DNA of 64,000 bases. Source: Phycisphaerae bacterium (GTDB lineage Bacteria > Planctomycetota > Phycisphaerae > SM23-33). How positions within the stretch are numbered: the stretch's first letter is position 1; each line of letters opens with the position of its first letter. Under the pieces are notes generated by a model. The model saw nothing but the letters and a program-made list of their open reading frames with translations, had not been told where the DNA came from and searched no databases. The DNA lies in contig JAWLCQ010000006.1 in assembly GCA_041687095.1 (NCBI GenBank), positions 2,965 to 66,964 on the forward strand, in the 5' to 3' direction. Below, in pieces: positions 1 through 64,000 of this stretch. A program made the position numbers and the translations under genes.

Positions 1-2
1 CG

Positions 3-647
3 TTGGCGGGGCGCGAGGTCAGCATCGTCAGCGAGGTCGCGGGCACGACGCGGGACTGGGTCCGCGAACTCGCCCTCCTCGACGGATTGCCCGTGTGGCT
101 CACCGACACGGCCGGGATCTGGCGGGAGCGTGGGGGCTCGCCTTTGGAGTGCGGCGGTTCACCGCCGCACTCCAAAGCAGCGCACTCGCAAGACGCGCGA
201 TCCCAAGACGCACACTCGCCGGACGCCCTGTCCCCCGACGCCCTCCGCGCCGAGGTGGACGCCGAGTCCGTCCGCCGCTCCCGCGCCCGCGCCGGCACCG
301 CGGACCTGGTCCTGCTGCTGCAGCCCGGCGGGCCGATCGAGCTTCCCCCCTGGCTGCGGGACGCCCGCGTGCTCCGCGTGTCCACGCAGTGCGACCGTCT
401 CCCCCCCTCGGACGACGCCGACGCGGCCGTCTCGGCCGTCACGGGCGAGGGGCTCGACGAGCTGCGGCGGAGGGTCCGAGAGGCACTGGGCGTGGCGGGG
501 TTCGACGCGTCGCGGGGCGCGGCGTTCACGGAGCGGCAGCGCTCGCTGTTGGAGGCAGCGGCCGATGCGCTGCAGCGCGGGGATGCGGGGAAGGCACAGG
601 CACTGCTCGTGGAGTTGCTGGAAGGCGGCGATACCCTGCGCTCGTGA
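3..647 (+). CDS. mnmE: tRNA-modification GTPase MnmE/TrmE-like, G-domain and C-terminal helical region; 5' partial at window edge and apparently 3'-truncated (no C-terminal CxGK motif)
   Basis: The translation carries the G2 motif 'AGTTRD' and G3 motif 'DTAG', plus 'ADLVLLL' and 'TGEGLDELRRRV'. The tail 'FTERQRSLLEAAADALQRGDAGKAQALLVELL' matches the MnmE C-terminal helix, but the ORF stops about 35 aa before the expected ...CIGK end. A low-complexity insert 'HSKAAHSQDARSQDAHSPDALSPDAL' lies between G3 and G4. Family-A repeat copies follow immediately. Confidence 0.6.
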   Translation: MAGREVSIVSEVAGTTRDWVRELALLDGLPVWLTDTAGIWRERGGSPLECGGSPPHSKAAHSQDARSQDAHSPDALSPDALRAEVDAESVRRSRARAGTADLVLLLQPGGPIELPPWLRDARVLRVSTQCDRLPPSDDADAAVSAVTGEGLDELRRRVREALGVAGFDASRGAAFTERQRSLLEAAADALQRGDAGKAQALLVELLEGGDTLRS

Positions 648-660
648 TCCCCGTGCAGTG

Positions 661-707
661 TCGATTGGACGTGGTTGCTCCGCTGCGCTCCGCAAATCAC
701 GCGGCAC
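661..707 (+). repeat. Partial core of MITE-like repeat family A (core GACGTGGTTGCTCCGCTGCGCTCCGCAAAYCACGGCAC)
   Basis: This stretch is near-identical to cores at 898-948, 4524-4572 (reverse) and 33650-33700. A further degenerate core fragment lies at 763-785. Confidence 0.6.
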
Positions 708-882
708 TCGCGCGTCGGGCTGCGCATCGGCCGCGCCGCGGCGAGCCGCGCCGCTCCGCAGACCACGGCGCCCGCGCTCCATGGACATCTGCCTGCCCAT
801 CCCCATTCCCCTGCATCCCCTGCATCCCTGCCTGCTTCTGAGGAATGCGGACACGGTGCGCAGGGGAGTGCGACCGGAGGTC

Positions 883-987
883 ATACGCATCCCAGGTGAT
901 TCTCGGGCAGCGTCGGTCTGACGTGGTTGCTCCGCTGCGCTCCGCAAACCACGGCACCCGCCCGCGAACCAAGTGGAACGCGTATCA
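883..987 (+). mobile_element. MITE-like element, family A, full-length copy (~105 bp) with imperfect 11-bp terminal inverted repeats (ATACGCATCCC ... GGAACGCGTAT)
   Basis: It is about 90 % identical over ~103 bp to 33631-33733. The imperfect terminal inverted repeat (TIR) is read directly from the sequence. No ORF is present. Its 3' end overlaps the uvrD-family stop codon at 985-987. Confidence 0.5.
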
Positions 988-3246
988 GACCTCTTCGGGG
1001 ATCTCCAGGTGGGTGTAGGCGGCGACGATGGTTTTCTCGCCCAGGTGGGGGAAGAGGATCTTCACCCGCGTGTCGGGCCACGGTTGGGAGATGCTCGTCA
1101 CCTTCCCGATCCCGAACTTCGGATGGCGGACGAGGCACCCGACGCGGAGGTGCTCGTACTCGGGCGGGAAGGACGTGTCGGGCGGGGGCAGGTCGTCGAA
1201 GTCGGGGCGCGGACCGGCGGCGGATTCGATGGCGGAGCGGTCGTCCGCGTCGGCGTAGAAGCCCCCGGCGCGGTGGCGGAGTGCGGAGAAGCCTCGCGCC
1301 CCGCCCGCCCAGCCGCAGTCCTGCTCCTCCACGCCCTCGCCCTCCAGTTCGCTCAGGAAGCGGGACTCGGACTGGGACTCGCTGACCCCCCGCCGCCGCC
1401 GCATGCGGGCGCAGGAGATCGTCAGTTCGTCCATCGCCCGCGTCATGCCCACGAAGGCGAGCCGCCGCTCCTCCTCGATGTGGTCATGGTCGTCCCCGCC
1501 CTCGTCGAACCGCTGCATGGGCAGCAGCCCCTCCTCCCAGCCGATGACGAACACGACGGGGAATTCCAGGCCCTTGGCGGCGTGGAGGGTCATGAGGGTG
1601 ACGGCCCCGGCGGTCCCTTCGAGGTGGTCCACGTCTGAGATCAGCGAGACCTGGTAGAGGTAGTCCGCCAGCGAGGCGCCCGGGGACATCTCGTCGAACT
1701 CGGCCGCCTGGGAGCGGAGTTCCTCGACGTTGGACAGGGGGCGGTCGCCCTCCTTCTCGCGGGCCTGCTCCAGCGCCTGCTGGAGGCCGCTGCGCTCGAT
1801 GACCTGCTGCATGAGTTCGGCCACCCCGACGTGCAGGGACGCGCGGAACGAATCGATCATCTGCGCGAACGCCAGCACCTTGCCCGCGGCCGCGTTGCCC
1901 AGCCCCGTCTCGGGGGCGCGGCGGGCGGCGTCGAGGACAGACACGCCGCGGGTGCGGGCATAGTCGGCGAGGCGGTTCACCGTCGTCGCCCCGATCCCGC
2001 GGGGAGGCGTGTTGATGACCCGCAGGCAGCTCAGGTCGTCGACGGGGTTGACGAGAAGGCGGAGGTAGGCGATGACGTCCTTGATCTCCTTGCGGTTGTA
2101 GAACTCGACACCGCGGGCGATGCGGTACGGGACGCCCGCGCGGATGAGTTCTTCCTCGATGACGCGGGAGAGGGAGTTAATGCGGTAGAAGATGGCGATA
2201 TCGTCATAGTCGCGGCCCTCGTTGCGGGCGGCGGCGATGCGCCGGGAGAGTTCGCGGGCCTCGGCGTGCTCGTCGGCGCAGCGGACAACGTGGACGTTCC
2301 GCCCCCCCTCCCGCCGCGTCCACAGCCGCTTGTCCTTCCGCTGGAGGTTGTGGGCGATGAGGCGGGAGGCGCCTTCCAGGACGGGCCGCGTGGAGCGGTA
2401 GTTCTCCTCGAGGCGGACGACCTTGGCGTGGGGGTAGTCCTGCTCGAACTCGAGGATGTTGCGGATGTCCGCGCCCCGCCAGGCGTAGATGCTCTGGTCC
2501 GGGTCGCCCGTCGCGCAGAGGTTCTCGTGCTCCGACGCCAGCCCATGCGCCAGGATGTACTGCGCGCGGTTGGTGTCCTGGTACTCGTCGATGAGGATGA
2601 ACTGGTAGCGGTTGGAGAGCCCCACGCGGATGTCGGGGCGGGTGCGGAGCAGGAAGCACGTCCGCAGCAGCAGGTCGTCGAAGTCCAGGGCGTTGCGGGT
2701 GCGGAGGAGGCGTTCGTACTGCTCGTAGGCCTTGGCGACCTGGCGGGAGACGAAGTCCTCAGCGTGCTCGGCGAAGGCGGAGGCGGTCTGCAGGTCGTTC
2801 TTGGCGTTGGAGATCACCGAGTGGACGCGGGAGGGAATGAGGGACTGGGGGGGCAGCTCGGCGAGTTCCATGGCCTCCTTGAGGGTGCGGAGTTGGTCGT
2901 CGCGGTCGTAGATGGAAAAGTCGCCCAGGAGCTGGGCCTCGGCGGCGAACTCGCGGAGCAGCCGGGCGCACAGCGAATGGAACGTGCCGACGGTCGATCC
3001 TCGCGGGGCCCCGAGGGCTTCGACGCGGCGGGCCATCTCGCCCGCGGCCTTGTTGGTGAAGGTGATCGCCAGGATGCTCCAGGGCGCCACGCCCTGCTGG
3101 ATGAGGTAGGCGATGCGGCGGGTGATGACGCGGGTCTTGCCGGACCCCGCCCCGGCGAGGACGAGCAGCGGGCCTTCGACGTGCATCACAGCTTCGCGCT
3201 GGGGGTCGTTCAGATCGGCAAAAATATCCAAGCGGGCACACTCCAT
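985..3246 (-). CDS. ATP-dependent DNA helicase, UvrD/PcrA/Rep family
   Basis: It has the Walker A motif 'AGAGSGKTRV' and helicase motifs ('ITFTNKAAGEM', 'ILIDEYQDTN', 'ATGDPDQSIYAWRGA', 'LEENYRS', 'VTLMTLHAAKGLEFP'). The likely start is the ATG at 3246 (MECARLDIFADLNDPQREAV...). The antisense ORF 1831-3528 is spurious. Confidence 0.9.
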   Translation of the reverse strand: MECARLDIFADLNDPQREAVMHVEGPLLVLAGAGSGKTRVITRRIAYLIQQGVAPWSILAITFTNKAAGEMARRVEALGAPRGSTVGTFHSLCARLLREFAAEAQLLGDFSIYDRDDQLRTLKEAMELAELPPQSLIPSRVHSVISNAKNDLQTASAFAEHAEDFVSRQVAKAYEQYERLLRTRNALDFDDLLLRTCFLLRTRPDIRVGLSNRYQFILIDEYQDTNRAQYILAHGLASEHENLCATGDPDQSIYAWRGADIRNILEFEQDYPHAKVVRLEENYRSTRPVLEGASRLIAHNLQRKDKRLWTRREGGRNVHVVRCADEHAEARELSRRIAAARNEGRDYDDIAIFYRINSLSRVIEEELIRAGVPYRIARGVEFYNRKEIKDVIAYLRLLVNPVDDLSCLRVINTPPRGIGATTVNRLADYARTRGVSVLDAARRAPETGLGNAAAGKVLAFAQMIDSFRASLHVGVAELMQQVIERSGLQQALEQAREKEGDRPLSNVEELRSQAAEFDEMSPGASLADYLYQVSLISDVDHLEGTAGAVTLMTLHAAKGLEFPVVFVIGWEEGLLPMQRFDEGGDDHDHIEEERRLAFVGMTRAMDELTISCARMRRRRGVSESQSESRFLSELEGEGVEEQDCGWAGGARGFSALRHRAGGFYADADDRSAIESAAGPRPDFDDLPPPDTSFPPEYEHLRVGCLVRHPKFGIGKVTSISQPWPDTRVKILFPHLGEKTIVAAYTHLEIPEEV

Positions 3247-3321
3247 GCGGTCGGGGAATCCGAGTCCATTCCGCACCGGATGCGGGGCCAACGCCGCCGC
3301 CCGGTGGTCTCCAGCTTCCGT

Positions 3322-3533
3322 AACCGTTCACGCCTATGCACGCGGCGACAGGAGCCTGAAGAAACAGCCGGAGAGAAGGGGATTACACAGATTTCAGGAT
3401 TCCGCAGAAGAGAGAGAAGAGCGATGTTCTCCTTCTCCGTAATCTGCGCAATCTCATCATCTGCGAAATCCCTTTCTTCGGGGCTGTTTCTTCTCTTCAC
3501 GCCTTCGCTGCTGTCTGCGAGGGCGTGAACGGT
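3322..3533. repeat. Inverted-repeat-bounded noncoding element (~210 bp) with nested internal inverted repeats (IRs)
   Basis: The outer IR is GTAACCGTTCACGCC (3322-3336) against GGCGTGAACGGTTAC (3519-3533). An inner IR is GAAGAAACAGCC against GGCTGTTTCTTC. A hairpin CACGCCTTCGC..GCGAGGGCGTG at 3491-3525 also occurs at 50651-50683. A motif GGGATTACACAGATTTCA recurs at 9662-9690 as GGGATCACACAGATCTCA. Confidence 0.5.
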
Positions 3534-3696
3534 TACCAGCCCCCATTATGACGCATCGGGCCGATCGGTTCCATGGGCTCCCTTGCTAAAGCCCCGCCGC
3601 CACGGGCCGATGTAATCACTGTGAGCACAAGGGAGTGCCGCGAGGGCAACGGAGTGGCCCCACCGACGACCGTTGAACCGGGAAACCACAGCATCC

Positions 3697-4275
3697 ATGC
3701 ACACCGCACGCCATAGAGACGTACTGACCACCGGAGAGGTCGCTCAGATCTGCCGCGTCGCCCCGCGCACCGTGAGCAAGTGGTTCGATACGGGCACGCT
3801 CAAGGGTTACCGCATCCCGGGCTCGCGAGACCGGCGGATCCCCCGCGGCGAACTCATCGCCTTCATGCGGGAGCACGGCATGCCCCTGGAGGGGCTGGAC
3901 GGCGGGAGTTGCCGCGTCCTGTTCGTCGGGGACCCGCTGCCCGCGGATCTGCTCGCCGCCGCCGACGCCACCGGCCGCTACGCCGCCCACCGGGCCGGCA
4001 ACGGGTTCGAGGCCGGCGTCCTCGCCGAGCAGATCCACCCCCACGCCGTCGTCCTCCTCCTCGGGCCCGACCCCGACGACGCCCTGGCCCTCTGCCACAA
4101 CGTCAAGTCCAGCGACGCCTTCGCCTCCGCGGGCGTGGTCGCGCTCGTCCCACAGGGGATGGAGATGCGGCCCCAGTGGCGGGCACAGGGAGGCTTCGAC
4201 GCGGTCGTCGCCTGGCCCTGCGAGTTCCGACAGCTCGCGGCGGCCATCGAGAGCGTCACGAATCTGATCGCCTAG
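3697..4275 (+). CDS. DNA-binding protein with an excisionase/MerR-type HTH fused to a degenerate receiver-like (pseudo-REC) domain
   Basis: The N-terminus 'LTTGEVAQICRVAPRTVSKWFDTGTLKGYRIPGSRDRRIPRGELIAFM' matches the excisionase-family HTH pattern. The C-terminal half has a receiver-like alternation ('RVLFVGD', 'VVLLLGPD', 'VVALVP') but lacks the canonical phosphoacceptor context and the conserved Lys. The start is uncertain: ATG at 3697 or TTG at 3673. Confidence 0.6.
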   Translation: MHTARHRDVLTTGEVAQICRVAPRTVSKWFDTGTLKGYRIPGSRDRRIPRGELIAFMREHGMPLEGLDGGSCRVLFVGDPLPADLLAAADATGRYAAHRAGNGFEAGVLAEQIHPHAVVLLLGPDPDDALALCHNVKSSDAFASAGVVALVPQGMEMRPQWRAQGGFDAVVAWPCEFRQLAAAIESVTNLIA

Positions 4276-4488
4276 ATCCGCGGGTCGTTTCGGAGGGAGC
4301 CGGGCCTCCCCCCCGCCTCGCGCGGGGGCCGCCCGGACCGAGCGGCCCGCTGTTTCGGGAGCACCCGCACAATCGGGTGCGTGCAGCGGACACCTGCCAT
4401 GGGCCCGGGGCCGAGGTTGCCCCCCGTCCCGCGGCCACGCAGGAACTACTCGGGCGGCTGCCACGGCGGCCGCCCGCGTTGTTTCCAT

Positions 4489-4623
4489 GCCCCCCTACCG
4501 CTCCACCGAACTCGCCCGTGCGGGTGCCGTGGCTTGCGGAGCGCAGCGGAGCAACCACGTCCAAGCGATACGCCGCCGGAACCGCCCGGCCTCACGCCCC
4601 CCTACCGCTCCACCGAACTCGCC
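4489..4623 (-). mobile_element. MITE-like family A copy in reverse orientation; core 4524-4572 flanked on both sides by a 28-bp direct repeat
   Basis: The reverse complement of 4524-4572 matches the family-A core. A 28-bp sequence GCCCCCCTACCGCTCCACCGAACTCGCC occurs identically at 4489-4516 and 4596-4623. It corresponds to the diverged 3' tail of the element, so it is either a tail duplication or a long TSD-like repeat. Its 3' part overlaps the end of the amidase ORF. Confidence 0.5.
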
Positions 4624-5291
4624 ACCGGGGCCTTCGCCCGCAGCACCCCACGCAGCTTGCCGTGCACGTACGCGTGCAGCGCGTCGCCCGGGCACTCGGT
4701 GCGCGCCCCCGGGGCGTCGCGGTGGCCGATCACCCGCTCCGGGGGGATCCCGTACCGCTCCGCCAGATACCGCACCAGCTTGTGCAGCGAGGCGAGCTGC
4801 TTCTCGCTCGGCAGCCGCCGCCGGAAATCGCCCACCACGCACACGCCGATCCCGTAGTCGTTGTACTCGTTGTCCGGCGTCCCGCCGGTATGCGCCCCCC
4901 ACTTCTGCCCCGCCCACCGCGACCCCACCTGCACGCAGCCATCGGCCGCGTCACAGCCGTTGGGAATCACGAAGTGGTAGCCCAGCTCGTCCCACCCCCG
5001 CCCGCGGTGCATGGCGTCGAAGATCGCCGCGTCGCCGCGCTCCGTCGCGCTGTGATGGACGACGATGAACCGCCACGGCCGCTTGCCCTCGGGGATCCAC
5101 TCGGCGGGCACGTCGGGGCCGGAGGAGACGCGGGGGGCGGGGCGATGCAGGAGCACCTCCACGGGCGGTGCGGGCACGTGGGGCACGGGCAGCTCGTCGA
5201 GCGGATCGAACGGGGGGAGATCCGCGAGGTGGGTCAGGGGTTGCGGCGCGCACGAAACCGCCAGTCCAGCGAACACAGCCAGGCCAAGCAT
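4602..5291 (-). CDS. N-acetylmuramoyl-L-alanine amidase (Amidase_2/PGRP/AmpD-like), probable lipoprotein
   Basis: It has 'FIVVHHSAT...GYHFVI...GAHTGG...NDYGIGVCVVGDF...IGHRD...ECPG', typical of zinc amidase_2. There is an N-terminal signal with a Cys ('MLGLAVFAGLAVSCA'). The start is taken at the ATG at 5291; the ORF extends upstream only as an Arg-rich artefact. Confidence 0.8.
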   Translation of the reverse strand: MLGLAVFAGLAVSCAPQPLTHLADLPPFDPLDELPVPHVPAPPVEVLLHRPAPRVSSGPDVPAEWIPEGKRPWRFIVVHHSATERGDAAIFDAMHRGRGWDELGYHFVIPNGCDAADGCVQVGSRWAGQKWGAHTGGTPDNEYNDYGIGVCVVGDFRRRLPSEKQLASLHKLVRYLAERYGIPPERVIGHRDAPGARTECPGDALHAYVHGKLRGVLRAKAPVASSVER

Positions 5292-5340
5292 ACCCAGTCG
5301 AATCACGTCACTCCTCCGCCAAGAACGACCTTCGGGCATT

Positions 5341-6219
5341 CTACCGCGGGGCCCCGGGGAGGACCAAGAGATCCCGCATCTCGTCCAGCGACCGCACGAC
5401 GCGCACGCCCGCCCCCGCCTCCGCATCGGGGGCCAGCAGGTACACCGGCCGCCGTGCCCGCCGCGCGTAGTCCTCCGCCCGCGCCGCGCTCGTCGTCAGC
5501 AGCGCCGCGTCCTCCCCGCGTCCCGTCGCGCGCAGCAGCCACGCCGCCACCCGCACCGCCGCCATCCTGTCGTCCTTCCCCTGCCTTTCCTCAAGCATCA
5601 CGGGCACGAAGGGCGGGGACTCGCGCGTCGGGACACTGCGGATGGCGGTGCGGAAGGAGGCGTAGGCTTCCGGCGGGCCGGGATGAACGATGACGAGGTG
5701 CACGTCGCGTGCGGCGAGTTCGGCGGCGAAGCGGGCGAACGCGCGGGCGTCCTGCTCCAGCAGCACGCCCGCCGCCGCATCGTCGAGCAGGAGCACCCGC
5801 GGCCCGGGGGGGATGAGCTGCAGGACGGCGGCGTCCGTGCGGAACGCCAGCGGGCCGTACGGGACGCCCAGCGCGGTCATCGGGGCGATTCCGGGATCAA
5901 TGTCCTGGATTTCGAGGTACTCCACATACTTGAAGTCGTCCATCAAACGGGGCGGAGCAGTGCCGATCGCAACCGCCATGGACGCTCCGCGATTCCCCGT
6001 CGCCCCAGGAGATCTGTACGCATGCACCTGATACCAGCCCTTCTCCGCCAGCCCGAACACGTGGTCGGGCAGGACGATCTGTTCGGCGGGGGCGGTGGTG
6101 AGGCGGGCGGTGCTGGCGAAGGCGACGACTCCCGCCACCGCCACCGCCGCCGCCGTCATGCACAGCAGCCCCCAGCGGGACAGCAGGCCCAGCACGATCT
6201 TGAGGGGTTCGGTCTCCAT
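5341..6219 (-). CDS. Hypothetical membrane-anchored protein (N-terminal TM helix), co-directional with the amidase
   Basis: It starts 'METEPLKIVLGLLSRWGLLCMTAAAVAVAGVVAFAS' at the ATG at 6219, has high GC3 and is 50 bp upstream of the amidase gene. I recognise no family. Confidence 0.5.
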   Translation of the reverse strand: METEPLKIVLGLLSRWGLLCMTAAAVAVAGVVAFASTARLTTAPAEQIVLPDHVFGLAEKGWYQVHAYRSPGATGNRGASMAVAIGTAPPRLMDDFKYVEYLEIQDIDPGIAPMTALGVPYGPLAFRTDAAVLQLIPPGPRVLLLDDAAAGVLLEQDARAFARFAAELAARDVHLVIVHPGPPEAYASFRTAIRSVPTRESPPFVPVMLEERQGKDDRMAAVRVAAWLLRATGRGEDAALLTTSAARAEDYARRARRPVYLLAPDAEAGAGVRVVRSLDEMRDLLVLPGAPR

Positions 6220-6338
6220 CCCCCCATCCTGCCGAGTGCGCGGCCCGGGAGCAAGAGGGGCGCAGCCGATTTTCCGTGGGAACCTGGCGAGTCCCCGCAC
6301 CCGCTGGCTGCGCCCCAAATCCGAAATCCCAAACGGGC

Positions 6339-6611
6339 CACAGAGACGCGGAGACGCAGAGGGAGAGGGAGTTGCGGATCGTCGTGTGCGAGGCACAGGG
6401 CGAGGTCCCGGGGGCAATGGGCTTCGGGCGCTGCGCCAAAAGGGCGAGCAGAGGGGGGCTCTCGCAGTAGACCCGGACGCGGCTTGCCTTTTGGCGCGAC
6501 GCCTCCCGCTCGGGGAGGCCCCGGACCCGCCCTCAATCCCGAACACGCTGTCAACGCCCGGAAGAGCAGTTTCCAGAACACCCTCTTCTCTGCGTCTCCG
6601 CGCCTCTGCGG
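6339..6611. repeat. Nested palindromic element (~270 bp) in the divergent intergenic region upstream of mutS2
   Basis: The outer IR is CACAGAGACGCGGAGACGCAGAGGGAGAGGG (6339-6370) against CCCTCTTCTCTGCGTCTCCGCGCCTCTGCGG (6581-6611). The inner IR is GGCGCTGCGCCAAAAGGGCGAGC against GCTTGCCTTTTGGCGCGACGCC. An AAATCCGAAATCCCAAAC motif at ~6300 recurs at 17945-18137. Confidence 0.5.
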
Positions 6612-6785
6612 CCCATTCTTCAGGGGCCCGATGTGCAGTTCCGCCCTGGAGGGAGAGCGTCCGAATGCCTGCCATCGCCGCACACCGCTGGGGGCCCGGC
6701 GATCGCAAGCGTCCGCCCGGGTTTTCCCCATACCCCTCCCGTGGGGGGATGGGCTATAATAGCGGGACCCTATAGAGAGCCGTTT

Positions 6786-9509
6786 GTGGATTCATTTACC
6801 CTGGACAAGGTTGAGTTCGACGAGGTTCGAAGGATCCTCTCGGGGTTCTGCTCCTGTTCGCTGGGGCGGCAGCTCGCCCTGCGGATCACCCCATCGCGGA
6901 ACCCGGAGATCATTCGCCGGTGGCTGGACCAAACGACGCAGATGGTCCGCGCCCTCCGCGATACGGGCCTCCCCCCCCTCGCCGGGGCCGCCGACGTCGG
7001 CGGGGCCCTCCACCGCACCACCCCGGGAGGCGGGGCCACGGGCGAGGATTTCGCCGCCGTCGCCTCCACCCTCGAAGCCGCCGAGAACGTCCGCGGGTTC
7101 CTCGTGAAGCTCCCCGAGGACCTCACCCTCCTCCTGGAGTTCACCGAGGGCCTCCCCGACTTCGCCCGCGAGATCGAGGCCATCCGGCGCGTCGTCGGCC
7201 CCGACGGGGCCATCCTCGACGACGCCTCCCCCCGCCTCTTCCAGACCCGCCGCGAGATCGAAACCGTCACCCAGCGCATCCACGACGTCATGTACAGCTA
7301 CGCTCGCCGCCCCGAGGTCGGAAAGCTGCTGCAGAACCCCACCGTCACGCTGCACGGGGACCGGTTCGTCCTGCCCGTCAAGTCCGAGAACCGCGGCCGC
7401 CTCCCGGGCGTCGTCCACCGCGCCTCCAACACCGGGGCCACCGTCTTCGTCGAGCCCGAGGCCTCCGTCGAACTCAACAACCGCCTCAACGACCTCTACG
7501 GGGACGAGCGGCTGGAGATCCAGCGGCTGCTGAGCGAGCTGGCCCTGCGCGTCCACGCCCGCTCCGAGGACATCGCCAAGGCCCTGCGCACGCTCGCCCA
7601 GGTGGACATGCTGTCGGCCAAGGCGCAGTACGCCTACCAGTTCGACATGACCTGCCCCGAGGTCCACGAGCACGGCCCGCTGCAGTTTGACGACGCGCGG
7701 CACCCGCTGCTGGTGGACCAGGTCTGGCGGCAGGAGAAGCAGGGCGTGCCTCCCGACAAGCGCCACACCGTCGTCCCCATCAGCGTGCGGCTGGGGCAGG
7801 ACTTCGACCTGCTCGTCATCACGGGGTCCAACACGGGCGGCAAGACGGTGGCGCTGAAGACGGTGGCGCTGCTGGTGCTGATGGCGCAGGCGGGGATGCA
7901 CATCCCCGTCCGCCGGGGCGCCCGCATGCCCACGTTCGGGGACGTGCTGATCGACATCGGCGACGAGCAGTCGCTCGAGCAGTCCCTCAGCACGTTCGGC
8001 GGTCACATCAAGCGGATCCGCTACATTCTCCAGAAGGCCGACAAGGCCTCCCTCGTCCTGCTCGACGAGCTGGGCAGCGGGACGGACCCCGACGAGGGCG
8101 GGGCGATCGGGCAGGCGGTGCTCGACGAACTCCGCCAGACCGGCTGCGTGGGGATGATCACCACGCACCTGAGCATCCTGAAGGCCTACGCCTTCAACCA
8201 TGAGCGGGTGGACAACGCGTCGGTGGAGTTCGACACCGTCACGCTCTCTCCCACGTACCACCTGCGGCTCGGAACCCCGGGCGAATCGCACGCCATCACC
8301 GTCGCGCAGAAGCTGGGCATGCCCAAACGGATCATGTCCATGGCGAGGCGGCACCTGAGCGAGCAGGGCAAGCAGTTCGCCAAGGCGATCCAGGCGACGA
8401 CGCAGGCCCGCGAATCGGCCGAGGTCGCCCGCCGCGACGCCCGCGACGCCCAACTCGCCGCCACCACCGAACAGGAGGCCTACCAGGCCAAGCTCGCCGA
8501 CGTCCAGCGCCTCCAGGAGGAGTTCGAGCACTGGCTCGCCACGCTGCCCGAACTCACCGAGGGCGACGAGGTCTTCGTCCCCTCGCTCCAGAAGGCCGGG
8601 CGACTCATCCGACTCGAACTCCACCGCCAGGTCGCCCTCGTCGCCGCCGACGCCGTCCAGGTCGAGGTCCCCCTCCGCGACCTCATGCCCGACCTCGGCC
8701 AGCAGGAGGTCCGCCGCCAGATCGCCGACCTCCGCCGCCAGATCACCGAGCAGTCCCGCCAGGCCCAGACCGCCCGCGTGGAGGCCCAACGCCTCCAGCA
8801 GGAGTTCCACCAGTCCATCGAGCGGCAGAAGGCGCAGGCGAAGCAGTTCGACCGCTGGCTGGGCCACATCGGGCGGGTAAAGGTCGGCGACGAGGTCCCC
8901 ATCGCCGTCAAGCCCGGGCACGGGATCGTCGTCGAACTCGACTTCAAGGCCCTCACCGCCGTCGTCCGCACCGGGGACGGGAAGGACGAGAAGCTCTCCA
9001 TCCAGGACCTGTTCCCCCAGACGGGCCCCTTCGCCCACATCCCGCGCGAGGCGCACGAGGGCGCCCAGCGGGGGCACGGAAAGGGCAAGGGGCGGCCCGG
9101 GGCTCCGCACCACGGGCGGACTCCCGAGCAGGCCCATCGCGGGGAGCACGCCCCCCAAGGCGAGCATGGACCGAAGGGCGAACACGCCCCGCATCAAGGC
9201 AAAGGCCGGCACGCCCCGGGCGAAGGCACGGGTGGGCACGGTCCGCGGGAGGACAAGCAGAAGGACCGCCCCGTCCCCCACCGCCATCCCAACAGCCGCT
9301 CCGCCCGCGAGAACCGCGACGCCCTCCTCGCCCTGCAGCCGGGCCAGCCCGTCTTCGTCGTCCCCTTCAACCAGCAGGCGACCCTCATCCGCTTCGCCGA
9401 CGACAAGTCCCAGGCGACGGTGCAGGCGGGCATCTTCGAGATGCGCGTCTCCGTGGCGGACCTGGAACTCGTCAAGGACACGGCCGGCCAGGCCGGTCAG
9501 GCGAAGTAG
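6786..9509 (+). CDS. mutS2: Endonuclease MutS2 (MutS domains III-V with ABC ATPase), lacking a recognisable Smr domain
   Basis: The N-terminus 'FTLDKVEFDEVRRIL' matches MutS2. It has Walker A 'ITGSNTGGKTVALKT' and 'LVLLDELGSGTDPDEG'. The likely start is the GTG at 6786 (AGAGAG upstream). Long coiled-coil region, then a His/Gly/Lys low-complexity tract and two KOW-like modules instead of Smr. The antisense ORF 6792-9839 is spurious. Confidence 0.85.
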   Translation: MDSFTLDKVEFDEVRRILSGFCSCSLGRQLALRITPSRNPEIIRRWLDQTTQMVRALRDTGLPPLAGAADVGGALHRTTPGGGATGEDFAAVASTLEAAENVRGFLVKLPEDLTLLLEFTEGLPDFAREIEAIRRVVGPDGAILDDASPRLFQTRREIETVTQRIHDVMYSYARRPEVGKLLQNPTVTLHGDRFVLPVKSENRGRLPGVVHRASNTGATVFVEPEASVELNNRLNDLYGDERLEIQRLLSELALRVHARSEDIAKALRTLAQVDMLSAKAQYAYQFDMTCPEVHEHGPLQFDDARHPLLVDQVWRQEKQGVPPDKRHTVVPISVRLGQDFDLLVITGSNTGGKTVALKTVALLVLMAQAGMHIPVRRGARMPTFGDVLIDIGDEQSLEQSLSTFGGHIKRIRYILQKADKASLVLLDELGSGTDPDEGGAIGQAVLDELRQTGCVGMITTHLSILKAYAFNHERVDNASVEFDTVTLSPTYHLRLGTPGESHAITVAQKLGMPKRIMSMARRHLSEQGKQFAKAIQATTQARESAEVARRDARDAQLAATTEQEAYQAKLADVQRLQEEFEHWLATLPELTEGDEVFVPSLQKAGRLIRLELHRQVALVAADAVQVEVPLRDLMPDLGQQEVRRQIADLRRQITEQSRQAQTARVEAQRLQQEFHQSIERQKAQAKQFDRWLGHIGRVKVGDEVPIAVKPGHGIVVELDFKALTAVVRTGDGKDEKLSIQDLFPQTGPFAHIPREAHEGAQRGHGKGKGRPGAPHHGRTPEQAHRGEHAPQGEHGPKGEHAPHQGKGRHAPGEGTGGHGPREDKQKDRPVPHRHPNSRSARENRDALLALQPGQPVFVVPFNQQATLIRFADDKSQATVQAGIFEMRVSVADLELVKDTAGQAGQAK

Positions 9510-9593
9510 CCCACGCAAAGGCCCAGAGACGCAAAGGGAAGAAGACACGCGGAGAAATGGGACTGCGCAGATGGGGAAGGACGGGAGGCTGTA

Positions 9594-9665
9594 CGGCATG
9601 GTCGCTTCAGCGATCCATGCTCCTGTGGTCCCCCGCACATGGATCGCTGAAGCGACCATGCCGGC
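9594..9665. repeat. Perfect 25-bp inverted repeat (GGCATGGTCGCTTCAGCGATCCATG ... CATGGATCGCTGAAGCGACCATGCC) with a ~20-nt loop, 85 bp downstream of the mutS2 stop
   Basis: Both arms are read directly and match perfectly. No T-tract follows. It could be a Rho-independent-like structure, a REP-like element or a protein-binding palindrome. Confidence 0.6.
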
Positions 9666-9967
9666 GCGCGGACTTGAGATCTGTGTGATCCCTTTCCCGC
9701 TGTGCTGCTTCTTCCCTTTGCGCCTCAGCACCTCTGCGTGAGCCCCGCCCCCGGCGCAAAGCGAAACCGGTGCGGACGTTTCCATCCGCACCGGCCCTGC
9801 TCCTCGGTTCGATCCATGGCAAAGGGGCAATGCGTACACGTTCTTTATCGGCGGAATGCTCGCGCGCCTTTGCGTAGCGGCGGAGGAAATCTACTCCGTT
9901 CGCGGCGGACTTCGACAGGCTCAGGACCAGCCCTTCGACAAGCTCAGGACCAGGCCGCCGCCGCGAA

Positions 9968-10288
9968 GGGGGCGCTCCAACGACGCTGCCGCGGAGGCCC
10001 CCCTCGCCCCTCCGGGACGCCGGGGGTCAGGAGACCCCCGGCGCAGGAGGTGGTGCGCGTGCGACGCCTCAAGCGCGTGCCGCCGCAAGCGCGTGCCGCC
10101 TCCAGCGCGTGCGTTGGGGGTCTCCTGACCCCCAACGTCCTGGAAGGACTACGAGCGCTTCCGCGATAGCGTTATGGCGGCGCTTCGATCGCGGCGATCC
10201 CCGCCGCGATGGGGGCGCTCCAACGACGCTGCCGCGGAGGCCCCCCTCGCCCCTCCAGGACGCCGGGGGTCAGGAGGCCCCCGGCGCA
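9968..10288. repeat. Two copies of a 79-bp direct repeat (9968-10046 and 10210-10288) within a hairpin-rich noncoding region spanning 9766-10440
   Basis: The copies differ at 2 positions. The associated tracts AGCGCGTGCCGCC x3 (10067-10112) and their reverse complement (10366-10425) sit in inverted orientation. Hairpins lie at 9766-9792 (10-bp stem), 10030-10047 and 10120-10145. A GCTCAGGACCAG tandem lies at 9917-9960. ORFs here are artefacts. Confidence 0.6.
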
Positions 10289-10471
10289 GACGCGCGGGAC
10301 GGGCCAGAGGACCCGCGACGCAGGCGCGTGCGAGATGTGCAGAATAATGAGGCCAGGAGACTCCCAACGCACGCGCTGGAGGCGGCACGCGCTTGGGGCG
10401 GTATGCGTTTGGGGCGGCACGCGCGCGTGAGGCGGCGAGGGTCGGCGGCGGGGACGTTGCGCTGGACGCCC

Positions 10472-11863
10472 CTACGTCTTCACGGAGTCGAACATGACCA
10501 CCGAGATCGGGCCGAAGATGAGGATGGGGCTCCAGGCGGCGAGGGCGGGGGGCAGGCCCATCTGGCGGCAGATGTAGATGAACACGTAGAACGTCCCGAC
10601 GATCAGCAGCGTCAGCGTGGCCGAGGCCTTGATGTTCCGCTCGCGGGAGAGGATGAAGGGCAGGCCCAGCAGGAGCATGATGAGGTTGTTGATCGGTTCG
10701 GTGAAGCGGATGTGCCTCGCCAGCAGCGTGGCGTTGCGGTCCAGGCAGCGCCCGCTCTCCAGGACGCTGTTGATCTCCGAGACCGACATGTACTCCAGCC
10801 AGCTTCCCGATTCCCAGAGGACGATGTCCTGCACCGTCAGGTCCGACGCGTAGAAGAGCTGCCCGTTCTCGAGCTGCCAGTGGCCCGCGTCGCGCGGGCG
10901 CTGGGGGTCGGGGACCCAGGTGGCGCGGTCGGCGTAGAACGTGCCCAGGGGCTGGCCGTCGGGGGCGAAGAACGCGAAGAGCGGCCGTTCGAGCGTCCCC
11001 GTGCGGGGCCTCCCCTGGAACTCCGGGTCGTAGGGGTCGGGCTGGAAGAGTTCGGCCTGCAGGCGGAGGCTGTAGACCTCGTCGACCTCGTCGACGCGGA
11101 TGGGGACGCTGCCGGTCTCGCCCTGCTGGGCGCGGCGGAGGAGGGAACGGGGATCGAGCGTACAGTGGATGCGGGAGGTGTCGGGCACCTGGGGCCAGGG
11201 CGGCATGCCCGCTCCGGTGCGGACCAGGGCGGCGTCGTACAACCACCACCCGCGCTGGCGCCCGAGCTTGCCCGGGCGGGCCTCGCGGCCGTGGAGGCGC
11301 GCCACCATGTCCCAGCCCTCGTCGCGGAGCACGACGATGGGGTGCTCGACCACCCCTTCGGCGGGGCGGAGGATCTTGCCCTGCCAGACCGCGTTGGTCG
11401 CATCGACCATGGGGCGGAAGGCGTAGTGGAGGGTGTCGTACTTGTACGAGTCGCGGCTGCGGACGAGTTTCTGCTTCACGCGGGGGATGACGAACTCGCG
11501 GTCGGCGACGATGAGCCCCCCCATGCCCAGCGAGCACAGCACGATGGGGACGATGACGCGGCGGAGGGAGATCCCCGACGCCAGGATCGCCGTCAGTTCG
11601 TTCGTGCGGTTCATCACCGCCAGCGCGAACGCCGCCGCCGCCACCGTCAGCACGCCCCCCAGTTCCGTGAAGTAGACGAGCGACTGGTAGCCGTAGTACG
11701 TCGCGATCCACTGCACCAGCTCGGGCAGCGGGACGGGATGCTCGGCGAATTCGTCCATGTTGACGAACAGGTCGGTCATCACCCGCAGCAGCATGAACAC
11801 GATGAACCACAGGGCCCACGAGGTCAGGAAGTTGCGGAGAATGTAGCGGTCGAGCGTTTTCAT
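10472..11863 (-). CDS. LPS export ABC transporter permease, LptF/LptG (YjgP/YjgQ) family
   Basis: The N-terminus 'MKTLDRYILRNFLTSWALWFIVFMLL' is the family hallmark. It has multi-TM topology with a periplasmic insert. Antisense ORFs 10109-11968 and 10149-11819 are spurious. Confidence 0.85.
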   Translation of the reverse strand: MKTLDRYILRNFLTSWALWFIVFMLLRVMTDLFVNMDEFAEHPVPLPELVQWIATYYGYQSLVYFTELGGVLTVAAAAFALAVMNRTNELTAILASGISLRRVIVPIVLCSLGMGGLIVADREFVIPRVKQKLVRSRDSYKYDTLHYAFRPMVDATNAVWQGKILRPAEGVVEHPIVVLRDEGWDMVARLHGREARPGKLGRQRGWWLYDAALVRTGAGMPPWPQVPDTSRIHCTLDPRSLLRRAQQGETGSVPIRVDEVDEVYSLRLQAELFQPDPYDPEFQGRPRTGTLERPLFAFFAPDGQPLGTFYADRATWVPDPQRPRDAGHWQLENGQLFYASDLTVQDIVLWESGSWLEYMSVSEINSVLESGRCLDRNATLLARHIRFTEPINNLIMLLLGLPFILSRERNIKASATLTLLIVGTFYVFIYICRQMGLPPALAAWSPILIFGPISVVMFDSVKT

Positions 11864-11877
11864 CGGCCGGCGGTTCC

Positions 11878-13539
11878 CTACTTTCGCAGGAGGAACAGGT
11901 GTATGTACGCGTTGCCCACCACCAGCAGGCCGATGCCCGCCCAGATGCAGGCGAGGCCCGCCTCGTAGGACACGTCGGGGTTGCCCATCATCTGCTGGCC
12001 CATCAGGACCATGACGACGACGATGGTGGCCGGGACCACGCTGAGGGCGAACGCCGAGAGCACCTGCCCCCCGCGGAACACCATCCCCAGCGCCGCCCCC
12101 ATCACCACCAGCAGCAGGCAGCTCACCCCGTACGCCACCCGCCCGTGCATCTCCCCGAGGATGCGGCCCTTGAGCTTTCGCAGGTCGTGCCGCACCAAGC
12201 GGTCAATCGCCCCCAGGACGACCGGGTCGCTCGTGTACGCGGTGCGGTTCGTGCACAGGTCGCCCAGGCTGATCCGCGACACCGCCTGCGAGACGCTGTC
12301 CGGCAGGGTCAGGTTGCCGATCTTCAGCACCTCCCGCTCCGTCCACGCCCCCCCCTCCTGGGCCCCCTCGCCGTCGGGGCCGGGCAGGACCATGATGCGG
12401 GCGTTCCCCATGAACTCCACCGACACCACGAACGACCGCGTCAGCTCCCAGTATTCGCAGCGGACGTGGGCGGTGTCGCCCTCGTAGAGGATCGTGCGCC
12501 CGGGCTCGGAGACGACGGCGAGGACGGGCTTGCGCTGCCCGTCCGCACCGGCGCCCGCGTGCAGGACGCCCTCCCCGCCCGCGACCTCCGCCGATGCCGC
12601 CGACAGATCCAGCCGCTTGCCCTCCCCGCCCAGCTTGCGGTAGGGCTCCCCGGCGGCGATGGCGGCGGCGACCTCCTGCGCGAGCATCCTGCCGCCGATC
12701 CCGCGGCGGATGTCGGCGACGTGCCGCTGGATGTCGCGATTGCGCATGGGGTTCTCGAACGTATCGAACAGCCGCGGCCAACTGTACCACGCCGGGTCCT
12801 CGCGGATCGGGTTGGGCAGGAGCAGTTCGCGGGGGAAGGGCTGCTTCTGCCCGCGGGCGACGGTGGAGCTTCCGGTGCGGCCCCCGACGGGGTCGTCCAG
12901 GTGCACCGACACGTACGTCTCGTCGTCGACGGTGCGGAAGTAGATCTGGGCGCGTTTGGCGGTTCCGAAGCGGACGTCGGCCCAGTCCTTGACGTTGGCG
13001 GCGACGACGCCTTCGAGGACGTTCGCGTCGGAATCCGCGCGGGAGGCGTGGATGATGATCTCGCCCCGCGACACGTAGCCCTCGGAGCGGAGCTTGTGGA
13101 AGAGGGCGGCTTTGACGTTGGCCTTGATGGCGCGGGCGGCGTTCTCGGCGAGGGAGGGCGTGACGAGGTTCGACAGCAGCAGCGACCCGGCCGTGATCAC
13201 CAGGCCCAGCACGATGGCGGGCTTGAGCAGCGTCCGCATCGAGATCCCGCTCGCCCGGCAGGCCATGAGTTCGTTGTCCTGGCTGAACCGCCCGTAGACG
13301 ATCGTCGTCGCGAACAGGGCCGCGATCGGGAGCGTCAGCGAGAGCATGACCGGGAGCGTGTACACGATCAGGGTCCCCACCTGCTCGGCGATGAGGCCCT
13401 GCTTGCGCAGGGGTTCGATGATGGCGAAGACCGTCATCACCAGCGTGAAGGCGACGAGGGCCATCACCGTCACCCTCGCCAGGTCGCGCCCGAGGTATGT
13501 ATGCAGCGTTCGTAGCAAACGGCGTCTCTCTTTCGCGAC
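11878..13539 (-). CDS. LPS export permease LptG/LptF family, second member of the pair, with a large periplasmic insertion
   Basis: It has 'LLRTLHTYLGRDLARVTVMALVAFTLVMTVFAIIEP' and a C-terminal TM bundle. It lies 15 bp upstream of the partner gene. The ORF extends to 13605, but the conserved N-terminus suggests a GTG start near 13539. Confidence 0.75.
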   Translation of the reverse strand, partial: VAKERRRLLRTLHTYLGRDLARVTVMALVAFTLVMTVFAIIEPLRKQGLIAEQVGTLIVYTLPVMLSLTLPIAALFATTIVYGRFSQDNELMACRASGISMRTLLKPAIVLGLVITAGSLLLSNLVTPSLAENAARAIKANVKAALFHKLRSEGYVSRGEIIIHASRADSDANVLEGVVAANVKDWADVRFGTAKRAQIYFRTVDDETYVSVHLDDPVGGRTGSSTVARGQKQPFPRELLLPNPIREDPAWYSWPRLFDTFENPMRNRDIQRHVADIRRGIGGRMLAQEVAAAIAAGEPYRKLGGEGKRLDLSAASAEVAGGEGVLHAGAGADGQRKPVLAVVSEPGRTILYEGDTAHVRCEYWELTRSFVVSVEFMGNARIMVLPGPDGEGAQEGGAWTEREVLKIGNLTLPDSVSQAVSRISLGDLCTNRTAYTSDPVVLGAIDRLVRHDLRKLKGRILGEMHGRVAYGVSCLLLVVMGAALGMVFRGGQVLSAFALSVVPATIVVVMVLMGQQMMGNPDVSYEAGLACIWAGIGLLVVGNAYIHLFLLRK

Positions 13540-13641
13540 GCGCCCCGCGCCGCAGGCGCAACGCGCCCGGGGACCACTGTAGCGATTCGAGCCCGCCAAG
13601 TCCACGCTGTCGGAGAACTCCGCAGCGCCATCCCGAAGTCG

Positions 13642-13729
13642 CAGTCGCGGGTGCCACGGCTGCGCCGTTCACAGCCGTGCTCGTACGAGCGTGGGACGGA
13701 GCACCGGTTCTGCCAGCCTGTGGCACCCG
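13642..13729. repeat. MITE-like repeat family B (~80 bp) with a 10-bp TIR CGGGTGCCAC / GTGGCACCCG; second copy at 58738-58795
   Basis: 50 of 52 bp are identical to 58738-58790 (AGTCGCGGGTGCCACGGCTGCGCYGTTCACAGCCGTGCTCGYACGAGCG), with extended similarity after that. The TIR is present in this copy only. Confidence 0.5.
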
Positions 13730-14174
13730 GCGAACCGGATTGGGCGATGGCCCTGGAGAACTCAGGCGAGGACGCTGAACCCGCCGGGACGCGGGAAGCG
13801 GGAGTCGCAGCGGTTGGCGGCATAGCGGCCGGCGGCGACGGGACCGGCAGAGCAAGGGGCGTGAGGGACGCGGCGCGGCCGGACGTGCACCGTGCGCCGC
13901 GGGGACTCCGCCGCCCCGGAGGGGGCCGCGGCGGCATTCCTCGCCTCGTACCGCCCCTCGGGGAGCGGTGCGGGCGCGTCCTGCACACTCGCGCGGACAA
14001 GCCATTTGGGCTCGGGCGGCGGGTTGGGTGACATCGGTTCCGGCCTCGACTGGCCTCGGGGGCCAAACGTGTTTCAGACCGGTCTCCGTACCGTCAGGGC
14101 CTCCAAGAGCCCTCTCTCCTCCTGAAATTCCACTCTACCCCACAACCCGAAAACCGTCAAGGTGGGAAACGGCA

Positions 14175-16949
14175 TCAGCCTCGCGTGCGGAGGCGGAGCG
14201 TTTGGGGCACGAGCACTTCGATGCGGGTCTGCCCCCTCCGGGAGCGGACGCGGAAGGAGGCCCCGATGGTCTCGGCCCGCTGGCGCATGGTGTGCATGCC
14301 CATGCCCTCGTGAGCGGCCTGCGGGTCGAACCCGCTCCCGTCGTCCACGACGGCGTAGACGAGGGCTCCGTGCCGGCGGCGAATGCGGATGTCGATGCCC
14401 CCGCCCCCCCCGTGCCGCAGGGCGTTGCTCACCGCCTCTTGCACGATGCGGTACACGGCGATTTCAACCTCGCCCGCGAAGCGCACATCCACGAGCGTCT
14501 GCGGGCAGTGCACCGTGACCGCCACGTGCTGCGGGCAGTCCCGCGCCAGTTGCCGCAGGGCCGGGACCAGCCCCAGGGTCTCCAGGGTCGGGGGGTACAG
14601 CCCGTGGCAGACGGCCCGGATGTCGCGGGCGAGCGCCCCCGCCTGGCTGCCCAGCCGCTTGAGCCCCCCCGCCAGGTCGGGGCACGCGGGGAGTACGGCG
14701 GCGGCGAGGGCGTCGGCGTCGAGGCGGATGGCGACGGCCTGCTGGCCGATGGAATCGTGCAGGTCGCGGGCCAGGCGGCGGCGCTCGTGCTCGCGAGCCC
14801 GCACCAGTTCCCGGTGGGCCTTGCGGAGTTCGCGCTCGGCGAGGCGGCGCTCGGTGATGTCTCGGACGAACGACACCACTCCGCTCGTCTGCCCGGCGGC
14901 GTCGCGCAGGGGCGAGAACGTCGCCTCGAACCAGAACGACCCGCGGGGCATGTCGTGGGAGTACTGGAACCGGACCGTCCGCCCGGTTCGCAGGACCTCC
15001 TCCAGGCGTTGCACGCGTTCCTTGGCGACGGGTTCGGAGAAGATCTCGTGGGGCGTGCGACCGATCAGGCTCGAGGGATTCAGCCCGTACTTCGCCTCCA
15101 CGCCCGGGGGGTAGAAGATCGCTGTCAGACGCCCGGAAGGATCGGTCACGCTCACTACCGTCTCATGCAGCGAGCCCAGGATCGCCCGCAGGCGTTCCTC
15201 GCTCCTCGCCAGGGCCTCCTCCGCCTCCTTGCGCTCCGTGATGTCCACGATGGTCCCGATGAGGCAGCGGGGGCGGTTCTGCGCGTCGAGGACGGCCTGC
15301 CCCGTGCCCTGGATCCAGAGGATGCGCCCGTCGCGGCGGCGGCAGCGCAACTGGAAGAACATCGGGCGGTTCTCGGCAATGCCCGCCGCCACCTCCTCCC
15401 TGGCCGCGGGCACATCCTCCGGGAGGACCAGGTCCCAGAACACCCTGCGCCCTTCGAGGAAGTCCGCCCGGGGGTATCCGAACATGGCCTCGACGTTGTC
15501 GCTGAGGTACAGGGGAACGTGGGGCGGTTCGATGTCGTTCATCCACACCATCCCGGGGATGGTCTCCACCATGGTGCGAAACCGGTTCTCGCTCTCCCGC
15601 AGCGACGCCTCCGTCCGAGCGCGTTGGGCAACTTCCTGGCGGAGGGCGAGATTCGCCGCCTCCAGCCTCGCCGTCCGCTCCTCCACCAGGTCCTGCAGAT
15701 GGTTGCGGAAGGACTCCAGTTCCCGCTGGCTGCGGACCCGCTCGGTGACGTCGCGCATCAGCAGCATCCCGCACCGCTTGCCACCGATCTCGATCCTCCC
15801 CGCCGAGACCTCCGTGTCGACCGTCGTCCCGTCGCGCCCCTGGATGCACCAGTCGTAGCACTGGTGATGCCCTTGGAGCACGGCGTCCCGGATGCGACGG
15901 CCTTTCTCCCGCGAGTCGCTCCCGTCGCGCTGCACCGGGGGACTGAACTCCCAGGGCGTCCGGCCCATCACCTCGTGGGGGGAGCGGCATCCCAGCAGCC
16001 GGACCGCCATCTCATTGCAGTCCGAGATGGTGTCCCCGTCGAGGATGAAGATCGCGTCGTTGGCGTTCTCGAACAGGGCCCGGTAGCGCGCTTCGGAGTC
16101 GCGGAGGGCCTGCTCGGCGAGGTGGCGGTCGGTGACGTCGCGGGTGACGACGCAGTACTTCCGTTCGCCCGCGATGTCCACGTGCCGGTGGCTGACGAGG
16201 AGGGTCTTCCTTCCCCCGTCGTGGGTAAGGACGTCCGTCTCGTACGGGGTCCCGTGGCCGGACTGCACCTCCTCCCACCTCGCCAGAAGGAACTCGTGGT
16301 GTTCCGGGGGAATGACGTTCAGGAAGTGCGTCCCGATGAGTTCCTCGCGGGCCCAACCCACCTGGCGAAGGAGCCCGTCGTTGACGAACTCGAAGCATCC
16401 GTCGGCGTCGACGACGAAGATCCCGTCCTGCGACGTGCGGATGATCGTGTCGAGGTACTCGCGGGTCACGCGGACCTGCTGCTCGGTCTGCTCGCGGCGG
16501 GTGTAGTGGTTCTCCTCGCGGGCGGTGATGTCCTCCAGCATGCCCTCGATCCAGCGAACGCCCCCGCGCGCGTCGCGCTCCAGGCGGGCGGCGAGGGCGA
16601 CCCAGAGCACCGACCCGTCCTTCCGCCGCTGGCGGAGGCGGACATCGTGCACCACGCCCCGGCGGCGGAGATCCGCCAGCATGCGCTGCCGATCCACCGG
16701 TGCGACGTAGAGGCCCTCGACCCGGACCGAGAGCAACTCCTCCTGCGAATCGTACCCCAGCATCCGCACCAGGACGTCGTTGACCTGGAGGAACCGTCCG
16801 TCCTCGGTCGTGCGGAACAGCCCGAACCCCAGCCCCTCGACGAACCGCAGGAGTTGCTCCGGACCGGCCGGGGGTCCGTCCGCCCCACCGATGGGCACGG
16901 AGGCGGCGTGTCCGTTGTCCGCTCCGGCCTGTGAGTCGTGGTCCTGCAT
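14175..16949 (-). CDS. Multi-PAS sensor histidine kinase (HisKA_3/DesK-NarX type with HATPase_c), orphan
   Basis: It has several PAS-like modules and coiled coils, an H-box 'ERRRLARDLHDSIGQQ' and ATPase motifs ('EAVSNALRHGG...DDGSGFD'). The start is taken at the ATG at 16949 (MQDHDSQ...). No cognate response regulator is adjacent. The antisense ORF 13968-16934 is spurious. Confidence 0.85.
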   Translation of the reverse strand: MQDHDSQAGADNGHAASVPIGGADGPPAGPEQLLRFVEGLGFGLFRTTEDGRFLQVNDVLVRMLGYDSQEELLSVRVEGLYVAPVDRQRMLADLRRRGVVHDVRLRQRRKDGSVLWVALAARLERDARGGVRWIEGMLEDITAREENHYTRREQTEQQVRVTREYLDTIIRTSQDGIFVVDADGCFEFVNDGLLRQVGWAREELIGTHFLNVIPPEHHEFLLARWEEVQSGHGTPYETDVLTHDGGRKTLLVSHRHVDIAGERKYCVVTRDVTDRHLAEQALRDSEARYRALFENANDAIFILDGDTISDCNEMAVRLLGCRSPHEVMGRTPWEFSPPVQRDGSDSREKGRRIRDAVLQGHHQCYDWCIQGRDGTTVDTEVSAGRIEIGGKRCGMLLMRDVTERVRSQRELESFRNHLQDLVEERTARLEAANLALRQEVAQRARTEASLRESENRFRTMVETIPGMVWMNDIEPPHVPLYLSDNVEAMFGYPRADFLEGRRVFWDLVLPEDVPAAREEVAAGIAENRPMFFQLRCRRRDGRILWIQGTGQAVLDAQNRPRCLIGTIVDITERKEAEEALARSEERLRAILGSLHETVVSVTDPSGRLTAIFYPPGVEAKYGLNPSSLIGRTPHEIFSEPVAKERVQRLEEVLRTGRTVRFQYSHDMPRGSFWFEATFSPLRDAAGQTSGVVSFVRDITERRLAERELRKAHRELVRAREHERRRLARDLHDSIGQQAVAIRLDADALAAAVLPACPDLAGGLKRLGSQAGALARDIRAVCHGLYPPTLETLGLVPALRQLARDCPQHVAVTVHCPQTLVDVRFAGEVEIAVYRIVQEAVSNALRHGGGGGIDIRIRRRHGALVYAVVDDGSGFDPQAAHEGMGMHTMRQRAETIGASFRVRSRRGQTRIEVLVPQTLRLRTRG

Positions 16950-17096
16950 CGTCACTCCGTACGGTTCCGTCCCCAAGCAGGGACGCGAAGGATCCCATGA
17001 TACCACTCCCCCCCCGAACGCGGAATGCGTCTCGGCAGGTCGGTTGTGTCAGCAGATCGTGCCAGACGGCCGCTCCTGCGGTACACTGGAACCACC

Positions 17097-17639
17097 ATGG
17101 CTTACGAGCGCCCCTATCTTCATCTCGACGACGACGCCCTGCTCGCCCAGTGCGACGTGCACCTCTACCGTTCCTCCGGCCCGGGCGGGCAGCACCGGAA
17201 CAAGGTCAGTTCGGCCGTGCGGTACCGCCACACCCCCACGGGCATCTCCGCCCACGCCGACGAGTCCCGCTCGCAGCACGATAACCGCCGCCAAGCCCTC
17301 ATCCGCCTGCGGATGAACCTGGCGCTGCAGTTCCGCGTGGCGTTCGATCCGGGGACCGACGAGTTGCCCCCCGTCGCCCGCGAGTGCCTCATCACGCTCC
17401 GCAAGGGCCCCCTGCAGGGGGCGCGGCGGCTGGACGTGGGGCGAAAGGACCACCGCTTCTGGCCGGTGGCGGCGTTCGTGCTGGACCTGCTGGAGGCCCT
17501 CGACGCCCGCCTCGCCGACGCGGCCGAGCACCTCGGCGTCACCACCAGCAACCTCGTGTCCTTCCTGAAGACCGACCGCCACCTCTTCGCCGCCACCCAG
17601 CAGATGCGCAAGACCCACGGGCAGAAACCCCTGACGTGA
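17097..17639 (+). CDS. Peptidyl-tRNA hydrolase, RF-1/GGQ-domain protein (ArfB/YaeJ-like) with a non-canonical C-terminal extension
   Basis: The GGQ motif sits in 'SGPGGQHRNKVSSAV'. It starts at the ATG at 17097. It is about 180 aa against ~140 aa for classical ArfB, and lacks the typical short basic tail. Confidence 0.75.
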   Translation: MAYERPYLHLDDDALLAQCDVHLYRSSGPGGQHRNKVSSAVRYRHTPTGISAHADESRSQHDNRRQALIRLRMNLALQFRVAFDPGTDELPPVARECLITLRKGPLQGARRLDVGRKDHRFWPVAAFVLDLLEALDARLADAAEHLGVTTSNLVSFLKTDRHLFAATQQMRKTHGQKPLT

Positions 17640-17759
17640 GCAGCCCGATCTGGGAATACAGAGAAAAATAGGACGCGCCCGCACGCAGGCGGGTAGACGG
17701 ACGGTTCGTTTCGCGATAGCATCCGTAACCGGACTCCTCAATGCCGCTGGAGGAAGCGA

Positions 17760-17885
17760 TTGGCGCCCCAACGTCCCAACGTCTTGTTCATCCTCACCGA
17801 CCAGCAACGCTGGGATACCATCGCCGCCGGGGGCGCCCCCTGGATGCGCACCCCCAACTCCCCGGGGAAGGCGGCGGCCTACTAA
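17760..17885 (+). pseudogene. Sulfatase N-terminal remnant (truncated)
   Basis: The frame translates to 'LAPQRPNVLFILTDQQRWDTIAAGGAPWMRTPNSPGKAAAY*'. It matches the arylsulfatase N-terminal consensus (PNxLFILTDQQRxDT...TPNLDRLA). There is no signal peptide upstream, and a stop follows after ~41 codons. Confidence 0.45.
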
Positions 17886-17944
17886 TGCCCGGGCGTGGCC
17901 GGATCGTCGCGGGTCCCCGGCGAGTCCTCGCACCCGCTGGAGGC

Positions 17945-18137
17945 GGTCGAAATCCGAAACCCGCAATCCCAAACTCGAAACAAGCCCGAAGCACGAAACT
18001 CGAAATCCCAAACAGCCCCCCGTTGTGCAGGGCTCCCCGGCACTCCGAGGCACGCACGGTGCGCAGCCCTTTGGGATTTCGTATCTTCGGTTTTGAATTT
18101 GTTTCGGATTTCGGGCTTCGCATTTCGGATTTCAAGA
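17945..18137. repeat. Lower-GC imperfect palindrome (~190 bp) built from GAAATCCGAAA / CGAAATCCCAAA motif copies in both orientations
   Basis: The left arm is 17945-18013 and the right arm 18069-18137; the ends match as reverse complements (gaaatccgaaa...cgaaatcccaaa). It lies ~370 bp upstream of pilB-1. A related motif occurs at ~6300. Confidence 0.5.
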
Positions 18138-18500
18138 GGTGGGGGCGCTGCGGCGGGCGACCGATCCTGCCCCGCGCAGTGCCCCACCATCTTCCGGCCA
18201 CTCCCCTAATGCCCCCCGGATGCAATCGGTCCTTGATCCTGACGGCCGAGGTGCGATACACTCCCTCATGGATTCCTGCCGCTGAGGCAGCCGTGCCCCC
18301 AGGCTCCGGCCTGGCGATACATCGCCCTCATATATCCGTCATCCCGCCTCAGCGCAGCGAATCGTCACCGAAAGGATTGTCGCGCAACGCCGGATCGGGC
18401 TCCCCCGCGGTGTGCTCTATCGGTCTACCCGAGCGGTGGGCCCTCTCCCCGTTGCGATGGATGTATTTCCATTCCTTCCCGTTTCAGCAGCGAGTGAACC

Positions 18501-20219
18501 ATGGCACAAAAGATTCGAAAACGACTGGGTGAGATCCTGGTGGAGTGGGGCGTCGTGTCCCCGGGCGCGGTGGAGGAGGCCCTGGCGCACGCCCAGGCCG
18601 AGCGGCTGCGGATCGGGGAGGCCCTCATCGCCCTCGAACTCGCGGACGAAGAGGACGTCACGAAGGCCCTGGCGAGCCAGTTCAACATGGAGTACATCGA
18701 CCTCGACCGCAACGTGGTCATCGCCCAGGAGTCGGAGCAGATCCCCATGGATCTGATCCGCCGGCACCTGGTCGTCCCCATGGGGCGGGAGGACGGCAAG
18801 CTCAAGGTGATCATCACCGACCCGCTGGACCTGGAAACCCTGGACATGCTGCGGTTCCGCCTGAACTGCGACCTGGCCCCGGTGCTGGCGTCGCGGACGA
18901 AGCTGCGGAACTACGTCGAGCAGTTCGCCCGCAGCGACGTCAGCATCGACCAGGCGGTCCGGGACGTGTCGACCGACGTCAGCATCGACACGGTCGGGGA
19001 CGAGGACGGCGGGCCGGAGGAAAAGCTCGATGAAAATGCCGCCCCGATTGTCCGTCTGGTTAACATGATCATCACCGAGGCGGTGAACATGCGGGCGTCG
19101 GACATCCACATCGAGCCCATGGCCAACCGCGTCCGCGTCCGCTACCGCGTGGACGGGGTCTGCATGGAGCGCGACAACATCCGCAAGCGCATGCAGGGCC
19201 CGGTCCTCAACCGCTTCAAGATCCTTTCGGGCATGGACCTGGCGGAAAAGCGGATGCCCCTCGACGGCCGCATCAAGATGCGCATCGGCAATGGCGACGT
19301 CGACTTCCGCGTCTCGTCGATCCCCGCCTACCACGGGGAGAGCATCGTCCTGCGTATTCTGCGTCCCGAGAGCGCCAAGCTCGGCGTTCGGGCGCTGGGG
19401 CTGGAGCAGGAAGACTACGACGCCTTCCAGCAGATGATCAAGCGGCCCAACGGCGTGTTCCTGGTTACCGGTCCCACGGGGTCGGGCAAGACGACCACGC
19501 TGTACGCGGCCATCAACGAACTCAACCGGCCCGACCGCAAGATCATCACCGCGGAGGACCCGGTGGAGTACAACTTCACCGGCGTGAACCAGGTTCAGGT
19601 GAACGAGACCATCGAACTCTCCTTCGCCAGGATACTTCGAGCCATGTTGCGCCAGGCGCCTAACGTGATCCTGGTGGGCGAGATTCGCGACAAAGAGGTG
19701 GCTGAAGTGGCCATCCAGGCCGCTCTGACTGGACACTTGGTTTTCAGTACACTCCACACGAACGATGCCCCCTCCGCAATCACCCGTCTGGTCGACATGG
19801 GCGTCAAGCCCTTCCTCGTCGCCAGCAGTATCCAGGCGGTCCTGGCCCAGCGGCTCATCCGCGTAATCTGCAAGGAGTGTCGCCAGGAGGATCCGAACGT
19901 CGATCCGCGCGTCCTGCGGGCCCTGGGGTTCACCGAGGCGGACATCAAGGCCTCAACCTTTTATCGTGGCGCGGGTTGCAGCACGTGCGGCGGGTCGGGA
20001 TACCGTGGGCGGCAGGGCATTTTCGAGATGATGGAGATGGACTCCACCCTCCGCGAGCTGGCCTTCAACCACGCGCCGCTGACGGAGATCCGCAAGGCGG
20101 CCCGGGCCGGGGGCATGCGAAGCCTCCTGGAGGACGGCCGGGCGAAGATCCGCAACGGCGTCACCACGCCGGAAGAGCTGATCCGCGTGACGCAGACCTC
20201 GGACCTGACGGCGGAATAA
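18501..20219 (+). CDS. pilB: Type IV pilus assembly / T2SS ATPase PilB/GspE family (copy 1) with N-terminal MshEN-type domain
   Basis: It has Walker A 'GPTGSGKTT', Asp/His boxes and a tetra-Cys motif (CKEC...CSTCGGSG). The N-terminus has tandem 'RLGEILVEWGVVSPGAVEEAL..Q' and 'RIGEALIALELADEEDVTKALASQ' MshEN-like motifs. Confidence 0.9.
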   Translation: MAQKIRKRLGEILVEWGVVSPGAVEEALAHAQAERLRIGEALIALELADEEDVTKALASQFNMEYIDLDRNVVIAQESEQIPMDLIRRHLVVPMGREDGKLKVIITDPLDLETLDMLRFRLNCDLAPVLASRTKLRNYVEQFARSDVSIDQAVRDVSTDVSIDTVGDEDGGPEEKLDENAAPIVRLVNMIITEAVNMRASDIHIEPMANRVRVRYRVDGVCMERDNIRKRMQGPVLNRFKILSGMDLAEKRMPLDGRIKMRIGNGDVDFRVSSIPAYHGESIVLRILRPESAKLGVRALGLEQEDYDAFQQMIKRPNGVFLVTGPTGSGKTTTLYAAINELNRPDRKIITAEDPVEYNFTGVNQVQVNETIELSFARILRAMLRQAPNVILVGEIRDKEVAEVAIQAALTGHLVFSTLHTNDAPSAITRLVDMGVKPFLVASSIQAVLAQRLIRVICKECRQEDPNVDPRVLRALGFTEADIKASTFYRGAGCSTCGGSGYRGRQGIFEMMEMDSTLRELAFNHAPLTEIRKAARAGGMRSLLEDGRAKIRNGVTTPEELIRVTQTSDLTAE

Positions 20220-20321
20220 CCCCAGAGCCCTTAACAGTCCCAACCGTTTGAAAACAAAATAGTTGTGTGCCTGCCGGACCCCGGGAGCCCTCGCTTTCGG
20301 TGGCCGGGCAGGAGGATCCGG

Positions 20322-20330
20322 TGTGATAAT
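20322..20330 (+). promoter_or_regulatory. Candidate extended -10 element (TGTGATAAT) upstream of pilT in the AT-richer pilB-pilT gap
   Basis: TGnGATAAT lies ~23 bp upstream of the ATG at 20353, and GGGAGAGG is a ribosome-binding site (RBS). No clear -35 is seen. It is speculative in a non-model phylum. Confidence 0.2.
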
Positions 20331-20352
20331 GCACCTGGGAGAGGAAAACTAG

Positions 20353-21483
20353 ATGGCTGCGATTCACATTGACAGATTGCTTGAGACGTGCATCAAGCGG
20401 GGTGCCAGCGACCTGCACCTCCACGTGGGCCGGCGGCCCACGTTGCGGTTGCACGGGCGGCTGCGGCCGTTGGAGACCAAGGTCCTGGAGCCGGAAGACA
20501 CTCTCGCCCTGATGAAGGCCATCACTCCCGAGCGAGCCCAACAGGAAATCCAGGAGCAGGGCGGTACGGATTTTGGGTTCGAGTTCGGCAAGGCCGGCCG
20601 CTTCCGTACCTCCGTGTACAACCAGCGGGGCAACATCTCGCTGGTGATGCGTCTGATCCCCTCCCGCCTCCTGTCCTTCGATGAGATCGGCCTGCCGGAA
20701 ATCGCGCGGGTCGTCTGCCGCCGCCCCCGCGGCATGTTCCTCGTGACGGGCCCGACGGGCTCGGGCAAGACGACGACGCTGGCGACGATGATCGACTACG
20801 TCAACACGGAGTTCGACCGCCACATCATCACCGTCGAAGACCCGATCGAGTACTACCACGATCACAAGAAGTCGATCGTCTCGCAGCGCGAGGTCGGGGT
20901 CGACATCCCCAGCTTCGCCGAGGCCCTCCGCCGCTCGCTCCGTATGGACCCCGACGTGATCCTCGTCGGGGAGCTTCGCGACCTGGAGACGATTGAATCC
21001 GCCCTTCGCGCCGCGGAGACCGGCCACCTGGTGTTCGGGACGCTGCACACCACCAGCGCCCAGGGCACCGTCACGCGTATCGTGGACCAGTTCCCGGTCG
21101 ATCAGCAGGAGCAGATCCGCGTGCAGCTCGCCTCCTCCCTGATCGCCGTGCTCTCCCAGACCCTTCTGCCGCGCGTGGACATCCGAGGCATGACCGCGGC
21201 CTTCGAGTTCCTGTACGTCACCCCTGCCGTCGCGAACCTCGTCCGCGAGAACAAGGTCTTCCGCATCCCGTCGGCCATCCAGACGGGGCGGAAGTTCGGC
21301 ATGCAGTTGCTGGACGAGCACCTGTTCCGCCTGTTCGCCGAGGGCAAGATCTCCGAGGAGGATGCCATCGACCGCAGCCAGCAAGCCGGGGAAATGCAGG
21401 AGAAGATCGAGGCGTTCCGGGCCGGGAAGTACGTTCCCCCCACGGAGCAGGATCAGGGTTCCGACGACCAGGCGGCAGGCTGA
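20353..21483 (+). CDS. pilT: Twitching-motility retraction ATPase PilT/PilU family
   Basis: The N-terminus 'RGASDLHLHVGRRPTLRLHGRL' is PilT-like. It has Walker A 'GPTGSGKTT' and 'ILVGELRD'. RBS GGGAGAGG. Confidence 0.9.
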   Translation: MAAIHIDRLLETCIKRGASDLHLHVGRRPTLRLHGRLRPLETKVLEPEDTLALMKAITPERAQQEIQEQGGTDFGFEFGKAGRFRTSVYNQRGNISLVMRLIPSRLLSFDEIGLPEIARVVCRRPRGMFLVTGPTGSGKTTTLATMIDYVNTEFDRHIITVEDPIEYYHDHKKSIVSQREVGVDIPSFAEALRRSLRMDPDVILVGELRDLETIESALRAAETGHLVFGTLHTTSAQGTVTRIVDQFPVDQQEQIRVQLASSLIAVLSQTLLPRVDIRGMTAAFEFLYVTPAVANLVRENKVFRIPSAIQTGRKFGMQLLDEHLFRLFAEGKISEEDAIDRSQQAGEMQEKIEAFRAGKYVPPTEQDQGSDDQAAG

Positions 21484-21497
21484 GGAGGTAGCGACCC

Positions 21498-23270
21498 ATG
21501 GGAATGACACCGGATATCGCGGAATTCAAAAAGCGGGTGACGATCGACGAACTCCGCGGGCGGCCGCTGGGGCGCGTGCTGCTCAAGCTCGGGTGCGTGA
21601 CGCGGGAGCAGGTCAACGAGGCCCTGGAGATCAAGAAGGACAAGGGCGGCACGATCGGGCAGATCATGGTGGACCTCGGGCACATCTCGGACAAGACCCG
21701 CGCGTTGGCGATGGGATTCCAGTCCGGGATGGAGTACGTGGACCTGAGTTCCATCGACGTGCCCCCCGAGGTCGTGCACCAGATCCCCGCCCAGATGGCC
21801 ACGACGTACCGCATCATCCCGCTGGACTTCGATCAGGAGACCAAGCGGCTGACGGTGGCGTTGGACTCGGCGGAGAACTTCCAGGCGACGGACGACCTGC
21901 AGACGCTGATGGGCTTCCGCGTCACGGCGAAGATCTGCGAGCCCGAGCAGCTCGACTCGGCCGTCCAGAAGTACTACGGGACGGGCGACGAGAAGCTCAG
22001 CGACCTGTTCAACGAGATCGCCGGGGACGATGACTTCGATGCCCTGGAGAACCGCGGGGAGAGCATCGACCTGGACACCATCAAGGAGATGGCGGACTCC
22101 AACCCCGTCCGCCGCCTGGTGAACATGGTGCTCTGGGAGGCCATCCGCAACCGCTCGTCCGACATCCACTTCGAGCCCTTCGAAGACGAGTTCAAGATGC
22201 GCTACCGCATCGACGGGGTGCTGTACGAGATGCTCCCGCCCCCCAAGTCGATCGCCGTCGCCATCGCCTCCCGCATCAAGGTCATGGCCAACCTCGACAT
22301 CGCCGAGCGCCGCCTGCCCCAGGACGGCCGCATCGAGCTGGTCGTCCGCGGGGCCCCGGTGGACCTCCGCGTCTCGGTGCTCCCGACCATGTTCGGGGAG
22401 AGCGTGGTCATGCGTGTGCTCGACCGGTCGAACGTCTCGCTGGACCTCGACCGCATCGGGTTGCGCGAGGACGACCAGCGGATCTTCCGGCAGTTGATCA
22501 AGCGGCCCAACGGGATCGTCATCGTGACGGGCCCGACGGGTTCGGGCAAGACGACGACGCTGTACTCCGCCCTCAACGACCTCAACGACGTCGAGGTGAA
22601 GATCCTCACCAGCGAGGACCCCGTCGAGTACGACATCGACGGGCTCGTCCAGGTGCAGATCAACGACGAAATCGGCCTGACGTTCGCGCGGTGCCTGCGG
22701 CACTTCCTGCGGCAGGACCCGGACGTCATCCTCATCGGGGAGATCCGCGACCTCACGACGGCCGAGATCGCCGTCCAGTCCTCGCTGACGGGCCACCTGG
22801 TGTTCTCCACCCTGCACACCAACGACGCCCCCTCCTCCATCGCGCGTCTGCTGGATCTCGGCCTCGAGCCGTACCTCGTGACGGCGACGCTGGAGGGGAT
22901 CGTCGCCCAGCGCCTGGTGCGAACCATCTGCAGCCGCTGCAAGGAGGAGTTCACGCCCACCGAGGAGATGCTGTACGAACTGGGCCTCACGCCCGACCAG
23001 ATCTCCGGGCGGACCTTCTTCCGCGGGGCCGGGTGCGAGTACTGCCGCAACACGGGCTACAGCGGCCGAATGGCCATCTTCGAGATCATGGTGATCGACG
23101 ACGAGCTGCGAGAGTTGATCATGAAGCGGAGCAGCACGAACCTGCTGCGGCAGGCGGCGAGGAAGCGCGGCATGCGAACGCTGCGAGAGAGCGGGTTGAT
23201 GGCGATCTACGACGGGCAGACCACGATCGAAGAGGTCGTGGGGCAGACCATCGAAGAAGAGATGGAATAA
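21498..23270 (+). CDS. PilB/GspE-family assembly ATPase (copy 2) with N-terminal GSPII/MshEN-like domain
   Basis: It has Walker A 'GPTGSGKTT' and a tetra-Cys motif (CSRC...CEYCRNTG). The N-terminus has 'RPLGRVLLKLGCVTREQVNEALE'. It lies 14 bp after pilT. Confidence 0.9.
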   Translation: MGMTPDIAEFKKRVTIDELRGRPLGRVLLKLGCVTREQVNEALEIKKDKGGTIGQIMVDLGHISDKTRALAMGFQSGMEYVDLSSIDVPPEVVHQIPAQMATTYRIIPLDFDQETKRLTVALDSAENFQATDDLQTLMGFRVTAKICEPEQLDSAVQKYYGTGDEKLSDLFNEIAGDDDFDALENRGESIDLDTIKEMADSNPVRRLVNMVLWEAIRNRSSDIHFEPFEDEFKMRYRIDGVLYEMLPPPKSIAVAIASRIKVMANLDIAERRLPQDGRIELVVRGAPVDLRVSVLPTMFGESVVMRVLDRSNVSLDLDRIGLREDDQRIFRQLIKRPNGIVIVTGPTGSGKTTTLYSALNDLNDVEVKILTSEDPVEYDIDGLVQVQINDEIGLTFARCLRHFLRQDPDVILIGEIRDLTTAEIAVQSSLTGHLVFSTLHTNDAPSSIARLLDLGLEPYLVTATLEGIVAQRLVRTICSRCKEEFTPTEEMLYELGLTPDQISGRTFFRGAGCEYCRNTGYSGRMAIFEIMVIDDELRELIMKRSSTNLLRQAARKRGMRTLRESGLMAIYDGQTTIEEVVGQTIEEEME

Positions 23271-23288
23271 GCCTACAGGAGTACTGCA

Positions 23289-24566
23289 ATGCCGGTATAC
23301 ACCTACGAAGCAATGAACAACCTCGGTCAGTCCGTCAAGGACCAGATCGAGGCGGGCTCCAGCGAGGACGCCATCGCCAAGATCCGGGCGATGGGGTTCT
23401 TCCCCACCAAGATCAAGGAGCAGGCCGGCAAGAAGGGCCCCGCCAAGGGCGCCGGCCGGGGCGGCCAGCAGGCCCAGGCGCGCGGCGGCAAGGGCGGGGC
23501 CGGGGCCCGCCGCACCGCCGGGAAAGTCTCCGCCAAGCTCCTCACCCAGTGCACCCGCCAGCTCTCCACCCTCGTCGACGCCGGCCTGCCCATCCTGCGG
23601 TCCCTCCGCATCCTCGAACAGCAGCAGAAGCCCGGCATGATGCGCGTCGCCATCCGCGTCGTCGCCGATGACGTCGAGGCGGGCTCCAGCCTCTCCGAGG
23701 CGTTCAGCCGCCACCCCAAGGCCTTTGACCGCCTCTACACCAACATGGTCAAGGCCGGCGAGGCCGGCGGCGTGCTGGACATCATCCTCCAGCGCCTCGC
23801 GGACTTCATGGAGAAGTCCCAGGCCCTCCGCCGCAAGGTCATCGGGGCCATGATCTACCCCCTCGCCGTCATCACCTTCGCCATGGTCATCGTCACCCTG
23901 CTGCTCATGTTCGTCGTCCCCAAGTTCAGCGAGATCTTCCAGGGCATGGGCGTCGCCCTGCCCACCGTCACGCAGTTGCTGCTGGACCTCAGCGCGTGGA
24001 TCAGCGGCGGCGGGTGGCTCGCCCTCATCGGCGTCCCGCTTCTCGTCTTCGCCATCTTCCGCCTGTTGCGGCTGTCCGAGGGCGGGAGCTACTTCGTGGA
24101 CCTGCTGAAGATCCGCATCCCCATCATGGGCCGCATCGCCTCCAAGAGTTCCGTCGCCCGCTTCTCCCGAACCCTGGGCACCCTCCTCGCCGCCGGCGTG
24201 CCCATCCTCGACGCCATCACCATCACCGCCGACACCGCCGGTAACGAGGTGTACGGCCGCGCGCTGCGGAAGGTCCGCAACGCCATCCGCGAGGGCGAGA
24301 ACTTCGCCGCCCCCCTCCGCCAGGCCAAGCTCGTCGATGCCATGGTCGTCAACATGATCGACGTGGGCGAGGAGACCGGCGAACTCGACAAGATGCTCGA
24401 GAAGATCGCCGACAACTACGACGACGAGGTCGACACCCTCGTGTCGTCCATGACCTCGCTGCTCGAACCGGTCATGGTCATCACCCTGGGCGGGATCGTC
24501 GGATTCATCGTGCTCGCCCTGTTCATGCCCATGATCAGCCTGATCCAGAACGTGTCCGGCGGCTAA
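23289..24566 (+). CDS. pilC: Type IV pilus / T2SS inner-membrane platform protein PilC/GspF
   Basis: It has two T2SSF repeats with three TM segments and a GspF-like N-terminus (MPVYTYEAMNNLGQSVKDQIEA). Confidence 0.85.
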   Translation: MPVYTYEAMNNLGQSVKDQIEAGSSEDAIAKIRAMGFFPTKIKEQAGKKGPAKGAGRGGQQAQARGGKGGAGARRTAGKVSAKLLTQCTRQLSTLVDAGLPILRSLRILEQQQKPGMMRVAIRVVADDVEAGSSLSEAFSRHPKAFDRLYTNMVKAGEAGGVLDIILQRLADFMEKSQALRRKVIGAMIYPLAVITFAMVIVTLLLMFVVPKFSEIFQGMGVALPTVTQLLLDLSAWISGGGWLALIGVPLLVFAIFRLLRLSEGGSYFVDLLKIRIPIMGRIASKSSVARFSRTLGTLLAAGVPILDAITITADTAGNEVYGRALRKVRNAIREGENFAAPLRQAKLVDAMVVNMIDVGEETGELDKMLEKIADNYDDEVDTLVSSMTSLLEPVMVITLGGIVGFIVLALFMPMISLIQNVSGG

Positions 24567-24737
24567 CGGACCGAGACATCCGAGCGAAGACACGTGGAGA
24601 CACCATGACCCTCCGCCACCAGACAGAGCGATTCCGCGACGCGACCCGCCAAGTGCGGGCGGCGGGATCGCTCTGTCCGGGGCGAGGAATCACGCAGATA
24701 TAGGCTCCGCAGGAGCGGGCCAGAAAGGACGTGCGAT

Positions 24738-25460
24738 ATGAGGCACGGGAACCGAGGGATACGCGGCGGCGGCCGCGGGTTCACGCTTGTCGAGCTGATG
24801 GTGGTCATCACGATCATCGGGCTGCTGGTGGGGTTGATGGCGCCGGCGATGACGGCGATCCGCCGCGCGGCGATGGAGGCGCGGTGCAAGGCCCGCATCG
24901 GCGAGCTGAGCAACGGGTGCCTGCAGTTCTGGGAAGACAACAAGCTCTACCCCGCGCAGGACTACACGTCCAAGCTGGGAAAGACAGGCCAGGGCGTCGT
25001 CAGCGGGGCGTCGGCGATGAGCGCGGCCCTGTTCGGGTACGACTATCCCATGGGCCGCCATGGCAATCTTGATAACGTGATGGCACCGTATGCCGTCACC
25101 ATCCGCCAGGTCGCCATCAGCAAGTACGCCCAGTTGGACTCCGCGCAAGACTTCTGCGCCAGGGACAACATGGCCACGATGAGCGATCGGTGGAGCGGCC
25201 AGCCGATGCCGATCCTGTACTACCCCTCGCGGCCCGGCGTGAAGGGGCTGGAGCAGTACGTGGAGAATGACAACATCGCGCACACGGAGGGGGTCACGTG
25301 GAAGCGAGGCACGAGCACCAAGTTCCATGACTACATCGCCAACAAGGTCCTCGGCGGCGGCGTGCCGTACAACGACCAGAAGTTCCTGATCATCGCCGCC
25401 GGATCGGACCGCAAATACGGGACCTCCGACGACATCACCAACTGGACCCGGGAGGAGTAG
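24738..25460 (+). CDS. Pseudopilin/pilin with prepilin-type N-terminal cleavage/methylation domain (class III signal G|FTLVE)
   Basis: 'RGFTLVELMVVITIIGLLVGL' has F at +1 and E at +5 after the cleavage Gly. Confidence 0.85.
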   Translation: MRHGNRGIRGGGRGFTLVELMVVITIIGLLVGLMAPAMTAIRRAAMEARCKARIGELSNGCLQFWEDNKLYPAQDYTSKLGKTGQGVVSGASAMSAALFGYDYPMGRHGNLDNVMAPYAVTIRQVAISKYAQLDSAQDFCARDNMATMSDRWSGQPMPILYYPSRPGVKGLEQYVENDNIAHTEGVTWKRGTSTKFHDYIANKVLGGGVPYNDQKFLIIAAGSDRKYGTSDDITNWTREE

Positions 25461-25464
25461 CGCC

Positions 25465-26232
25465 ATGCACGCCACCACCCCACGTTCCTCCTCCCGCCCC
25501 CGCGGGGGGTTCACCATCGTCGAGCTGACGCTCACCGTCGCCATCATGACGCTGATCTCCACGGCGATGCTGATCTCCTACTCGCGCTACGTGAACCTCG
25601 CGCGGAAGTCGGCGACCCGGGCCACCTTCCAGCAGATCGACTCGGCGGTGTACCTGTACGCCTCCGACAACGACAACCAGTTCCCGCCCAGCCAACTCAA
25701 CGGCGTGGCCGGTGCGCAGTGCCTGCCGATCTTCATCGCCGGATGCGTGGGCGATGAGGGCGGCGACAACACGCCCTCCGAAAAGTGGCGGAACAGCAAG
25801 GGCGTCGTCGCCGACGACGGCAAGGAGGGGTTCGGGTACCGCAAGGTCGCCCGCGGGCGCGTCTACGGGCCGTACAACGGCGTGGAGCAGATCCCGCTGA
25901 AGAAGCCCGACGGGGTGGATACGGCCTACCCGGTGTTCTACGACTCCTTCGGGGGGATCATCTTCTACTACCGCTGCGATCGCTCCGTGCTCCAGTCGAA
26001 CTACAACCAGGCCTACCAGATCAGCGACCACGACTCCAGCAAATGGGCAGGGAACAAGGGCCCGATCACGCCGGGCAACGCCTACTTCAAGAACATCTCC
26101 ATCGACGAGGGCGAACCCCGCTACTTCCGCACCGACTTCACCCTCTGCTCCTGGGGGCCCAACGAGCGGTGGCAGAACCCCACGAACCCGGCCAGCGACG
26201 ACAACACCAACTTCGATTTCGCCAGAAAGTAG
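25465..26232 (+). CDS. Pseudopilin with prepilin-type signal (G|FTIVE)
   Basis: 'RGGFTIVELTLTVAIMTLIS' carries the prepilin-type signal. It lies 4 bp after the previous gene. Confidence 0.8.
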   Translation: MHATTPRSSSRPRGGFTIVELTLTVAIMTLISTAMLISYSRYVNLARKSATRATFQQIDSAVYLYASDNDNQFPPSQLNGVAGAQCLPIFIAGCVGDEGGDNTPSEKWRNSKGVVADDGKEGFGYRKVARGRVYGPYNGVEQIPLKKPDGVDTAYPVFYDSFGGIIFYYRCDRSVLQSNYNQAYQISDHDSSKWAGNKGPITPGNAYFKNISIDEGEPRYFRTDFTLCSWGPNERWQNPTNPASDDNTNFDFARK

Positions 26233-26242
26233 AGAGCCAGCC

Positions 26243-26962
26243 ATGCGGTATCGACAGCACTATCACGACCGAGCGGCGGAACGGGGCCGGGGGGAGCGCG
26301 GCGGCATGACGCTCGTCGAGCTGCTGGTGGTCCTTTTCGTGATCGCCATCCTCGTCTCCCTGGTGGTGGGCGTCTCGTCGTACATCACCACCCGCGTCTC
26401 CATCTCCCAGACCCAGGCGACCCAGACCGTGGTCAACGGGGCCATCCAGGCCTACGTGAAAGCGCAGGACGCCCCCCCCGCCCATCCGACCAGCGCACTC
26501 TACGACGTCATCCTGCAGGGCGACTCGGAGATGATCTGGAAGACCGAGCTGCAGTGGGAAGAGCAGGATGTCCGCGCCTACGTCCGCAGCCTCTGCCTGT
26601 TCCACCAGCTCGTCCACGTGCCCGAGTCGGCGCGGGAGCTGCAGCACCTGGGCGTGGGGGAGGCCCTCGAACAGGTCAGCCTGGTGAGCGGCAACCCGGC
26701 ATCCAACTACACCGGGCTGGTCTACACCACCTGGTTCAAGGAGTGGGAGTCGGACTGGGGCCGGGACGCCAACGCCCCGCCCCGCGCGTTCATGGACGGG
26801 TTCGGCAAGCACATGGACTACAAGAGGAACGAGGGGCTCGGCGGCAACCCCGTCCTCATCTCCGCCGGAGAGGACGGGCGGTTCGGGGACCGCGGCAGCG
26901 ACAGCCCGATCCTCCGAAACGCCGTCGCCGACAACGTACGCTCCGACAACCGCAACCAGTAG
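26243..26962 (+). CDS. Pseudopilin with prepilin-type signal (G|MTLVE)
   Basis: 'GGMTLVELLVVLFVIAILVSL' carries the prepilin-type signal. Confidence 0.8.
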   Translation: MRYRQHYHDRAAERGRGERGGMTLVELLVVLFVIAILVSLVVGVSSYITTRVSISQTQATQTVVNGAIQAYVKAQDAPPAHPTSALYDVILQGDSEMIWKTELQWEEQDVRAYVRSLCLFHQLVHVPESARELQHLGVGEALEQVSLVSGNPASNYTGLVYTTWFKEWESDWGRDANAPPRAFMDGFGKHMDYKRNEGLGGNPVLISAGEDGRFGDRGSDSPILRNAVADNVRSDNRNQ

Positions 26963-26982
26963 CCCCTCGGGGAGAGCAGAAC

Positions 26983-27921
26983 GTGAATACCTATACGACA
27001 CTCCGATCCCGGCCGGGCTTCACGCTGATGGAACTCATGATCACGCTGATGCTCATCGCCCTGCTGGCGGCGTTGGCGCTGCCGACGGTGATGACCCTCT
27101 TCAACTCCGGGGCCGAGGAGCAGGCCGTCAACATCCTCACCGCCCAGATCAACGCCGCCCGCTCCCTCGCCATCCGCAAGAACACCTACGCCGGCGTCCA
27201 CGTCCAACTCGCCGACAAGGCCCTCGACATCCCCTTCGACACCAACGACCCGCGCGAGCGGAAGTACGTGTGCTACTCGGCCGTCGTCTGGGCCGATCCG
27301 TCCGCCGCCTCCCAGGCCGCCGGGGATCAGATCAAGTTCCGCATCGCCCCCAACTACCAGCCCATCCGCATGCCCCGCACCATCGCCTTCGGGGTGGTGG
27401 CGGCCCCGTTCGTCAACCCGGACGAGGAAAAGGAGCCGTACACCACCGCTCTGCTGACCCATCGGTTCGACGCGTCGGACATGTCGGGGCCTGACTACAT
27501 CCGCGAGTTCACCACCTTCACCATCGTCTTCAGCCCCTCCGGGCAGATCCTCAACCGGCTGCCCACCGGCGATCTGGAGTTCGCGGAGATCAAGCCGGAG
27601 GAGTCCGGCGGGCCCGAAGTGGACCCGTTCATCGACGACGACGACCCCAAGACCGAGGCCAGCCTCTGGAACCGCGACTGGGCGGAGCAGTACCAGACCG
27701 ACTACAACACCGGGGACGATGACACCAAGCTGGCGCAGAACAGGTCCCGCCGCCTCGCCCGGACGGTCGTCGTGTTCGACGTCGTCTACCTCATGCAGAT
27801 GCCCCGATCGTACCTGACCGCCGACAGCAAGACCGTCTACCCGCGTGCGGACCACATGAACGCCACGGGCGGCTACCTCGCCATCAACCCTCATACCGGG
27901 CAGTTGCTGCCCAGGGAGTAA
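26983..27921 (+). CDS. Pseudopilin with prepilin-type signal (G|FTLME); GTG start
   Basis: 'RPGFTLMELMITLMLIALLAAL' carries the prepilin-type signal. The start is the GTG at 26983, preceded by GGGGAGAG. It shares a frame with the artefactual long ORF 26554-27921. Confidence 0.75.
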   Translation: MNTYTTLRSRPGFTLMELMITLMLIALLAALALPTVMTLFNSGAEEQAVNILTAQINAARSLAIRKNTYAGVHVQLADKALDIPFDTNDPRERKYVCYSAVVWADPSAASQAAGDQIKFRIAPNYQPIRMPRTIAFGVVAAPFVNPDEEKEPYTTALLTHRFDASDMSGPDYIREFTTFTIVFSPSGQILNRLPTGDLEFAEIKPEESGGPEVDPFIDDDDPKTEASLWNRDWAEQYQTDYNTGDDDTKLAQNRSRRLARTVVVFDVVYLMQMPRSYLTADSKTVYPRADHMNATGGYLAINPHTGQLLPRE

Positions 27922-27926
27922 CGGCC

Positions 27927-28745
27927 ATGAGAACCAATCCTCGAACGACGCGTGCGCCGCGATACGGCTTCTCGCTCGCCGAGATGGTCATCGCCCTGGC
28001 CATTCTCGGGGTGGGCCTGAGCATGCTGCTCTCCCTCTTCCCCGCCGCCATCGTCGAGACCGCCTCGTCCACCAACCAGACCATGGGCTCGCTGATCTGC
28101 CAGAACGGGCTCACCATGGCCAAGAGCGCCCTGACCTCCGACCTGCTGCTGTCGCGAAAGCCCAGTACGGACGAGCAGCCCCACAACGGGTGGATGCGGG
28201 TGCAGGAGGTCCGCGAAGCGTGGACCAACCTGGTGAACCTGGGGGACCGGCGGTATCCCGTGCAGGCGATCGCCAAGACGACCACGCGCGGCGTGGTGAT
28301 CCTGGCGCGCAAGGTCAACGCGGACGTGAACGACCACCGGTGGCAGCTCATCGCCGTCTCCTATGCGAAGAAGAACGCCACCGGGACGACGGTGCGCGGC
28401 CTGTACCCCACGGATACCCCCGAAGCCCATCCGAAATCCTACATCACCCAGGACATCGATCGGAATGAGAAGCGGTTCACCGTGACGGGCAACCGGCGGC
28501 TCTTCTTCAAGAAGGGCGGCGTGGTGATTGACTGCAGCCAGGGCAGTTCCGGGGAGTTCGCACGCATCGCCGAAATCGAGCGTCTAAGCGAGAGCGAAAA
28601 CCGCGTGACCCTGGACCGGGCCTTCAGCCGCGACGTCAGCCGGGTGATCGTGATCGAGGAGTACAAGGGCGCCGCCCTGGTCACCGACGGCGATAGCGCG
28701 GTGATGAACGTGATGAGTATCGAAACGATTCTCCCGAAGAACTGA
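27927..28745 (+). CDS. Pseudopilin with prepilin-type signal (G|FSLAE)
   Basis: 'RYGFSLAEMVIALAILGVGLSML' carries the prepilin-type signal. Confidence 0.8.
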   Translation: MRTNPRTTRAPRYGFSLAEMVIALAILGVGLSMLLSLFPAAIVETASSTNQTMGSLICQNGLTMAKSALTSDLLLSRKPSTDEQPHNGWMRVQEVREAWTNLVNLGDRRYPVQAIAKTTTRGVVILARKVNADVNDHRWQLIAVSYAKKNATGTTVRGLYPTDTPEAHPKSYITQDIDRNEKRFTVTGNRRLFFKKGGVVIDCSQGSSGEFARIAEIERLSESENRVTLDRAFSRDVSRVIVIEEYKGAALVTDGDSAVMNVMSIETILPKN

Positions 28746-28756
28746 CCGCCAGCCTC

Positions 28757-29875
28757 ATGGAGGTGAGCACAATGCCTCACAACACACAGACAGACCGTGC
28801 GAATCCCAGTCGCCGGCACGCAGCGCGCGGGTTCACGATGCTGGAGCTGCTGGTGGCGACGTCGATCCTGACGCTGATGGTGCTGATCGTCGGGTCGCTG
28901 CTGTCCGCGAGCCAGTCCCTCGCCCGCAAGGGCCACACGAAGATGCGCGCCAACGCCGCCGCCGTCAACCTCGCCGAGACCATCCGCGAGGACATCCGCC
29001 GCATCTCCCGCCACGGGTTCCTCAGCATCACCCGCAAGGACGAGCAGGCCGTTATGCTGATGACCGTCGCGGGCCCGACCGCGAGCATCCGGGCCGCGGG
29101 GAAGGTGGGCACCGAGGCGCTGGTCATCTACTGCTTCTCGGCCCCCGTCCAGAACGACAATGTCAAGGCCGACAAGGTCTGGGCCCACGTCCTGCGGATT
29201 CCGGTTCTGCTGATGGGCCCGGGGAACCCCAACGACCCGGACCTCAGCGTCGCCCACATGTTCAACGTCCAGCGGCTGCCGCGCGGCCTGGACCGCACGG
29301 CCGGATCCCCCAGCTACAGCAACATCACCACGATCCAGGACATGAACGAACTGGTGGACTACTTCATCCACAACAAGGTCCCGTACACCGGCAACCCGGA
29401 CGACCTGAAGGTGCCCCCCAGCACCGCCAAGGCCGCCCTGGAGTCCTGGCGCGTCGCCGCCAACGAGTGCAAGGAGTTCCGCATCCAGTGGACGGACGGG
29501 CTGCACCCGACCACGACTCCGCTCAGATGGTACGGCCCGCTGGTCTCGCCCAATCGCCCCACGGCGAAGGCGGACCTCCCCAAGGTCACGGGGTGGACGA
29601 GTTCGCACGCGTGGGCCAAGACCGGCGCGGGCGACTACTACACCGAGTTCAACGCCGTCAAGAGCGGCTCGCCCATCTACCGCGTGCTCTGGACCCGCGA
29701 GAACCTCAACGACTGGCCCCGCGCGGTTCGGATCCGCTACAAGATGTCCCCGACCACCCTCTCCCCCGAGCTCAAGGCCGCCGGGCTGGACAAGACCTCC
29801 GCGGACGCGGCGGAGAGGGACGACGCGAAGAACGGCGTGGGATTCTACGAGATCATCTGCCCGATCAAGCACTGA
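28757..29875 (+). CDS. Pseudopilin with prepilin-type signal (G|FTMLE)
   Basis: 'ARGFTMLELLVATSILTLMVLIV' carries the prepilin-type signal. Confidence 0.8.
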   Translation: MEVSTMPHNTQTDRANPSRRHAARGFTMLELLVATSILTLMVLIVGSLLSASQSLARKGHTKMRANAAAVNLAETIREDIRRISRHGFLSITRKDEQAVMLMTVAGPTASIRAAGKVGTEALVIYCFSAPVQNDNVKADKVWAHVLRIPVLLMGPGNPNDPDLSVAHMFNVQRLPRGLDRTAGSPSYSNITTIQDMNELVDYFIHNKVPYTGNPDDLKVPPSTAKAALESWRVAANECKEFRIQWTDGLHPTTTPLRWYGPLVSPNRPTAKADLPKVTGWTSSHAWAKTGAGDYYTEFNAVKSGSPIYRVLWTRENLNDWPRAVRIRYKMSPTTLSPELKAAGLDKTSADAAERDDAKNGVGFYEIICPIKH

Positions 29876-29894
29876 TCGGATTGCGAGGTTTGCC

Positions 29895-32888
29895 ATGCAC
29901 ACGACTACACGCACGCGACGAGGCTCGGCCCTGATCATGGTGGTGGGCTTGCTGTCCATCATCGCGATGATCGGAACGGCGTTCTACCTCACCAGTCACA
30001 TGGAGAACGAGCAGTCCGCGGTGATCGCGTCACGGGTCCCCATCGGCCCCATTGCCGAGGGCGTCCTCTCGCAGGTCCTGCTCAAGCTGTCGGACGATCT
30101 GCACATCGATCCCGTGGACACCACCATCGAGGTGGGCCCGTACACCGACCTGTCCGATCCGAACGTGGATCTCGTCAAGACCTGGCTGGAGTTCGTCGAC
30201 GCCCCCGGGATGACGACGGACCCGCACCTGGCGTGCACCACGCCCCTTCCGGAAGCCTTCCCCACGTGGCGCCACCTCACAGACCTCGTCGGGAACGGCA
30301 TGTCGGTCGAGTACGTGAGCACCAGCGCCGACGAGCTGAGCGACACGGACGGGTACGATCCCCTCCCGACCCAGGCCGATCCCACCGCCAAGCGCGAGAA
30401 GGACGCCGTCCGCCTCCGCACCGGCTGGACCGATTCCACCGGGCTCGAGTACTTCTACGCCGTCCGCGTCACCGACCTGTCCGGCCTGCTGTGCCTCAAC
30501 ACCGCCTCGGGCCCCGACACCACCGACACCACGCTCAAGACCTCCCAGCCGGCACTGGTCGATCTGCGGAAGTTCTTCGTCAGCAAGAACGTGCAGGGCG
30601 TGTTCGACAACCTCAACGACTGGCGGTTCGGAACGCTGACGGACGACAAGAAGAAGCTCAAGCACCTGCACGAGATCCTGGGGACGCACGTGCTCCGTCC
30701 GCTGGATCCCTTCGCCGAGAATCCGGAACTGACCCCCGTGCGGCAGTGCTTCCCCTACACCCCGGGCGAGGAGGTCTGCCTCCGCTACCTGGGCGGGGGG
30801 ACCGGGACCAACGCCACCGACATCTCCCAGAACGGGCGCGTCTGGGCCGCCATGGGCAGCCGCCTCGGCACCCACCAGTACCCCACGGCCCGGCGGCTGC
30901 TGACGACCATGAACTCGCAGCGGCCCGTGATGCGGTTCCAGGAGAAGCGGAGCCTGACCCACACGCCCGACTTCTACTACCGCTACTGCCTGACGAACAA
31001 GGTGCTCAAGGGCGACCAGCCGGCGGAGCGGGAGAGGCTGTACTACGTGCTGGAGCACTTCCTCAAGGAGACAAGCCCCGCCACCAGCGAGATCGAACGC
31101 CGCAAGGCCGCCACGCATTTCGTCGCCAACCTCTGGGCGCGGTACGGGCAGCACGAGAAGTACGACAACGCGACGGAACACTCCGAGGATCCCAACTACC
31201 CGTGGGTCTTCGCCTGCCCCCATAACGACCCCGGCGATCCCAGCAGCAACTATACGGCGTACGGCATGATCCGCCGGCCGGTGATCACCGAAGCCTACGC
31301 GGTCTACAGCCCCGACACCGCCGATCCGGCGACCGGCGTGCCCGCGAATGACTGGTACTGGGGCTGCGCCATCGAGATCTGGAACCACGACAAGTATCCC
31401 ATCGACCTGAGGACCTACCGCGTCCGCCTCGGCGATGGGACGTGGAAGTCCCTGGCCAACGTGAAGCTCAAGGCCAACGAACGCTACGTGATCTACGACG
31501 TCGGGTCCGGGGAGAACGCTCCCAGAAAGACGGCCGACGCCATCTTCGCCGACTGGGACCAGGTCCCCAACAAGGAGCAGATCGCCGGGTTCGACTTCGG
31601 GGACAGCGGCAAGACGGTCCTGCTCGCCGAGGAGTGCCTGAAGGACTCCAGGACCGAATGGATCGCCGCCGACCAGATGGCGGACCTCTCGTACTCGACG
31701 GCGACCTCCACGGATCCCGCCGATCCCAACGCCCCCGCCCTCAACATCCGCGTGTGGAAACGGGACGATCACCCCGACCGGCAGCGGTTCAACGTCGCCG
31801 ACGCCGTCATCGACGATTCGCCCGACACCGAAACCAACGCGCATACGCTGGGGCGCCCCAACACCCTGTCTTCCGCGGAGCACGACAAGCTTGACGACTT
31901 CGTCCAGTTCCCCGTCGCCATCGACGACCGCAGCAACGGGTTCCGGTCGATCGGCGACCTGTTCCCCGTCTACTGGGCCGGCCCCAGCCGCGCCGGGGCC
32001 CCCACTGACCCCGATCCCGAGATCCTGCCCTTCAGCATGAACATCCGAACCGGTCCGATGCAACTGGCGAGCAACGGCAGCACGATCTATGCGGGGCGGC
32101 TGAACCTCGTTCCGCCCGAGATTCCCAACCCCACCACCCCCGGGCGCGGCCAGGGCCGCGGGGGCCTCTACCCCGACCTGCCCGTCGCCTGCCTCCTGGG
32201 CGAGTTCATCACGATGACGCCGCTGGACGACCGCGTCACGCCCCAGCGCACCTACGGGTTCATCAATATCAACACGGCCCCCGCGGAGGTGCTCGCCCAC
32301 CTGCCGTTCCCGGAGACGATCAAGCTCGCCTCCGGGTCGGAGGTCCAGATCAGCGCGGCCACGGCGGCCGAGTACATCTACGAGTATCGCGAGCTGCGCG
32401 GACGCTACCACGACGATCACAACGTCCCCGGGGACGGCCGGGCCAGTGCGGTCGTGAAGAACGCCCGCGCGCTGCCGGGCACCTCGAACGTGTGTGCGGA
32501 GAAGTGCTTCCTGACGCCCGGGGAGGTGGCCATCCCTCTCGGCCATTACGCGGCCTTCGCCCTCGGCTGGCCGGCCAGGGCGGATGACCCCAACACCGCC
32601 GACATGCTGAACACGGCCCACCCCACTGCCGATTCGCTCCTGAAAGACCCCGATTTCATCCAGGTGCGGGATCAGCTCTACGCCTCCATCGCCAACATGA
32701 TCACCACGCAGAGCAACACCTACGCGGTGACGATCAGCGTCGACGTCGGCACGCCCGCCAATCCCAAGGTCGCCAACTCCAAGGTGGTGATCCAGTACTC
32801 GCAGAAGTACCTGGCGATCATCGACCGCAGCAACTGCGATAAGGCCAGTGACCGCCCGACCGTCGTGCTGTTCTGCCGAACCGAGTAG
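29895..32888 (+). CDS. Giant GspK-like minor pseudopilin (997 aa)
   Basis: The N-terminus 'RRGSALIMVVGLLSIIAMIGTAFYL' is GspK-type, with a hydrophobic helix and no E at +5. It has a long periplasmic body. It is the last gene of the pilus operon. Confidence 0.7.
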   Translation: MHTTTRTRRGSALIMVVGLLSIIAMIGTAFYLTSHMENEQSAVIASRVPIGPIAEGVLSQVLLKLSDDLHIDPVDTTIEVGPYTDLSDPNVDLVKTWLEFVDAPGMTTDPHLACTTPLPEAFPTWRHLTDLVGNGMSVEYVSTSADELSDTDGYDPLPTQADPTAKREKDAVRLRTGWTDSTGLEYFYAVRVTDLSGLLCLNTASGPDTTDTTLKTSQPALVDLRKFFVSKNVQGVFDNLNDWRFGTLTDDKKKLKHLHEILGTHVLRPLDPFAENPELTPVRQCFPYTPGEEVCLRYLGGGTGTNATDISQNGRVWAAMGSRLGTHQYPTARRLLTTMNSQRPVMRFQEKRSLTHTPDFYYRYCLTNKVLKGDQPAERERLYYVLEHFLKETSPATSEIERRKAATHFVANLWARYGQHEKYDNATEHSEDPNYPWVFACPHNDPGDPSSNYTAYGMIRRPVITEAYAVYSPDTADPATGVPANDWYWGCAIEIWNHDKYPIDLRTYRVRLGDGTWKSLANVKLKANERYVIYDVGSGENAPRKTADAIFADWDQVPNKEQIAGFDFGDSGKTVLLAEECLKDSRTEWIAADQMADLSYSTATSTDPADPNAPALNIRVWKRDDHPDRQRFNVADAVIDDSPDTETNAHTLGRPNTLSSAEHDKLDDFVQFPVAIDDRSNGFRSIGDLFPVYWAGPSRAGAPTDPDPEILPFSMNIRTGPMQLASNGSTIYAGRLNLVPPEIPNPTTPGRGQGRGGLYPDLPVACLLGEFITMTPLDDRVTPQRTYGFININTAPAEVLAHLPFPETIKLASGSEVQISAATAAEYIYEYRELRGRYHDDHNVPGDGRASAVVKNARALPGTSNVCAEKCFLTPGEVAIPLGHYAAFALGWPARADDPNTADMLNTAHPTADSLLKDPDFIQVRDQLYASIANMITTQSNTYAVTISVDVGTPANPKVANSKVVIQYSQKYLAIIDRSNCDKASDRPTVVLFCRTE

Positions 32889-32889
32889 T

Positions 32890-33630
32890 CCACGAATTGC
32901 ACGAATTGCACGAAGGACGCGGGTGGCACGGATGACACGAAGAGGCTGAGCGGCGGACAACGCCGCGAGCCGCAAGCCCCGATCGCCGCTCGGGGATTCT
33001 GGAAGCCCAGGGGGAGCTTCCGGGATCCTCGAGCGGCGATTCTTTATTGGCCCCCACCTGCTCTGTCTCGACCCTCTGTTCCGGGGCCTCCCGGGGGCCG
33101 CCGTGCCCCCGAGCATGCGATCTTTCTTGGTAGACGACGGATCGGCCCCGGACCGACGGCCGCGGATCGGGCCGGTTCCCAAGGGTCGAGACAGAGCAGC
33201 CCCCACCCGGTTCGCCGCCGCCCTGCTGGGCACGGCGGCGGCCTCCGCTCGCGGGCGCCAGTGCGCAAATCATGGCGAGGTCCGCTTCCTCAGTTGCCCC
33301 CAGGCGGCCTCCGCTTGCGGGCGCCAGTGCGCAAATCCGAAGTGCACAAGCCCGAAGGGCTTTCAGAGCCGTAGCCCAGGGCCCAGCGCAGCGCCGCCCT
33401 GGGTACGGGCGATGGGGGTTTCCCGCCCTGAAAGGGCCCAAGAGCGCCCAGGCATTCTCTTGTGCCCCTTCAGGGCGAACACTCGTGGAACGGCGGACCC
33501 AGGGCGGCGGCCTGCGGCCTTGCCCGGGGCTACGGCTCTGGCAGCCCTTTGGGCTGCGGACTTCGTAAACCACGGCGCTCGCTTACCGTAGCCCACGGCA
33601 CTCGCTTACCGTAGCCCGGGGCATCCGCTT
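32890..33630. repeat. Composite repeat-rich noncoding spacer between the convergent operons
   Basis: It contains a tandem CACGAATTG x2 at 32890-32915, an IR at 32982-33042, and an IR GCTCTGTCTCGACCCTCTGTTCCGG (33060-33084) against CCGGTTCCCAAGGGTCGAGACAGAGC (33172-33197). A 35-bp direct repeat lies at 33236-33270 and 33304-33338. A nested palindrome spans 33365-33540 (CAGAGCCGTAGCCC / GGGCTACGGCTCTG). A 24-bp tandem x2 lies at 33571-33618. ORFs here are palindrome artefacts. Confidence 0.6.
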
Positions 33631-33733
33631 ATACGCATCCCAGGTGATTCTCGGGCAGCGTCGATTGGACGTGGTTGCTCCGCTGCGCTCCGCAAACCAC
33701 GGCACCCACCCGAGAATTGAGTGGAACGCGTAT
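33631..33733 (+). mobile_element. MITE-like family A full-length copy (TIR ATACGCATCC ... GGAACGCGTAT), flanked by TA dinucleotides
   Basis: It is about 90 % identical to 883-987. The flank reads TA|TACGC...GCGTA|TA, suggestive of a Tc1/IS630-type TA duplication. The other full copy does not show this. Confidence 0.5.
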
Positions 33734-33783
33734 AAGTGGAACCCGTCTTACCGAGCCGGAGCCTTGGGCTTGGGCAAGATGCG

Positions 33784-35466
33784 CTACTGCTCGAAGTGCA
33801 GCTTGTGGTACTGGTTGAAGGCGTAGTAGACGACGTTGATCCCGAGCATGTGGGCGGTGGCGACGGCGTGCTTGTTCGCGCCGCTCGACCCCTCCTTCCA
33901 CAGGTCGTTGATGTCCCCGGGATGGTAGAAGACGACCCATCGCCCGCCGTGCTTCATGCCCAGCGCCCGCGTCCCGTCGTGGTGCCAGAACGACGGAGCC
34001 CCGTTGGGGAACGTGTAGGGCTCGCGGTAGATGATGTCGTCGTTGGGGATGTCGATCCACGGCTTCCCGGGCAGGACCTGCTTCATGAGGTTGCGGAAGT
34101 GGTGCCCGAACGCCCCCCCACCGCAGTCCGCGAAAAGCATGCCGCCCTCCTCCAGCAAGTACCAGCGAAGGGTTTCGATCTCGGACTTGGTCATGTGGAT
34201 GGCCCCGCGGCCGGTGATGAAGACGAAGGGCGGGGCGGCGTTCTTCTTGAACCGCCGCAGCTTGGACACCGGGATGTGCTCGGTGTTTTTGGCGATGGGA
34301 ATGCCCGCGCGGTTGTGGGCCTCGATGAGGAAGTTGTAGTCGGCGCCCTGGCCCATGTCCTGATACCAGTCGCCCCCGCCGTACTCCAGGCGGATGAAGC
34401 GGAGCATGCCCCCGTCCTTCCCGAACGGCCAGCCGCCCTGCTTGCCCCCGCCCTTGCCCAGCTTGCCGGCCCCGATGGCGGTGACCTCGTACTCCACCCG
34501 CGTCATCTCCTCGATCTCCTCATCGATCTTGGACTCGTCGATGTCGGGGCGGTAGTAGATGATCGGGCTGTTCATGTTGAGGACGACCTTGTCGACCTTC
34601 TTGGGCTTGATGGGCTTGATGCGGACGGCCTGCGCGACGGCGGGCGTCCCGCTGCCCGGGGGCAGGTTGTACTCGTCGAGCAGGCAGCCCCACATGAGGA
34701 CGAAGGGCAGGATGACGGCGGCGACGTGGAGGAACGTCGCCCAGTAGTTGCTCGTGCGGTAGCGGGGGTCGTCCCCGTGCGTTTGCAGGTTCTTGAGCAG
34801 CCGGTCGGCGGCGGTCTCCTCGGGGGTCGCGTCGCCCGTGTAGTGCTCGCGGACGGCCCGCAGGGAGACGGCGAGCATGGTGAGGGCGGCGTAGAACATG
34901 GCGGGGACGGCGAACAGGAAGCCCGCCACCCACAGTTCGTCGCGGAAGGGTTTGTCGAAGATCGCCTTGTCGTACGCGTGCAGGGCGCGGGGCAGGCGGT
35001 CGAGGAGGAAGGCCGCCAGGACCCACACCGCCGCCGACGCCCCGGCGGCGAGGCGCATGACCACCAGCGACAGCCGCTGCCGCCACAGCGCCAGCAGCGC
35101 CCCGGCGGCACACAGGGCGGCGAGGACGGACCCGGCGGTCACGAGGCGGGCGAGGGCGGCGAGTTCCTCGACGTCCCGGAAGGGTTGGGGGCCGGTGCTG
35201 TCCTGCGCGTCCGGCAGACGGGCCATGACCGCCAGCACCTGCTGTCCGGCCACCCGCCACAGCAGCAGCACGGGCACGACGCCCGCCAGCATCAGCAGGG
35301 CCATCCTGGCCCGCAGGGGCGTGCGCTCCAGTACCCAGTGCATGCCGCGTGCGACGTACCCCAGGGCGCAGGCCGTCCCGTGGTGGATCTGGGTCAGGAC
35401 CAGGGCGAGCAGATCGGAGAGCTGCTGCGACCAATCCTCGCGTTGTGGGCGTTTCTGCAGGCGCAT
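33784..35466 (-). CDS. Polytopic membrane protein with C-terminal DUF4159-like (ThuA / class-I glutamine-amidotransferase-like fold) domain
   Basis: The N-terminal half has multiple TM helices. The C-terminal half has 'RLEYGGGDW', 'PFVFITGRGAIHMTKSEIETLRWYLLEEGGMLFADCGGG' and 'HPGDINDLWKEG', which match my recollection of the DUF4159 signature. It is the last gene of the Exb/TPR operon. Confidence 0.6.
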   Translation of the reverse strand: MRLQKRPQREDWSQQLSDLLALVLTQIHHGTACALGYVARGMHWVLERTPLRARMALLMLAGVVPVLLLWRVAGQQVLAVMARLPDAQDSTGPQPFRDVEELAALARLVTAGSVLAALCAAGALLALWRQRLSLVVMRLAAGASAAVWVLAAFLLDRLPRALHAYDKAIFDKPFRDELWVAGFLFAVPAMFYAALTMLAVSLRAVREHYTGDATPEETAADRLLKNLQTHGDDPRYRTSNYWATFLHVAAVILPFVLMWGCLLDEYNLPPGSGTPAVAQAVRIKPIKPKKVDKVVLNMNSPIIYYRPDIDESKIDEEIEEMTRVEYEVTAIGAGKLGKGGGKQGGWPFGKDGGMLRFIRLEYGGGDWYQDMGQGADYNFLIEAHNRAGIPIAKNTEHIPVSKLRRFKKNAAPPFVFITGRGAIHMTKSEIETLRWYLLEEGGMLFADCGGGAFGHHFRNLMKQVLPGKPWIDIPNDDIIYREPYTFPNGAPSFWHHDGTRALGMKHGGRWVVFYHPGDINDLWKEGSSGANKHAVATAHMLGINVVYYAFNQYHKLHFEQ

Positions 35467-35491
35467 CTACGACTTTCGCAGGGGGCGGGGG

Positions 35492-35923
35492 CTACCGCAG
35501 CATGTCATCGAGGCTGTCGAGGGACGCATCCTCCGGCCGCTCGTCGGAGGTCTCGGTGACCGCCCTCTCGATGGCCGACTGCCCGCGGACATTGGCGGCG
35601 GGCCTGGCGGGCTGGGAGGCGGCGGCGGCCTCGGCGGCGGCCTGTTTCTGCTTCATGGCCTCGCGGAGTTCGGCGGTCTTGGCGGCCTTGGCCGCGGCGG
35701 CCTTCTCCTCGCGCTCGACCTTTATGGCCTGCTTGGGATAGAGCGTACCATACTGGACGCACTGGGCGATGAAGCCGATCGACGTCGCCCCCACCAGGAC
35801 CACGTGCACGATGATCGCGATCATCAGGGCGTTGCCCATGCGCGAGTCGCTCACGTTCCGCATCAGTTCATCGGGGTGGATGGCGCCCGATTCCAGGTTC
35901 GGTTTGCTGTTCTTCTGTTCCAT
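35492..35923 (-). CDS. Small single-pass membrane protein with Ala/Lys/Glu-rich coiled coil (TolA domain-II-like / TonB-like without C-terminal domain)
   Basis: It has a TM segment 'ALMIAIIVHVVLVGATSIGFIA' followed by 'EREEKAAAAKAAKTAELREAMKQKQAAAEAAAA'. RBS GGAGG. It lies 61 bp after exbD-2. Confidence 0.55.
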   Translation of the reverse strand: MEQKNSKPNLESGAIHPDELMRNVSDSRMGNALMIAIIVHVVLVGATSIGFIAQCVQYGTLYPKQAIKVEREEKAAAAKAAKTAELREAMKQKQAAAEAAAASQPARPAANVRGQSAIERAVTETSDERPEDASLDSLDDMLR

Positions 35924-35984
35924 GGTTCGTCTGATTCCTCCGCCCCGGCGGGTCCGGGGGCGGGTTCCTGTCTGCAGGCGGGTG

Positions 35985-36395
35985 CTACTCTGATTCGCCG
36001 ATCTCTCCGACGAGGCTCATGTTGGCGTCGGTCTTGCTCAACGCCAGGAGGACCGGCCCGTAATCCTTCTGCTTCAGTTTCTTGTCGATCCGCACCATCA
36101 CCTCGCGCTCCTTGCGCCCCTCCAATAGGCCGCGAACGGTGCTCTCGACGATCCCCACGCTCATCTCGTCCCCGTCCACGAAGACTATGCCCTCCTCGTC
36201 GACCATCACGGACACGGGGGGCAGGGGGCTGGGCAGGCGGGCGATGTCGGGGGAGACGGGCGGCTCGCTGGTGACGTTCTTCTCCTTCATCGTCGAGGCG
36301 AGGATGAAGAAGATGATCAGCAGGAAGGCGATATCGCCCATCGAGGCGATGGGGACCATGATCCGCGGGCGCGTGCGTCGCCGGTCGAACTTCAC
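35985..36395 (-). CDS. exbD: Biopolymer transport protein ExbD/TolR
   Basis: 'IASMGDIAFLLIIFFILAST' is the ExbD TM segment, followed by a periplasmic domain. It overlaps the upstream exbD by 4 nt (ATGA). Confidence 0.85.
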   Translation of the reverse strand: MKFDRRRTRPRIMVPIASMGDIAFLLIIFFILASTMKEKNVTSEPPVSPDIARLPSPLPPVSVMVDEEGIVFVDGDEMSVGIVESTVRGLLEGRKEREVMVRIDKKLKQKDYGPVLLALSKTDANMSLVGEIGESE

Positions 36396-36868
36396 TGCCC
36401 ACCTCCGGACGACTCCGCCCCGCCGCCGCTCCCCCCGCCCTGCTGGTCCTCCCCGCGGTCGATCAGGGCCAGAACGCCCCCGGCGCGGGTGATGGCCATG
36501 GTGACCTCGTAGTAGTGCTGCCAGGACACCTCGGGGCTGCTGTCCACCACGACGACGCGGTCCTGCTCGGCCTTTTTGGGGAAGTCCTCCTGCATCAGCC
36601 GCTCGCGGAGGCTCATCATGGTCAGTTGCTCCGCCCTCTCGCCGTAGCGGATCTCCAGCCCCCCCGTCCCATCGGGCCGCAGGTTCACCGTCGGGTACTC
36701 GACCTGCTTGGACTGGTCGGGCGTGCCCGAGGGAATGGCGATCTCCTCCCCGGCGGGCTTGACCAGCTCGGTGGTGAGGATGAAGAAGATGATGAGGAGG
36801 AAGGCGACGTCGGCGAACGAGCCGACGTTGATCTCCGGATCCTCGCGATGTCTGCGGCGCATCCTCAT
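36392..36868 (-). CDS. exbD: Biopolymer transport protein ExbD/TolR (second paralogue) with Gly-rich C-terminal tail
   Basis: 'VGSFADVAFLLIIFFILTT' is the ExbD TM segment. The C-terminus is 'GGGSGGGAESSGGGQ'. Confidence 0.85.
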   Translation of the reverse strand: MRMRRRHREDPEINVGSFADVAFLLIIFFILTTELVKPAGEEIAIPSGTPDQSKQVEYPTVNLRPDGTGGLEIRYGERAEQLTMMSLRERLMQEDFPKKAEQDRVVVVDSSPEVSWQHYYEVTMAITRAGGVLALIDRGEDQQGGGSGGGAESSGGGQ

Positions 36869-36875
36869 GCGGGGA

Positions 36876-37523
36876 TCAGCCCTTCGCGGCGGCGTGTTCG
36901 AGGGTGATGAAGTCGATCAGCTCGGTGGAACTCTCCTCGATCGCGAGCCAGTAGCGGTCCACCTTGCGGGAGAAGATCGAGTGGGCGACGACGGCGGGGA
37001 TGGCGATGAGGAGCCCGGCGGCGGTGGTGATGAGGGCCTCGGCGATGCCCGCCCCCACCCCGCCGGCGTCCATGCCCATCTCGGCCATCACGGTGAAGGC
37101 CCCGATCATGCCCGTCACGGTCCCGGTCATCCCCAGCAGCGGGGAGACGGTGGCGATGAGCGTGAGGAGGTTCATCCGCTTTTCGAGGGCCTCGATGACG
37201 TGGGGGGCGTAATCGCTCATGGTGCGGGTGACGTTGCCCTCGATCTCCGCCACGGGGCGGTTGAGCTGCATGAGGCGGCGGAACTTGTGCAGCCCCACCA
37301 GCAGCACGGCCGCCACGGGCCCCTTGAACCGCTCGCACTCGGCGATGGCGTCGTCGACCTGGTTCTGCTCGAGCAGTTCGATGACGCGATAGCGCAGGGC
37401 GTTGGCGTCGATGGAGGCGATGTTGAAGGCTCGGACGCGGTCGATGATCACGGCCAGGGCGACGATCGAGCAGGCGATCAGCCCGACCATCACGTACCCG
37501 CCGTCAATGATGTACTGCAGCAT
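36876..37523 (-). CDS. exbB: MotA/TolQ/ExbB proton-channel protein
   Basis: It has three TM helices and 'GPVAAVLLVGLHKFR...GMTGTVTGMIGAF...IAEALITTAAGLLIAIPAV', the ExbB/TolQ signature. Confidence 0.85.
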   Translation of the reverse strand: MLQYIIDGGYVMVGLIACSIVALAVIIDRVRAFNIASIDANALRYRVIELLEQNQVDDAIAECERFKGPVAAVLLVGLHKFRRLMQLNRPVAEIEGNVTRTMSDYAPHVIEALEKRMNLLTLIATVSPLLGMTGTVTGMIGAFTVMAEMGMDAGGVGAGIAEALITTAAGLLIAIPAVVAHSIFSRKVDRYWLAIEESSTELIDFITLEHAAAKG

Positions 37524-37550
37524 ATGCTATCCTGTTCCTGAAGGTTCCCG

Positions 37551-39779
37551 TTACTCGCCGCCGCCGCTCGTCCCGAGCCTCGCGTCGATCACGTCGAGGT
37601 ACTTCTTGGCCTGGGCGGCCATCTGGGGGTACTGGCTCATGAGCTGCTCGGCCTTGTCCTTGGCCATGGCGTAGTCGCCCATGCGGTAGGCGGCCGCGAT
37701 CCACTGCAGCAGCATCTTGGGCAGGAAGGCGGCGTCCTGGTAGTCCTGGAAGACGCGCTCCATGAGTTCGACGGCCCGGGCGTAGTCCTTGGTCTCGATG
37801 TAGTACTTGGCGATCCACTCCAGCGCCTCCCCGGCGAAGGGCGAGTCGGGCCAGCTCTCGGCGCACTTGCGGTAGGCGAGCAGCGCCTTGCCCAGTTGCT
37901 GCGTCTTCTGCTGCTCCGTCTCCATCTTCGCCGCCGCCGCCTCCAGCAGCGCCCCGATATTGTACTGCGCCTCGGCCGCCAGGTCCGAATTCTGCAGCCG
38001 CGTGACCTCGGTGAAGATCCGCATGGCCTCCTCGGTCTCGCCCGCCTCCTTCTTGGCGACGGCGATCTTGAACAGGGCCTGGTCCACGAGGGACGAGTCG
38101 GGGAAGAGCTGCATGAGGGTGCGGCAGATGCCGATGGCCTCGGTGAGCTTGTCCTGCACGAGCAGCAGGTCCCACTTGACGCTGAAGGCCTCCTCGACGA
38201 CGTCGCGGTCGAGCGACGCCTTGATGTGGACGCTGATGACCTCGTCGATGCGGTCGAGGCCCTCGGCGGCCTTCTCGAAGGCCTTGCTCTTGAGCCCCAC
38301 CTCGCGGAAGATCTGCCCGAGCTTCAGGTAGATCTTGCCCTCAATGAGGTTCTTGCGGGCCTTGTCGCGGAGGCGCTCGACGACGTTCTGCTCGATCACC
38401 ACGTCCTGGATCTGCCCGATGAGGAGCTTGGCCTTGGCGGAGATCTGCCGCGGGTCGCGGCCCATCATGTGCTGCTCGTCCACGTAGGTCACGACGATGT
38501 CGTCGCCCTGCAGCGACGCCAGCATGTCGTCGCCGGTGTTGATCGCCGACTCGTCCGTCACGATCGCCGTCACGATCTTCCCGACGAACACGCCCGTGTG
38601 CGGGCCCGTCTCGACGAGGTCGATCTCCAGTTCGTCGCGGCGGCGGATCTCCTCCCTGGGCGCCTCGAGGTCCACGTTCTGCGGGGCCTGCCCGTCGGCG
38701 AACTGCCGCACCGTGTACTCCGTGTGCAGCTTCACGCGGATGCGGTCGGGCTGATCCGTCCGGTCGCGGTCGAGGTCCTTCACGCGAAGGAAGCAGTCCT
38801 TGTCGCCGTACACGCCCTTGGTGTACTCCTTGTAGGCCCCGTCGGTGAAGCCCAGGGCGGCCGTGCCGACGAGCTGGATCGTCGCCAGGATCCTCTGGTC
38901 GATCTGCCCGTCCTGCGTGTTGCGGTCGGTGAAGACGACCTCGACCTGGTCGGCCCCGACGAACTGCAGGATCCCATCGCCCTTCTTCGGGGCGCCGAGT
39001 TCCGTGCGGATCGAGCCGATGTAGTGCTCCCCGGAGCGGCCCAGGGGCTCCAGGGTGATGACCTCCTCGTCGCCCGTCGCGGCGCGGAGGGCCACCTGGA
39101 TGGCCTCGCCCTTGGCGGCGAGGACGACGAAGTCCTTGTCGAAGACCTTCACGTAGAGGCGTTGCCCGGCCTCGGCGTAGGTCATGGACTTCTGGTTGGG
39201 CGGGACGCTGGTCCCGACCATCTCCAGGGCCTCGATGGCCTTGGTCCATCGCCCGAGCTTGAAGTGGCACTGGCCGATGTAGTAGTAGGCCTCGTTGGCG
39301 TAGACGCTCCAGGGGTAGTCGTTGGTGACCTTCCGGAAGCTCATGAAGGCGTTGTCGAGGCGGTCGAGCATGAAGTAGCAGATGCCGAGCTGGTAGAGGG
39401 CCTCGGCCTGCTCTTCGGGGTCCTCGCTCTCCTCGACGTTCCGCAGGGCGCGGATGGCGAGGGGGAAGTTGTTCTCCTTGAGGTGCTGCTTGCCCAGCAC
39501 CAGGTGCGCCTTGAAGCGGGCCTTGCTCTTGGGGTACATCTGCGGGACGCTCTGCAAGAGCTTCACGCCTCGCTCCGTCTGCCCGGACTCCAGCAGCTCC
39601 AGGCCGCGGTCGAGCATGGTCTTGGCCTTGTACTCCGTGCGGGCGTCGTCGTCGCCCTCCTCGGCCGCGGGCGCCTGCCCGAACACCGCGCCCCCCGCCG
39701 GCAGCCCAAGGAGGCAGGCGACGAGGACCGCCCCCGCCGCGTACATCCGCCACATCCTGTCCATCTTGCTGTCTGTCAT
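37551..39779 (-). CDS. Secreted TPR-repeat protein (742 aa) with internal beta-sandwich-like modules shared with the giant protein
   Basis: It has a signal peptide 'MWRMYAAGAVLVACLLGLPAGGAVFG'. There are multiple TPR units at both ends. The central modules include 'ITLEPLGRSGEHYIGSI' and 'VDLVETGPHTGVFVGKIV'. Confidence 0.8.
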   Translation of the reverse strand: MTDSKMDRMWRMYAAGAVLVACLLGLPAGGAVFGQAPAAEEGDDDARTEYKAKTMLDRGLELLESGQTERGVKLLQSVPQMYPKSKARFKAHLVLGKQHLKENNFPLAIRALRNVEESEDPEEQAEALYQLGICYFMLDRLDNAFMSFRKVTNDYPWSVYANEAYYYIGQCHFKLGRWTKAIEALEMVGTSVPPNQKSMTYAEAGQRLYVKVFDKDFVVLAAKGEAIQVALRAATGDEEVITLEPLGRSGEHYIGSIRTELGAPKKGDGILQFVGADQVEVVFTDRNTQDGQIDQRILATIQLVGTAALGFTDGAYKEYTKGVYGDKDCFLRVKDLDRDRTDQPDRIRVKLHTEYTVRQFADGQAPQNVDLEAPREEIRRRDELEIDLVETGPHTGVFVGKIVTAIVTDESAINTGDDMLASLQGDDIVVTYVDEQHMMGRDPRQISAKAKLLIGQIQDVVIEQNVVERLRDKARKNLIEGKIYLKLGQIFREVGLKSKAFEKAAEGLDRIDEVISVHIKASLDRDVVEEAFSVKWDLLLVQDKLTEAIGICRTLMQLFPDSSLVDQALFKIAVAKKEAGETEEAMRIFTEVTRLQNSDLAAEAQYNIGALLEAAAAKMETEQQKTQQLGKALLAYRKCAESWPDSPFAGEALEWIAKYYIETKDYARAVELMERVFQDYQDAAFLPKMLLQWIAAAYRMGDYAMAKDKAEQLMSQYPQMAAQAKKYLDVIDARLGTSGGGE

Positions 39780-39848
39780 GGATTCACCCTTGCTCGATCC
39801 GCTGTACTGCCGAGTTCCGTGTCGCTCGGCCGCCTGTCAAACGGTGTG

Positions 39849-41450
39849 CTAGAATTCCTCGTCCGTCTCCCGCAGCCCGGTGTCGACGCCGTACTTCTCG
39901 AGCAACTGGTGCGCCCGCGACGACTCCTGAGACTTGGGGTATACCTTCATGATCCGCCGCGCCATGGCGACGGCGGTCTTGTCCTCGCCCGCCTGGTGCA
40001 TGTACCACGCCTGCTGCCAGGCGGCCCGCGAGGCGTCGGGCGGGAACATCGTCTCGATCTCCTGGAGGGTCCGCATGGCCTCGTCGACCTTCTTCATGCG
40101 GTACTGGCAGTCCTGGATGGCCCAGAGCGTGCCCGGAGGCTTTCCGATCGTGCGGTAGAGCTTGATCGCCTCCTCGTAGCGGCCCATGTAGTGGTGGTAG
40201 AGGTGCGCCCTCGCCGCCAGCGCCCGCGAGGCGTAGGCCTCGTCGCCCATCTTCTCGATGCCCTGGAGCTGCTTGTCGCACTCCGCCCACTTCTCCTGCC
40301 GCGCGTGCAGTTCGTACACCTTCCACGCGGCGAGGACGCGGTTCTTCATGTACCCGATGACCACCTGGGCCAGCTCGAACTCGCGGTTGGCGACCATGCG
40401 GTCGACGACCCAGTTCCACTTCGCGTCGCGCGCCTCGTCGCCCGCGATGGCCTTGACGATCTTGACGATCTCGTCGACGGCCTTCTGCACCCCGGCCTTG
40501 TCGCCCGTCCCGCGGGCGAGGTCCCAGTAGTGGATGTGGTACGTCCACAGGTCGTCCGTCTGCTTGTACCACTCGACGCGGGACTTGAAGTACTCGAAGA
40601 ACGCCTTGCGGTCCTCGACCCGCCGCTCGGGCGTGGCGATCTCCCCGAGCTTCAGCGGGTGGCGGTCGATGCGAGAGAGGACCTCCAGGGCGTACTCGAC
40701 GACGGCCTTGCGGTGCTTGGCGTTGTCGCGCGCGTCGGGGTTGACCAGCCACTCATCCATGGCGCTGCAGTTCTGCTGGTTGATGTACCAGGCGGTGACG
40801 GAGTCCTTGGCGGATCGGGCCTCGTCGCGGTTGGCGGAGGCGAAGTCGGCGACGACCTGCTTCCAGTAGTGCACCGCCACGTCGTACTCGCCGGTCTTCC
40901 ACTTGTGGTCGGCGAGGGTGCGGACGGCCCCGGCGGCGAGCCAGTGCTTGCGGTACTCCTCGTGGTCGGCCATCGCCTTCATGACGGCGAGGCCCTTGGC
41001 GGTGTCCCCGTTGTCGAAGTGGGCCTGGCCCATGAAGTACAGGGCGGGGGCGGCGTCGGGGACGTCGTGGGCGAAGTAGTCCAGCACCTCCTGGTAGAGC
41101 TTGATGGCGGTGTGGCGGTTCTTCGCGTAGTGCTGCGAGTACGCCTCCATGAACAGCACGTGGGGCACGACGGGCGAGTCGGGGAACTGGACGCGGTACT
41201 TGTTGAACTCCGTCGCCGCCGACTCGAACACCTTGGGCTGCCGCTGCTTCTCGGCCCCTCGGAACAGGTTCAGGGCCTTGTCGTACTGGGCGCGTTCGAA
41301 CATCGTCAGCGCCTTGTACCGCTCGGCGCTGAGGGAGGGGGTCCACGTCTGGGCGTGGAGCGTCCCCGCGAGCAGGGCCACGGCGAGAATCGCCGCGGGC
41401 CAGGCCCGATGAAACGTACTGCTGTTCGCTCGCTCCCTGGGGGTGCTCAT
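39849..41450 (-). CDS. Secreted TPR-repeat protein (533 aa)
   Basis: It has a signal peptide 'AAILAVALLAGTLHAQ' and TPR-like helical repeats throughout. It lies 5 bp after the giant gene. The antisense ORF 37896-41471 is spurious. Confidence 0.8.
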   Translation of the reverse strand: MSTPRERANSSTFHRAWPAAILAVALLAGTLHAQTWTPSLSAERYKALTMFERAQYDKALNLFRGAEKQRQPKVFESAATEFNKYRVQFPDSPVVPHVLFMEAYSQHYAKNRHTAIKLYQEVLDYFAHDVPDAAPALYFMGQAHFDNGDTAKGLAVMKAMADHEEYRKHWLAAGAVRTLADHKWKTGEYDVAVHYWKQVVADFASANRDEARSAKDSVTAWYINQQNCSAMDEWLVNPDARDNAKHRKAVVEYALEVLSRIDRHPLKLGEIATPERRVEDRKAFFEYFKSRVEWYKQTDDLWTYHIHYWDLARGTGDKAGVQKAVDEIVKIVKAIAGDEARDAKWNWVVDRMVANREFELAQVVIGYMKNRVLAAWKVYELHARQEKWAECDKQLQGIEKMGDEAYASRALAARAHLYHHYMGRYEEAIKLYRTIGKPPGTLWAIQDCQYRMKKVDEAMRTLQEIETMFPPDASRAAWQQAWYMHQAGEDKTAVAMARRIMKVYPKSQESSRAHQLLEKYGVDTGLRETDEEF

Positions 41451-41454
41451 AGGG

Positions 41455-44400
41455 CTACTCCATTTCGCTGAAGGCCCGCTCCGTCAGGCGGCCGCGGGCG
41501 ATCTTCGCCCACTTGTCCTCCGGGTAGTCCCAGGTGAGCTTCTTGAACGACTGGTAGGCGAACTGGTAGTTGCGGGCGTTGAAGTACGACTCGCCCAGCC
41601 AGTACATCGCCTCGGGACGGATCTCGCGGTCGTCCGGATAGGTCTCGACGAGCAGCGCGAACCGCTCCGCCGCCGTCTTGAAGTCGTTCATCTTGTAGAA
41701 GCACTGCCCGCTGAGGAACAGCGCCCGCGACGCCAGCTTGTGCTGCGGGTTGCGGTCCTGGAACTTGAAGAACACCTCGCCGGCCGTGTCGTAGCGGCCG
41801 CGCTTGTAGTAGTAGTTGCCCAGCCGCACGACCGCGTTGGCCACCAGGGGGCTCTCGGGGTAGATGTACGTGAGCTTCACGTACTCCTCGCAGGCGGCGT
41901 CGTAGTTCTCGAGGGACTCGTAGCAGATGGCCTTCTGGAGCTGCGAGCGGGAGGCGTACTCGCTGGCGCCCCAGGTGGTGATGACGTTGGCGTAGCGGGC
42001 GATGGCCTCGTCGAAGTTGGCCAGTTCCTGCGCCAGGTTCGCCAGCAGGTACTCGCCCTGCGAGGCGAGGGTGGTGTTGGGGTAGTCCGCCAGGGCCTCC
42101 TCGAGGATCCGCTTGCCCTGGGCCAGTTCCTCGGACGCCAGGTCCTCCTTGCCCAGCTTGCGGTGCTCCTTGGCGACCTCGAAGAGGGCCTCGGCCATCA
42201 GGAAGCGGGTCTTGACCGCCATCTCGGGGTCGGTGAAGAGCTTGGTGAAGACGGCGACCTCGGCGTTGGCCCCGAAGAAGATCGAGCCCGTCCCCTCGAC
42301 GGTCCGCTCGGCGTCGCTGGCGAGGCTGATCCTGTCGACGTAGGTGAACGTCACCTGGTCGCCGAACCCGACGCTCAGGACGTCGTCCTTCGGGTCGAGC
42401 CGCTCCTTCTTCTCCCCGACGTACACGGGCTCGAACGAGCCGGTGAACACGCCCGAGTGCGGGAGCGTCTCGCTCAGCGTGAGCGTCAACTGATCGCCCA
42501 CCCCACTCCTGGCCACGACGGTCAGCTCGTCCCGCGCGTCGGAGACGTCGCTGTCCGGGTCCGTCACCTGCACGAAGAACTTCTCGCCCAGGTGGATCGC
42601 GTTCTTGACGATCGTGTACGACGGGTCGAGCAGTTCCAGCCGCCCGTCCGACAGCAGCCGGATCGAGCGCGTGTGCCGCTCCTTGGTGATCGCGTCCTCG
42701 ACCGTCACGTGCACCACGTCGGACCCGCACACCACGAGGGTGGCGATCTTCTTCAGCTCGTCCTCGGTCCGCGGGACCAGCCCGTCGGTGGTGACGATCA
42801 CGTCGTCGACCTCGTCCCCGGGCGAACCCATCTGCAGGCGGATGACGCCCGCGAAGGTCCCGGCGGAGAGCATGCTCTCGGCGTCGGCGCGGAAGTGCGA
42901 CTGCACCCGCACGTCGTAGCCCTTGGCCCGCGCGAGCCCGTCGGCGGTCCCGATGGAGAGCGGGACGGCGACGATGCGGGCCTCGCGGTTTTCCTCCCGG
43001 GCGGCGTCGAGTTCGGACTGGGCGACGGCGGTCGCGGCCCAGTGGGACCCGGCGTGCAGGGCGAGCGTCGGGTAGTTCACCTCGAAGAGGATCGGGGCGA
43101 TGACGCTGCAGCGGATCGGGTCCTCCGGCGTCCCGGCGGGCTGGGGGGCGGGGGCGGCGGACTTGCCCTGCGGGGAGTACTCCGGGTGCGTCGCGATCAC
43201 GACGTCCTTGAAGACCACCGGGTCCTCGGGGAGGGCGAGCTTCTGCTTGATCCGTTCGGCCTTGCGGGCGGCCTCGTCGCTCGTGTCCTTCTCCTGGGTC
43301 ACCGACGTGCGGTAGACCAGCGGGCGCGGGGTGGCCTGCCCGGCCTCCATGACCTCGTACTCGCGCTGGATCGGGACGCCCGGGGCGGTGTTTTCCTTAT
43401 CCAGGTACGCCACCTTGATGATGTCATCCTGGCGGACCTTGATCTGGTCCCCGCCCGTCTGCTCGCCCGTCCGCAGGACGGCCATGAACGTGCCCGCGTG
43501 GTTGTGCTGCCCGTGCTGCCCCGTCTCCAGGGCCTTGAGCACCAGCCGCTCGCCGCTGCCGGTCGTCACCTCGATCTCCACCACGTCGCGTTCGTCCGTG
43601 AGGTCCAGGTCGTAGTCGACCACGCGGATCATGAGCTGGTCGCCCACGCGGAACCGCTTGGCGGGGTGGAAGATCGACTGCTTGGTCCTCTCGTCGATGT
43701 CCTCGTACGCCAGCTCGATCTCGCCGTTGTAGTACGACGCCTTGAGCGTGCTCGTCAGCTCCGGGGAGCCCACGGAGACGCGCTTCTCGTCCACGTACGT
43801 GACGGTGATGGTGTCCCCGGGGGCGATCTCCAGCGAGTCGTTGGTCCGCCCGGCGGTGAAGTCCTTCTCCACGGGGACGACGGGGCGGCCGTGGCTGTCG
43901 AGGATGGCGATCTCGCTGGCCTCGACGGCGTTGCCGGTGAAGTCCTCGAACACCCACTGCACCTTGCGGAGGCGGGTGGGCTCGGCGAGGACGGCGGTGA
44001 ACCCGTCGTCCGTCATCGTGATCTTGCCCTTGGGCTTGAGGTACTCCGCGAGGCCGGGGTTGGCCGCGACGCTGAACCACTCGGCGGGCAGCGGGGCGAA
44101 CGTGCCGTCATCCTTCATGTACCCCACCACCGCCTGCGACTTGGCGTGCTGGTCGGCGACGAGGACCTCCAGCCTGTGCGCGCCCTTGGCGAGGAACACG
44201 CGGCGGGTCCAGCCGATCGTGTCCTTGGTCATGTTCCCGCCCAGGTACATCTGGCCGTCGATCAGCAGGAACGCATGCTGCCAGTTGTGCGGGCTCAGGG
44301 GCTGGACGAACTTGAACTCGACCGCCTGGTCCTCCGGGAGCCAGAACACCCCGCTCATCTGGCTGACCATCCAGCCCTGGCGGTCCTTGTAGTCGGTGGC

Positions 44401-47400
44401 GGAGCGGTCGAACGCCGCCGCCTCCTGCCACCGCGCCTTGCCGCCCCGCAGGGCGATCTGCTTGCGCATGTCGTCCACGCTGCCGGCGTTGACGTTGTAG
44501 GCGGAGGCGACCGTCAGCCCGCCCTTCTGCTGCTCGGACCGTTCGGGGAAGGCGGCCAACTCCTCGTAGTCGCCCGCCAGCATCCCCAGCAGGGCGACCG
44601 AGCGGACCTGGCCGGGGCTCGTCATCTTGATCGACACCTGCTGCATCTCGTGCGAACTCATGGTGTCGACTTCGATGCTCTTGGGCTTCTTGCCGTCCGA
44701 CAGCGAGGACCACGACTCCTTGCGGGTCGAGTTGATCAGCACCGACGGGTCCAGCCCCTCCGCCGTGTCCGACGCCGACGCCTTCGGCAGGGGGATGCCC
44801 GTGGGCACCTGCGCCCGGAACATGGCGCTGTGGGGCTCGGTCTCGGTGAGTTCAAACGACTCGATCACGTCCCCGCTCGACGTCGCGATCCGCACGGTGA
44901 CCTTGTCCTTGCCCATGCTCACGTCGCGGTCGGGGTCGAGCACCTGCACGTACACCGGGCTGCCCGGGCGGACCGTGGTGCCCGACCGCAGCACGTCGAA
45001 GCGGCGGGAGGTTTCCTGGGCCTGGGCGGCGGCCATCTTGCGCTCCAGCGCCCGCTGCTCCTGCTCCTCGCGGGAGAGGATCTCGCCCGAACTCACCGCC
45101 AGCGAACCGTCGGCCTTCACCTCCAGGTTCTTGGGGGGGTAGTTGATCTCGTTGGCCTTCTGGTACTCGGGATCGATGCGGTAGCTGATCACGTCCTCGC
45201 CCAGGATCTCCAGGTTCATGTTCCCCGGGGCGGGCTGGCCGAGCGACGTGGTGATGCTGGCGGTGAACTCGTACTTGTCCGCGGAGCTGGGCAGGAGCTT
45301 GACGTGCTCCTCATCCTTCCCGACGGACGTGCGGACGACCACCGGGACCGCCGCGCCCCCGCGGGCGATGGCGAGGTTGGTGTCGCGGAGCTTCATGGTG
45401 AGCACGCGACCCGGGACGAGGATCGTCCGCAGGCGGGCCTGGCCGATGCGGACCTCGGTGTGCTGCAGCCCGCCCGGGAGGCGGAGGTGCAGCTCGCCCT
45501 CGAGGAAGGCGGCCTCGACGTGGTCGGGGACGCGGTCGAAGACCTTCCTCACGTACTCGTACGCCTCCTTGTACTCCTCCTGGAGGAAGGACATCTTGGC
45601 GTAGAGGTAGTAGGCTTCGGCCTGGACGCGGACGTCCTCATGGTCGACGAGGCGTTCGAGGATCTCATCGGCCGCCCCGTAGTCGGCCATCGTGACGAAC
45701 AGGTCGATCATCGAGTACAGGGCCCTCTGCCCCGCCTGCGTCTTGCTGTAGCGGGGGTTGGAGCGGAGGGACTGGTACTCGAGCTTGGCGGCCTGGAAGT
45801 TCTCCATGGCGCGGTAAATATTGCCCTTGGCGAGGAGGAGGCGGGCGGCGAGTTCGTCGGGGAGGTCCTGCTCGCGGAGCAGGACGGTCATCGCCAGGTC
45901 CAGGGCCTCCTTGAGGCGCTTCTGGGCGGCGAGCTGCTCGATGCACCAGGCGACGTAGTCGGGGTCCAGCGACTCCCAGGCCTTGGGCAGCATGCCGATC
46001 TTGGCCTCGGTGAGTTCCCACGCGCGGACCTCGTTGCCGAAGCTCAACGCCTGGGCGGCCATGTGCAGGTCGTACGTCGGGTCATCGGTGCGGACGGCGA
46101 TGAGGCCGGTGATGGCGCGGGCGGCGCGGGACTTGACGACGGCCATCTGCTTGCGGGCTTTGTCGGGCACGGCGTGCATGCGGTCGAGGGCGGTGATGAA
46201 CGCGAAGGCCATCTCGGACGCCCGGGCCTGCTCCAGCGTGCTGCACAGCGGCTCGATCCGCGAGCGGAGGTTGTAGTCCCAGTCGCCGTGGTCCGGCAGG
46301 TGGCGGGCGTAGGACGGGATGAGCGTGGCGAGGGAGGCCCAGTCGGCCTGGCGGGCGGCGTCGGCGGCGGCGACCTCCAGGGCGTAGACGCGGTGATGCG
46401 GGGCCCCGGAGTACGACGCCCCCGCGGCCAGTGCCTCGGCGAGGGTGCGGCAGAGCTGCATGCCCTGCGCGTTCATGCCCTTCCAGCCCTCGTCGCCCGT
46501 GGTGGCGTACCAGCGGGCGGTGTCGAAGAGCTGCTGGTGCAGCGTCACCCCCGCGAACCCCTCCTGCGCCACCTGCTCCAGCAGCGGGGGGAGGAGTTGG
46601 AACAGCATGTGGTTGCGCTTGCCGCTCTCGTACTGGCCCGCCGCCTCGCGGGCGGGGCCGTCGTGGTAGGCGATCACGCTGCAGGACTCGATCTGCGCCC
46701 GGGCGGGCCGCTTGGACACCAGGTTGCCCAGGTAGGCCTCGTAGAACTTCTGGGCCGCCTCCCCGTGCCCGGAGCGGCGGAGCATGCCGTACACCAGCCC
46801 CTCCGACCAGACGCTGTAGTCCTTCGTGCGGTCGGCGTCGGCGAGGTAGAAGGCCCAGATCGCCTCGGCCGACTTGGGGGAGAGCTTGCGGTCGGACGCG
46901 GCGAGGTTGTAGAGGTTGCTCAGCCAACTGTACGCGCCGGCCGAGGACGAGAAGGCGAACCCCTTCGTCCCCATCAGCACGCCGATCTCGTCGGCCCACT
47001 TCTGCTGGTTGTCGCGGTCGTTGCTCGCCTGGTTGTAGAGGTAGGCCAACGCCCGCTCCCAGCCCATCCTGTCGTAGACGGGGGCGAAGACGCTCTGGGG
47101 GTCCTCCTTGGGATTGCGAGCACTGGCCAGTTCCTGCCAGACCCGCTCATCCCCGGCCGACTTGGCCGCCTGGACCTGCTGGACGTAGTGCTTGGCGAGG
47201 GTGTAGAGCAGCCCGCTGTTGCCCAGTTCGCGGACGCGGCGAGCGGTGCCCTCCCAGTCCGCCCCCAGGCCCATCCGGGGCGCCCAGGTTTCGGCCATCG
47301 CGTAGAACCCGTCGCGGTCGTTCCACATGACCCCGCGGTGACGGGAGTAGATGCGGTACAGCACCCACTCAGGGGCGTCCTTGGGCCCGTCGCCCGCGAA

Positions 47401-49290
47401 GAGCGTGCCCTTGGCCTGGGCGAGGATCTTGGCGACGTCCTCGGGGGCCTTCTTGCGGTGCTTGGCGGCGTCCCAGCTCTCGTGGGCCTCGACGCACAGG
47501 ACCAGCAGCGGGTCGGAGCCCTTGGCGGTCTTGGCGAAGGCCTGCAGGGCCTCGAAGTCCTTCGTGCCCCCGAAGTTCTTGCGGTCGCCGTTGAGTTCGT
47601 TCAGCAGATCCTTCATGGCCTTCGACAGCCCGGCCTTGGCGATGGCGTCCTTCAGGAGGCCCAGGCGAACGGGCATGTCGAGCAGCGGGGAGTACATGAA
47701 GTCGGAGCGGAGCCTGTTGCGGTCGAAGCTGTCGGGGTAGCAGGTCAGGTAGTCGCGGGCGGTGGCGAGGAGGGGTTCCCCGAGCTTCTTGGCGAGGGGA
47801 GCGAAGGCGGCCTCGGCGGCTTTGAGTTCGGCCCCGGCGCCCTGCAGGGCCTTCTGGGCCTCGGCGAGGGCGTTCTTCTCCTTGTCCCCGGCCTTATCGC
47901 TCTTGGCGGCCTTCTGGGCGGTGTCGAAGCGGGCCTGGGCGTTGTCGGCCTTGGTGCGGGCGTCGGCGACGGCCTTGTAGGCGTCCTGGGCGAGGCGGTT
48001 GTACCAGTCCATGACGGCGACGCGGTAGCTCAGGACGGTCCCGAAGTGCTGGCCCTTGCTGACGGCGGCGAGCTGCTTGTCGAGTTCCTTGCCCTCGGTG
48101 AGCTGCACCCAGTCGCGGAGGTCGTCGGTGCTCATCGCGTCGGGGTGCCTGGCGAGGAAGGCGATGCGGACGGGGGCGTCCTTGAGGTACGCCGTCTGGA
48201 TGCTGCGCAGGCGGGGCTGCAGGGTGCGGGGGCTGTCGGCGTATTTGGCCTTGAGGGCGTCGAACTTCTTCTGGATGTCCGCGTCGCTGACCAGTTCCTG
48301 GCCCTCGACGTGGAAGACCGGGGCGTTTTCGGTGATGACGGAGACGAAGCGGTAGTAGTCCCCGCGGTCTTTGGAGTCGGCGTAGAGCTTCTCGTGGGCG
48401 AGGAACTTCTTGGCCAGGTCGAGCTTGGCGGCATCGGGGGCGACGTCCTTGAGCAGCGCGAACTGCCCGACGAGGTAGTCCGGGAGCGGAGCGGCGGCGA
48501 CCTGCTGGATCTCCAGCAGCAGCGCGATCAGCTCGGGCTTGGGCAGGGTGTCGTCGGCGGCTTGGTAGACGCGCCACAGGGCCTCGTAGTCGGAGGGGCG
48601 GCCCTTGGCCATGACGCGGAGGGTGGCGACGTAGCGTTCCTCGGGGGAGCGGCCGAGGGCGGCGGTTCCGGCGGCGTCGGCGAGGCGGCGGTGCACGTGG
48701 TGGACGCGTGCGGGGGCGGGGAACGTCTCGATGAGGAGGGCGGCGACGCGGCGGGACTGGTCGCCCCCGAGCCCGTCGAGCAGGCGGTCGAGGGTGGCGG
48801 TTCCGAGGGACCAGGCGGCATCGGTGGGCCCGTAGAGGGCGATGTACTTCTGGAGGACGTCGGGATGGGCCCCCTCGCGCAGCAGGTAGTGCATGGCCTG
48901 GCGGAGTTCGGGCGTCGCCTTGGGCTGGTTCTGGACGTAGTAGAGGTACTTGCCCAGGGCGTCGCGGTACTCGGCGGCTTGGGCGGCGAGGGTGGCGGCC
49001 TGGTACACCAGGGCCAGGTCCTTCCCGCCGGCGGCATCGAGGAGGGCGTTGGCCCGCTGGTAGGCGGTGACGTAGCGCCCATCGGCGACGGCGGCCTGGA
49101 GGGAAAGCTCCAGGGCCTCCTTCGGGGGGGCCTTCTGGGTCAGCAGCTTGTCCAGGGCCGCGTCGACCTGGCCGAACTTCTTCTCCTGGATCAGTTTCTG
49201 TGCATCCTCGATGGGCCCGCCGAATACGGCATCAGACGCCCACGCACCCAGGAGCAGCATCGCCAGACAGGCAGTTGCGAACTTTCTCAT
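41455..49290 (-). CDS. Giant secreted protein (2611 aa): N-terminal alpha-helical/TPR-like region, central array of Asp-rich beta-sandwich-like modules, C-terminal TPR domain
   Basis: It has a signal peptide 'MRKFATACLAMLLLGAWASDAVFG' and RBS AAGGTGA. Repeated modules read 'VQVLDPDRDV...TETEPHSAMFRAQV', 'IRVVDYDLDLTDERDVVEIEV...LETGQH...GTFMAV' and 'VQVTDPDSDVSDARDELTVV...LSETLPHSGVFTGSF'. The C-terminal TPRs include 'YKRGRYDTAGEVFFKF...'. GC3 is high throughout. The antisense ORF 41443-49530 is spurious. Confidence 0.8.
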   Translation of the reverse strand: MRKFATACLAMLLLGAWASDAVFGGPIEDAQKLIQEKKFGQVDAALDKLLTQKAPPKEALELSLQAAVADGRYVTAYQRANALLDAAGGKDLALVYQAATLAAQAAEYRDALGKYLYYVQNQPKATPELRQAMHYLLREGAHPDVLQKYIALYGPTDAAWSLGTATLDRLLDGLGGDQSRRVAALLIETFPAPARVHHVHRRLADAAGTAALGRSPEERYVATLRVMAKGRPSDYEALWRVYQAADDTLPKPELIALLLEIQQVAAAPLPDYLVGQFALLKDVAPDAAKLDLAKKFLAHEKLYADSKDRGDYYRFVSVITENAPVFHVEGQELVSDADIQKKFDALKAKYADSPRTLQPRLRSIQTAYLKDAPVRIAFLARHPDAMSTDDLRDWVQLTEGKELDKQLAAVSKGQHFGTVLSYRVAVMDWYNRLAQDAYKAVADARTKADNAQARFDTAQKAAKSDKAGDKEKNALAEAQKALQGAGAELKAAEAAFAPLAKKLGEPLLATARDYLTCYPDSFDRNRLRSDFMYSPLLDMPVRLGLLKDAIAKAGLSKAMKDLLNELNGDRKNFGGTKDFEALQAFAKTAKGSDPLLVLCVEAHESWDAAKHRKKAPEDVAKILAQAKGTLFAGDGPKDAPEWVLYRIYSRHRGVMWNDRDGFYAMAETWAPRMGLGADWEGTARRVRELGNSGLLYTLAKHYVQQVQAAKSAGDERVWQELASARNPKEDPQSVFAPVYDRMGWERALAYLYNQASNDRDNQQKWADEIGVLMGTKGFAFSSSAGAYSWLSNLYNLAASDRKLSPKSAEAIWAFYLADADRTKDYSVWSEGLVYGMLRRSGHGEAAQKFYEAYLGNLVSKRPARAQIESCSVIAYHDGPAREAAGQYESGKRNHMLFQLLPPLLEQVAQEGFAGVTLHQQLFDTARWYATTGDEGWKGMNAQGMQLCRTLAEALAAGASYSGAPHHRVYALEVAAADAARQADWASLATLIPSYARHLPDHGDWDYNLRSRIEPLCSTLEQARASEMAFAFITALDRMHAVPDKARKQMAVVKSRAARAITGLIAVRTDDPTYDLHMAAQALSFGNEVRAWELTEAKIGMLPKAWESLDPDYVAWCIEQLAAQKRLKEALDLAMTVLLREQDLPDELAARLLLAKGNIYRAMENFQAAKLEYQSLRSNPRYSKTQAGQRALYSMIDLFVTMADYGAADEILERLVDHEDVRVQAEAYYLYAKMSFLQEEYKEAYEYVRKVFDRVPDHVEAAFLEGELHLRLPGGLQHTEVRIGQARLRTILVPGRVLTMKLRDTNLAIARGGAAVPVVVRTSVGKDEEHVKLLPSSADKYEFTASITTSLGQPAPGNMNLEILGEDVISYRIDPEYQKANEINYPPKNLEVKADGSLAVSSGEILSREEQEQRALERKMAAAQAQETSRRFDVLRSGTTVRPGSPVYVQVLDPDRDVSMGKDKVTVRIATSSGDVIESFELTETEPHSAMFRAQVPTGIPLPKASASDTAEGLDPSVLINSTRKESWSSLSDGKKPKSIEVDTMSSHEMQQVSIKMTSPGQVRSVALLGMLAGDYEELAAFPERSEQQKGGLTVASAYNVNAGSVDDMRKQIALRGGKARWQEAAAFDRSATDYKDRQGWMVSQMSGVFWLPEDQAVEFKFVQPLSPHNWQHAFLLIDGQMYLGGNMTKDTIGWTRRVFLAKGAHRLEVLVADQHAKSQAVVGYMKDDGTFAPLPAEWFSVAANPGLAEYLKPKGKITMTDDGFTAVLAEPTRLRKVQWVFEDFTGNAVEASEIAILDSHGRPVVPVEKDFTAGRTNDSLEIAPGDTITVTYVDEKRVSVGSPELTSTLKASYYNGEIELAYEDIDERTKQSIFHPAKRFRVGDQLMIRVVDYDLDLTDERDVVEIEVTTGSGERLVLKALETGQHGQHNHAGTFMAVLRTGEQTGGDQIKVRQDDIIKVAYLDKENTAPGVPIQREYEVMEAGQATPRPLVYRTSVTQEKDTSDEAARKAERIKQKLALPEDPVVFKDVVIATHPEYSPQGKSAAPAPQPAGTPEDPIRCSVIAPILFEVNYPTLALHAGSHWAATAVAQSELDAAREENREARIVAVPLSIGTADGLARAKGYDVRVQSHFRADAESMLSAGTFAGVIRLQMGSPGDEVDDVIVTTDGLVPRTEDELKKIATLVVCGSDVVHVTVEDAITKERHTRSIRLLSDGRLELLDPSYTIVKNAIHLGEKFFVQVTDPDSDVSDARDELTVVARSGVGDQLTLTLSETLPHSGVFTGSFEPVYVGEKKERLDPKDDVLSVGFGDQVTFTYVDRISLASDAERTVEGTGSIFFGANAEVAVFTKLFTDPEMAVKTRFLMAEALFEVAKEHRKLGKEDLASEELAQGKRILEEALADYPNTTLASQGEYLLANLAQELANFDEAIARYANVITTWGASEYASRSQLQKAICYESLENYDAACEEYVKLTYIYPESPLVANAVVRLGNYYYKRGRYDTAGEVFFKFQDRNPQHKLASRALFLSGQCFYKMNDFKTAAERFALLVETYPDDREIRPEAMYWLGESYFNARNYQFAYQSFKKLTWDYPEDKWAKIARGRLTERAFSEME

Positions 49291-49660
49291 GACTCGCTCA
49301 CCTTTTCTCGTTCCGGACCGTCCGTTTTACTTGGATCGGGAGAGTCTTCCAGTATGGCACAAACCCGCCCGCGTTCGTGCGGGCATTTGCCTTCCGTTGT
49401 CCTTAGGTTCAACCGCAAGCACCCGCCAGGGTTCCGAACCCAGGGAACCGCTTCTCCAAGTCCCGGGCTCCCCGGTCCCGGCCCCACAGGGCCGCACCGG
49501 ACGCAACGGGACCAACACGTCCCCCTATGAACCCCGCGGGCTGGACAAGGTTGCGTGAATTCCCGAGGCGCCTTTCCCCGCATGGGGTTTGACATCCGCA
49601 TCCCAAACGGGTACCAACCCTTCGACACACTCCGCAGATGGACCGAAAGGAACCGCAGAC

Positions 49661-50632
49661 ATGGCCGACTCCCGCATCCCCACCACACGCATCGCCCCCT
49701 CCCCCCGCCCGCACGGCGTCCTGGCCTTGGGCTGCTGGCAGTTCGGGGCCGACTACTGGGCCCACCAGTCCGACCCCGACTCCCTCGCCGCCATGGCCGC
49801 CGCCCTCGATGCGGGCATGAACCACTTCGACACCGCCGAAGGGTACGGCCGCGAGGCGCACTCGGAGAAGCTCGTCGGGCAGTTCCTCCAGGGCAAGCGT
49901 GATCGTGTGTTCCTGGCGACCAAGCTGTTCCCCAACGAACTCGACCCCGCCGCCACCCTCCGCAAGGTCGACGCCTCCCGCCAGCGCCTGGGCGTGGACG
50001 TGGTGGACCTGTTCTACATCCATTGGCCGCGGCAGGGGCAGGACATCCGCCCCGTCATGGAGGGCCTGGAGACCGCCCGCCAACAGGGCAAGATCCACGC
50101 CATCGGGGTCAGCAACTTCTCCGTCGCCGACATGGAGCAGGCCTCCGAGGCCGGGCGCATCGACGCCCACCAGCTCTGCTACAACCTCTTCTGGCGGGTC
50201 CACGAGACGGACGTCATCCCCTGGTGCAACGCCCACAACATCGCCGTCGTCACCTACAGCTCCATCGCCCAGGGCGTCCTCACCGGCAAGTTCCCCCGCG
50301 AGGTCTCCTTCCCCGAGGGCGACGGGCGGAAGAAGATCGCCTACTTCCGCGAGGGCGTCTGGCCGCACGTGCATGCGGGCGTCGAGCAGCTCAAGGCCCT
50401 CGCCACCGAACTGAACCGCCCCCTGGTGGACCTGGCCATCCGCTGGGTCGTCCAGCGCCCGGACATCGACGAGGTCATCGTCGGATCCCGCAACGCCGGG
50501 CAGGTGGCGGCCAACGCCGCCGCCTTCGACGGCGAAATCCCTCAGAGCGCTCTGGACCGGATGACCGCCATCAGCGACGATGTCATCCGGCGCCTCCCGC
50601 AGGACGACAACCTGTGGGGGTTCCATCCGTAG
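49661..50632 (+). CDS. Aldo/keto reductase family oxidoreductase
   Basis: It has 'GCWQFG', 'FDTAEGYGREAHSEKLVGQ', 'IGVSNF' and 'NRPLVDLAIRWV'. It starts at the ATG at 49661, with AAAGG upstream. Confidence 0.85.
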   Translation: MADSRIPTTRIAPSPRPHGVLALGCWQFGADYWAHQSDPDSLAAMAAALDAGMNHFDTAEGYGREAHSEKLVGQFLQGKRDRVFLATKLFPNELDPAATLRKVDASRQRLGVDVVDLFYIHWPRQGQDIRPVMEGLETARQQGKIHAIGVSNFSVADMEQASEAGRIDAHQLCYNLFWRVHETDVIPWCNAHNIAVVTYSSIAQGVLTGKFPREVSFPEGDGRKKIAYFREGVWPHVHAGVEQLKALATELNRPLVDLAIRWVVQRPDIDEVIVGSRNAGQVAANAAAFDGEIPQSALDRMTAISDDVIRRLPQDDNLWGFHP

Positions 50633-50650
50633 GCCGCTTTCACGCCTTCG

Positions 50651-50885
50651 CAAACAGCGGCGAAGGCGTGAAGAGTGAGACTGCGTCGCAAGTGCTGTGG
50701 AGTGCGGTGCTTCAGCACCGCTTTGCACCCACGCGCATGTGTCCTGTGGAAGATTCCTCCGCACACCGAGCTTTGAAAACCTGTCAACGGCAGAGCCCCT
50801 GTCCATGAGACCGTTCAGCAGAGTCGGGCGTTCGCACTTGATCGACGTCCAGCGGAAAGCGGTGCTGAAGCACCGCACTCCATAG
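50651..50885. repeat. Structured noncoding element: hairpin CACGCCTTCGC..GCGAAGGCGTG (50651-50683) plus a 23-bp IR pair GGAGTGCGGTGCTTCAGCACCGC (50700-50722) / GCGGTGCTGAAGCACCGCACTCC (50860-50882)
   Basis: It is read directly from the sequence. Each IR arm is itself palindromic. The first hairpin is a near-copy of 3491-3525. Confidence 0.5.
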
Positions 50886-50992
50886 GGATTGCCTCCAAGT
50901 CCCGCGCACGCGCACGCAAAGCACGGTATACTGCTCTCCCCCTCCGGCGGCGATGTCCCCCCGCCCGAGGGGCAATCGATAAGGAGACGCAC

Positions 50993-53224
50993 GTGAGCAA
51001 CGAGTTCGTTACGCCTTCCTCGAAGGACTGGCTGCTGGTCGAGGACGCCTTCGACAAGGACGCCGCCGCGAAGTTCGAGACCCTCTTCACGCTCGCCAAC
51101 GGCTACGCGGGCCTGCGCGGATCCGCCGAGGTCACGCCCGATCTGGGCGATGCGGGCTACTTCGTCGCGGGCGTGTTCGGCAACACGGGGGGGTTCGGCC
51201 ATGAGATCGTGAACCTGCCGACCTGGGCGGGCGTGTCGGGCAACATGGACGGGTTCGACTACGACCTCCACAAGGGCGCCGTCCTCGCCTACCGCCGCAC
51301 GCTCGACATGCGCCAGGGCCTCCTGTTCACGTCCATCGACTACCGCGACGGCGCCAAGCACACCACCCGCTGGGAATCCGCCCGCCTGGTGCACAAGACG
51401 CGCAAGCACCTCGCCCTCCTGTGGGGCCGCGTCACGCCCCTGGACTTCTCCGGGCGGCTGACCGTGTCGCAGGCCATCGACGCCCACTCCGTCAAGTACG
51501 CCTCCTCCTCGCACCGCAGCCACTGGGGCGAGCTGCGCCCGCTGGACCTGGGCGAGGCGGGGATCGCCATGGACCTCACCCTCGCCAAGACCGGCATCCG
51601 CGTGGTCGAGCTGTCGCAGCTCCGCGTCGCCGGGGCGCAGAAGCGGTCCGTCACGCTCGACGACGACCGCGTCCGCGAGTCGTTCGTCTGCGACATGAAG
51701 CAGGGCCAGCCCGTCACCTGGGAGAAGCGGTTCGCCTGCGTCACCTCCCGCGACGCCGCCGACCCCCTCGCCGCCGCCCGCGAGGAACTGGCGAGCACGG
51801 GCAAGAAGACCATCGTCGCCCTGTGCAAGGAGCACACCAAGGCGTGGGAGAAGGTCTGGGACGTCTCGGACGTCGTCATCGAGGGCGACGCTCGCGCCCA
51901 GCAGGCCATCCGCTTCAACACCTTCCATCTCGCCTCCCTCGCCGCCCCCGAGGACGAGCACGTTTCCATCGGCGCCAAGGGCCTGCACGGAACGGGCTAC
52001 CGCGGGTGCGTGTTCTGGGACACCGAGACCTACATGGTCCCCTTCTTCACCTTCACCGACCCCGCCTCCGCCCGCGCGCTGCTGATGTACCGCTACCACC
52101 TGCTCCCCGACGCCATCGAGAACGCCAGGGCCTCCGGGCTCGCGGGCGCCCGCATTCCGTGGAACGCCACCCTCACCGCCCGCGAGGGCATGGGCTTCGG
52201 GTGGCAGGACCACCAGACGGGCGACTTGGCGTACGCGGTCGACCAGTACATCACCGCGACGGGGGACCGCGAGTTCTACCTCGGCCGCCAGGGCCCCGCC
52301 GGGGCCTTCGCCGCCCCCGGGGCGGAGATGATCATCGAAACCGCCCGCTTCTGGGCGACGCGGGGCGAGTACGACGAGAGCGGCCGCTACAACATCCGCC
52401 GCATCTGCGGGCCCGACGAGATCCACGGCGGGATCAACAACAACACCTACACCAACTACCTCGCCGCCTGGAACCTCCGCCGCGCCGTGACCGCGATGTC
52501 CGACGCCCGCTCCGCCGGCGTCGCCGACCAGCTCGCCGCGAAACTCCACGTCACCGACGAGGAAGTCGCCCGCTGGGCGAAGATCGCCGACGACATGGTC
52601 CTGCCCTACAGCGAGCAGCGCGGCTTCCACGAGCAGTTCGAGGGCTTCTTCCAGCTCGCCGAGCCCGTCATCGACCCCCACCGCACGCAGAACGAGTACA
52701 CCGGGCCCGTCCTGCACTCCTACCGCCCCACCCAGGGCGCCAAGCAGGCGGACACGGTCCTCATGTACTACCTCTGGCCCCACGCGTTCGACGACAAGAC
52801 CCGCCGCACCGCGTACAAGTACTACGAGCCCCGCTGCACGCACTGCTCGTCGCTCTCCCGCGGCGCCCACGCCGTCCTCGCCGCGCAGATCGGCCTGACG
52901 GGCGAGGCCTACCGCCTCTGGCTGCGCGGGGCGGAGCTGGACTACGGCGAGTTCGCCGAGTGCGACAGCGGGATCCACGCGGCGTCGCTGGGCGGGGCGT
53001 GGCAGGGCGTGATCATGGGCTTCGCGGGCTTCACGATCCGCGACGGGCTCCCCAGCTTCACCCCCCACCTGCCCGCGAAGTGGAAGAGCCTCCGCTTCAC
53101 CGTCCGCTGGGGCAAGACGCTCCTGGACGTCTCCGCGACCCCCAAGCAGGTCACCGTCCGTCCGCGCAAGGGCAGCGTACAGGCGTACGTGGACGGGGAG
53201 ATGAAGAAACTCAGCGCGAAGTAG
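50993..53224 (+). CDS. Glycoside hydrolase family 65 phosphorylase (kojibiose/trehalose/maltose phosphorylase-like)
   Basis: It has a GH65 N-terminus 'FETLFTLANGYAGLRGSAEV', a central 'FWDTETYMVPFF' and an (alpha/alpha)6 region. The start is the GTG at 50993, with AAGGAG 6 bp upstream. The antisense ORF 49409-53068 is spurious. Confidence 0.85.
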   Translation: MSNEFVTPSSKDWLLVEDAFDKDAAAKFETLFTLANGYAGLRGSAEVTPDLGDAGYFVAGVFGNTGGFGHEIVNLPTWAGVSGNMDGFDYDLHKGAVLAYRRTLDMRQGLLFTSIDYRDGAKHTTRWESARLVHKTRKHLALLWGRVTPLDFSGRLTVSQAIDAHSVKYASSSHRSHWGELRPLDLGEAGIAMDLTLAKTGIRVVELSQLRVAGAQKRSVTLDDDRVRESFVCDMKQGQPVTWEKRFACVTSRDAADPLAAAREELASTGKKTIVALCKEHTKAWEKVWDVSDVVIEGDARAQQAIRFNTFHLASLAAPEDEHVSIGAKGLHGTGYRGCVFWDTETYMVPFFTFTDPASARALLMYRYHLLPDAIENARASGLAGARIPWNATLTAREGMGFGWQDHQTGDLAYAVDQYITATGDREFYLGRQGPAGAFAAPGAEMIIETARFWATRGEYDESGRYNIRRICGPDEIHGGINNNTYTNYLAAWNLRRAVTAMSDARSAGVADQLAAKLHVTDEEVARWAKIADDMVLPYSEQRGFHEQFEGFFQLAEPVIDPHRTQNEYTGPVLHSYRPTQGAKQADTVLMYYLWPHAFDDKTRRTAYKYYEPRCTHCSSLSRGAHAVLAAQIGLTGEAYRLWLRGAELDYGEFAECDSGIHAASLGGAWQGVIMGFAGFTIRDGLPSFTPHLPAKWKSLRFTVRWGKTLLDVSATPKQVTVRPRKGSVQAYVDGEMKKLSAK

Positions 53225-53291
53225 CGGAGCACAGAACGAGTCCCGATCCCTGACGCCCTCCGACTGCCCTGGGGAGGTGGCCCGGTATGAC

Positions 53292-53312
53292 CCGCAGAGA
53301 CCTGCGGTTTTT
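53292..53312 (+). terminator. Candidate intrinsic terminator (CCGCAG-AGAC-CTGCGG followed by TTTTT) 68 bp after the GH65 stop
   Basis: It has a 6-bp GC stem, a 4-nt loop and a T5 run. A second hairpin CCCCCCGAC-GCA-GTCGGGGGG lies at 53322-53342, and a long-range IR CCGTTTAGCGGCGG / CCGCCGCTAAACAC at 53380-53470. Confidence 0.45.
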
Positions 53313-53525
53313 CCGGGTCACCCCCCCGACGCAGTCGGGGGGCGTTGTCTTGCGCGGGTTTGCGGGAGACGAGACGCGTTTTCCGTTTAGCGGCGGTCGG
53401 TACGACCGCCCCGGGCGCTGCAGGATCTCCCGACCGGAGGCGGGCGTTCCGCCCGCCGCTAAACACAGAGACCAAAGAAGTTGACTGCTGATCGCTGATT
53501 GCTGAACGCTGATCGCTGATCGCTG

Positions 53526-56048
53526 CTACACGCTCATCGGCTCCCCGTTCGCCGCCGAGGAGCCCGACTGGTCGGCGTCGAGGGAGGACTTGAAGATCTG
53601 CCAGTCCTCGAGCGTCATGAGGCACTCGCGGGCCTGGGAGCCCTTGTAGTCGCCCAGGATGCCCGCCTCGGCCATCTGGTCGATGATGCGGGACGCCCGG
53701 GTGTAGCCCACCTGCAGCCGCCGCTGCAGCAGCGACACGCTCCCCCGCTGCTGCTGCAGGACGATCTCAACCGCCTGGTCGAACATATCGTCCTTCTCCC
53801 CGCTGGTCTCGCCCGAGGGCGAGCTGCCCATGCGGACGAGTTCGGTGTTGTACTCGGGCTCCCCGGTGGCGCGGATGGCGGCGACGACCTGCTGGATCTC
53901 GCTGTCGTCCACGTAGGTGCCCTGCGAGCGGACGAGCGAGCTGGAGCCCGGCTGGAGGAAGAGCATGTCGCCCCGCCCCAGGAGCACCTCCGCCCCGTTC
54001 TGGTCGAGCACGATCCGCGACTCCTGCCGCGACGCCACGCGGAAGCTCACGCGGCAGGGCATGTTGGACTTGATGAGGCCGGTCACCACGTTCGCGCTGG
54101 GGCGCTGGGTGGCGAGGATCAGGTGGATCCCCACCGCGCGGGCCTTCTGGGCGATGCGGATGATGTGGCCCTCGACCTCCTTCTCGGAGGTCATGATGAG
54201 GTCGGCGAGTTCGTCGATGATGATGACGTAGTACGGCAAGCGCGTGGGGATCCGCCGCTGCTCGTCCTCGTCCTCGGCCCCGAAGCGCTTGTAGATCTCC
54301 TCCGGGCTGAGCTTGTTGAACCCGGCGATGTTCTTGACGTTCGCCTCCTTCAACAGTTCGTAGCGCTCGTCCATCTTCGTCGCGGCCCATTCGAGGATGG
54401 ACTCGGCGTGGCGCATGTCGCTGACGACGGGGCACAGCAGGTGCGGGATCCGCTCGAAGGCGGCCATCTCGACCATCTTCGGGTCCACCAGGATCAGCCG
54501 CACCTCCTGCGGGGTGCGGTGCATGAGCAGGGACATGATGATGGTGTTGATGCACACGCTCTTGCCCGAGCCCGTGGTCCCCGCGATGAGCATGTGGGGC
54601 ATGCTCGCCAGGTCCGCCACGATGGGCCCGCCCCCCGCGTCCTTGCCCAGGTACAGCGGGAGGGCCTGCTTCTGCGACGCGCTGGGCGCCAGGTCCATCA
54701 GGTCGCGGATGCGGACGGTTTCCTTCTCCAGGTTGGGCACCTCGATCCCGATGGTGTCCTTCCCGAACCGCGGGGGGACGATGCGCACCCCCGGAACCGC
54801 CAGCGCCCGCGCCACGTCCGTCGCCAGCCCCGCGATGGTCGAGACCTTCACGCCCGGGCTCAGCGAGACCTCGAACAGCGTGATCACCGGGCCCGTCTCG
54901 TACCCCACCACCGTCGCCTGAACGTTGAAGTCCGTCAGCGTCTGCTGCAGCACCATCTGCCGCTGCGCCGCCTGCTGCTCGGCCGTCTCATTGAACCCGC
55001 CCTTGGACACCTCCAGCAGGTCCACGGGCGGAAGCTGGAACCCGTCCTTGCTGACCGGGGCGGGAGCGGGCTTGCGGGGCTCCGGCCGGGGCCGCGCCGC
55101 CGGGGCCGGGGCCGCCTTGGCGGGGGTGGGCGGGGCGGGGCGGGGGGCAATGCCTTCCGCTTCCTCGCCGTCCTCCACGTCCTCCTCCTCGACCTCGTCC
55201 ATGGCCTTCTTGCCCTTCCCGAACGGCAGCAGGGCGCTGAGGCGGGAGGGCGTGGCCTTGGGGGCCTCTTCGGCCTCGGCGTTCTGGGCGTCCGCGTCCG
55301 CTTCCGCCTTGGCGGCCGCGGCGGCCGCCTTCGCTTCTGCGCGCGGGCTCGGCCGCGATGCGGCCTGCGGGGGCTTGTAGCGAGTGGCAGGCTTCTCCGC
55401 CACCGCCGCCGTCGCCGCCGCGAGCGAACCATCGCTCACGAACGGCCGCCGCCCTTGCAGCAGCGACCACAGCGCCTTCACTAAACTCAGCAGGGCATGG
55501 TCGGCGGCGAGGATCGCCCCGATGCAGAACGTCACCGACAGCAGGATCACCGATCCCATCGTGCTGAACCGCTGGAGGAAGAACCGCCCGATGCCCAGGC
55601 CCAGGATGCCCGGGAGCGACTCGGCGAGTTCGATGCTCACATGCGGGCTGTACAGGTACAGCGACGCGCTCGTCGCCGCCACCAGCAGCACCGCCCCCGT
55701 CACCCGCCAGGGCAGATCGCTGATCGTCCGCCCCAGGAGCATCCGCCCCACCGCCGCCGTCAGCAGCGCCAGCCCCACGTACGCCCCCCCGCCGATCCAG
55801 TAGCGCAGGAAGTACGCCAGGTGCGACCCGACGAGCCCGACGGCGTTGTCGGCGTTGGCGCGAGCGGGGTGCTGGTAGTACTGGTAGACCGACGGGGGGT
55901 CGGTCGGGGAGAACGTCAGCAGCGACAGCCACAGCAGAACCACCACGCCCGCCAGCAGCATCGCCACGCAATACCGCCGCACGCGATGCCTCCGCGCCGG
56001 AGCATCCGCCGCCTCATCCGCCTTTTGTGCAATATCCTTCCGGGCCAT
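53526..56048 (-). CDS. ftsK: DNA translocase FtsK/SpoIIIE
   Basis: It has N-terminal TM helices, a Pro/Ala-rich linker, Walker A 'GTTGSGKSV' and a C-terminal gamma domain ('SLLQRRLQVGYTRASRIIDQMAEAGILG'). The start is taken at the ATG at 56048 (GAGG/AAGG RBS); the ORF extends to 56102. Confidence 0.85.
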   Translation of the reverse strand: MARKDIAQKADEAADAPARRHRVRRYCVAMLLAGVVVLLWLSLLTFSPTDPPSVYQYYQHPARANADNAVGLVGSHLAYFLRYWIGGGAYVGLALLTAAVGRMLLGRTISDLPWRVTGAVLLVAATSASLYLYSPHVSIELAESLPGILGLGIGRFFLQRFSTMGSVILLSVTFCIGAILAADHALLSLVKALWSLLQGRRPFVSDGSLAAATAAVAEKPATRYKPPQAASRPSPRAEAKAAAAAAKAEADADAQNAEAEEAPKATPSRLSALLPFGKGKKAMDEVEEEDVEDGEEAEGIAPRPAPPTPAKAAPAPAARPRPEPRKPAPAPVSKDGFQLPPVDLLEVSKGGFNETAEQQAAQRQMVLQQTLTDFNVQATVVGYETGPVITLFEVSLSPGVKVSTIAGLATDVARALAVPGVRIVPPRFGKDTIGIEVPNLEKETVRIRDLMDLAPSASQKQALPLYLGKDAGGGPIVADLASMPHMLIAGTTGSGKSVCINTIIMSLLMHRTPQEVRLILVDPKMVEMAAFERIPHLLCPVVSDMRHAESILEWAATKMDERYELLKEANVKNIAGFNKLSPEEIYKRFGAEDEDEQRRIPTRLPYYVIIIDELADLIMTSEKEVEGHIIRIAQKARAVGIHLILATQRPSANVVTGLIKSNMPCRVSFRVASRQESRIVLDQNGAEVLLGRGDMLFLQPGSSSLVRSQGTYVDDSEIQQVVAAIRATGEPEYNTELVRMGSSPSGETSGEKDDMFDQAVEIVLQQQRGSVSLLQRRLQVGYTRASRIIDQMAEAGILGDYKGSQARECLMTLEDWQIFKSSLDADQSGSSAANGEPMSV

Positions 56049-56132
56049 CCTTAGCCTCAGGGTGCGTCTGACTGTCGAAGAAAACAACTCACGCGGGTGC
56101 ATCCCGGCGTTTACAGACGGTTTCAGAACTCA

Positions 56133-56230
56133 CCGCAGAGGTCGCAGAGAACGCAAAGGGAGAAGGGAATCCGGTGGGCATCCCATAGCCTCTCCGCTCT
56201 CTCTCTGCGTTCTCCGCGTTCTCTGCGGTG
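56133..56230. repeat. Imperfect palindrome built from CGCAGAGAACG-type units
   Basis: CACCGCAGAGGTCGCAGAGAACGCAAAGGG lies against CTCTGCGTTCTCCGCGTTCTCTGCGGTG. Related GAGACGCAGAG / CTCTGCGTCTC units occur at ~3400, ~6350, ~6590, ~9530 and ~9725. It lies between the dut 3' end and the ftsK start, so it is a terminator/promoter region. Confidence 0.5.
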
Positions 56231-56239
56231 AAATCTGCG

Positions 56240-56692
56240 TCACACGCCGGTGTGGCCGAACCCGCCGCTTCCGCGCACCGTTGCGTCCAGCGTCTCGACC
56301 TCCACCACCTCCGCCCTCGCCACCGGGGCGATCACCATCTGGGCGATCCGCATTCCGCGGCGAACCGTGAAGGCGTCGCGGCCCAGGTTGGCGAGGATCA
56401 CCTGCACCTCGCCCCGGTAGTCGGCATCGATCGTCCCGGGGCTGTTGGGCAGCGTGATCCCGTTCCGCAGCGCCAAACCGCTCCGCGGACGCACCTGCGC
56501 CTCGTAACCCACGGGCACCGCCATCGTGAACCCGCACGGGACCAGCACGATCCCGCCGGGCTCCAGAACCACGTCCTCACGGCACGCGGCGCAAAGATCC
56601 ATCCCGGCCGCATGGGCACTCATGTACCGCGGCAGCGGGACGTCCTCGTTGCCCGGCGTGCGGGCCATCTCCAGTATTATCGGACTGTTCAT
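56240..56692 (-). CDS. dut: dUTP diphosphatase (dUTPase)
   Basis: It has dUTPase motifs 'AAGMDLCA', '[29 protein letters not shown]' and '[10 protein letters not shown]'. It starts at the ATG at 56692, with RBS GGAGAGGG. Confidence 0.85.
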
Positions 56693-56719
56693 CGTTCCCT
56701 CTCCACTCGGAATCACGCT

Positions 56720-57892
56720 TCACTTCCCGTTCCCGAAGACCGCCGCCTGCACGCGGCCCCACGTCGCGACCGCCTCCGCCCGCTCCTCGGGACGAATGTC
56801 CGCGTCGAAGAGCAGGCCCGTCCGCGTCTGGTAGGGCTGCAGCACCCGGCGGAAGTAGGCCTCCAGCGGCTCGCTTTGCTCGCGCGGCAGGGGGCCGATG
56901 TGCGCCACCCGCGCCTCGGCGAGCTTGCGCATCTCACCGATCCAATCGCCCGCCGTCGTCCAGTTCAGCCCCCGCAGGTGCGGGTTGCGGGTGTACAGCG
57001 CGTGCAGGTGCAGCCCCTCGGGGCGGGAGAAGCCCTTCACGCCCCCGCAGTAGTGCAGCCACCCGCCGCCCAACTGCTCCAACGCCTGCGTCTGGTACGG
57101 CAGGATGAACTCCTCGAACTGCGCGGGCGAGACCAGGATGTCGCTGTCCCCGCACATCCGCACGCCCCCGCGATCCATCCACACCCCCACCGCGTTGCCC
57201 CCCTCCGCCGGGCCCCCGGAGACCTCCCGGCACAGCCGCGTGACGCCCACGTACACCTGCACGCTCTTTCGCATCATCGCGTGGGCGAACTCGGGGTCCT
57301 CGTAGAAATCGGTGAAGATCTCGTGCCCGCGGGTCTGGGCGGCGACGTCGAAGGGGCCCTGCTGGTCGCAGTGGGTCACGTCGATCGCGTCGCTCAGCCC
57401 GTGCGCCTTGAGCACCGAGCGGTGGTGCTCCATGTGCTCGATCACGCGGGGCATGACCCCGCAGGGGCGAAGGTCCGCGGGGACCTCGAAGTCCGCGAGC
57501 ACCTCTTTGGGCACGTAGCGGTTGACGACGGGCTTGGTGTGCTCGGGGACGACGTACCCGGCCCCGAAGACGGTCATGCAGTTGATCACGCCCGTGTCCG
57601 CCCGCACGTAGTGCGCGTGGTCGGACGCGGAGCAGACCCCCGGGAGCACGGTGTCCCGCAGCTGCATGTACAGGCTCTTGGCGGGGTCGTCGAACTGCTG
57701 CTTCCAGTCGAAGCGCGGCAGGTCGGCGGCCTCGGGGGGATGGACGCTGAAGCGGATCGGCAGACAGTCCGTCTCCCGCCACGCCAGCACGTCCGCGTGC
57801 CTTCGCCTCGCGGCGTCCACCGTCTGCGGATCGATCCGCTCGGCGATCAGCCCGCACACCCGGTCCAGCAGTGCCTTCACGTCCTGAGACAT
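56720..57892 (-). CDS. Uroporphyrinogen-decarboxylase (URO-D) family protein (URO-D or MtaA/CmuA-like methyltransferase fold)
   Basis: Its ~390-aa length and overall pattern are consistent with the PF01208 family; this is a lower-confidence family call. It lies 27 bp upstream of dut, so probably in the same operon. Confidence 0.5.
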   Translation of the reverse strand: MSQDVKALLDRVCGLIAERIDPQTVDAARRRHADVLAWRETDCLPIRFSVHPPEAADLPRFDWKQQFDDPAKSLYMQLRDTVLPGVCSASDHAHYVRADTGVINCMTVFGAGYVVPEHTKPVVNRYVPKEVLADFEVPADLRPCGVMPRVIEHMEHHRSVLKAHGLSDAIDVTHCDQQGPFDVAAQTRGHEIFTDFYEDPEFAHAMMRKSVQVYVGVTRLCREVSGGPAEGGNAVGVWMDRGGVRMCGDSDILVSPAQFEEFILPYQTQALEQLGGGWLHYCGGVKGFSRPEGLHLHALYTRNPHLRGLNWTTAGDWIGEMRKLAEARVAHIGPLPREQSEPLEAYFRRVLQPYQTRTGLLFDADIRPEERAEAVATWGRVQAAVFGNGK

Positions 57893-57913
57893 CCAAAACT
57901 CCTCGCTTTGCGG

Positions 57914-58040
57914 AAGGTGAGAGGTGAGAGGTTAGAGGTTAGAGGTTAGAGTCCGGCGGTCCGAGCGTGGGCGGTGATGCGAAGGTCCCGTCCGCGCCCG
58001 AGCGTCTGCCCTCTCACCTCTCACCTCTAACCTCTAACCT
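57914..58040. repeat. Inverted heptad-repeat arrays (GKTRAGA)x5 ... (CTCTNAC)x5 flanking a ~55-bp spacer
   Basis: GGTGAGAGGTGAGAGGTTAGAGGTTAGAGGTTAGAG (57916-57951) lies against CTCTCACCTCTCACCTCTAACCTCTAACCTCTACC (58006-58040). This allows a ~35-bp register-tolerant stem between the coaB stop and the URO-D-like start. Confidence 0.6.
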
Positions 58041-58667
58041 CTACCCTTTCCTCAACAGTTTCACGATCTCCGCCGCCAGTTCGTCCTTGGCCCGCTGGGC
58101 CCACGGCAGGACCACGCGGTCCCCCGCCAGGATGCACGCCCGCGACGCCTCGGTGCCCATGGCGGCCGGGGTGTTCACTACGACGTAGTCCGCGTGCTTG
58201 CGCGCCATCTCGCCGCGGGCCTTGGCCTCGATCTCCGCCTCCGCGCCGCTCTCGACGGCGAAGGCGATCACAAGCTGATCGGCCCGTTTGGTTCTCGCCA
58301 CGCCCGCCAGCACGTCCTCCGTCGGGACCAGGCGGATCGTGATCGGCCCCCCGCTGCGCGGGATCTTGCCGTTCACGCGGCCGGCGACGCGGAAGTCCCC
58401 CACCGCCGCCGTCATCACCAGCGCATCGCACTGGGCGAACCGCTCCGCAAGCTCGCGCTGCAGGTCCTCGACCGACACGAAGGGCACGACCCCGCACCCC
58501 GCAGGCGCCCCCAGGGCCACCGGCCCGCGCAGCAGCGTCACCTCGTGCCCCGCCCGCACCGCCGCCCCCGCCACCGCGCAGCCCATCCGCCCGCTCGACG
58601 CGTTGGTGATGAACCGCACGTCGTCGATGTACTCCCGCGTCGGACCCGCCGTCACGATCACTCGCAT
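58041..58667 (-). CDS. coaB: Phosphopantothenate--cysteine ligase, standalone CoaB domain (no fused CoaC)
   Basis: 'MRVIVTAGPTREYIDDVRFITNASSGRMG' is the CoaB N-terminal signature. No CoaC (flavoprotein) coding is seen upstream, where repeats lie instead. Confidence 0.8.
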   Translation of the reverse strand: MRVIVTAGPTREYIDDVRFITNASSGRMGCAVAGAAVRAGHEVTLLRGPVALGAPAGCGVVPFVSVEDLQRELAERFAQCDALVMTAAVGDFRVAGRVNGKIPRSGGPITIRLVPTEDVLAGVARTKRADQLVIAFAVESGAEAEIEAKARGEMARKHADYVVVNTPAAMGTEASRACILAGDRVVLPWAQRAKDELAAEIVKLLRKG

Positions 58668-58737
58668 CCCCAGAGCCTACCCATCCCCCCCCGCCGATGC
58701 AACCGCCCCGCCCGCGACAGCGCCATCGCAACCCCTC

Positions 58738-58795
58738 AGTCGCGGGTGCCACGGCTGCGCTGTTCACAGCCGTGCTCGCACGAGCGCCCGGGGGA
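58738..58795. repeat. Family B repeat copy (degenerate, no right TIR)
   Basis: 50 of 52 bp are identical to 13642-13694. Confidence 0.5.
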
Positions 58796-58859
58796 ATCCG
58801 GTTTCTGCAAGCCCCGTTGTTCTACACGTCTCGGACCTCGCGGGGCGGCTGGGACACAT

Positions 58860-59200
58860 CTCCCGGCATCCCTGCCGGGACGCGCCTCCGGGCGTCCCGA
58901 GAGGGATGCATCTCCGGGCTTCCCGGCAGGGACGCTGTGACAATAGCCCAGCAGTTCACTGCTGGGACCCGGGCACCCCCCCCTTCCTTTTCTTCTTCTC
59001 AAGCCCCGGGAGGGGCGATTGAGGGCGCGCCGTGGCCCCATCCCTCAATCGCCCCTGCCGGGGCTCAAACTCCCGCGCGACCGTTACCCAGCAGTGAACT
59101 GCTGGGCTATTCTCAATCCGTCCCTGCCGGGACTCCGGAATCGCGTCCCTCCCGGGACTCCAGAGTCGCATCCCTGCCGGGACGCCCGGAAGCTCCCTGT
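58860..59200. repeat. ~340-bp nested palindrome / repeat array built from 'RTCCCTGCCGGGAC' units
   Basis: Centre arms are TCAAGCCCCGGGAGGGGCGATTGAGGG (58995-59021) against CCCTCAATCGCCCCTGCCGGGGCTCAAAC (59041-59069). The next layer is GTGACAATAGCCCAGCAGTTCACTGCTGGG (58938-58967) against CCCAGCAGTGAACTGCTGGGCTATTCTCAAT (59087-59115). The outer layer is CCCGGCAGGGACGC against CGTCCCTGCCGGG. A 25-bp tandem x3 lies at 59113-59190. A related CCCCTGCATCCCCTGCATCCCTGCC lies at 797-830. Confidence 0.6.
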
Positions 59201-59752
59201 CCGGCCCCCCCGAAACTCCCTGTCCCCGACAACAGGCAGACCTTGCGCTGCCCGATGCCAGGGTGCCGAGATGCGTAGAGCAACGCGTTCTGCGAACCCA
59301 TGGCGGCCGGCGATGTACAGCAGTCCCCCCCTAAGTAGTAGCACTGCCCAAAAGTCCGCAAAAGCGGCCCGCCATTTTGGCAGTTTGGAAGTTTTTTTTC
59401 ATGGATACATGCACAGTCAAGACGGACACGAAGCACAAGCCTCATGTGAAGCACATGTTAGACCCAATAGGGACGGCAGGAGTGCGGAATGGAGAAAAAT
59501 GAGCGGCAGGGGAAGCGGAGGGTCGGGAGAAGTCGGAATACTCAGAACACTCGCAGTCAACGAAGGAGGATATGGGCGGATCGAGCCGACCGGCGGCGGG
59601 AGGGGGAGAGCAAGCGTTTACGCAGGTTCCCCCCCTCACGCCCAACTTCCCGCACCGCACCCTCTTCCCTCCGCCCCGCCCCTGCCCTACACTGCCAACG
59701 AATGCAGGGCAGTTCCCTCCCGCAGTTACGCTGGCCGACACGAAGGCAGACC

Positions 59753-60694
59753 ATGACGCCGATCCGCCTCATCGCGATCCACCAGGACGGCTCGCCCGCC
59801 GAGCCCGTCGCCCCCCTGGGGCCCGAGGTCCGCGACGCACTCACCGGCACGGCCGGGATGTACCGCTCCAGCGGCTACCAGCCGCCGTGGATCGGCTACC
59901 TGGCCATGGAGGGCGACGCGGCCGTCGGGACCTGCGCCTTTAAGTCGCCCCCGCAGAACCACCGCGTGGAGATCGCCTACTTCACGTTCCCGCCCCACGA
60001 GGGGCGGGGGGTGGCGACGGCGATGGCGGAGGCACTCATCGCCCTCGCCCGCCATACCGATCCCTCGCTCACCCTCACCGCCCAGACGCTCCCGGAGGAC
60101 GGTGCCTCGACGCGGATCCTCCGCAGGCTCGGGTTCGGCCTTGCGGATGAGGTCGTGCATCCCGAGGACGGAACGGTGTGGGAGTGGCGGCTTGCCCCGT
60201 TGCCCATACCCGCCACCCCCCTCCGCCTGCTTCTGCTGGGCAACGCGGGGGCGGGCAAAAGCACCCTCGCCCGCCGCCTCATCGCCGGACGCCCCATCCC
60301 GCGACTGTCCCTGGACGCCATCGCCTGGACCGCCGGGACGCAACGAAGCCCCCTCCAACGGAGCCGCCGCGAACTGCTGGACTTCATCCGCCGCCACGAC
60401 GAGTGGGTCATCGAGGGCTGCTACGGCGACCTGATCGAGACCGCCCTGCCGCACTGCACCGAACTGTGGTTCCTCAACCCGGGCGTGGATGTCTGCGTCG
60501 AGCACTGCCGGAACCGGCCATGGGAGAGCGAGAAGTTCAACACCCCCACCGAGCAGGCGGCCATGCTGCCGCAGCTCATCGACTGGGTGAAGCAGTACGA
60601 GACGCGCGACGACGAGTACGGCCTGCCCCGGCACCGCCGGATCTTCGAGGAGTTCCGCGGGCCCAAACGAGAGTTCACCGGAAAGGAAAGCTGA
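59753..60694 (+). CDS. Fusion protein: N-terminal GNAT N-acetyltransferase domain plus C-terminal P-loop NTPase (adenylate-kinase/topology-modulation-like)
   Basis: The GNAT motif A is 'HEGRGVATAMAEAL'. The Walker A is 'LLLGNAGAGKSTLARRL'. It starts at the ATG at 59753, and its stop overlaps the next start (TGATG). Confidence 0.7.
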   Translation: MTPIRLIAIHQDGSPAEPVAPLGPEVRDALTGTAGMYRSSGYQPPWIGYLAMEGDAAVGTCAFKSPPQNHRVEIAYFTFPPHEGRGVATAMAEALIALARHTDPSLTLTAQTLPEDGASTRILRRLGFGLADEVVHPEDGTVWEWRLAPLPIPATPLRLLLLGNAGAGKSTLARRLIAGRPIPRLSLDAIAWTAGTQRSPLQRSRRELLDFIRRHDEWVIEGCYGDLIETALPHCTELWFLNPGVDVCVEHCRNRPWESEKFNTPTEQAAMLPQLIDWVKQYETRDDEYGLPRHRRIFEEFRGPKREFTGKES

Positions 60695-61590
60695 TGCCTC
60701 CCGCCCCCACCGCCCCGACCCTTCCCCCGCCCGATATCCGCCTGCGGATGGTCATCGACACCGACGCCGCCGCCGAGGTCGACGACCAGCACGCCATCGC
60801 CCTCGCCCTGCTATGCCCCGAACGCTTCGCGATCGAGGGGTTCGTGGGGACGCACTTCGGCGACTTCGGCGGGCCTGACGGGGCGCAGCGATCCGTCGAG
60901 GAGATTCACCGTCTACTGGAGCACGCCGGCCTCGCCGGGCGCTACCCCGTCGCCCGCGGGTCCGACCCCATGCGCTACCTCGCCGCCCCCGAGCCCTCCG
61001 AGGGCGTGGACCTGCTCATCGACCGCGCCCGCGCGGGCACGCCCGCCGACCCGCTGTACATCGTCGGGCTCGGGGCGGCCACCAACATCGCCTCGATGTT
61101 CCTCCTGGCGCCCGAGGTGTGCGACCGCGTGGTGGTGGTCTGGCACGCCCGCTGTCAGCACTGGCCGCGATGGTTCTACTCCTGGAACGGCCACAACGAC
61201 CTGCGGGCCGCCCGCTGCCTCCTGGAGTCCGCCCTGCCGCTCATCTGGTGCGACGCGGGGACGGAACTGTACATCCCGATGGCCGTCTCGGAGCAGCGCA
61301 TCCGCCCCTGCGGTCCGCTGGGGGCATACCTGCACGACATCCGCTCGCGGCGGGAGATGTTCCTCCGCGACGACAAGTCCATCTTCGACCTCGCCGACTT
61401 CGCCCTCCTCCTCGACCCCGACCTCTGCGAAGCCGACCCCGTCCCCCGCCCCAGCCTCCGCCACGGCACGGAGTACGCCTGGGACTCGACCAACGGCCAC
61501 ATGCTCCGCGTCCACCACGTCCACCGCCAGCGCACGCTGGAGGAGCTGTTCACGCGCCTGGCGGCGGCATCCTCGGGAGACACCGAATGA
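60694..61590 (+). CDS. Inosine-uridine-preferring nucleoside hydrolase family protein
   Basis: 'RMVIDTDAAAEVDDQHAIALALL' carries the DxDxxxDD aspartate cluster. It is translationally coupled to the upstream gene. Confidence 0.8.
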   Translation: MPPAPTAPTLPPPDIRLRMVIDTDAAAEVDDQHAIALALLCPERFAIEGFVGTHFGDFGGPDGAQRSVEEIHRLLEHAGLAGRYPVARGSDPMRYLAAPEPSEGVDLLIDRARAGTPADPLYIVGLGAATNIASMFLLAPEVCDRVVVVWHARCQHWPRWFYSWNGHNDLRAARCLLESALPLIWCDAGTELYIPMAVSEQRIRPCGPLGAYLHDIRSRREMFLRDDKSIFDLADFALLLDPDLCEADPVPRPSLRHGTEYAWDSTNGHMLRVHHVHRQRTLEELFTRLAAASSGDTE

Positions 61591-61636
61591 GCGACTACCT
61601 TGATGCGAGGGCAAGCCGCTGTTTCGCCTCTTCCCC

Positions 61637-61843
61637 ATGACCTTCCGCACCCCGGGAACCGACGGTCCCATGCCCGTCTGGCGCGAGTACTACGCGAACA
61701 AGGGCGTCCCCATCCCCGAAGGCAAGCCCAGCTGCAACCCCGGCGGCCTCTCGCGCAGCGAGAACCTCCTCATCCCCCACGCCTTCGGCCGCCCAACCGG
61801 CTGGACCGAGGACACCTACACCCGCCACGCTGCGTGGCGGTAG
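61637..61843 (+). CDS. Small hypothetical protein (68 aa)
   Basis: It has strong GC3 bias (nearly every codon ends in C/G) despite its short length. I recognise no family. Confidence 0.35.
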   Translation: MTFRTPGTDGPMPVWREYYANKGVPIPEGKPSCNPGGLSRSENLLIPHAFGRPTGWTEDTYTRHAAWR

Positions 61844-61894
61844 GGGTATTGGATAGCCATAGAAAGTATGTTGTCCGCAGATTCGCCGGGGGAG

Positions 61895-61922
61895 TTGCAT
61901 GAAGGCCCGGAACGTGTACCAT
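61895..61922 (+). promoter_or_regulatory. Candidate sigma70-like promoter (TTGCAT - 16 nt - TACCAT) in a lower-GC stretch 33 bp upstream of the last gene
   Basis: Hexamers are read directly from the sequence. RBS GGAGAGGAG at 61941-61949 precedes the ATG at 61955. Confidence 0.3.
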
Positions 61923-61954
61923 CAGGGCATTCGGCAACAGGGAGAGGAGCGATC

Positions 61955-64000
61955 ATGGGACAGCTTGGTGGGCTCTCGCGGAGAGGTGGGATATGTCTGG
62001 TACTTCTGACGGCGACCTGCACGTTGGCCGGGGCCGGCGATCCGGCGGCAAGGAGCAAGCCCGCGACGGCACCAAGTGCCGAACCCACACCTGCCATGGA
62101 TGTCAACAGCGACGCCATCCGCCGCGTCGTGCTCGCCCAACTCTGGGAACCCACGGACGAGGCCGTCGAGGAGATGAAGCGATTGCTCAAGGCATTGGTC
62201 TCCGCGGACGACGCCACTCGTGAAGCCGCGATCCAGCAGTTCCTCGCCAACCCCGCCCCGATCATGATTGCCATACGGAGGAGGGACCACATCGACCCCG
62301 GTTCACTGTTCACACCCGAGGAACGAGAGCGGCTGGAGGCTTTGGGCGAGCGGGAGGATGTTCGCCACGCCACGAAGGATGTGGGCGAACGGTTCAACTT
62401 CGCTGAATCGCAGGGGCTGATGAACCGCATCGACTACCTGATCGATCTGCTGGACTGGGCAAGTGTAGAGGACCGGGATACGGTAGCCGCACAGTTGCGG
62501 AAGCTCGCGCGTGCGGAGTTTGGCACGGACGTCGCGCAGTGGAAGGCATGGAGGGCGGAGCATCCAAACTGGGGGGCGCTCAACCAATTCGCTCCGGAGG
62601 TCGGCGACCTGTTGCGGCTGCAGTTGCGCGACGGACGCCTGCAACTCGACCGCCGACACTGGCAGGATTCGGCGGGCAGGATTGACAGGAAGGAGTTGGA
62701 AACGCGTCTGCTGGCGGGGAAGCGGGACCGTAGGTTGCACGCAGAGGAAAGGCGTGTCGAGTACGCCCGCCGTGTGCTCGAAGGACCGCCGGAACGACTA
62801 CTCTTTGAACGTTTGCGGATGGCGACGGAGTCACTGGGCTGCGGGCGGCGGGAGGGCGGGGGAGTCGTGCGGTGGACCTTCAGGGCGAATGGGCTCTCTG
62901 GCGTCATGTCGCACCGCAGCAACCGCACGTTCCGGTTGGGCCCACGCAACACCCCGCAGGTCACGCAGGGGGCTTTGATCCAGTTCACGCTGGTCGAGTC
63001 CGCACACCCCCGACGACGGCTGGAGGTGTACGAGGATGATGCGGGACGGCTGCGTCTGCTGCTGATCGACCGGGAGGACGGTTCGATCGTGGTGCTCGAC
63101 CAGCGGGAGAACGGGGCGATCGCGGCCGGCTGGGCCGGTGCCGGCGGTGCGTCGGCTCTCCGCGCGGACTCCTTTGACAGACTGCTAGGCATGCACGGGC
63201 GGGCGGTTCGGGAATGGGTGCTGGGCCCGCTGGTGGATGCGGGCGTGGCGCTGCCCGCTCTGCCAGAGCCTTCCACCGAGCCCGACGCCCCCGTCGTCGC
63301 CCAGGAACCGCCCGACGGTGCTGCGGATTGGGGGAGAGGCGCGTTCGAGGATGTTGCGTCCGATGTCGGCCGCTTGGTCGTTCTCGCCGCTGACGCCAAC
63401 GGCCTGCTCGTGGACCGCGAGCACTGGTGCGAAGGAGTGCCCGAGGAGGACCGCAAGCGACTGGCGGAGACGGATTTCGATCGACTGGGATGTTTCAAGG
63501 ACAGCGAAGGGTTGCTGAGGCACTACACCGGGGAGCGGGCCCGGACCATGCGCGGGGCAATCGAGGTGATGAGCCTGCTCTACCTGGCGTGCCAGAACCG
63601 CGACGGCCACGGAGGCGGGACCGGGTGCGGGAGCGGGACGCACCTTCTGGACTGCGACTTCTCCTGCAGCAGCATGTACGTAACGCTCACGTTACGACCG
63701 GGCACGGCGATCTCGCTGTCTGAGAACAAGGACCCGTCTCGCAGTATCGAGATCAAAGAGGACGGTGCTGGTGCACTGTGGGTGATCTTCTGCGGAGAAG
63801 CCGACGGAGCGTTGCTTGTCATCAACCAGGGAGCGAACGGGCGGTTCAGTCTCGTCGAGCGCAGTGGCGGCGAGCTCTTCACCGCCACCGCCGATTCCTA
63901 CCGGGCGTTCGCTCGCAGATATCCCCGCTACCTCCACGAGCGGGCGATGGCGTCCCTGCGCCAACTGGGCGTCCTGACGCCCCCCGACCTGTGCGGGCCG
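61955..64000 (+). CDS. Hypothetical secreted protein, 3' partial (runs off window end); Cys/Gly-rich segment near 63.6 kb
   Basis: It has a signal peptide 'ICLVLLTATCTLAGAGDPAA' and RBS GGAGAGGAG. The frame stays open from 61955 to the window end once the 1-nt display offset near 63.3 kb is allowed for. It contains 'CQNRDGHGGGTGCGSGTHLLDCDFSCSS'. The antisense ORF 62434-63498 is Ser/Arg-rich and judged spurious. Confidence 0.6.
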   Translation, partial: MGQLGGLSRRGGICLVLLTATCTLAGAGDPAARSKPATAPSAEPTPAMDVNSDAIRRVVLAQLWEPTDEAVEEMKRLLKALVSADDATREAAIQQFLANPAPIMIAIRRRDHIDPGSLFTPEERERLEALGEREDVRHATKDVGERFNFAESQGLMNRIDYLIDLLDWASVEDRDTVAAQLRKLARAEFGTDVAQWKAWRAEHPNWGALNQFAPEVGDLLRLQLRDGRLQLDRRHWQDSAGRIDRKELETRLLAGKRDRRLHAEERRVEYARRVLEGPPERLLFERLRMATESLGCGRREGGGVVRWTFRANGLSGVMSHRSNRTFRLGPRNTPQVTQGALIQFTLVESAHPRRRLEVYEDDAGRLRLLLIDREDGSIVVLDQRENGAIAAGWAGAGGASALRADSFDRLLGMHGRAVREWVLGPLVDAGVALPALPEPSTEPDAPVVAQEPPDGAADWGRGAFEDVASDVGRLVVLAADANGLLVDREHWCEGVPEEDRKRLAETDFDRLGCFKDSEGLLRHYTGERARTMRGAIEVMSLLYLACQNRDGHGGGTGCGSGTHLLDCDFSCSSMYVTLTLRPGTAISLSENKDPSRSIEIKEDGAGALWVIFCGEADGALLVINQGANGRFSLVERSGGELFTATADSYRAFARRYPRYLHERAMASLRQLGVLTPPDLCGP

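Follow-up and report, generated by a model that had tools for sequence, protein, structure and literature searches.

Introduction

To our knowledge, ExbBD/TolQR-type stators provide the only route by which energy is delivered to the periplasm and outer membrane of diderm bacteria. Each of their outputs, namely TonB-dependent uptake, Tol-Pal, gliding and spore-coat deposition, has revealed new cell biology. The envelopes of PVC-group bacteria are unusual, and the mechanisms by which these bacteria take up large polymers are poorly understood. In several PVC bacteria TolA and TonB could not be found, and the same catalogue records no pal in Planctomycetes and lists Lentisphaerae and Kiritimatiellota genomes that have tolB-pal but no identifiable TolA (PMC12204202). 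It also describes vWA 'force transducer' loci of unknown function in Tichowtungia aerotolerans (Mol Biol Evol 2025; PMC12204202). According to Luciano et al. (2011, PLoS Genet; PMC3169522), the Agl-Glt core complex (aglR/Q/S, gltC/D/E and gltG) has no known function outside Myxococcales and Bdellovibrio and is argued not to drive motility by itself. MUL1 of Akkermansia muciniphila (Amuc_0543-0548; Davey et al. 2023) is reportedly needed for mucin import, and it is reported to be restricted to gut Akkermansia.

Here we analyze an operon in a 64,000-nt stretch of a Phycisphaerae bacterium contig (JAWLCQ010000006.1, assembly GCA_041687095.1), hereafter the window. We found no paper describing this eight-gene set. 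We consider it probable (about 0.7) that the operon encodes a self-contained, proton motive force (PMF)-driven force-transduction apparatus of the periplasm, widespread in the PVC group and present at least once in a MAG of Sumerlaeota. A preliminary description had proposed an uncharacterised PMF-driven trans-envelope apparatus; the conserved motor-scaffold set supports that proposal except for the term 'trans-envelope', as no outer-membrane component is encoded in the operon.

Results

Gene content of the operon

Eight co-directional genes were called on the minus strand, at 33784-49290, from the ORF listing of the window (Table 1). In gene order they are separated by 4, 69, 27 and 7 bp, then overlap by 4 nt, and are again separated by 61 and 25 bp, in agreement with the tight packing noted previously (gaps of 5-70 bp and one 4-nt overlap). 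Six of the products, all except the two ExbD proteins, were identical to called proteins on one 72,414-bp NCBI contig. As judged from gene order and conservation, the eight-gene set is confirmed as a real operon. Two plus-strand ORFs in the same region, 41443-49530 (2695 aa) and 37896-41471 (1191 aa), were rejected as rival genes; both are high-GC shadow ORFs without family matches.

Table 1. Genes and domains of the operon, with window coordinates
Feature	Position	Strand	Evidence
Giant exported protein, 2611 aa	41455-49290	-	ORF listing; Pfam TPR_6, YfiO, ANAPC3
Giant, predicted central beta-sandwich array, residues 1270-2360	42211-45483	-	AF2, Foldseek
Giant, C-terminal TPR module, residues 2448-2603, YbgF/CpoB- and BamD-like	41482-41949	-	Pfam TPR_6, TPR_12, YfiO
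TPR533, Sec-exported TPR protein	39849-41450	-	Pfam TPR families
TPR742, Sec-exported TPR/beta-sandwich/TPR protein	37551-39779	-	Pfam TPR_6 3e-30
ExbB/TolQ-family proton channel, 215 aa	36876-37523	-	PF01618 2.7e-27
ExbD1, ExbD/TolR paralogue, 158 aa	36392-36868	-	PF02472 6.3e-14
ExbD2, ExbD/TolR paralogue, 136 aa; 4-nt overlap with ExbD1	35985-36395	-	PF02472 5.7e-13
Small single-pass protein, 143 aa	35492-35923	-	ORF listing; position between ExbD2 and DUF4159
Polytopic DUF4159 membrane protein, 560 aa	33784-35466	-	PF13709 7e-31
DUF4159 domain, residues 356-550	33817-34401	-	PF13709; alpha/beta class-I glutamine-amidotransferase-like fold

A convergent T4P/T2SS-like operon on the plus strand (18501-32888) encodes PilB, PilT, PilB, PilC and four pseudopilins; its end lies 896 bp from the stop codon of the DUF4159 gene. 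Its nearness, to which the preliminary description had drawn attention, is of no significance: a PilC homologue was present in the flank of only one of about 80 loci.

With Pfam and NCBIfam models, no TonB C-domain (PF03544) was detected in the eight proteins or the other window ORFs scanned, and neither a TonB-dependent transporter nor TolB nor Pal (OmpA-like) was detected in the operon or those ORFs. The same four components were absent from the called genes of four related loci with Pfam listings, and no TonB-dependent transporter was found among the called genes of five loci (L001-L004 and L086). The alternative raised earlier, that a canonical TonB or TonB-dependent transporter is the conserved partner of this motor, thus found no example in the operon, the scanned window ORFs or the four related loci.

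Conservation of the gene order

Synteny was sampled at 80 loci from 220 matching species genomes, and upstream gene order was counted in the 59 species-representative genomes for which 10 kb of upstream DNA was available. The ExbB-ExbD-ExbD genes lay directly upstream of the DUF4159 gene in all 59, and the giant, TPR, TPR and motor genes were colinear in 48/59, with TPR533 orthologues at the same position in 48 of the 59 loci. The small-protein gene was found between those for ExbD2 and the DUF4159 protein in ~50 loci. The motor genes were always followed by two membrane-protein genes and mostly preceded by three genes for Sec-exported TPR proteins.

The operon occurs in Planctomycetes, Lentisphaerae, Kiritimatiellae, Verrucomicrobia and Sumerlaeota (at least one MAG copy in the last). 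Complete eight-gene copies were found in Lentisphaeria, Sumerlaeota and Verrucomicrobia MAGs, and the module is also present in planctomycete-labelled MAGs. In some MAGs the module is present in two or three diverged copies (L015/L023/L061; L007/L018; L074/L077). Between phyla, the same gene order was retained at 30-65% protein identity with unrelated flanking genes, which indicates more than chance; no CAZyme or transporter gene was consistently kept beside the module. The juxtaposition on which the preliminary description depended is therefore conserved. That the genes are adjacent by chance or local shuffling, without working together, is highly improbable: although six Kiritimatiellia-type loci have the motor, small-protein and DUF4159 genes with no giant or TPR genes within 10 kb, and at one locus (L046) the genes for the giant and TPR proteins lie downstream rather than upstream, the counts above, the spread over several phyla and the tiny intergenic gaps with one 4-nt overlap stand against it.

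Motor proteins

ExbB and both ExbD proteins have the features of MotA/TolQ/ExbB-ExbD/TolR motors, namely pore-lining Thr residues in ExbB TM2/TM3 and a protonatable TM Asp in each ExbD. Conservation was at least 95% for P128, G131, T135, T166 and T167 of ExbB (73 orthologues), TM Asp20 of ExbD1 (65 orthologues) and TM Asp21 of ExbD2 (74 orthologues), and the hydropathy scan gave one TM segment in each ExbD. The best NCBIfam models were TolQ for ExbB (116 bits versus a cut-off of 221) and TolR for ExbD1 (32.4 bits versus 127.3). From their sequences, one ExbB and two different ExbD proteins would supply the subunits for a 5:2 stator in which the ExbD pair is heteromeric.

Small single-pass protein

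The small protein has no Pfam family match. It consists of a cytoplasmic P-D-x-L motif, a TM helix (the only one in the hydropathy scan), a Lys/Glu/Ala-rich helix and a conserved acidic C-terminal tail. His40 and S48 were invariant in a 23-sequence alignment, in which the TM motif reads S/A-x3-H ... T-S; in the window copy, the residue four positions ahead of His40 is Ala instead of Ser. Variants with an N-terminal Zn-ribbon extension exist. The best NCBIfam match, GltJ, was weak (E = 0.0018; 17 bits versus a cut-off of 450), as were matches of other members to TonB (0.0004 in one), TolA (in two) and GltG (E = 0.52 in two), and similarity to TonB, TolA or GltG was not statistically significant. 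The chain stops at its short acidic tail and lacks the TonB/TolA C-terminal domain. By its sequence features, the small protein is a candidate TonB/TolA/GltG-like adaptor without a C-terminal domain.

DUF4159 membrane protein

We know of no role assigned to DUF4159, the structure of which was solved in 2013. The operon protein has >500 homologues, and a profile search at E ≤ 1e-30 gave no fewer than 278 clusters at 50% identity. The protein comprises an N-terminal amphipathic helix with His28, five TM segments (hydropathy scan), a juxtamembrane Y-x4-G-x-G motif, a Lys-rich strand, a disordered linker and the C-terminal domain (AF2 pLDDT 74.5 for the protein). Among 78 orthologues P254, Y266, G271 and G273 were near-invariant. 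Position 247 in TM5 was His in 41/78 but Phe in 31/78, so that this helix cannot bind the motor via His in every lineage.

The C-terminal domain scored above the PF13709 gathering threshold, and its fold agrees with that of the solved member; it has no conserved catalytic Cys. Assignment as a vWA domain was rejected, since Foldseek identified the fold as GATase1-like and an hhalign comparison with vWA gave a probability of 0.07%. An N-terminal FHA extension in a variant indicates a cytoplasmic N-terminus, which would put the DUF4159 domain on the periplasmic side. The domain is probably periplasmic, given a hydropathy count of five TM segments and the assumption that helix 12-48 does not span the membrane. 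The operon is the first consistent functional context for this orphan domain.

Giant and TPR proteins

In the hydropathy scan, the giant and TPR742 each showed a Sec-type hydrophobic segment at the N-terminus; TPR533 fell under the threshold of the scan but has a recognizable signal sequence ending in LHA-QT, and its orthologues have SPI-type signal peptides and a conserved W-x-W-x-L at the mature N-terminus. The giant had been described as secreted; Sec export to a probably periplasmic location is the better reading. Neither a conserved lipobox nor another sorting signal was found in TPR533 and TPR742, the two checked.

Behind its signal peptide, the giant has ~1250 aa of helical/TPR-like repeats, ~1090 aa of beta-sandwiches and a YbgF/BamD-like TPR module; orthologues in other phyla are 2520-2572 aa long. 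The AF2 model of the central array (16-sequence alignment) was almost all beta, with a mean pLDDT of 81.4. Its best Foldseek match was the Nitrosopumilus S-layer protein 8c8m (E = 1e-22), and others among the best were complement C5/C3 and the bacterial alpha2-macroglobulins 5a42 and 4u48. A discoidin-like segment (~1505-1582) and a PA14-like segment (~1590-1740) are included. The array is thus modeled as a chain of macroglobulin/Ig-like beta-sandwiches, and the earlier 'beta-module' label agrees with both AF2 and Foldseek. Pfam recognizes PA14, F5/8 type C and MG2 domains in giant orthologues but nothing significant in the array of the window giant, and the Pfam-recognized PA14 in one orthologue (P0130) lies in inserted sequence absent from the window giant.

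Against NCBIfam YbgF (TIGR02795; cut-off 90.1 bits), the whole giant scored 89.5 bits, and its C-terminal half 97.5 and TPR742 104.7 bits, the latter two being sums over several stretches; the best stretch in the giant was 2493-2601. TPR742 also exceeded the BamD cut-off (94.8 versus 81.4), and the YbgF match of TPR533 was 56 bits. The full CpoB model gave only 33 bits versus 383. In BLASTP, TPR742 249-718 was colinear with giant 2142-2552 (E = 5e-15); TPR742 and the giant's C-terminal half are thus paralogous. The CpoB likeness of the TPR proteins, as previously noted, appears to hold in general layout, with differences from CpoB in size and detailed architecture. Some giant homologues are named 'TolA-binding protein' by database sources.

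Discussion

Proposed mechanism and output

In the mechanism that we propose, proton flow through the ExbB/ExbD stator would drive two adaptor proteins. One would be the small protein, the S-x3-H helix of which may dock on ExbB in the way of the TonB, TolA and GltG helices, while its Lys/Glu/Ala-rich helix and acidic tail would extend into the periplasm; we conjecture that the tail is a suitable ligand for a TPR groove. The other would be the DUF4159 protein, a five-TM anchor displaying a non-catalytic GATase1-like domain in the periplasm. In the periplasm, both would contact a soluble scaffold built from TPR533, TPR742 and the giant, with the contacts of the DUF4159 protein to this scaffold being conjectural. 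Having ~ten macroglobulin/Ig-like domains with discoidin-/PA14-like inserts, the giant could span tens of nanometres and could bind glycan, whether peptidoglycan, a surface polymer or a substrate.

For the output, we tentatively favor envelope organization or tethering in the manner of Tol-Pal/CpoB, at rather less than even odds. That polysaccharide or glycoprotein is captured and drawn inward, by analogy with what is proposed for Akkermansia MUL1, is possible if somewhat doubtful. Some other output is not very likely, and transport of a surface complex or polymer in the Agl-Glt/Nfs fashion is less so. A more far-reaching idea, which we consider speculative and improbable in its entirety, is that the module is an unrecognized PVC-wide proton machine whose stator pulls a periplasm-spanning giant macroglobulin/TPR filament via a TonB-like adaptor devoid of a C-domain and a DUF4159 adaptor. 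It would then be the missing coupler by which planctomycetes, Lentisphaerae and Kiritimatiellae, lineages with no evident TonB-dependent route, power the capture of whole polysaccharides or glycoproteins and their import into an enlarged periplasm.

The operon represents a conserved, self-contained candidate energy-coupling system for PVC bacteria. Convenient targets for genetics are the TM Asp in either ExbD, His40 in the small protein, the giant and the DUF4159 domain.

Comparison with known systems

The operon shares with Tol-Pal a TolQ/TolR-type stator, a TolA-like anchor helix followed by a charged, Ala/Lys/Glu-rich helical segment, and putative YbgF-type TPR modules. It could be the PVC counterpart of that system, in which TolQ-TolR-TolR', a TolA without domain III and three CpoB-like TPR proteins coordinate outer-membrane and peptidoglycan processes, with TolB and Pal located elsewhere or replaced. 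We regard this as the strongest alternative, although a doubtful one. TolQ and TolR are the top-scoring models for ExbB and ExbD1, but far under the equivalog cut-offs; the YbgF scores of TPR742 and of the giant's C-terminus, both past the model cut-off, and the name 'TolA-binding protein' point the same way, but these TPR proteins are 533-2611 aa long, contain beta-sandwich arrays and lack a lipobox, versus the 263-aa CpoB. Genomes with tolB-pal but no identifiable TolA (PMC12204202) count in its favor, and the absence of a recorded pal in Planctomycetes counts on both sides, the module being present in planctomycete-labelled MAGs. Against this alternative also stand the absence of TolA domain III, TolB and Pal from the operon and scanned window ORFs, and the two or three diverged copies in some MAGs, which are unusual for a housekeeping division system. 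Unlike Tol-Pal, the operon has two ExbD paralogues and an added DUF4159 protein. With the Ton system it has in common an ExbB/ExbD family stator and a His-bearing single-pass adaptor helix, whereas its partners are TPR/beta-sandwich proteins and DUF4159, and no TonB C-terminal domain or transporter occurs in the operon or the scanned window ORFs.

MUL1 likewise comes from a PVC bacterium and has ExbB/ExbD genes adjoining genes for a periplasmic complex, which in MUL1 is reportedly needed for macromolecule import. The operon might similarly be an energized uptake or capture system for large glycans and glycoproteins, serving 'selfish' periplasmic polysaccharide uptake in PVC bacteria; we find this less probable than a Tol-Pal counterpart. 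The polysaccharide-degrading nature of the host lineages, the diverged multiple copies in some MAGs, the PA14, F5/8 type C and MG2 domains (of glycan-binding type) in giant orthologues, and GH65 and GH31 genes near the module in the window and at one other locus (L004) are consistent with it. However, no outer-membrane channel is encoded, no CAZyme or transporter gene is conserved as a neighbor, and the PA14 insertion of P0130 is missing from the window giant. In the annotation, the MUL1 gene order differs, with hypothetical mul1A (Amuc_0544) and mul1B (Amuc_0543) beside ExbD-hypothetical-ExbB and no DUF4159, and the synteny of MUL1 is reportedly not kept even among aquatic Akkermansiaceae.

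In composition, the gene set parallels the Agl-Glt core complex (PMC3169522): a single operon combines one TolQ-like and two distinct TolR-like genes (59/59 loci) with genes for three exported TPR proteins and for a TM protein of TonB-like type. The likeness to GltD/GltE noted in the preliminary description thus holds for architecture; it is one of description and not of Glt sequences. Membership of, or descent from, the Agl-Glt/Nfs core complex family, with the operon encoding a directional motor for surface transport (in gliding, the movement of adhesion complexes or the deposition of polymer), is nonetheless unlikely. GltJ, although a weak match, is the best for the small protein, GltG was matched in two members, and the Zn-ribbon and FHA variants of the adaptors mimic GltJ and GltG, respectively. 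Conversely, no Glt or Agl model was matched significantly, none of GltC/D/E was matched in NCBIfam, and the window small protein has a TM helix without the TonB-like C-terminal domain of GltG/GltJ-type adaptors. The operon has no GltA/B/H/K-type outer-membrane proteins, cytoplasmic AglZ or MglA partners or other gliding-specific genes. In most of the host lineages, gliding is not known as a trait. The extra polytopic DUF4159 protein, not listed among the Agl-Glt genes in the accessible text (PMC3169522), the ~2600-aa TPR protein with macroglobulin/Ig-like arrays and the distribution (PVC group and Sumerlaeota versus Proteobacteria and Fibrobacter) are further differences, and a core complex argued to be insufficient for motility speaks against a gliding function here.

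For the preferred reading, a self-contained periplasmic force-transduction apparatus, the vWA-transducer loci and the Agl-Glt core complex serve as precedents of layout. Those transducers end in a C-terminal vWA domain, which the adaptors of the operon do not have: one is without a C-terminal domain and the other carries GATase1-like DUF4159. The Tichowtungia locus has no giant protein, its ExbB is 32% identical to the window ExbB versus 37-65% among module orthologues, and a vWA-transducer homologue was found in 0/80 loci. In both cases, however, a PVC locus combines TPR gene(s), a tolQ-like gene, two heterologous tolR-like genes and two membrane-anchored putative transducers with a His-bearing helix (PMC12204202), and the small protein, with its S/A-x3-H motif, supplies an SHLS-type TM helix beside tolQ-tolR-tolR and a TPR gene.

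Gene content of the operon

The preliminary description had claimed eight co-directional genes running from a giant secreted protein to a DUF4159-like membrane protein, with no TonB C-domain, TonB-dependent transporter, TolB or Pal. Both points were borne out. ORF listing together with Pfam and NCBIfam assignments recovered the eight genes as described, and none of the four partners was present among the operon and window ORFs scanned, nor was a secretin or a beta-barrel. From the giant gene to the DUF4159 gene, successive junctions are gaps of 4, 69, 27 and 7 bp, a 4-nt overlap, and gaps of 61 and 25 bp. The six module products that were looked up exactly match called proteins of one 72-kb NCBI contig. 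A promoter and terminator scan found no promoter-like sites, and terminator-like sites were not commoner than in shuffled sequence.

Because the window is GC-rich (64-73%), long ORFs crowd every frame; despite these, eight ORFs on the minus strand of 33784-49290 have family support. Two long plus-strand ORFs without such support are typical high-GC shadow ORFs, whose repetitive, low-complexity translations could mislead gene callers. Beyond the module, the window codes for UvrD, MutS2, LptF/G, a PAS histidine kinase, GH65, FtsK and a pilus-like operon. The TolQ/TolR-type locus of Tichowtungia aerotolerans likewise has an LptF/G gene nearby (the gene at L087, 15992-17074), which is probably a coincidence.

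Features of the window (module genes from the ORF listing) and sizes of the module proteins in a Lentisphaeria, a Sumerlaeota and a Verrucomicrobia MAG
Feature	Coordinates	Strand	Remarks	Size in the three MAGs (aa)
LptF/LptG-family permease	11878-13605	-		
Multi-PAS histidine kinase	14175-17006	-		
T4P/T2SS-like operon	18501-32888	+		
DUF4159 protein	33784-35466	-	560 aa	543-561
Small protein	35492-35923	-	143 aa	155-254
ExbD2	35985-36395	-		134
ExbD1	36392-36868	-		141-148
ExbB	36876-37523	-		212-243
TPR742	37551-39779	-		737-755
TPR533	39849-41450	-		532-572
Giant	41455-49290	-	2611 aa	2520-2572
Shadow ORF	37896-41471	+	1191 aa, antisense to TPR533/TPR742; no family support	
Shadow ORF	41443-49530	+	2695 aa, antisense to giant; no family support	
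GH65 glycoside hydrolase	50993-53224	+	divergent from giant gene	
FtsK	53526-56102	-		

The adjacent T4P/T2SS-like operon encodes three ATPases, two of them PilB-like with MshEN domains and one PilT-like, as well as PilC. Four of its proteins bear N-terminal methylation motifs (in one, 455 aa long, the motif is at residue 151), and another protein, of 997 aa, has no Pfam match; no secretin was recognised in the operon. A link between this operon and the module was rejected, since tblastn with nine pilus proteins gave a single PilC match (L043), in 1 of about 80 module loci.

Conservation of the module

More than 500 full-length homologues of the DUF4159 protein were found, at about 40-50% identity, with source names from Verrucomicrobia, Planctomycetota, Sumerlaeota and Lentisphaeria MAGs. 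The contigs of three homologues were inspected, one from a Lentisphaeria, one from a Sumerlaeota and one from a Verrucomicrobia MAG. All three carried the eight genes in identical order, and the flanks were wholly different in each. When one genome per GTDB species was scanned, a relative was detected in 220 genomes and 80 loci were kept. Nearly all of these were labelled Planctomycetota, Lentisphaeria/Victivallales, Kiritimatiellia or Verrucomicrobiota, and a few came from bins with another or no phylum label.

Gene order was counted by tblastn with the eight window proteins in the 59 loci having the full 10 kb of upstream DNA. ExbB-ExbD-ExbD lay directly upstream of the DUF4159 gene in every one (59/59), and the giant, TPR533, TPR742 and motor genes were colinear in 48. 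In 5/59 loci, a variant arrangement has a giant-like gene directly adjoining ExbB, and 6/59, of Kiritimatiellia and Lentisphaerales types, have motor, small protein and DUF4159 alone. Upstream of one of these six loci, the sole example examined, were the housekeeping genes for ClpX, Asd, SMC and a radical-SAM methylthiotransferase. L046, where less than 10 kb of upstream DNA is available, has its giant and TPR genes on the downstream side instead. When the 899 downstream ORFs were clustered all against all, no family-wide downstream partner gene emerged, only subfamily-specific neighbours in 4-6 loci. Searched against 1.84 billion representatives, the family profile matched 278 clusters (50% identity; E <= 1e-30). 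Judging by the best homologues of the giant (64% to a Phycisphaerae MAG), the window probably comes from a planctomycete of the class Phycisphaerae.

The reading of the operon as one envelope machine supposes that its genes are not neighbours by chance. The constant motor-DUF4159 pairing, the prevalence of the colinear set and the unrelated flanks are at odds with fortuitous juxtaposition. Together with the 278 clusters, they show the module to be an autonomous, anciently conserved unit.

Several loci depart from the single-module arrangement. In L074, L077, L080, L082, L083 and L084, an unannotated conserved membrane protein of about 390 aa is encoded about 50-100 bp 3′ of the DUF4159 gene, and may be a ninth component peculiar to the subfamily with a giant-like gene next to ExbB. 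In some MAGs, the module is present as two or three diverged copies on different contigs (L015/L023/L061 in one Victivallales MAG; L007/L018; L074/L077). If not a binning artefact, such copies speak for functional diversification and against one housekeeping system. One metagenome contig (L086, 2039-22981) bears two different TPR-ExbB-ExbD-ExbD cassettes in tandem. The first consists of TPR proteins of 1077 and 257 aa, a motor and a protein of 514 aa that weakly matches a squalene-hopene-cyclase C-domain; directly downstream comes a module of the window type, with DUF4159 at its end, and the two are separated by a pseudopilin (T2SSG) gene on the other strand. The first cassette is of another type than the window module, so PVC bacteria possess a diversified family of motor cassettes.

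Motor subunits and candidate membrane adaptors

The ExbB protein matches PF01618, and its TM2 motif P-x-x-G-x-x-G-T (T135) and TM3 residues T166/T167 are kept in at least 95% of 73 orthologues. The TM aspartates of ExbD1 (D20) and ExbD2 (D21) are each kept in at least 95% of orthologues. In ExbBD, TolQR and MotAB, these threonines and aspartates are the proton-carrying residues of a 5:2 stator. The presence of two distinct ExbD genes implies a heterodimeric plug, as in AglQ/AglS.

At about 50 loci, a small protein is encoded between ExbD2 and the DUF4159 gene. Common to all members are the motif P-[DE]-x-L-[LM] on the cytoplasmic side, a single TM helix bearing S/A-x3-H-x6/7-T-S, whose His40 and Ser48 do not vary across a 23-sequence alignment, a Lys/Glu/Ala-rich helix and a conserved acidic C-terminal tail. 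The tail is of the type ...ERP..S..L-D...D-L-E in the window and PPE-V-x-P-L-P-P-K-K-x-F-x-Y-G-D-D-L-S-L-D in Kiritimatiellia. In its TM helix the small protein is similar to the S-H-L-S anchor found in TonB and TolA, but it does not have their C-terminal globular domain. Matches to TonB, TolA, GltG and GltJ were weak (best, GltJ at E 0.0018; a few members match TonB or TolA), and significant sequence kinship with the TonB, TolA or Glt proteins was rejected, the PDB-profile and NCBIfam matches being weak or of low complexity. In several lineages (L013, L018, L020-L022, L028, L034, L045 and L061), the small protein is extended on its cytoplasmic side by one to several N-terminal zinc ribbons; the zinc-ribbon variant had no PDB match.

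The layout of the DUF4159 protein was derived from an AF2 model (22 sequences, pLDDT 74.5) and hydropathy. An N-terminal amphipathic helix, with His28 in 53/78 orthologues, is followed by five predicted TM helices, a near-invariant juxtamembrane motif (P254, Y266, G271, G273), a Lys-rich strand and, towards the C-terminus, what are modelled as a disordered linker and an alpha/beta domain. An orthologue with an FHA domain at its N-terminus (P0117) indicates that this end is cytoplasmic; given five TM helices, the DUF4159 domain would therefore be periplasmic. Residue 247 in TM5 (34726-34728) is His in 41 and Phe in 31 of 78 orthologues, so only some members of the family could make a TonB-like His contact. 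This split suggests two subfamilies with different helix-helix contacts.

Exported TPR and giant proteins

Orthologues of both TPR742 and TPR533 have type-I signal peptides. The possibility that they are lipoproteins, like non-proteobacterial CpoB, was rejected, as a lipobox-like motif occurred in only 4/53 TPR742 and 5/34 TPR533 orthologues. TPR742 has a TPR / beta modules / TPR architecture and in sequence alignment is colinear with the last 470 residues of the giant, which is therefore its expanded paralogue. TPR742 exceeded the cut-offs of the YbgF/CpoB-type and BamD-type TPR models, and the C-terminal half of the giant exceeded that of the YbgF model. In many TPR742 orthologues (e.g. L004, L011, L016, L018 and L023), the mature protein opens with a basic A-A-R-K-x-K-R-like stretch, and in TPR533 orthologues with a conserved W-x-W-x-L...Y motif.

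Residues 1270-2360 of the giant are predicted to fold as a chain of beta-sandwiches (pLDDT 81), for which the best structural matches were an archaeal S-layer Ig-array, complement C3/C5 and bacterial alpha2-macroglobulins. Giant orthologues have Pfam MG2, F5/8 type C and PA14 domains in the beta-sandwich region. The window giant aligns to the F5/8-like part and the second PA14-like part of one orthologue (P0130), whose canonical PA14 domain is an insertion absent from the window giant. No significant Pfam domain was found in the N-terminal and central regions of the window giant. Glycan binding by the giant is therefore no more than plausible.

Proposed mechanism and output

The best-supported reading is that the module is an ExbBD/TolQR-driven periplasmic machine with a new set of adaptors and scaffolds. 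A proton-driven ExbB5-ExbD1/ExbD2 stator would act through two membrane adaptors, the C-domain-less TonB/TolA-like small protein and the DUF4159 protein, on a scaffold of soluble periplasmic TPR / beta-sandwich proteins dominated by the giant. The His helix of the small protein may dock on ExbB, its acidic tail and/or the DUF4159 domain may bind the TPR proteins, and the giant may reach peptidoglycan, the outer membrane or a polymer. What the analysis shows is which parts are present, that they are conserved together, and what motor residues and fold types they have. The module is real, conserved and open to experiment.

For its output, Tol/CpoB-like envelope organisation is a tentative first choice, with perhaps one chance in three. 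Macromolecule capture or uptake, as by the mucin utilization locus MUL1 of Akkermansia, is only slightly less likely, some other output is unlikely, and surface transport of the Agl-Glt/Nfs kind is the least probable.

Comparison with known systems

Full-text literature searches gave no description of the eight-gene module and no function for DUF4159; the domain itself came up only in the paper on the Pfam database. Two closely parallel systems are already noted in the literature. The Tol-Pal/CpoB and Ton systems have a stator and a TPR flavour in common with the module, but the module lacks their defining partners.

In Luciano et al. 2011 (PMC3169522), the Agl-Glt 'core complex' comprises aglR, aglQ, aglS, gltC, gltD, gltE and gltG, where gltC/gltD/gltE are exported TPR genes and gltG is TonB-like; Gammaproteobacteria, Betaproteobacteria, Geobacter and Fibrobacter have these genes together in a single operon. 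The parts list is the same as that of the module, and the GltG FHA domain and GltJ zinc ribbon of Myxococcus are echoed by lineage variants of the module's two adaptors. However, the module has no TonB domain, DUF4159 and the giant are additions, and no membership of the core complex was found by sequence.

Identity of the module with the published vWA transducers of T. aerotolerans (PMC12204202) was rejected by Foldseek, hhalign and tblastn. The Tichowtungia locus has different TPR genes and two vWA proteins without homology to DUF4159, and its ExbB is only 32% identical to the window ExbB; it is a sister system to the module. The vWA transducers (L087, 10001-12883) end in an acidic ...MEDLLKNNDLGD / ...NNDLSDD tail that resembles, without statistical support, the ...GDDLSLD / ...SLDDMLR tail of the small protein. 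Next to the membrane, the segment F-S-G-E ... V-K-V ... K-K of the transducers likewise resembles, without statistical support, the Y-G-x-P-K-G-S-G ... V-K-V-K-K-K that follows TM5 of the DUF4159 protein. It is possible from these sequences that short motifs are common to the vWA transducers and the module adaptors.

MUL1 links ExbB/ExbD genes with a periplasmic complex that mucin import requires. Compared by gene annotation, its content differs from that of the module. Among systems characterised by experiment in a PVC bacterium, MUL1 is the nearest analogue of the module.

Follow-up and report, generated by a model that had tools for sequence, protein, structure and literature searches.

Gene organization of the locus

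The window, i.e., the whole 64,000-nucleotide stretch of DNA that was analyzed, contains an eight-gene operon encoding a giant protein (G), a 533-aa TPR protein (M), a second TPR protein (T), an ExbB/TolQ protein, two ExbD/TolR proteins, a TolA-like stub and a DUF4159 protein (Table 1). G starts with a signal peptide, followed by a ≈1150-aa helical N-terminal region, TPRs, an array of beta modules (residues ≈1289–2330) and a C-terminal YbgF-like TPR block; only TPR families were detected in it by Pfam. Signal peptides were judged by eye. An identical copy of G is present in the public collection (P0189), and G homologs are found as P0005–P0019. T has at least 200 orthologs, named there only as "TPR" or "TolA-binding protein". 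The string "LVAC" would make T a lipoprotein, a reading that was rejected since this Cys is not kept in the ortholog consensus. M sits between G and T in related loci as well.

Several other open reading frames were discarded. The plus-strand ORF at 41443..49530 is a shadow ORF of G, and a 179-aa ORF at 35863..36402 is in the wrong frame and overlaps the true second ExbD gene at 35985..36395. Two minus-strand ORFs of 1067 and 1219 aa, which had no Pfam matches, were also treated as shadow ORFs; the latter is overlapped by plus-strand genes with Pfam matches.

Table 1. Genes, modules and other features of the operon, with positions in the window and residue numbers in the encoded proteins.
Feature	Position	Strand	Description and evidence
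Gene G	41455..49290	-	2611-aa exported protein; translation
Module G1 (G aa 1289–1385)	45136..45426	-	A-type, acidic cluster mostly lost; HMM A domain E 9.9e-33; hhalign T1~G1 98.7%; AF2 strands
Module G2, N-terminal part (G aa 1440–1507)	44770..44973	-	Strands with DPDRD and ETEPHSAMF; HMM B positions 2–68, E 3.8e-13
Insertion within G2 (G aa 1508–1812)	43855..44769	-	Nested, ≈305 aa, all-beta
Module G2, C-terminal part (G aa 1813–1843)	43762..43854	-	Closing strands, GDTITVTYVDEKR; HMM B positions 67–97, E 0.0018
Module G3 (G aa 1880–1974)	43369..43653	-	B-type; HMM B E 1.5e-24
G3b (G aa 2055–2220)	42631..43128	-	Possible degenerate fifth beta domain; AF2: strands and three helices
Module G4 (G aa 2232–2328)	42307..42597	-	B-type; HMM B E 3.2e-28; hhalign T2~G4 99.4%
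G C-terminal TPR block (aa 2493–2601)	41488..41814	-	YbgF/CpoB-like; TIGR02795 89.5 bits (cut-off 90.1); Pfam TPR_6, YfiO
Gene M	39849..41450	-	533-aa exported all-TPR protein, no beta module (Pfam, module HMMs)
Gene T	37551..39779	-	742-aa exported protein; TPR, module T1, module T2, TPR
Module T1 (T aa 200–296)	38892..39182	-	A-type; HMM A E 1.9e-36; AF2 pLDDT ≈93–97
Module T2 (T aa 322–444)	38448..38816	-	B-type with 30-aa hairpin extension; HMM B E 9.9e-30; AF2; alignment A4
T C-terminal TPR block (aa 618–725)	37605..37928	-	YbgF/CpoB-like; TIGR02795 (tol_pal_ybgF) 104.7 bits, above cut-off 90.1
MotA/TolQ/ExbB-family proton channel	36876..37523	-	215 aa; PF01618, E 2.7e-27
ExbD/TolR 1	36392..36868	-	158 aa; PF02472, E 6.3e-14
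ExbD/TolR 2	35985..36395	-	136 aa; PF02472, E 5.7e-13; kept in 64/68 loci
143-aa protein	35492..35923	-	One TM helix with His ("IIVHVVLV"), then Ala/Lys/Glu-rich segment; after ExbD2 in 48 loci
DUF4159 protein	33784..35466	-	560-aa membrane protein with C-terminal DUF4159, final operon gene; PF13709, E 7e-31; kept in related loci

An acidic Ig-like module shared by G and T

The original prediction described an Asp-rich motif occurring at least four times in the giant protein and twice in the TPR protein. All the motif strings quoted there were found on the minus strand in G and T, and the counts were borne out, with four modules detectable by sequence in G (G1, the split G2, G3 and G4), plus one possible degenerate copy, and two in T. 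The motif marks an acidic Ig-like beta-sandwich domain of ≈95 residues, common to both proteins, with the signature hxVxDxDx[DN]x[ST]xxx[DE]xhxV ... LxLxET..H[ST]GxFxG ... GDxhxVxYxD. The full signature is present in G2, G3, G4 and T2 and a partial one in T1 and G1; the corresponding strings are VYVQVLDPDRDV...LTETEPHSAMFRAQV in G2 (residues 1446–1499), FFVQVTDPDSDVSDARDELTVV...LSETLPHSGVFTGSF in G4 (residues 2238–2290), ITLEPLGRSGEHYIGSI in T1 and IDLVETGPHTGVFVGKIV in T2. The element GDxhxVxYxD, which closes each module, is a third conserved part that was absent from the earlier description. Read from the sequences, the first Asp and the Glu of "ET" lie 30–31 residues apart in G1, G2, G3, G4 and T1, rather than the ≈25 residues originally estimated, and T2 has a 30-aa hairpin insertion at this point.

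When the window's 610 six-frame ORFs (106 kaa) were searched with module HMMs built solely from homologs in other genomes, G and T alone were matched, with domain E-values of 1e-13 to 1e-36. When module profiles were compared by hhalign, the probabilities were 95–99.6%, including 98.7% for T1 and G1, 99.4% for T2 and G4, 99.0% for T2 and G2, 99.4% for G2 and G3, 99.6% for G2 and G4, and 99.5% for G3 and G4, over ≈71–92 aligned columns each. With the insertion removed from G2, the alignments crossed the junction at 99.0–99.6%. The AF2 structure predictions yielded confident beta sandwiches: the model of T residues 186–470 (pLDDT 90.5, pTM 0.84) has two sandwiches with one strand pattern, and in the G module array (pLDDT 80.7) each module repeats this pattern. 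In these models, the T and G modules are predicted to be all-beta sandwiches of ≈90–100 residues.

The original prediction had named as the alternative to homology a likeness of composition only, lacking consistent spacing or secondary structure. The genome has a GC content of 68%, and the B-type modules are somewhat Asp-rich (10–13% Asp against a background of ≈7%, a moderate enrichment), but a purely compositional likeness arising from an Asp-rich, high-GC coding bias is refuted by the hhalign probabilities and the specificity of the other-genome HMMs, is equally at odds with the fixed spacing and the common strand pattern in confident AF2 models, and can for practical purposes be discounted. 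The profile alignments indicate that the similarity is positional, not compositional.

Two parts of the G array stand apart. G3b was not significant as a module by sequence (hhalign 2–29%). The G2 insertion probably consists of CBM32/F5-8C-like and PA14-like jelly rolls; a phmmer search of it against PDB sequences gave no match, and Pfam searches of the insertion, G3b and the N-terminal 1150 residues of G retrieved nothing beyond TPR families or noise.

Old paralogy of T with part of G

Comparison of the two proteins suggests strongly that T is an old paralog of the C-terminal half of G, both being built on one common plan, consisting of a signal peptide, a TPR block, one A-type module, at least one B-type module and a YbgF/CpoB-like TPR block. 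Beyond this plan, G has extra B modules, one B module harboring the nested jelly-roll insertion. The A-type-then-B-type order is found in 58 of 65 T orthologs and 48 of 51 G orthologs across the PVC phyla. Since this order is fixed, the paralogy is old and not the product of a recent shuffle. Of the two origins originally proposed, common ancestry is upheld by the hhalign and HMM evidence that the T and G modules are homologous, while recent domain shuffling between the neighboring genes does not agree with the conserved module order. Outside the modules, the N-terminal TPR block of T matched G with an E-value of 1e-6, a weak TPR likeness when taken alone, and the C-terminal TPR block of T had no BLAST match in G. 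For this reason, the paralogy was rested on the modules and the common plan, and a claim of full-length collinear homology was dropped.

The module belongs to a widespread S-layer family

The profile of the module alignment (A4) matched the Nitrosopumilus maritimus S-layer protein NmSLP (Nmar_1547; PDB 8c8k) with an E-value of 7.9e-16, and the motif is present in several of the NmSLP Ig domains. The NCBIfam model of the anammox S-layer protein Kustd1514 (NF052345) matched G residues 1814–1965 (E 4.8e-9) and T (E 0.0057), and reached E-values of 1e-46 to 1e-76 on the tandem-array proteins. Taken together, these profile matches indicate that the module family is also the repeat unit of NmSLP, Kustd1514 and giant tandem-array surface proteins, the last of which bear SLH, IPTL-CTERM or FG-GAP domains. 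The module is carried by 3293 cluster representatives, which come from Archaea, Actinomycetota, Clostridia and PVC. The analysis delimits a widespread domain for which a representative has been solved and no Pfam model exists, and shows that S-layer-type modules occur within TPR proteins too.

The architectures differ, however. The archaeal, extracellular NmSLP has ten tandem Ig domains arranged in a hexagonal lattice (PDB 8c8k/8c8l/8c8m; PMC11153153) and, unlike T and G, has neither TPR blocks nor a motor operon. The Kustd1514 family of anammox Planctomycetes has a repeat unit equal to the T/G module, and differs in architecture and operon; with 34 bits against a cut-off of 1400 on NF052345, G and T have the domain of this family but fall outside it. 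Nor do they have the long, surface-exported tandem array of an S-layer protein, having 2 (T) and 4–5 (G) modules flanked by TPRs.

Membership in the Calx-beta, Big, CARDB or cadherin families, as originally suggested, did not hold. Calx-beta (PF03160), cadherin, Big and CARDB domains resemble the module as general Ig-like beta-sandwiches with acidic loops, but Pfam gave no match to them, either for the proteins (E ≤ 0.1) or for 36 isolated modules (E ≤ 1), the latter yielding nothing beyond TPR families or noise, and no PDB chain of Calx-beta, cadherin, Big_1–9 or CARDB was retrieved at E ≤ 10. In fold comparisons of the tandem array, macroglobulin (MG) domains of alpha-2-macroglobulin and complement made up the second-ranking group of matches. 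That the modules are MG domains and G an alpha-2-macroglobulin-like protease trap is very improbable, as the CGEQ thioester motif is absent, no A2M Pfam family was found in G or T, and the MG matches were far weaker than those to NmSLP, which alone was found by sequence.

Conserved acidic residues form a candidate Ca2+ site

The family-wide consensus of 905 module instances agrees with the module signature, and identifies the acidic positions D14, D16, [ND]18, [DE]24 and E44 as family hallmarks conserved at 79–96%, the full set of hallmark positions ranging over 79–97%. The acidic positions resemble a DxDxD-type loop. In G1, D16, D18, D24 and E44 have been lost together, and D14 and D88 are retained; this pattern fits a single common site. 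The NmSLP lattices disintegrate in EGTA (PMC11153153). The conserved acidic loop probably holds Ca2+, judging from these residue patterns, and we regard it as a candidate site. Alternatively, the acidic residues might serve for charge or packing.

The operon is conserved and resembles a PVC motor cluster

The operon is kept in 68 loci in Planctomycetota, Lentisphaeria, Verrucomicrobiota and Kiritimatiellia. Its 143-aa product had no Pfam match and looks like a TolA/TonB stub. For DUF4159, only the Pfam paper was found in the literature.

The Tol-Pal TPR protein CpoB/YbgF is, like T and G, encoded beside TolQ/TolR-like genes. CpoB, of ≈260 residues, combines a coiled coil with TPRs and lacks Ig modules, whereas T and G have beta modules lying between two TPR blocks. 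On TIGR02795, T scored above and G marginally below the cut-off (104.7 and 89.5 bits against 90.1), a match at the level of the domain only. CpoB is encoded in the tolQRAB-pal cluster, whereas the present operon has one TolQ-like and two TolR-like genes and no Pfam match to TolB or Pal/OmpA among the operon genes scanned.

A closer likeness is found in section 8 of PMC12204202 (Mol Biol Evol 2025), which describes "an uncharacterized TPR gene" in PVC bacteria, upstream of tolQ-like genes, paired genes of the tolR-like kind and a novel force transducer, and states that deletion phenotypes have so far not been reported. [quoted passage not shown] We infer that the DUF4159 protein, which fits the "force transducer", is the "vWA" transducer of that cluster. 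Ig modules, the giant paralog G and the 533-aa TPR gene go unmentioned in the same section. The present results supply the missing anatomy of the TPR gene in this newly noticed cluster, and add G and the 533-aa TPR protein as two further conserved members. An analogous gene order is found in Fibrobacter succinogenes FSU_2396–2403 (OmpA, two TPR proteins, ExbB, two ExbD, TonB; PMC6851124), where large exported TPR proteins are likewise followed by ExbB, ExbD, ExbD and a transducer.

A proposed role as a periplasmic spacer

The explanation that we favor, and consider moderately probable as a whole, is that T and G are old TPR paralogs carrying S-layer-type Ig modules, which serve as a rigid periplasmic spacer of the motor operon. 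Most likely, the role of the modules is that of a rigid spacer, probably stiffened by Ca2+, in a presumed periplasmic location. In such a mechanism, T and G would both be exported to the periplasm, where the Ig modules, probably with Ca2+ in the acidic loop, would form a stiff spacer that holds two TPR docking platforms a set distance apart. Of the two TPR ends, the CpoB-like one would dock on the transducer, either the TolA-like or the DUF4159 protein, of the TolQR/ExbBD-type proton motor encoded alongside, and the opposite one would contact outer-envelope partners.

A point against the periplasmic location is that the module is extracellular in every characterized relative, including NmSLP, Kustd1514 (as modeled by NF052345) and the SLH- or IPTL-CTERM-bearing arrays. 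G and T could accordingly be located on the cell surface, where Ca2+-binding Ig-like modules would build a fiber, adhesin or S-layer-like coat, with the TPR blocks as mere anchors. The occurrence of the family in S-layer proteins and in giant arrays with SLH, IPTL-CTERM or FG-GAP domains speaks for this arrangement, as do the probable CBM32- and PA14-like lectin folds in G, which are typical of adhesins. We consider it unlikely, however, because there are just 4–5 modules in G and 2 in T, always between TPR blocks of the BamD/YbgF type, which are periplasmic families; no SLH, surface-sorting or anchoring domain was found in G or T by Pfam or NCBIfam; and the coupling of the genes to TolQ/TolR-like genes is tight and universal. 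The fiber or adhesin of the original prediction therefore suits the wider family, with its S-layers and giant tandem arrays, but not T and G, which are TPR-flanked, YbgF/BamD-like and encoded in a TolQR/ExbBD operon.

A second alternative, which we find equally doubtful, is a glycan-handling machine, in which the lectin-like insertion of G would bind peptidoglycan or imported polysaccharide, the motor would move or tension this substrate, and the Ig modules would be linkers. The hosts are PVC lineages, which are mostly polysaccharide degraders. In addition, cellulose brings about up-regulation of the TPR-TPR-ExbB-ExbD-ExbD-TonB cluster in Fibrobacter (PMC6851124). On the other hand, the insertion had no sequence match to any CBM, either by Pfam or by phmmer against PDB sequences, and T has no insertion at all.

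The periplasmic spacer may be taken one step further, to a speculative scenario to which we give little weight: PVC bacteria, some of which have no recognizable TolA/TonB, would have taken an archaeal/anammox S-layer building block into the periplasm. TPR-capped, Ca2+-stiffened Ig struts, i.e., T and G with its lectin-like insert, would then be the stator or strut of an undescribed proton-driven trans-envelope machine that tensions the outer membrane or handles glycans, either replacing Tol-Pal functionally or serving as an alternative to it. Handles on the role of the motor are provided by the acidic loop, the CpoB-like TPR end and the lectin-like insert.

A shared module in T and G

The strings that the original prediction had quoted as evidence of an Asp-rich module common to the 742-aa protein (T) and the giant 2611-aa protein (G) were all present. 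The module, an Ig-like β-sandwich of ≈95 residues, occurs twice in T (T1, T2) and four times in G (G1–G4), each copy having three conserved elements a constant distance apart: h-x-V-x-D-x-D-x-D-x-[ST]-x3-D-x-h-x-V, L-x-L-x-E-T-x2-H-[ST]-G-x-F-x-G, and G-D-x-h-x-V-x-Y-x-D, which had not been listed. The second element does lie downstream of the Asp element, but begins 30–31 residues past the first Asp rather than ≈25.

BLASTP aligned T 205–286 with G 2235–2320 (33% identity, E 1.4e-4) and gave two longer collinear matches, T 52–423 with G 1154–1517 (E 6e-11) and T 249–718 with G 2142–2552 (E 5e-15). Module profiles excised from orthologue alignments A2 (16 sequences) and A3 (120) were compared by hhalign over ≈80–90 columns per pair, yielding 98.7% for T1–G1, 96.9% for T1–G4, 99.4% for T2–G4, 99.0% for T2–G2, 99.4% for G2–G3, 99.6% for G2–G4 and 99.5% for G3–G4. 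When module HMMs built without the window sequences were run against the window's 610 six-frame ORFs, G and T were the sole matches. A purely compositional likeness, the outcome named beforehand as fatal to homology, is excluded by these profile and HMM matches.

Two subtypes could be distinguished: the acidic set is reduced in the A-type (T1, G1) and complete in the B-type (T2, G2, G3, G4). G2 is split, with HMM positions 2–68 at G residues 1440–1507, positions 67–97 at residues 1813–1843, and ≈305 residues nested in between; with this insertion taken out, its profile aligned through the junction by hhalign. In a further β domain, G3b (G residues 2055–2220), sequence profile comparison does not detect the module.

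Fold and family of the module

AlphaFold2, using the 120-sequence alignment, modeled T residues 186–470 (pLDDT 90.5, pTM 0.84) as two β-sandwiches that share their strand order; immediately past the DxDxD strand comes a short helical turn. The G array (residues 1281–2342) was modeled as nearly all β, with a pLDDT of 80.7.

Pfam contained no family for the module, whether searched with whole proteins or 36 isolated modules, and in proteins with 5–20 copies found FG-GAP, IPTL-CTERM and SLH but no module family, leaving the suggested Calx-beta likeness unsupported. The Ig-like assignment was correct: by sequence alone, the A4 module profile matched a single solved structure, the Nitrosopumilus maritimus S-layer protein (NmSLP, PDB 8c8k; E 7.9e-16), in which several Ig-like domains carry all three elements, and NmSLP was also the top structural match to the G model (Foldseek E 1.4e-22). 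The NCBIfam Kustd1514 S-layer glycoprotein model (anammox) matched G (E 4.8e-9), T (E 0.0057) and module-array proteins (E 1e-46 to 1e-76), in all cases partially and far under the family cut-off.

An exhaustive profile search found 3293 cluster representatives, of which 494 reached E≤1e-30; the copy number rises to 43 in one protein of 7180 aa. Named carriers come from Actinomycetota and Clostridia MAGs, where they are annotated as "Ig-like domain-containing" or "S-layer homology domain-containing". The consensus of 905 instances is G..LYVRVTDADLNTSPAADTVTVTVTSSTGDTETVTLTETGPNTGVFTGSIPTT..GDGTLQV.AGDTITVTY.D, with conservation at positions 14 (D 96%), 16 (D 81%, N 12%), 18 (N 56%, D 32%), 24 (D 50%, E 29%), 44 (E 96%), 52 (F 97%), 86 (Y 87%) and 88 (D 85%). 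The module is a real, well-defined domain family that has a solved representative but lacks a Pfam entry, and both its architectural and its genomic setting here are new.

Predicted Ca2+ binding by the module is plausible, because its loop follows a DxDx[DN] pattern, because G1 jointly lacks D16, D18, D24 and E44 yet keeps D14 and D88, and because the NmSLP lattice is sensitive to EGTA (PMC11153153). The cation densities in that study could not be assigned.

The operon and its conservation

The module genes belong to an eight-gene minus-strand operon, in which G is the first gene, since a divergent plus-strand aldo/keto reductase and GH65 gene lie upstream. As read from the sequence, G, M (a neighboring TPR protein) and T all begin with a stretch resembling a signal peptide.

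Features of the operon and surrounding reading frames
Feature	Position	Strand	Remarks
G	41455..49290	-	2611 aa
G N-terminal region	45841..49290	-	aa 1-1150
M	39849..41450	-	533 aa, TPR throughout
T	37551..39779	-	742 aa
MotA/TolQ/ExbB	36876..37523	-	
ExbD 1	36392..36868	-	
ExbD 2	35985..36395	-	second ExbD/TolR, 136 aa; PF02472 E 5.7e-13
143-aa protein	35492..35923	-	one His-bearing TM helix ("MIAIIVHVVLV"), then Ala/Lys/Glu-rich segment
DUF4159 protein	33784..35466	-	560 aa, multi-TM, DUF4159 at C-terminal end
179-aa ORF	35863..36402	-	rejected
1067-aa ORF	30030..33233	-	rejected
2695-aa ORF	41443..49530	+	rejected
1219-aa ORF	49409..53068	-	rejected
Aldo/keto reductase, GH65 glycoside hydrolase or phosphorylase, FtsK	49589..53224; 53526..56102	+; -	upstream of G
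Prepilin-motif protein	28757..29875	+	372 aa
997-aa ORF	29895..32888	+	

The two ExbD proteins differ from one another; the Arg-rich 179-aa ORF is in the wrong frame, the true gene there being ExbD 2. The 143-aa protein, which directly follows ExbD 2 in 48 of 68 related loci, had no Pfam match and no globular domain after its Ala/Lys/Glu-rich stretch, and looks like a TolA/TonB stub. In the 560-aa protein, a final His-containing TM helix ("ATFLHVAAV") leads through a Pro/Lys linker into the DUF4159 domain, an arrangement that makes it a candidate for the new "vWA force transducer" described in a 2025 survey on force transducers of the periplasm (PMC12204202). That survey covers the operon's neighborhood in PVC bacteria; its account of the cluster mentions neither the Ig modules nor G or M.

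Orthologues of T number at least 200 and are labeled only "TPR" or "TolA-binding protein"; G homologues occur in Planctomycetota, Lentisphaeria, Verrucomicrobiota, Kiritimatiellia and Rhodothermales. Across 68 loci of the PVC phyla the genes keep the order G-M-T-ExbB-ExbD-ExbD-(143 aa)-DUF4159. The modules run A B in 58 of 65 T orthologues, and A B B B, or a form of it in which the second module is split, in 48 of 51 G orthologues. T and G therefore go back to an ancient duplication of a TPR-A-B-TPR plan, which later expanded in G, and not to recent exchange between neighbors; common ancestry, one of the two origins first suggested, stands. Against the Tol-Pal YbgF/CpoB model, which has a curated cut-off of 90.1 bits, the C-terminal TPR block of T scored above the threshold at 104.7 bits, and that of G reached 89.5 bits. 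Residues 1–1150 of G appeared helical by eye, gave only noise in Pfam at E≤5, and were weakly conserved across PVC homologues (tblastn 50–490 bits).

Possible roles of T and G

An alpha-2-macroglobulin-like role for the modules lacks the thioester motif. Incorporation of T and G into a surface fiber or S-layer would agree with the module's role elsewhere, but is a poor match for proteins flanked by TPR blocks, low in module copies and encoded in a motor operon. We favor a model in which T and G are exported and, in each, a stiff S-layer-type Ig array would space apart two TPR platforms. A TolQR-like motor would drive a transducer, either the TolA-like stub or the DUF4159 protein, for which the CpoB-like end of T or G is a natural candidate binder, and the opposite end, together with the long helical N-region of G, may bind other envelope partners.

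Surrounding reading frames

The window has a GC content of ≈68% and many shadow ORFs. Three further long ORFs were rejected as such: the 2695-aa ORF, antisense to G; the 1067-aa ORF, with no Pfam match; and the 1219-aa ORF, also with no Pfam match and overlapped by real plus-strand genes. The aldo/keto reductase, GH65 and FtsK neighbors appear to have no relation to the operon. Convergent with it are the 997-aa ORF, with no Pfam match, and next to it the 372-aa protein, which carries a prepilin N-terminal methylation motif (PF07963).

Follow-up and report, generated by a model that had tools for sequence, protein, structure and literature searches.

What a long composite palindrome is doing between two divergent genes of a Phycisphaerae bacterium is the question raised by the locus analysed here. 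The window, i.e. the whole 64-kb stretch of DNA that was analysed (68% G+C), contains one such element at positions 58848–59230, consisting of a gene-less dimer with amplified outer units. A preliminary description had considered that it could extrude as a cruciform, encode a long structured RNA or serve, in a divergent promoter region, as an array of sites for protein binding. The analysis indicates that the element is probably a non-autonomous, transposase-less member of a dispersed hairpin-repeat family of the REPIN/BIME type; on the best reading it is selfish or domesticated repeat DNA and not a locus-specific regulatory device.

The concentric inverted-repeat layers reported around position 59030 were real, with slightly shifted coordinates. 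The innermost arms were located at 59002–59025 and 59042–59065 (24 nt, 96% complementary, 16-nt loop; originally placed at 58995–59021 and 59041–59069), and the outer arms were found at 58884–58926 and 59151–59193 (77% complementary). The middle arms were present, each with its self-palindrome, but the 30 bp originally assigned to them were too short, as they extend over 58921–58966 and 59087–59132 (46 nt, 91% complementary). The self-palindrome in each middle arm (20 bp, CCCAGCAGTKMACTGCTGGG) occurs exactly twice in the 64 kb, against 0.01 expected. The tandem array reported at 59113–59190 was recovered by TRF at 59115–59191 (period 25, 3.1 copies) and is followed by two degenerate 23-bp units reaching about 59225 (TRF period 23, 2.4 copies); its mirror image on the left (58851–58935, period 26, 3.3 copies by TRF) had been missed. 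When 58840–59230 was folded, a single long hairpin was obtained for both strands, with −251 kcal/mol (z −14.2) for the plus strand and −283 kcal/mol (z −15.4) for the minus strand using RNA parameters and −127 kcal/mol (z −15.4) using DNA parameters; none of 100 shuffles folded as well. The 12-mer CCCTGCCGGGAC, the distribution of which had been proposed as a check, was present seven times with at most one mismatch (1.9 expected), and six of the seven sites lie within the element. Recurrences of the motif claimed for 797–830 and about 13760 could not be upheld, as only 11-mers (CATCCCTGCCT; CGCCGGGACGC) are in common, at chance level.

Two small hairpins make up the element. Hairpin A is GTCCC-N4-GGGAC (14 nt); hairpin B (20 nt) is CCCA-N4, a loop and N4-TGGG and is followed by a CTAY tag, the opposite strand of which reads (G/A)TAG plus hairpin, as in a REP. 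The copies are ordered A.A.A-B-A'-(34 nt)-A'-B-A.A.A (table below), and the gap between hairpin B and the inner hairpin A is 36 nt (58967–59002), compared with about 23 nt in related elements. The inner palindrome occupies the position that is taken by the transposase gene in autonomous relatives. The concentric arms and the 25/26-bp arrays are thus explained by a gene-less cassette in which the outer hairpin A was amplified threefold per side; for the hairpin-repeat family, it is unusual to have three A units in tandem on each side. A covariance-model search of the 64-kb window returned just this one copy. A palindrome at 33349–33555, which follows a similar grammar, was rejected as a second family copy (no RF01687 match and only 13 bits with the covariance models built here). 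Other strong hairpins are carried by about half of the window's intergenic regions, and structures of this kind are thus tolerated by the genome or put to use in it.

Table. Coordinates of the palindromic element, its parts and the flanking genes in the 64-kb window
Feature	Positions	Strand	Basis
Left outer array, three 26-bp units: hairpin A + ~12-nt linker of type GCCCGGAGatGC (− strand)	58851–58935		TRF
Hairpins A of left array	58868–58881, 58894–58907, 58920–58933		
Left B-A module (Acido-Lenti-1-type)	58920–58966	−	Covariance models R2 and RF01687
Parts of left module	hairpin B 58947–58966; tag ATAG 58943–58946 (CTAT on −); hairpin A 58920–58933	−	
Pyrimidine-rich spacer, left hairpin B to inner hairpin	58967–59001		Sequence
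Inner palindrome	59002–59065		24-nt arms, 96% complementary
Inner palindrome, left half: A' GCCCCGGGAGGGGC + GATTGAGGG, then 16-nt loop	A' 59003–59016		
Inner palindrome, right half: CCCTCAATC + A' GCCCCTGCCGGGGC	A' 59051–59064		
Right B-A module (Acido-Lenti-1-type)	59087–59133	+	Covariance models RF01687 and R2
Parts of right module	hairpin B 59087–59106; tag CTAT 59107–59110; linker; hairpin A 59120–59133	+	
Right outer array, three 25-bp units (hairpin A + linker TCCGGAATCGC and variants) and two degenerate 23-bp units	59115–59230 (A at 59120, 59145, 59170)		TRF
CoaB-domain protein (phosphopantothenoylcysteine synthetase domain)	58041–58667	−	Pfam PF04127 DFP, 175 bits
GNAT acetyltransferase + P-loop kinase-like protein	59753–60694	+	Pfam Acetyltransf_3/Acetyltransf_1, weak AAA_33; ORF list; codon-position GC

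The gene context, originally given as divergent coaB and GNAT-kinase genes, was borne out by Pfam domains and the ORF list. The start codon of the coaB-domain ORF is 180 bp from the element, and the GNAT + AAA_33 ORF probably starts near 59753 (MTPIRL...), its frame being open from 59489; from the positions of these genes, the element sits in a 1.08-kb divergent intergenic region. The closest CoaB relative in the collections is 73% identical. In the nearest relatives coaC lies immediately upstream of coaB (gene order gmk-rpoZ-coaC-coaB), the locus has a 185-bp spacer without the module, and no module was found across 2–6 kb of their DNA. The window has no coaC, rpoZ or gmk, and the element lies at a synteny break. 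A scan for sigma-70 signals, from which Planctomycetota promoters may differ, found no promoter signal in or beside the element, and no intrinsic terminator (GC-rich hairpin with a T-run) was present within 58848–59230.

The module is dispersed, being carried by more than 120 metagenome loci at least; the named genomes that have it belong to Planctomycetota and Acidobacteriota. Since the search patterns prescribed hairpin A as well as the CTA of the tag, the conservation of both among the metagenome copies is in part built in; hairpin B was left unspecified by the metagenome scan pattern. Among the matches listed, a perfect 8-bp B stem was found in 87 of 129 unique copies, compared with 6% of control TGGG sites, and 35 different inner B stems occur in the 129 copies listed. 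Double-sided changes in hairpin B numbered 65, against 22.5 ± 3.5 in shuffles (reached by 0 of 500), and the pairing collapses once the register is slid. Non-Watson-Crick positions make up 2.7% of the B stem and are symmetric, with six G.T and six A.C in 856 pairs. Hairpin B covaries strongly and without an excess of G.T, which suggests that the constraint acts on DNA structure rather than on RNA structure. On the complementary strand of the 129 copies listed, the tag reads ATAG in 64, GTAG in 46 and TTAG in 16, its CTA being set by the scan pattern; independent support for the tag comes solely from the conserved GGCUA of the Rfam consensus.

Distances between paired B hairpins are bimodal among the loci listed, with about 35 gene-less dimers at 84–170 nt and about 12 loci with a gene at 530–562 nt; at 120 nt, the window element falls into the gene-less class. 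It shares with three gene-less dimers (L060, L126 and L148) the arrangement inner A + GATTGA...TCAATC + inner A, and its homology with gene-less dimers of unrelated samples reaches into the interior. Family-wide, 46% of the modules lie in long ORFs compared with 87% of random positions (p 2e-20), and the window copy lies between genes. Two loci (L062 and L104) carry tandem arrays in which a 69-bp unit is repeated in full; for this reason, and since there are no variable spacers, a CRISPR-like reading of these was discarded. Three loci of one Planctomycetota MAG (L027, L031 and L038) were also excluded from the family, as the repeat that they share (250 bp or longer) is another one and has no hairpin B; this repeat includes a 44-nt perfect palindrome containing TCCCTGCCGGGA. 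Genome collections scanned for two A units 11–16 nt apart yielded 36 matches, mostly single chance ones in unrelated phyla, and plasmid and phage collections gave no match at the DNA level.

At least 21 loci encode an IS200-like HUH/Y1 transposase within tens of nucleotides of the modules. The family spacing, A-9-B-~23-A-[tnpA]-A-~24-B-9-A, has the same inverted geometry as the window element. The motifs HUH, WQxGY and Y---Q--HH are kept in all 15 full-length transposase copies (15/15), and the transposases look functional as judged from their sequences. The family protein scored 89 bits against Pfam Y1_Tnp and 72 bits against NCBIfam IS200/IS605 (cutoff 55), and 22.9 bits against NCBIfam REP_Tyr_transpos (cutoff 80), so it is not a canonical RAYT. 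Its closest solved structure is IS608 TnpA (E 2e-11, catalytic Tyr aligned), and the E. coli RAYT structure gave no match at E ≤ 1. The 64-kb window itself encodes no Y1 transposase gene, and a tblastn search for a transposase remnant in the element or elsewhere in the window gave no match even at E 10. In plasmid collections only distant TnpA homologues (<40% identity) were found. An IS200/IS605 insertion sequence or its MITE derivative would be expected in several almost identical full-length copies within a genome; on L127, the one contig examined, the two cassettes are 86.7% identical over 624 bp and are thus old paralogues, not recent copies.

The B-A half-site of the window (46 nt) aligns over the whole of the Rfam model Acido-Lenti-1 (RF01687), with its 8-bp hairpin, GGCUA linker and 5-bp hairpin. 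The right module scored 34.6 bits (E 6.8e-6; 59087–59134, plus strand, model positions 1–46 of 46) and the left module 26.8 bits (E 9e-4; 58893–58966, minus strand). Both scores are under the gathering score of 37 bits and were obtained only with permissive filters on a short region, a scan of the window in gathering mode being empty; the modules of related loci, in contrast, reach 38–56 bits, and those bracketing Y1 genes gave 36 matches that reach the gathering score, spread over 20 loci. With a second covariance model (R2), built from 36 environmental (metagenome) copies without any window sequence, the right module scored 56.5 bits (E 2e-20) and the left module 45 bits (E 6e-16). The permissive scan also returned many microRNA matches, which are generic long-hairpin matches far under threshold. 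In the original description (Weinberg et al. 2010, PMC2864571), which reported 89 representatives, Acido-Lenti-1 figures as a probable sRNA that acts in trans in Acidobacteria and Lentisphaerae and is 'sometimes near group II introns'; neither a link of the motif to a transposase nor a dimeric or palindromic unit of higher order was found mentioned in the literature. The present copies differ from that description in lying in a Planctomycetota genome, in forming inverted pairs, in the linkage of their family to Y1 transposases and in having no G.U signature.

Several features are shared with the REP, BIME and REPIN elements and the REPtrons of E. coli and Pseudomonas (PMC3333891, PMC3116915, PMC2817692). 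As in these, the window element and its family are short imperfect palindromes between genes, inverted doublets make a larger hairpin (in the window, the 46-nt arms) and local tandem amplification is seen. The tag, (G/A)TAG on the complementary strand and ATAG in the window, may correspond to the GT[AG]G tetranucleotide that REPs have 5' to the foot of the hairpin. REPs characteristically number tens to hundreds per host genome; in the 64-kb window the present element is the only one of its family. As in a REPtron, a Y1 HUH gene is bracketed by the repeats at the family loci and gene-less versions keep the flanks; E. coli TnpA-REP binds and cleaves single-stranded REPs, and precise loss of tnpA with retention of the flanking BIMEs has been described (PMC3333891). 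Unlike a single REP, the unit is here a fixed two-hairpin module (A-B or A-B-A), and unlike the class 2 TnpA-REP the family protein is IS200-like. The location between divergent genes is also atypical, as Di Nocera et al. (PMC3733652) find classical REPs for the most part between genes that are unidirectional or convergent. With IS200/IS605 elements (IS608) the family shares the HUH and catalytic Tyr motifs, and its gene-adjacent hairpins fit the recognition of single-strand DNA hairpins; IS200/IS605 elements, however, lack inverted termini and have unlike left and right ends whose hairpins lie on one strand, whereas the flanks of the family mirror each other, B(−)...B(+), each having an A both outside and inside.

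By motif signature alone, the family transposases would be assigned to TnpA-Y1 subclass 1.2, which is defined by Y---Q--HH (Quentin et al. 2018, PMC6006769). This subclass had been described without terminal structures or IS behaviour (PMC6006769), whereas the family cassettes do have conspicuous flanking hairpins. TIRtrons/TIRYTs and class 3 Y1 elements also consist of Y1 genes flanked by inverted, partly self-complementary repeats, and their repeats likewise form dispersed families with dimers or clusters, in Acidobacteria and Planctomycetes (PMC3733652, PMC6006769). Most TIRYTs belong to subclass 2.1 and have a GGGGWSAS motif (PMC3733652), and class 3 proteins are associated with 'atypical secondary structures', the motifs NHVH, W[TA] and YV..EQ and a CnGA foot (PMC6006769). 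Identity with either was rejected, as the family proteins (DHVH/NHVH, WQ, YI..Q..HH) and hairpins fit neither.

Since the modules recur at more than 120 environmental loci that are unrelated to one another and flank genes for Y1 transposases, the small hairpins very probably serve a single-strand DNA transposase as recognition sites, rather than a protein that controls coaB or the GNAT-kinase gene. Full-length relatives are organized as A-B-A, the Y1 HUH transposase gene and A-B-A, and the window element is best read as such a cassette minus the gene and with the outer A amplified. The loci establish the family with its conserved spacing, covarying hairpin B and extragenic bias, its physical linkage to IS200-like Y1 transposases and the identity of the B-A half-site with the Acido-Lenti-1 motif; the mechanism of mobilization is inferred. 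If IS608 TnpA and E. coli TnpA-REP are taken as models, the hairpins would form on single-stranded DNA, e.g. at the replication fork, and a cognate Y1 transposase, its gene lying elsewhere in the genome, may bind and cut them and may move or copy the gene-less dimers in trans; the window element is probably mobilized in this way. The tandem A units may have arisen by local amplification, the two arms may be kept similar by templated repair, and any effect on the expression of coaB or the GNAT-kinase gene would be a by-product.

Four other readings were weighed. An immobile element that has been co-opted for a structural role in the host (BIME-like, as a cruciform or as a recombination hotspot) would overlap with mobilization by a transposase as a secondary function, and is unlikely. 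Its very stable hairpin or cruciform potential, the coincidence with the synteny break and the other strong hairpins in about half of the window's intergenic regions are in line with such a role, and for E. coli BIMEs binding of gyrase, IHF or Pol I and insulation or stabilization of transcripts have been proposed (PMC3333891, PMC3733652). The element has no T-run for intrinsic termination, however, lies upstream of both neighbours and not at a 3' end, and is not kept at the locus in the nearest relatives.

The modules could also be genes for a small structured RNA, the window then containing two convergent copies of Acido-Lenti-1 with trans-acting transcripts, as the motif was rated a probable RNA from covariation (Weinberg et al. 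2010, PMC2864571). Both modules match RF01687 (E 7e-6 and 9e-4), and the covariation of hairpin B is strong. Whether a hairpin forms in RNA or in single-strand DNA cannot be told from covariation alone. In RNA helices G.U is normally tolerated on one strand, whereas G.T and A.C mismatches are equal here (6 vs 6 in 856 pairs). The copies are overwhelmingly inverted pairs and so have the same structure on both strands, the window copies have no promoter- or terminator-like signal in or beside them (sigma-70 scan only), and modules that bracket Y1 genes at fixed spacing or form tandem arrays of whole 69-bp units likewise argue against RNA genes, which makes this reading quite improbable. The strand symmetry, the lack of such signals and the absence of a G.U-type bias in the stem mismatches also leave the locus-specific long structured RNA that had initially been considered without support.

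Very unlikely, in turn, is a locus-specific control of the divergent coaB and GNAT-kinase promoters by a dimeric DNA-binding protein with palindromic operators (rTCCC-N4-GGGAy). The position between divergent genes and the presence of 8 to 10 copies of a 14-bp dyad-symmetric site, spaced by 25–26 bp in the outer arrays, would suit an operator array, but more than 120 unrelated genomic contexts contain the same sites joined to hairpin B at a constant distance, in the CoaB relatives coaC directly precedes coaB and 2–6 kb of their DNA yielded no module, and no sigma-70-like promoter was detected in the region (Planctomycetota promoters may differ). The divergent-promoter array of the preliminary description is disfavoured; of its further proposals, the hairpin-forming potential is indeed extreme, and sites for protein recognition are very probable, but as those of a transposase. 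That the palindrome is a chance or low-complexity feature of a GC-rich genome is refuted already: the window has 68% G+C and short GC-rich inverted repeats are common, but the fold z is −14 to −15 and was matched by 0 of 100 shuffles, a 20-mer palindrome is present twice against 0.01 expected, and the covariance model built independently gave E values between 1e-16 and 1e-20.

Beyond the locus, we lean towards a wider view, in which Acido-Lenti-1 would not be an RNA gene but would serve a REPtron/REPIN-type system, driven by subclass 1.2 Y1 transposases, as its DNA hairpin module; this system would be widespread in Acidobacteriota and Planctomycetota of soil and water, and the window element would be a gene-less replicator with an unusual threefold amplification of its outer hairpins. 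No prior description of a REPtron/REPIN-type system driven by subclass 1.2 Y1 transposases was found in the literature. Three things that have been described separately, i.e. a candidate sRNA in Rfam, a subclass of IS200-like Y1 proteins and REPIN-like gene-less palindromes, appear to be one system; if true, this would give an orphan transposase subclass a substrate and a function, and the Rfam family would be reassigned. At the locus itself, repeat-element biology replaces the tempting picture of a bespoke regulatory array or a long RNA upstream of coaB. If the wider view is confirmed, matches to RF01687 would likely be the ends of mobile elements rather than sRNA genes, which calls for caution by annotators, an uncharacterized clade of HUH enzymes would have defined substrates (hairpins A and B and the CTAY/(G/A)TAG tag), and REPIN/RAYT-type biology would extend to Planctomycetota and Acidobacteriota.

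The palindrome layers and tandem array named in the preliminary description were recovered by repeat search and TRF, and 58840–59230 folded as a single long hairpin on both strands (z −14.2 and −15.4 as RNA, −15.4 as DNA). The 12-mer occurred seven times with at most one mismatch (1.9 expected), six of these within the element, i.e. the composite palindrome at 58848–59230; the recurrence proposed for 797–830 and ~13760 was not borne out, the sites having in common only 11-mers, at chance level. The element was resolved into two small hairpin types: hairpin A, rTCCC-N4-GGGAy, with a 5-bp stem and a 4-nt loop, and hairpin B, with an 8-bp stem (CCCAGCAG-TGAA-CTGCTGGG) followed by CTAT and a ~10-nt linker to an A. 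The 'three concentric layers' described earlier are therefore the inner A copies (A'), the pair of B-A modules (two-hairpin half-sites) and the amplified outer A units. Each arm carries three homologous A-plus-linker units with GCCCGGAGatGC-type linkers, so the arms were copied from each other after amplification or kept alike by templated repair.

Features of the element, its neighbours and further hairpins of the window
Feature	Position	Strand	Details
Left mirror array	58851–58935		period 26, 3.3 copies (TRF); overlooked in the preliminary description
Left outer A units	58868, 58894, 58920		10 nt from last A to left B
Left B	58944–58966	minus	36 nt to A'(59003)
Inner A' pair	59003, 59051		34 nt between; 22 nt from A'(59051) to right B
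Right B	59087–59109	plus	10 nt to A(59120)
Right outer A units	59120, 59145, 59170		plus two decayed units
Right tandem array	59115–59191		period 25, 3.1 copies (TRF); two degenerate 23-bp units follow
Inner arms	59002–59025 / 59042–59065		24 nt, 96% complementary (repeat search)
Middle arms	58921–58966 / 59087–59132		46 nt, 91% complementary; self-palindrome CCCAGCAGTKMACTGCTGGG in each
Outer arms			composed of tandem units, ~77% complementary
CoaB-domain gene	58041–58667	minus	neighbour of element
GNAT + kinase-like gene	true start probably near 59753	plus	neighbour of element
Second palindrome, left side	33349–33555		AGCCC-GAA-GGGCT, 9 nt, GTAG, then CCCAGGGC...GCCCTGGG
Second palindrome, right side	33349–33555		mirror of left, ending CTAC, 9 nt, AGCCC-TTT-GGGCT
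Further hairpin	3358–3493		
Further hairpin	17947–18133		14-bp x5 and 7-bp x4.6 units
Further hairpin	32982–33199		
Further hairpin	50679–50901		GCGGTGC-TGAA-GCACCGC
Further hairpin	53385–53464		then GCTGATC x5.6

A genome collection was scanned with two adjacent A units as query, and both hairpins of the element were found in a Planctomycetota MAG (L015) and a Gemmataceae MAG (L006, L016), with compensatory differences in the B stems. Metagenomes were scanned with TGGGCTA-N7-12-GTCCCTRMCGGGAC, hairpin B being left unspecified, which gave at least 120 loci of 39–69% G+C. Among 129 unique environmental copies, 87 had a perfect 8-bp stem in the 20 nt upstream, which the pattern left free; the figure for control TGGG sites was 6%. 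The inner 4 bp of the stem took 35 different forms. In a 42-sequence alignment four pairs covaried, double-sided changes numbered 65 against 22.5 ± 3.5 after shuffling (0 of 500 shuffles), and sliding the partner lowered pairing from 98% to 27–47%; since hairpin A and the tag's CTA are set by the pattern, this covariation evidence concerns hairpin B only. Modules lay in long ORFs in 46% of cases, against 87% of random positions (p 2e-20). On the complementary strand a (G/A)TAG tag, only partly independent of the scan pattern, lies immediately 5' of hairpin B and resembles the hairpin-foot tag that is a REP hallmark and is needed by E. coli TnpA-REP (PMC3333891).

Under permissive filters the right module aligned with all 46 positions of the Rfam model RF01687 (Acido-Lenti-1), scoring 34.6 bits (E 6.8e-6; gathering score 37); the left module reached 26.8 bits, and a default Rfam scan detected neither. 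An independent covariance model built solely from 36 metagenome copies gave the right module 56.5 bits (E about 2e-20) and the left one 45 bits (E about 6e-16), with no further full copy in the window.

Modules were physically linked to Y1 transposases. An ORF adjoining the L015 cluster scored 89 bits with Pfam Y1_Tnp, 72 bits with the NCBIfam IS200/IS605 transposase model (cutoff 55) and just 22.9 bits with REP_Tyr_transpos (cutoff 80). At L015:5458–5900 the gene is split into two overlapping frames (tblastn pieces 5900–5598 and 5613–5458), either as a frameshifted pseudogene or through an assembly error. Homologues were found by tblastn in 21 module-bearing loci, and the modules flanking the gene (tnpA) are genuine RF01687 matches, 36 reaching the gathering score in 20 loci. 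The geometry A-9-B(−)-~23-A-~11-[tnpA ~440 bp]-~18-A-~24-B(+)-9-A was constant (L057, L071, L045, L100, L086), and a shorter cassette, A-B-[tnpA]-B-A, occurred in L113, L043, L127 and L078; the two L127 cassettes are 86.7% identical and thus old paralogues, not fresh IS copies. HUH, WQxGY and Y---Q--HH were kept in 15/15 full-length transposases, the last motif being the signature of TnpA-Y1 subclass 1.2 (Quentin et al. 2018, PMC6006769), a likeness based on motifs; class 3 Y1 proteins of the same study and TIRYTs did not fit. The nearest solved structure was IS608 TnpA (E 2e-11); in the alignment HVHML faces HIHIL, and AYIENQ faces QYIENQ, which contains the catalytic Tyr. Tandem arrays of a 69-bp unit (the entire B-A module and its linker, repeated 4 to 8 times) adjoin a Y1 transposase on peat/bog-type metagenome contigs (L062:28–374, 3088–3340; L104:9218–9728); a CRISPR-like reading was ruled out, as the whole unit repeats.

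The spacing between a minus-strand B and the plus-strand B that follows it was bimodal, with a short class (about 35 cases, 84–170 nt, median about 102) and a long class with tnpA inside (about 12 cases, 530–562 nt); it measures 120 nt in the window element. The inner A hairpins of autonomous cassettes are separated from the two ends of the ORF by about 11 and 18 nt, so that ORF loss alone predicts 27–34 nt between the inner A's of gene-less copies, the distance observed. The arrangement 'inner A + GATTGA ... TCAATC + inner A' is present in the window element and again in gene-less dimers of unrelated samples (L060, L126, L148), and by sequence the interiors are homologous; tnpA and gene-less dimers share contigs at L015 and L050. 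In the window, the element is a gene-less copy.

The window CoaB has a single entry in the protein collection and is 73% identical to its next-best homologue there, named matches being from Planctomycetota/Phycisphaerae MAGs. The nearest relatives have the order gmk-rpoZ-coaC-coaB-UroD-like-dut-ftsK, with yicC upstream of gmk and a coaC-coaB spacer of 185 bp, and no module was found in the 2–6 kb of their DNA examined; window 58668–59752 was set against L001:1165–1349 and L002. As yicC, gmk, rpoZ and coaC occur nowhere in the 64-kb window, where the divergent GNAT-kinase gene takes their place, synteny is broken where the element lies, directly upstream of coaB. The 148-bp spacer from the coaB stop to the UroD-like gene holds a heptad-array hairpin (57914–58048; (AGGTKAG)x5 opposite (CCTCTMA)x5), a lineage-specific insertion given that this spacer is just 11 bp in L001. 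Between element and GNAT-kinase gene, 59300–59560 is purine-rich and lower in GC (52–57%), with a T8 run (~59392–59399) that follows a weak hairpin (CCAAAAG...CATTTTGG); the stretch had no Rfam match and may be a 5' leader, small transcript or terminator.

Strong folding was common between genes: 10 of 19 intergenic regions (≥60 bp; dinucleotide shuffles) had z ≤ −5 (range −5 to −21) and nine had z ≤ −7.6, against about 0 (−2.1 to +0.9) in 12 coding controls. Most of these hairpins have arms of different short tandem units, and only the element belongs to the RF01687 family. The palindrome at 33349–33555 follows the same grammar with different sequences and may represent a sister family that has diverged; it scored just 13 bits with the module models and did not match RF01687. 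Three long hairpins (6320–6632, 9505–9750, 56120–56240) have arms of yTCTGCG-type nonamer units (consensus about CCCTyTGCGTyTCyGCGnCTCTGCGG) and look like a separate, genome-specific family, the two-unit motif occurring 4 times in the window (0.035 in shuffles) and just twice in 0.95 Mb of other loci. Between convergent genes, a very large composite palindrome (9959–10426; whole intergenic region 9510–10471, z −21) has outer arms of 16-bp tandem units, GCGCGTGCCGCCTCAA x3.5 opposite GCACGCGCTTGGGGCG x3.5, and duplicated sub-palindromes inside. A Planctomycetota groundwater MAG carries at least three copies of a repeat of at least 250 bp unrelated to the module family (L027:~240–440, L031:~2720–2920, L038:~1560–1770), with a 44-nt perfect palindrome, CACTCCCTGCCGGGAGGCCCTCGAGGGCCTCCCGGCAGGGAGTG, at the centre of the repeat.

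A co-opted structural role is much less likely than a Y1 transposase substrate, and is compatible with the latter as a secondary effect. That the module is an sRNA gene, as listed in Rfam, is also much less likely: non-Watson-Crick stem positions were rare (23/856) and symmetric (6 G.T, 6 A.C), which speaks for selection acting on the hairpin as DNA, or on both strands, rather than on a one-strand RNA, and neither a sigma-70-like promoter nor an intrinsic terminator was found in the element. The same grade applies to a locus-specific operator array in the 1.08-kb divergent spacer, and to chance, the 20-mer palindrome occurring twice against 0.01 expected. DNA similar to the element was absent from the plasmid and phage collections.

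For the preferred reading, a transposase substrate, IS608 and TnpA-REP biochemistry (PMC3333891, PMC6006769) suggests that the hairpins would form on single-stranded DNA and be bound and cut by a cognate Y1 enzyme encoded elsewhere, and that gene-less dimers would be moved or copied in trans; the tandem A units would stem from local amplification, as has been reported for BIMEs. This kind of system is already known; neither the pairing of these repeats with this enzyme nor a reinterpretation of RF01687 was found in the literature searched, nor was any reference to transposases in the searched text and supplementary files of Weinberg et al., who described Acido-Lenti-1. The element is best classed among REPIN/BIME-like repeats, as a member of the Acido-Lenti-1 hairpin family that lacks a transposase; this family itself appears to provide the substrates for IS200-like subclass 1.2 Y1 transposases.
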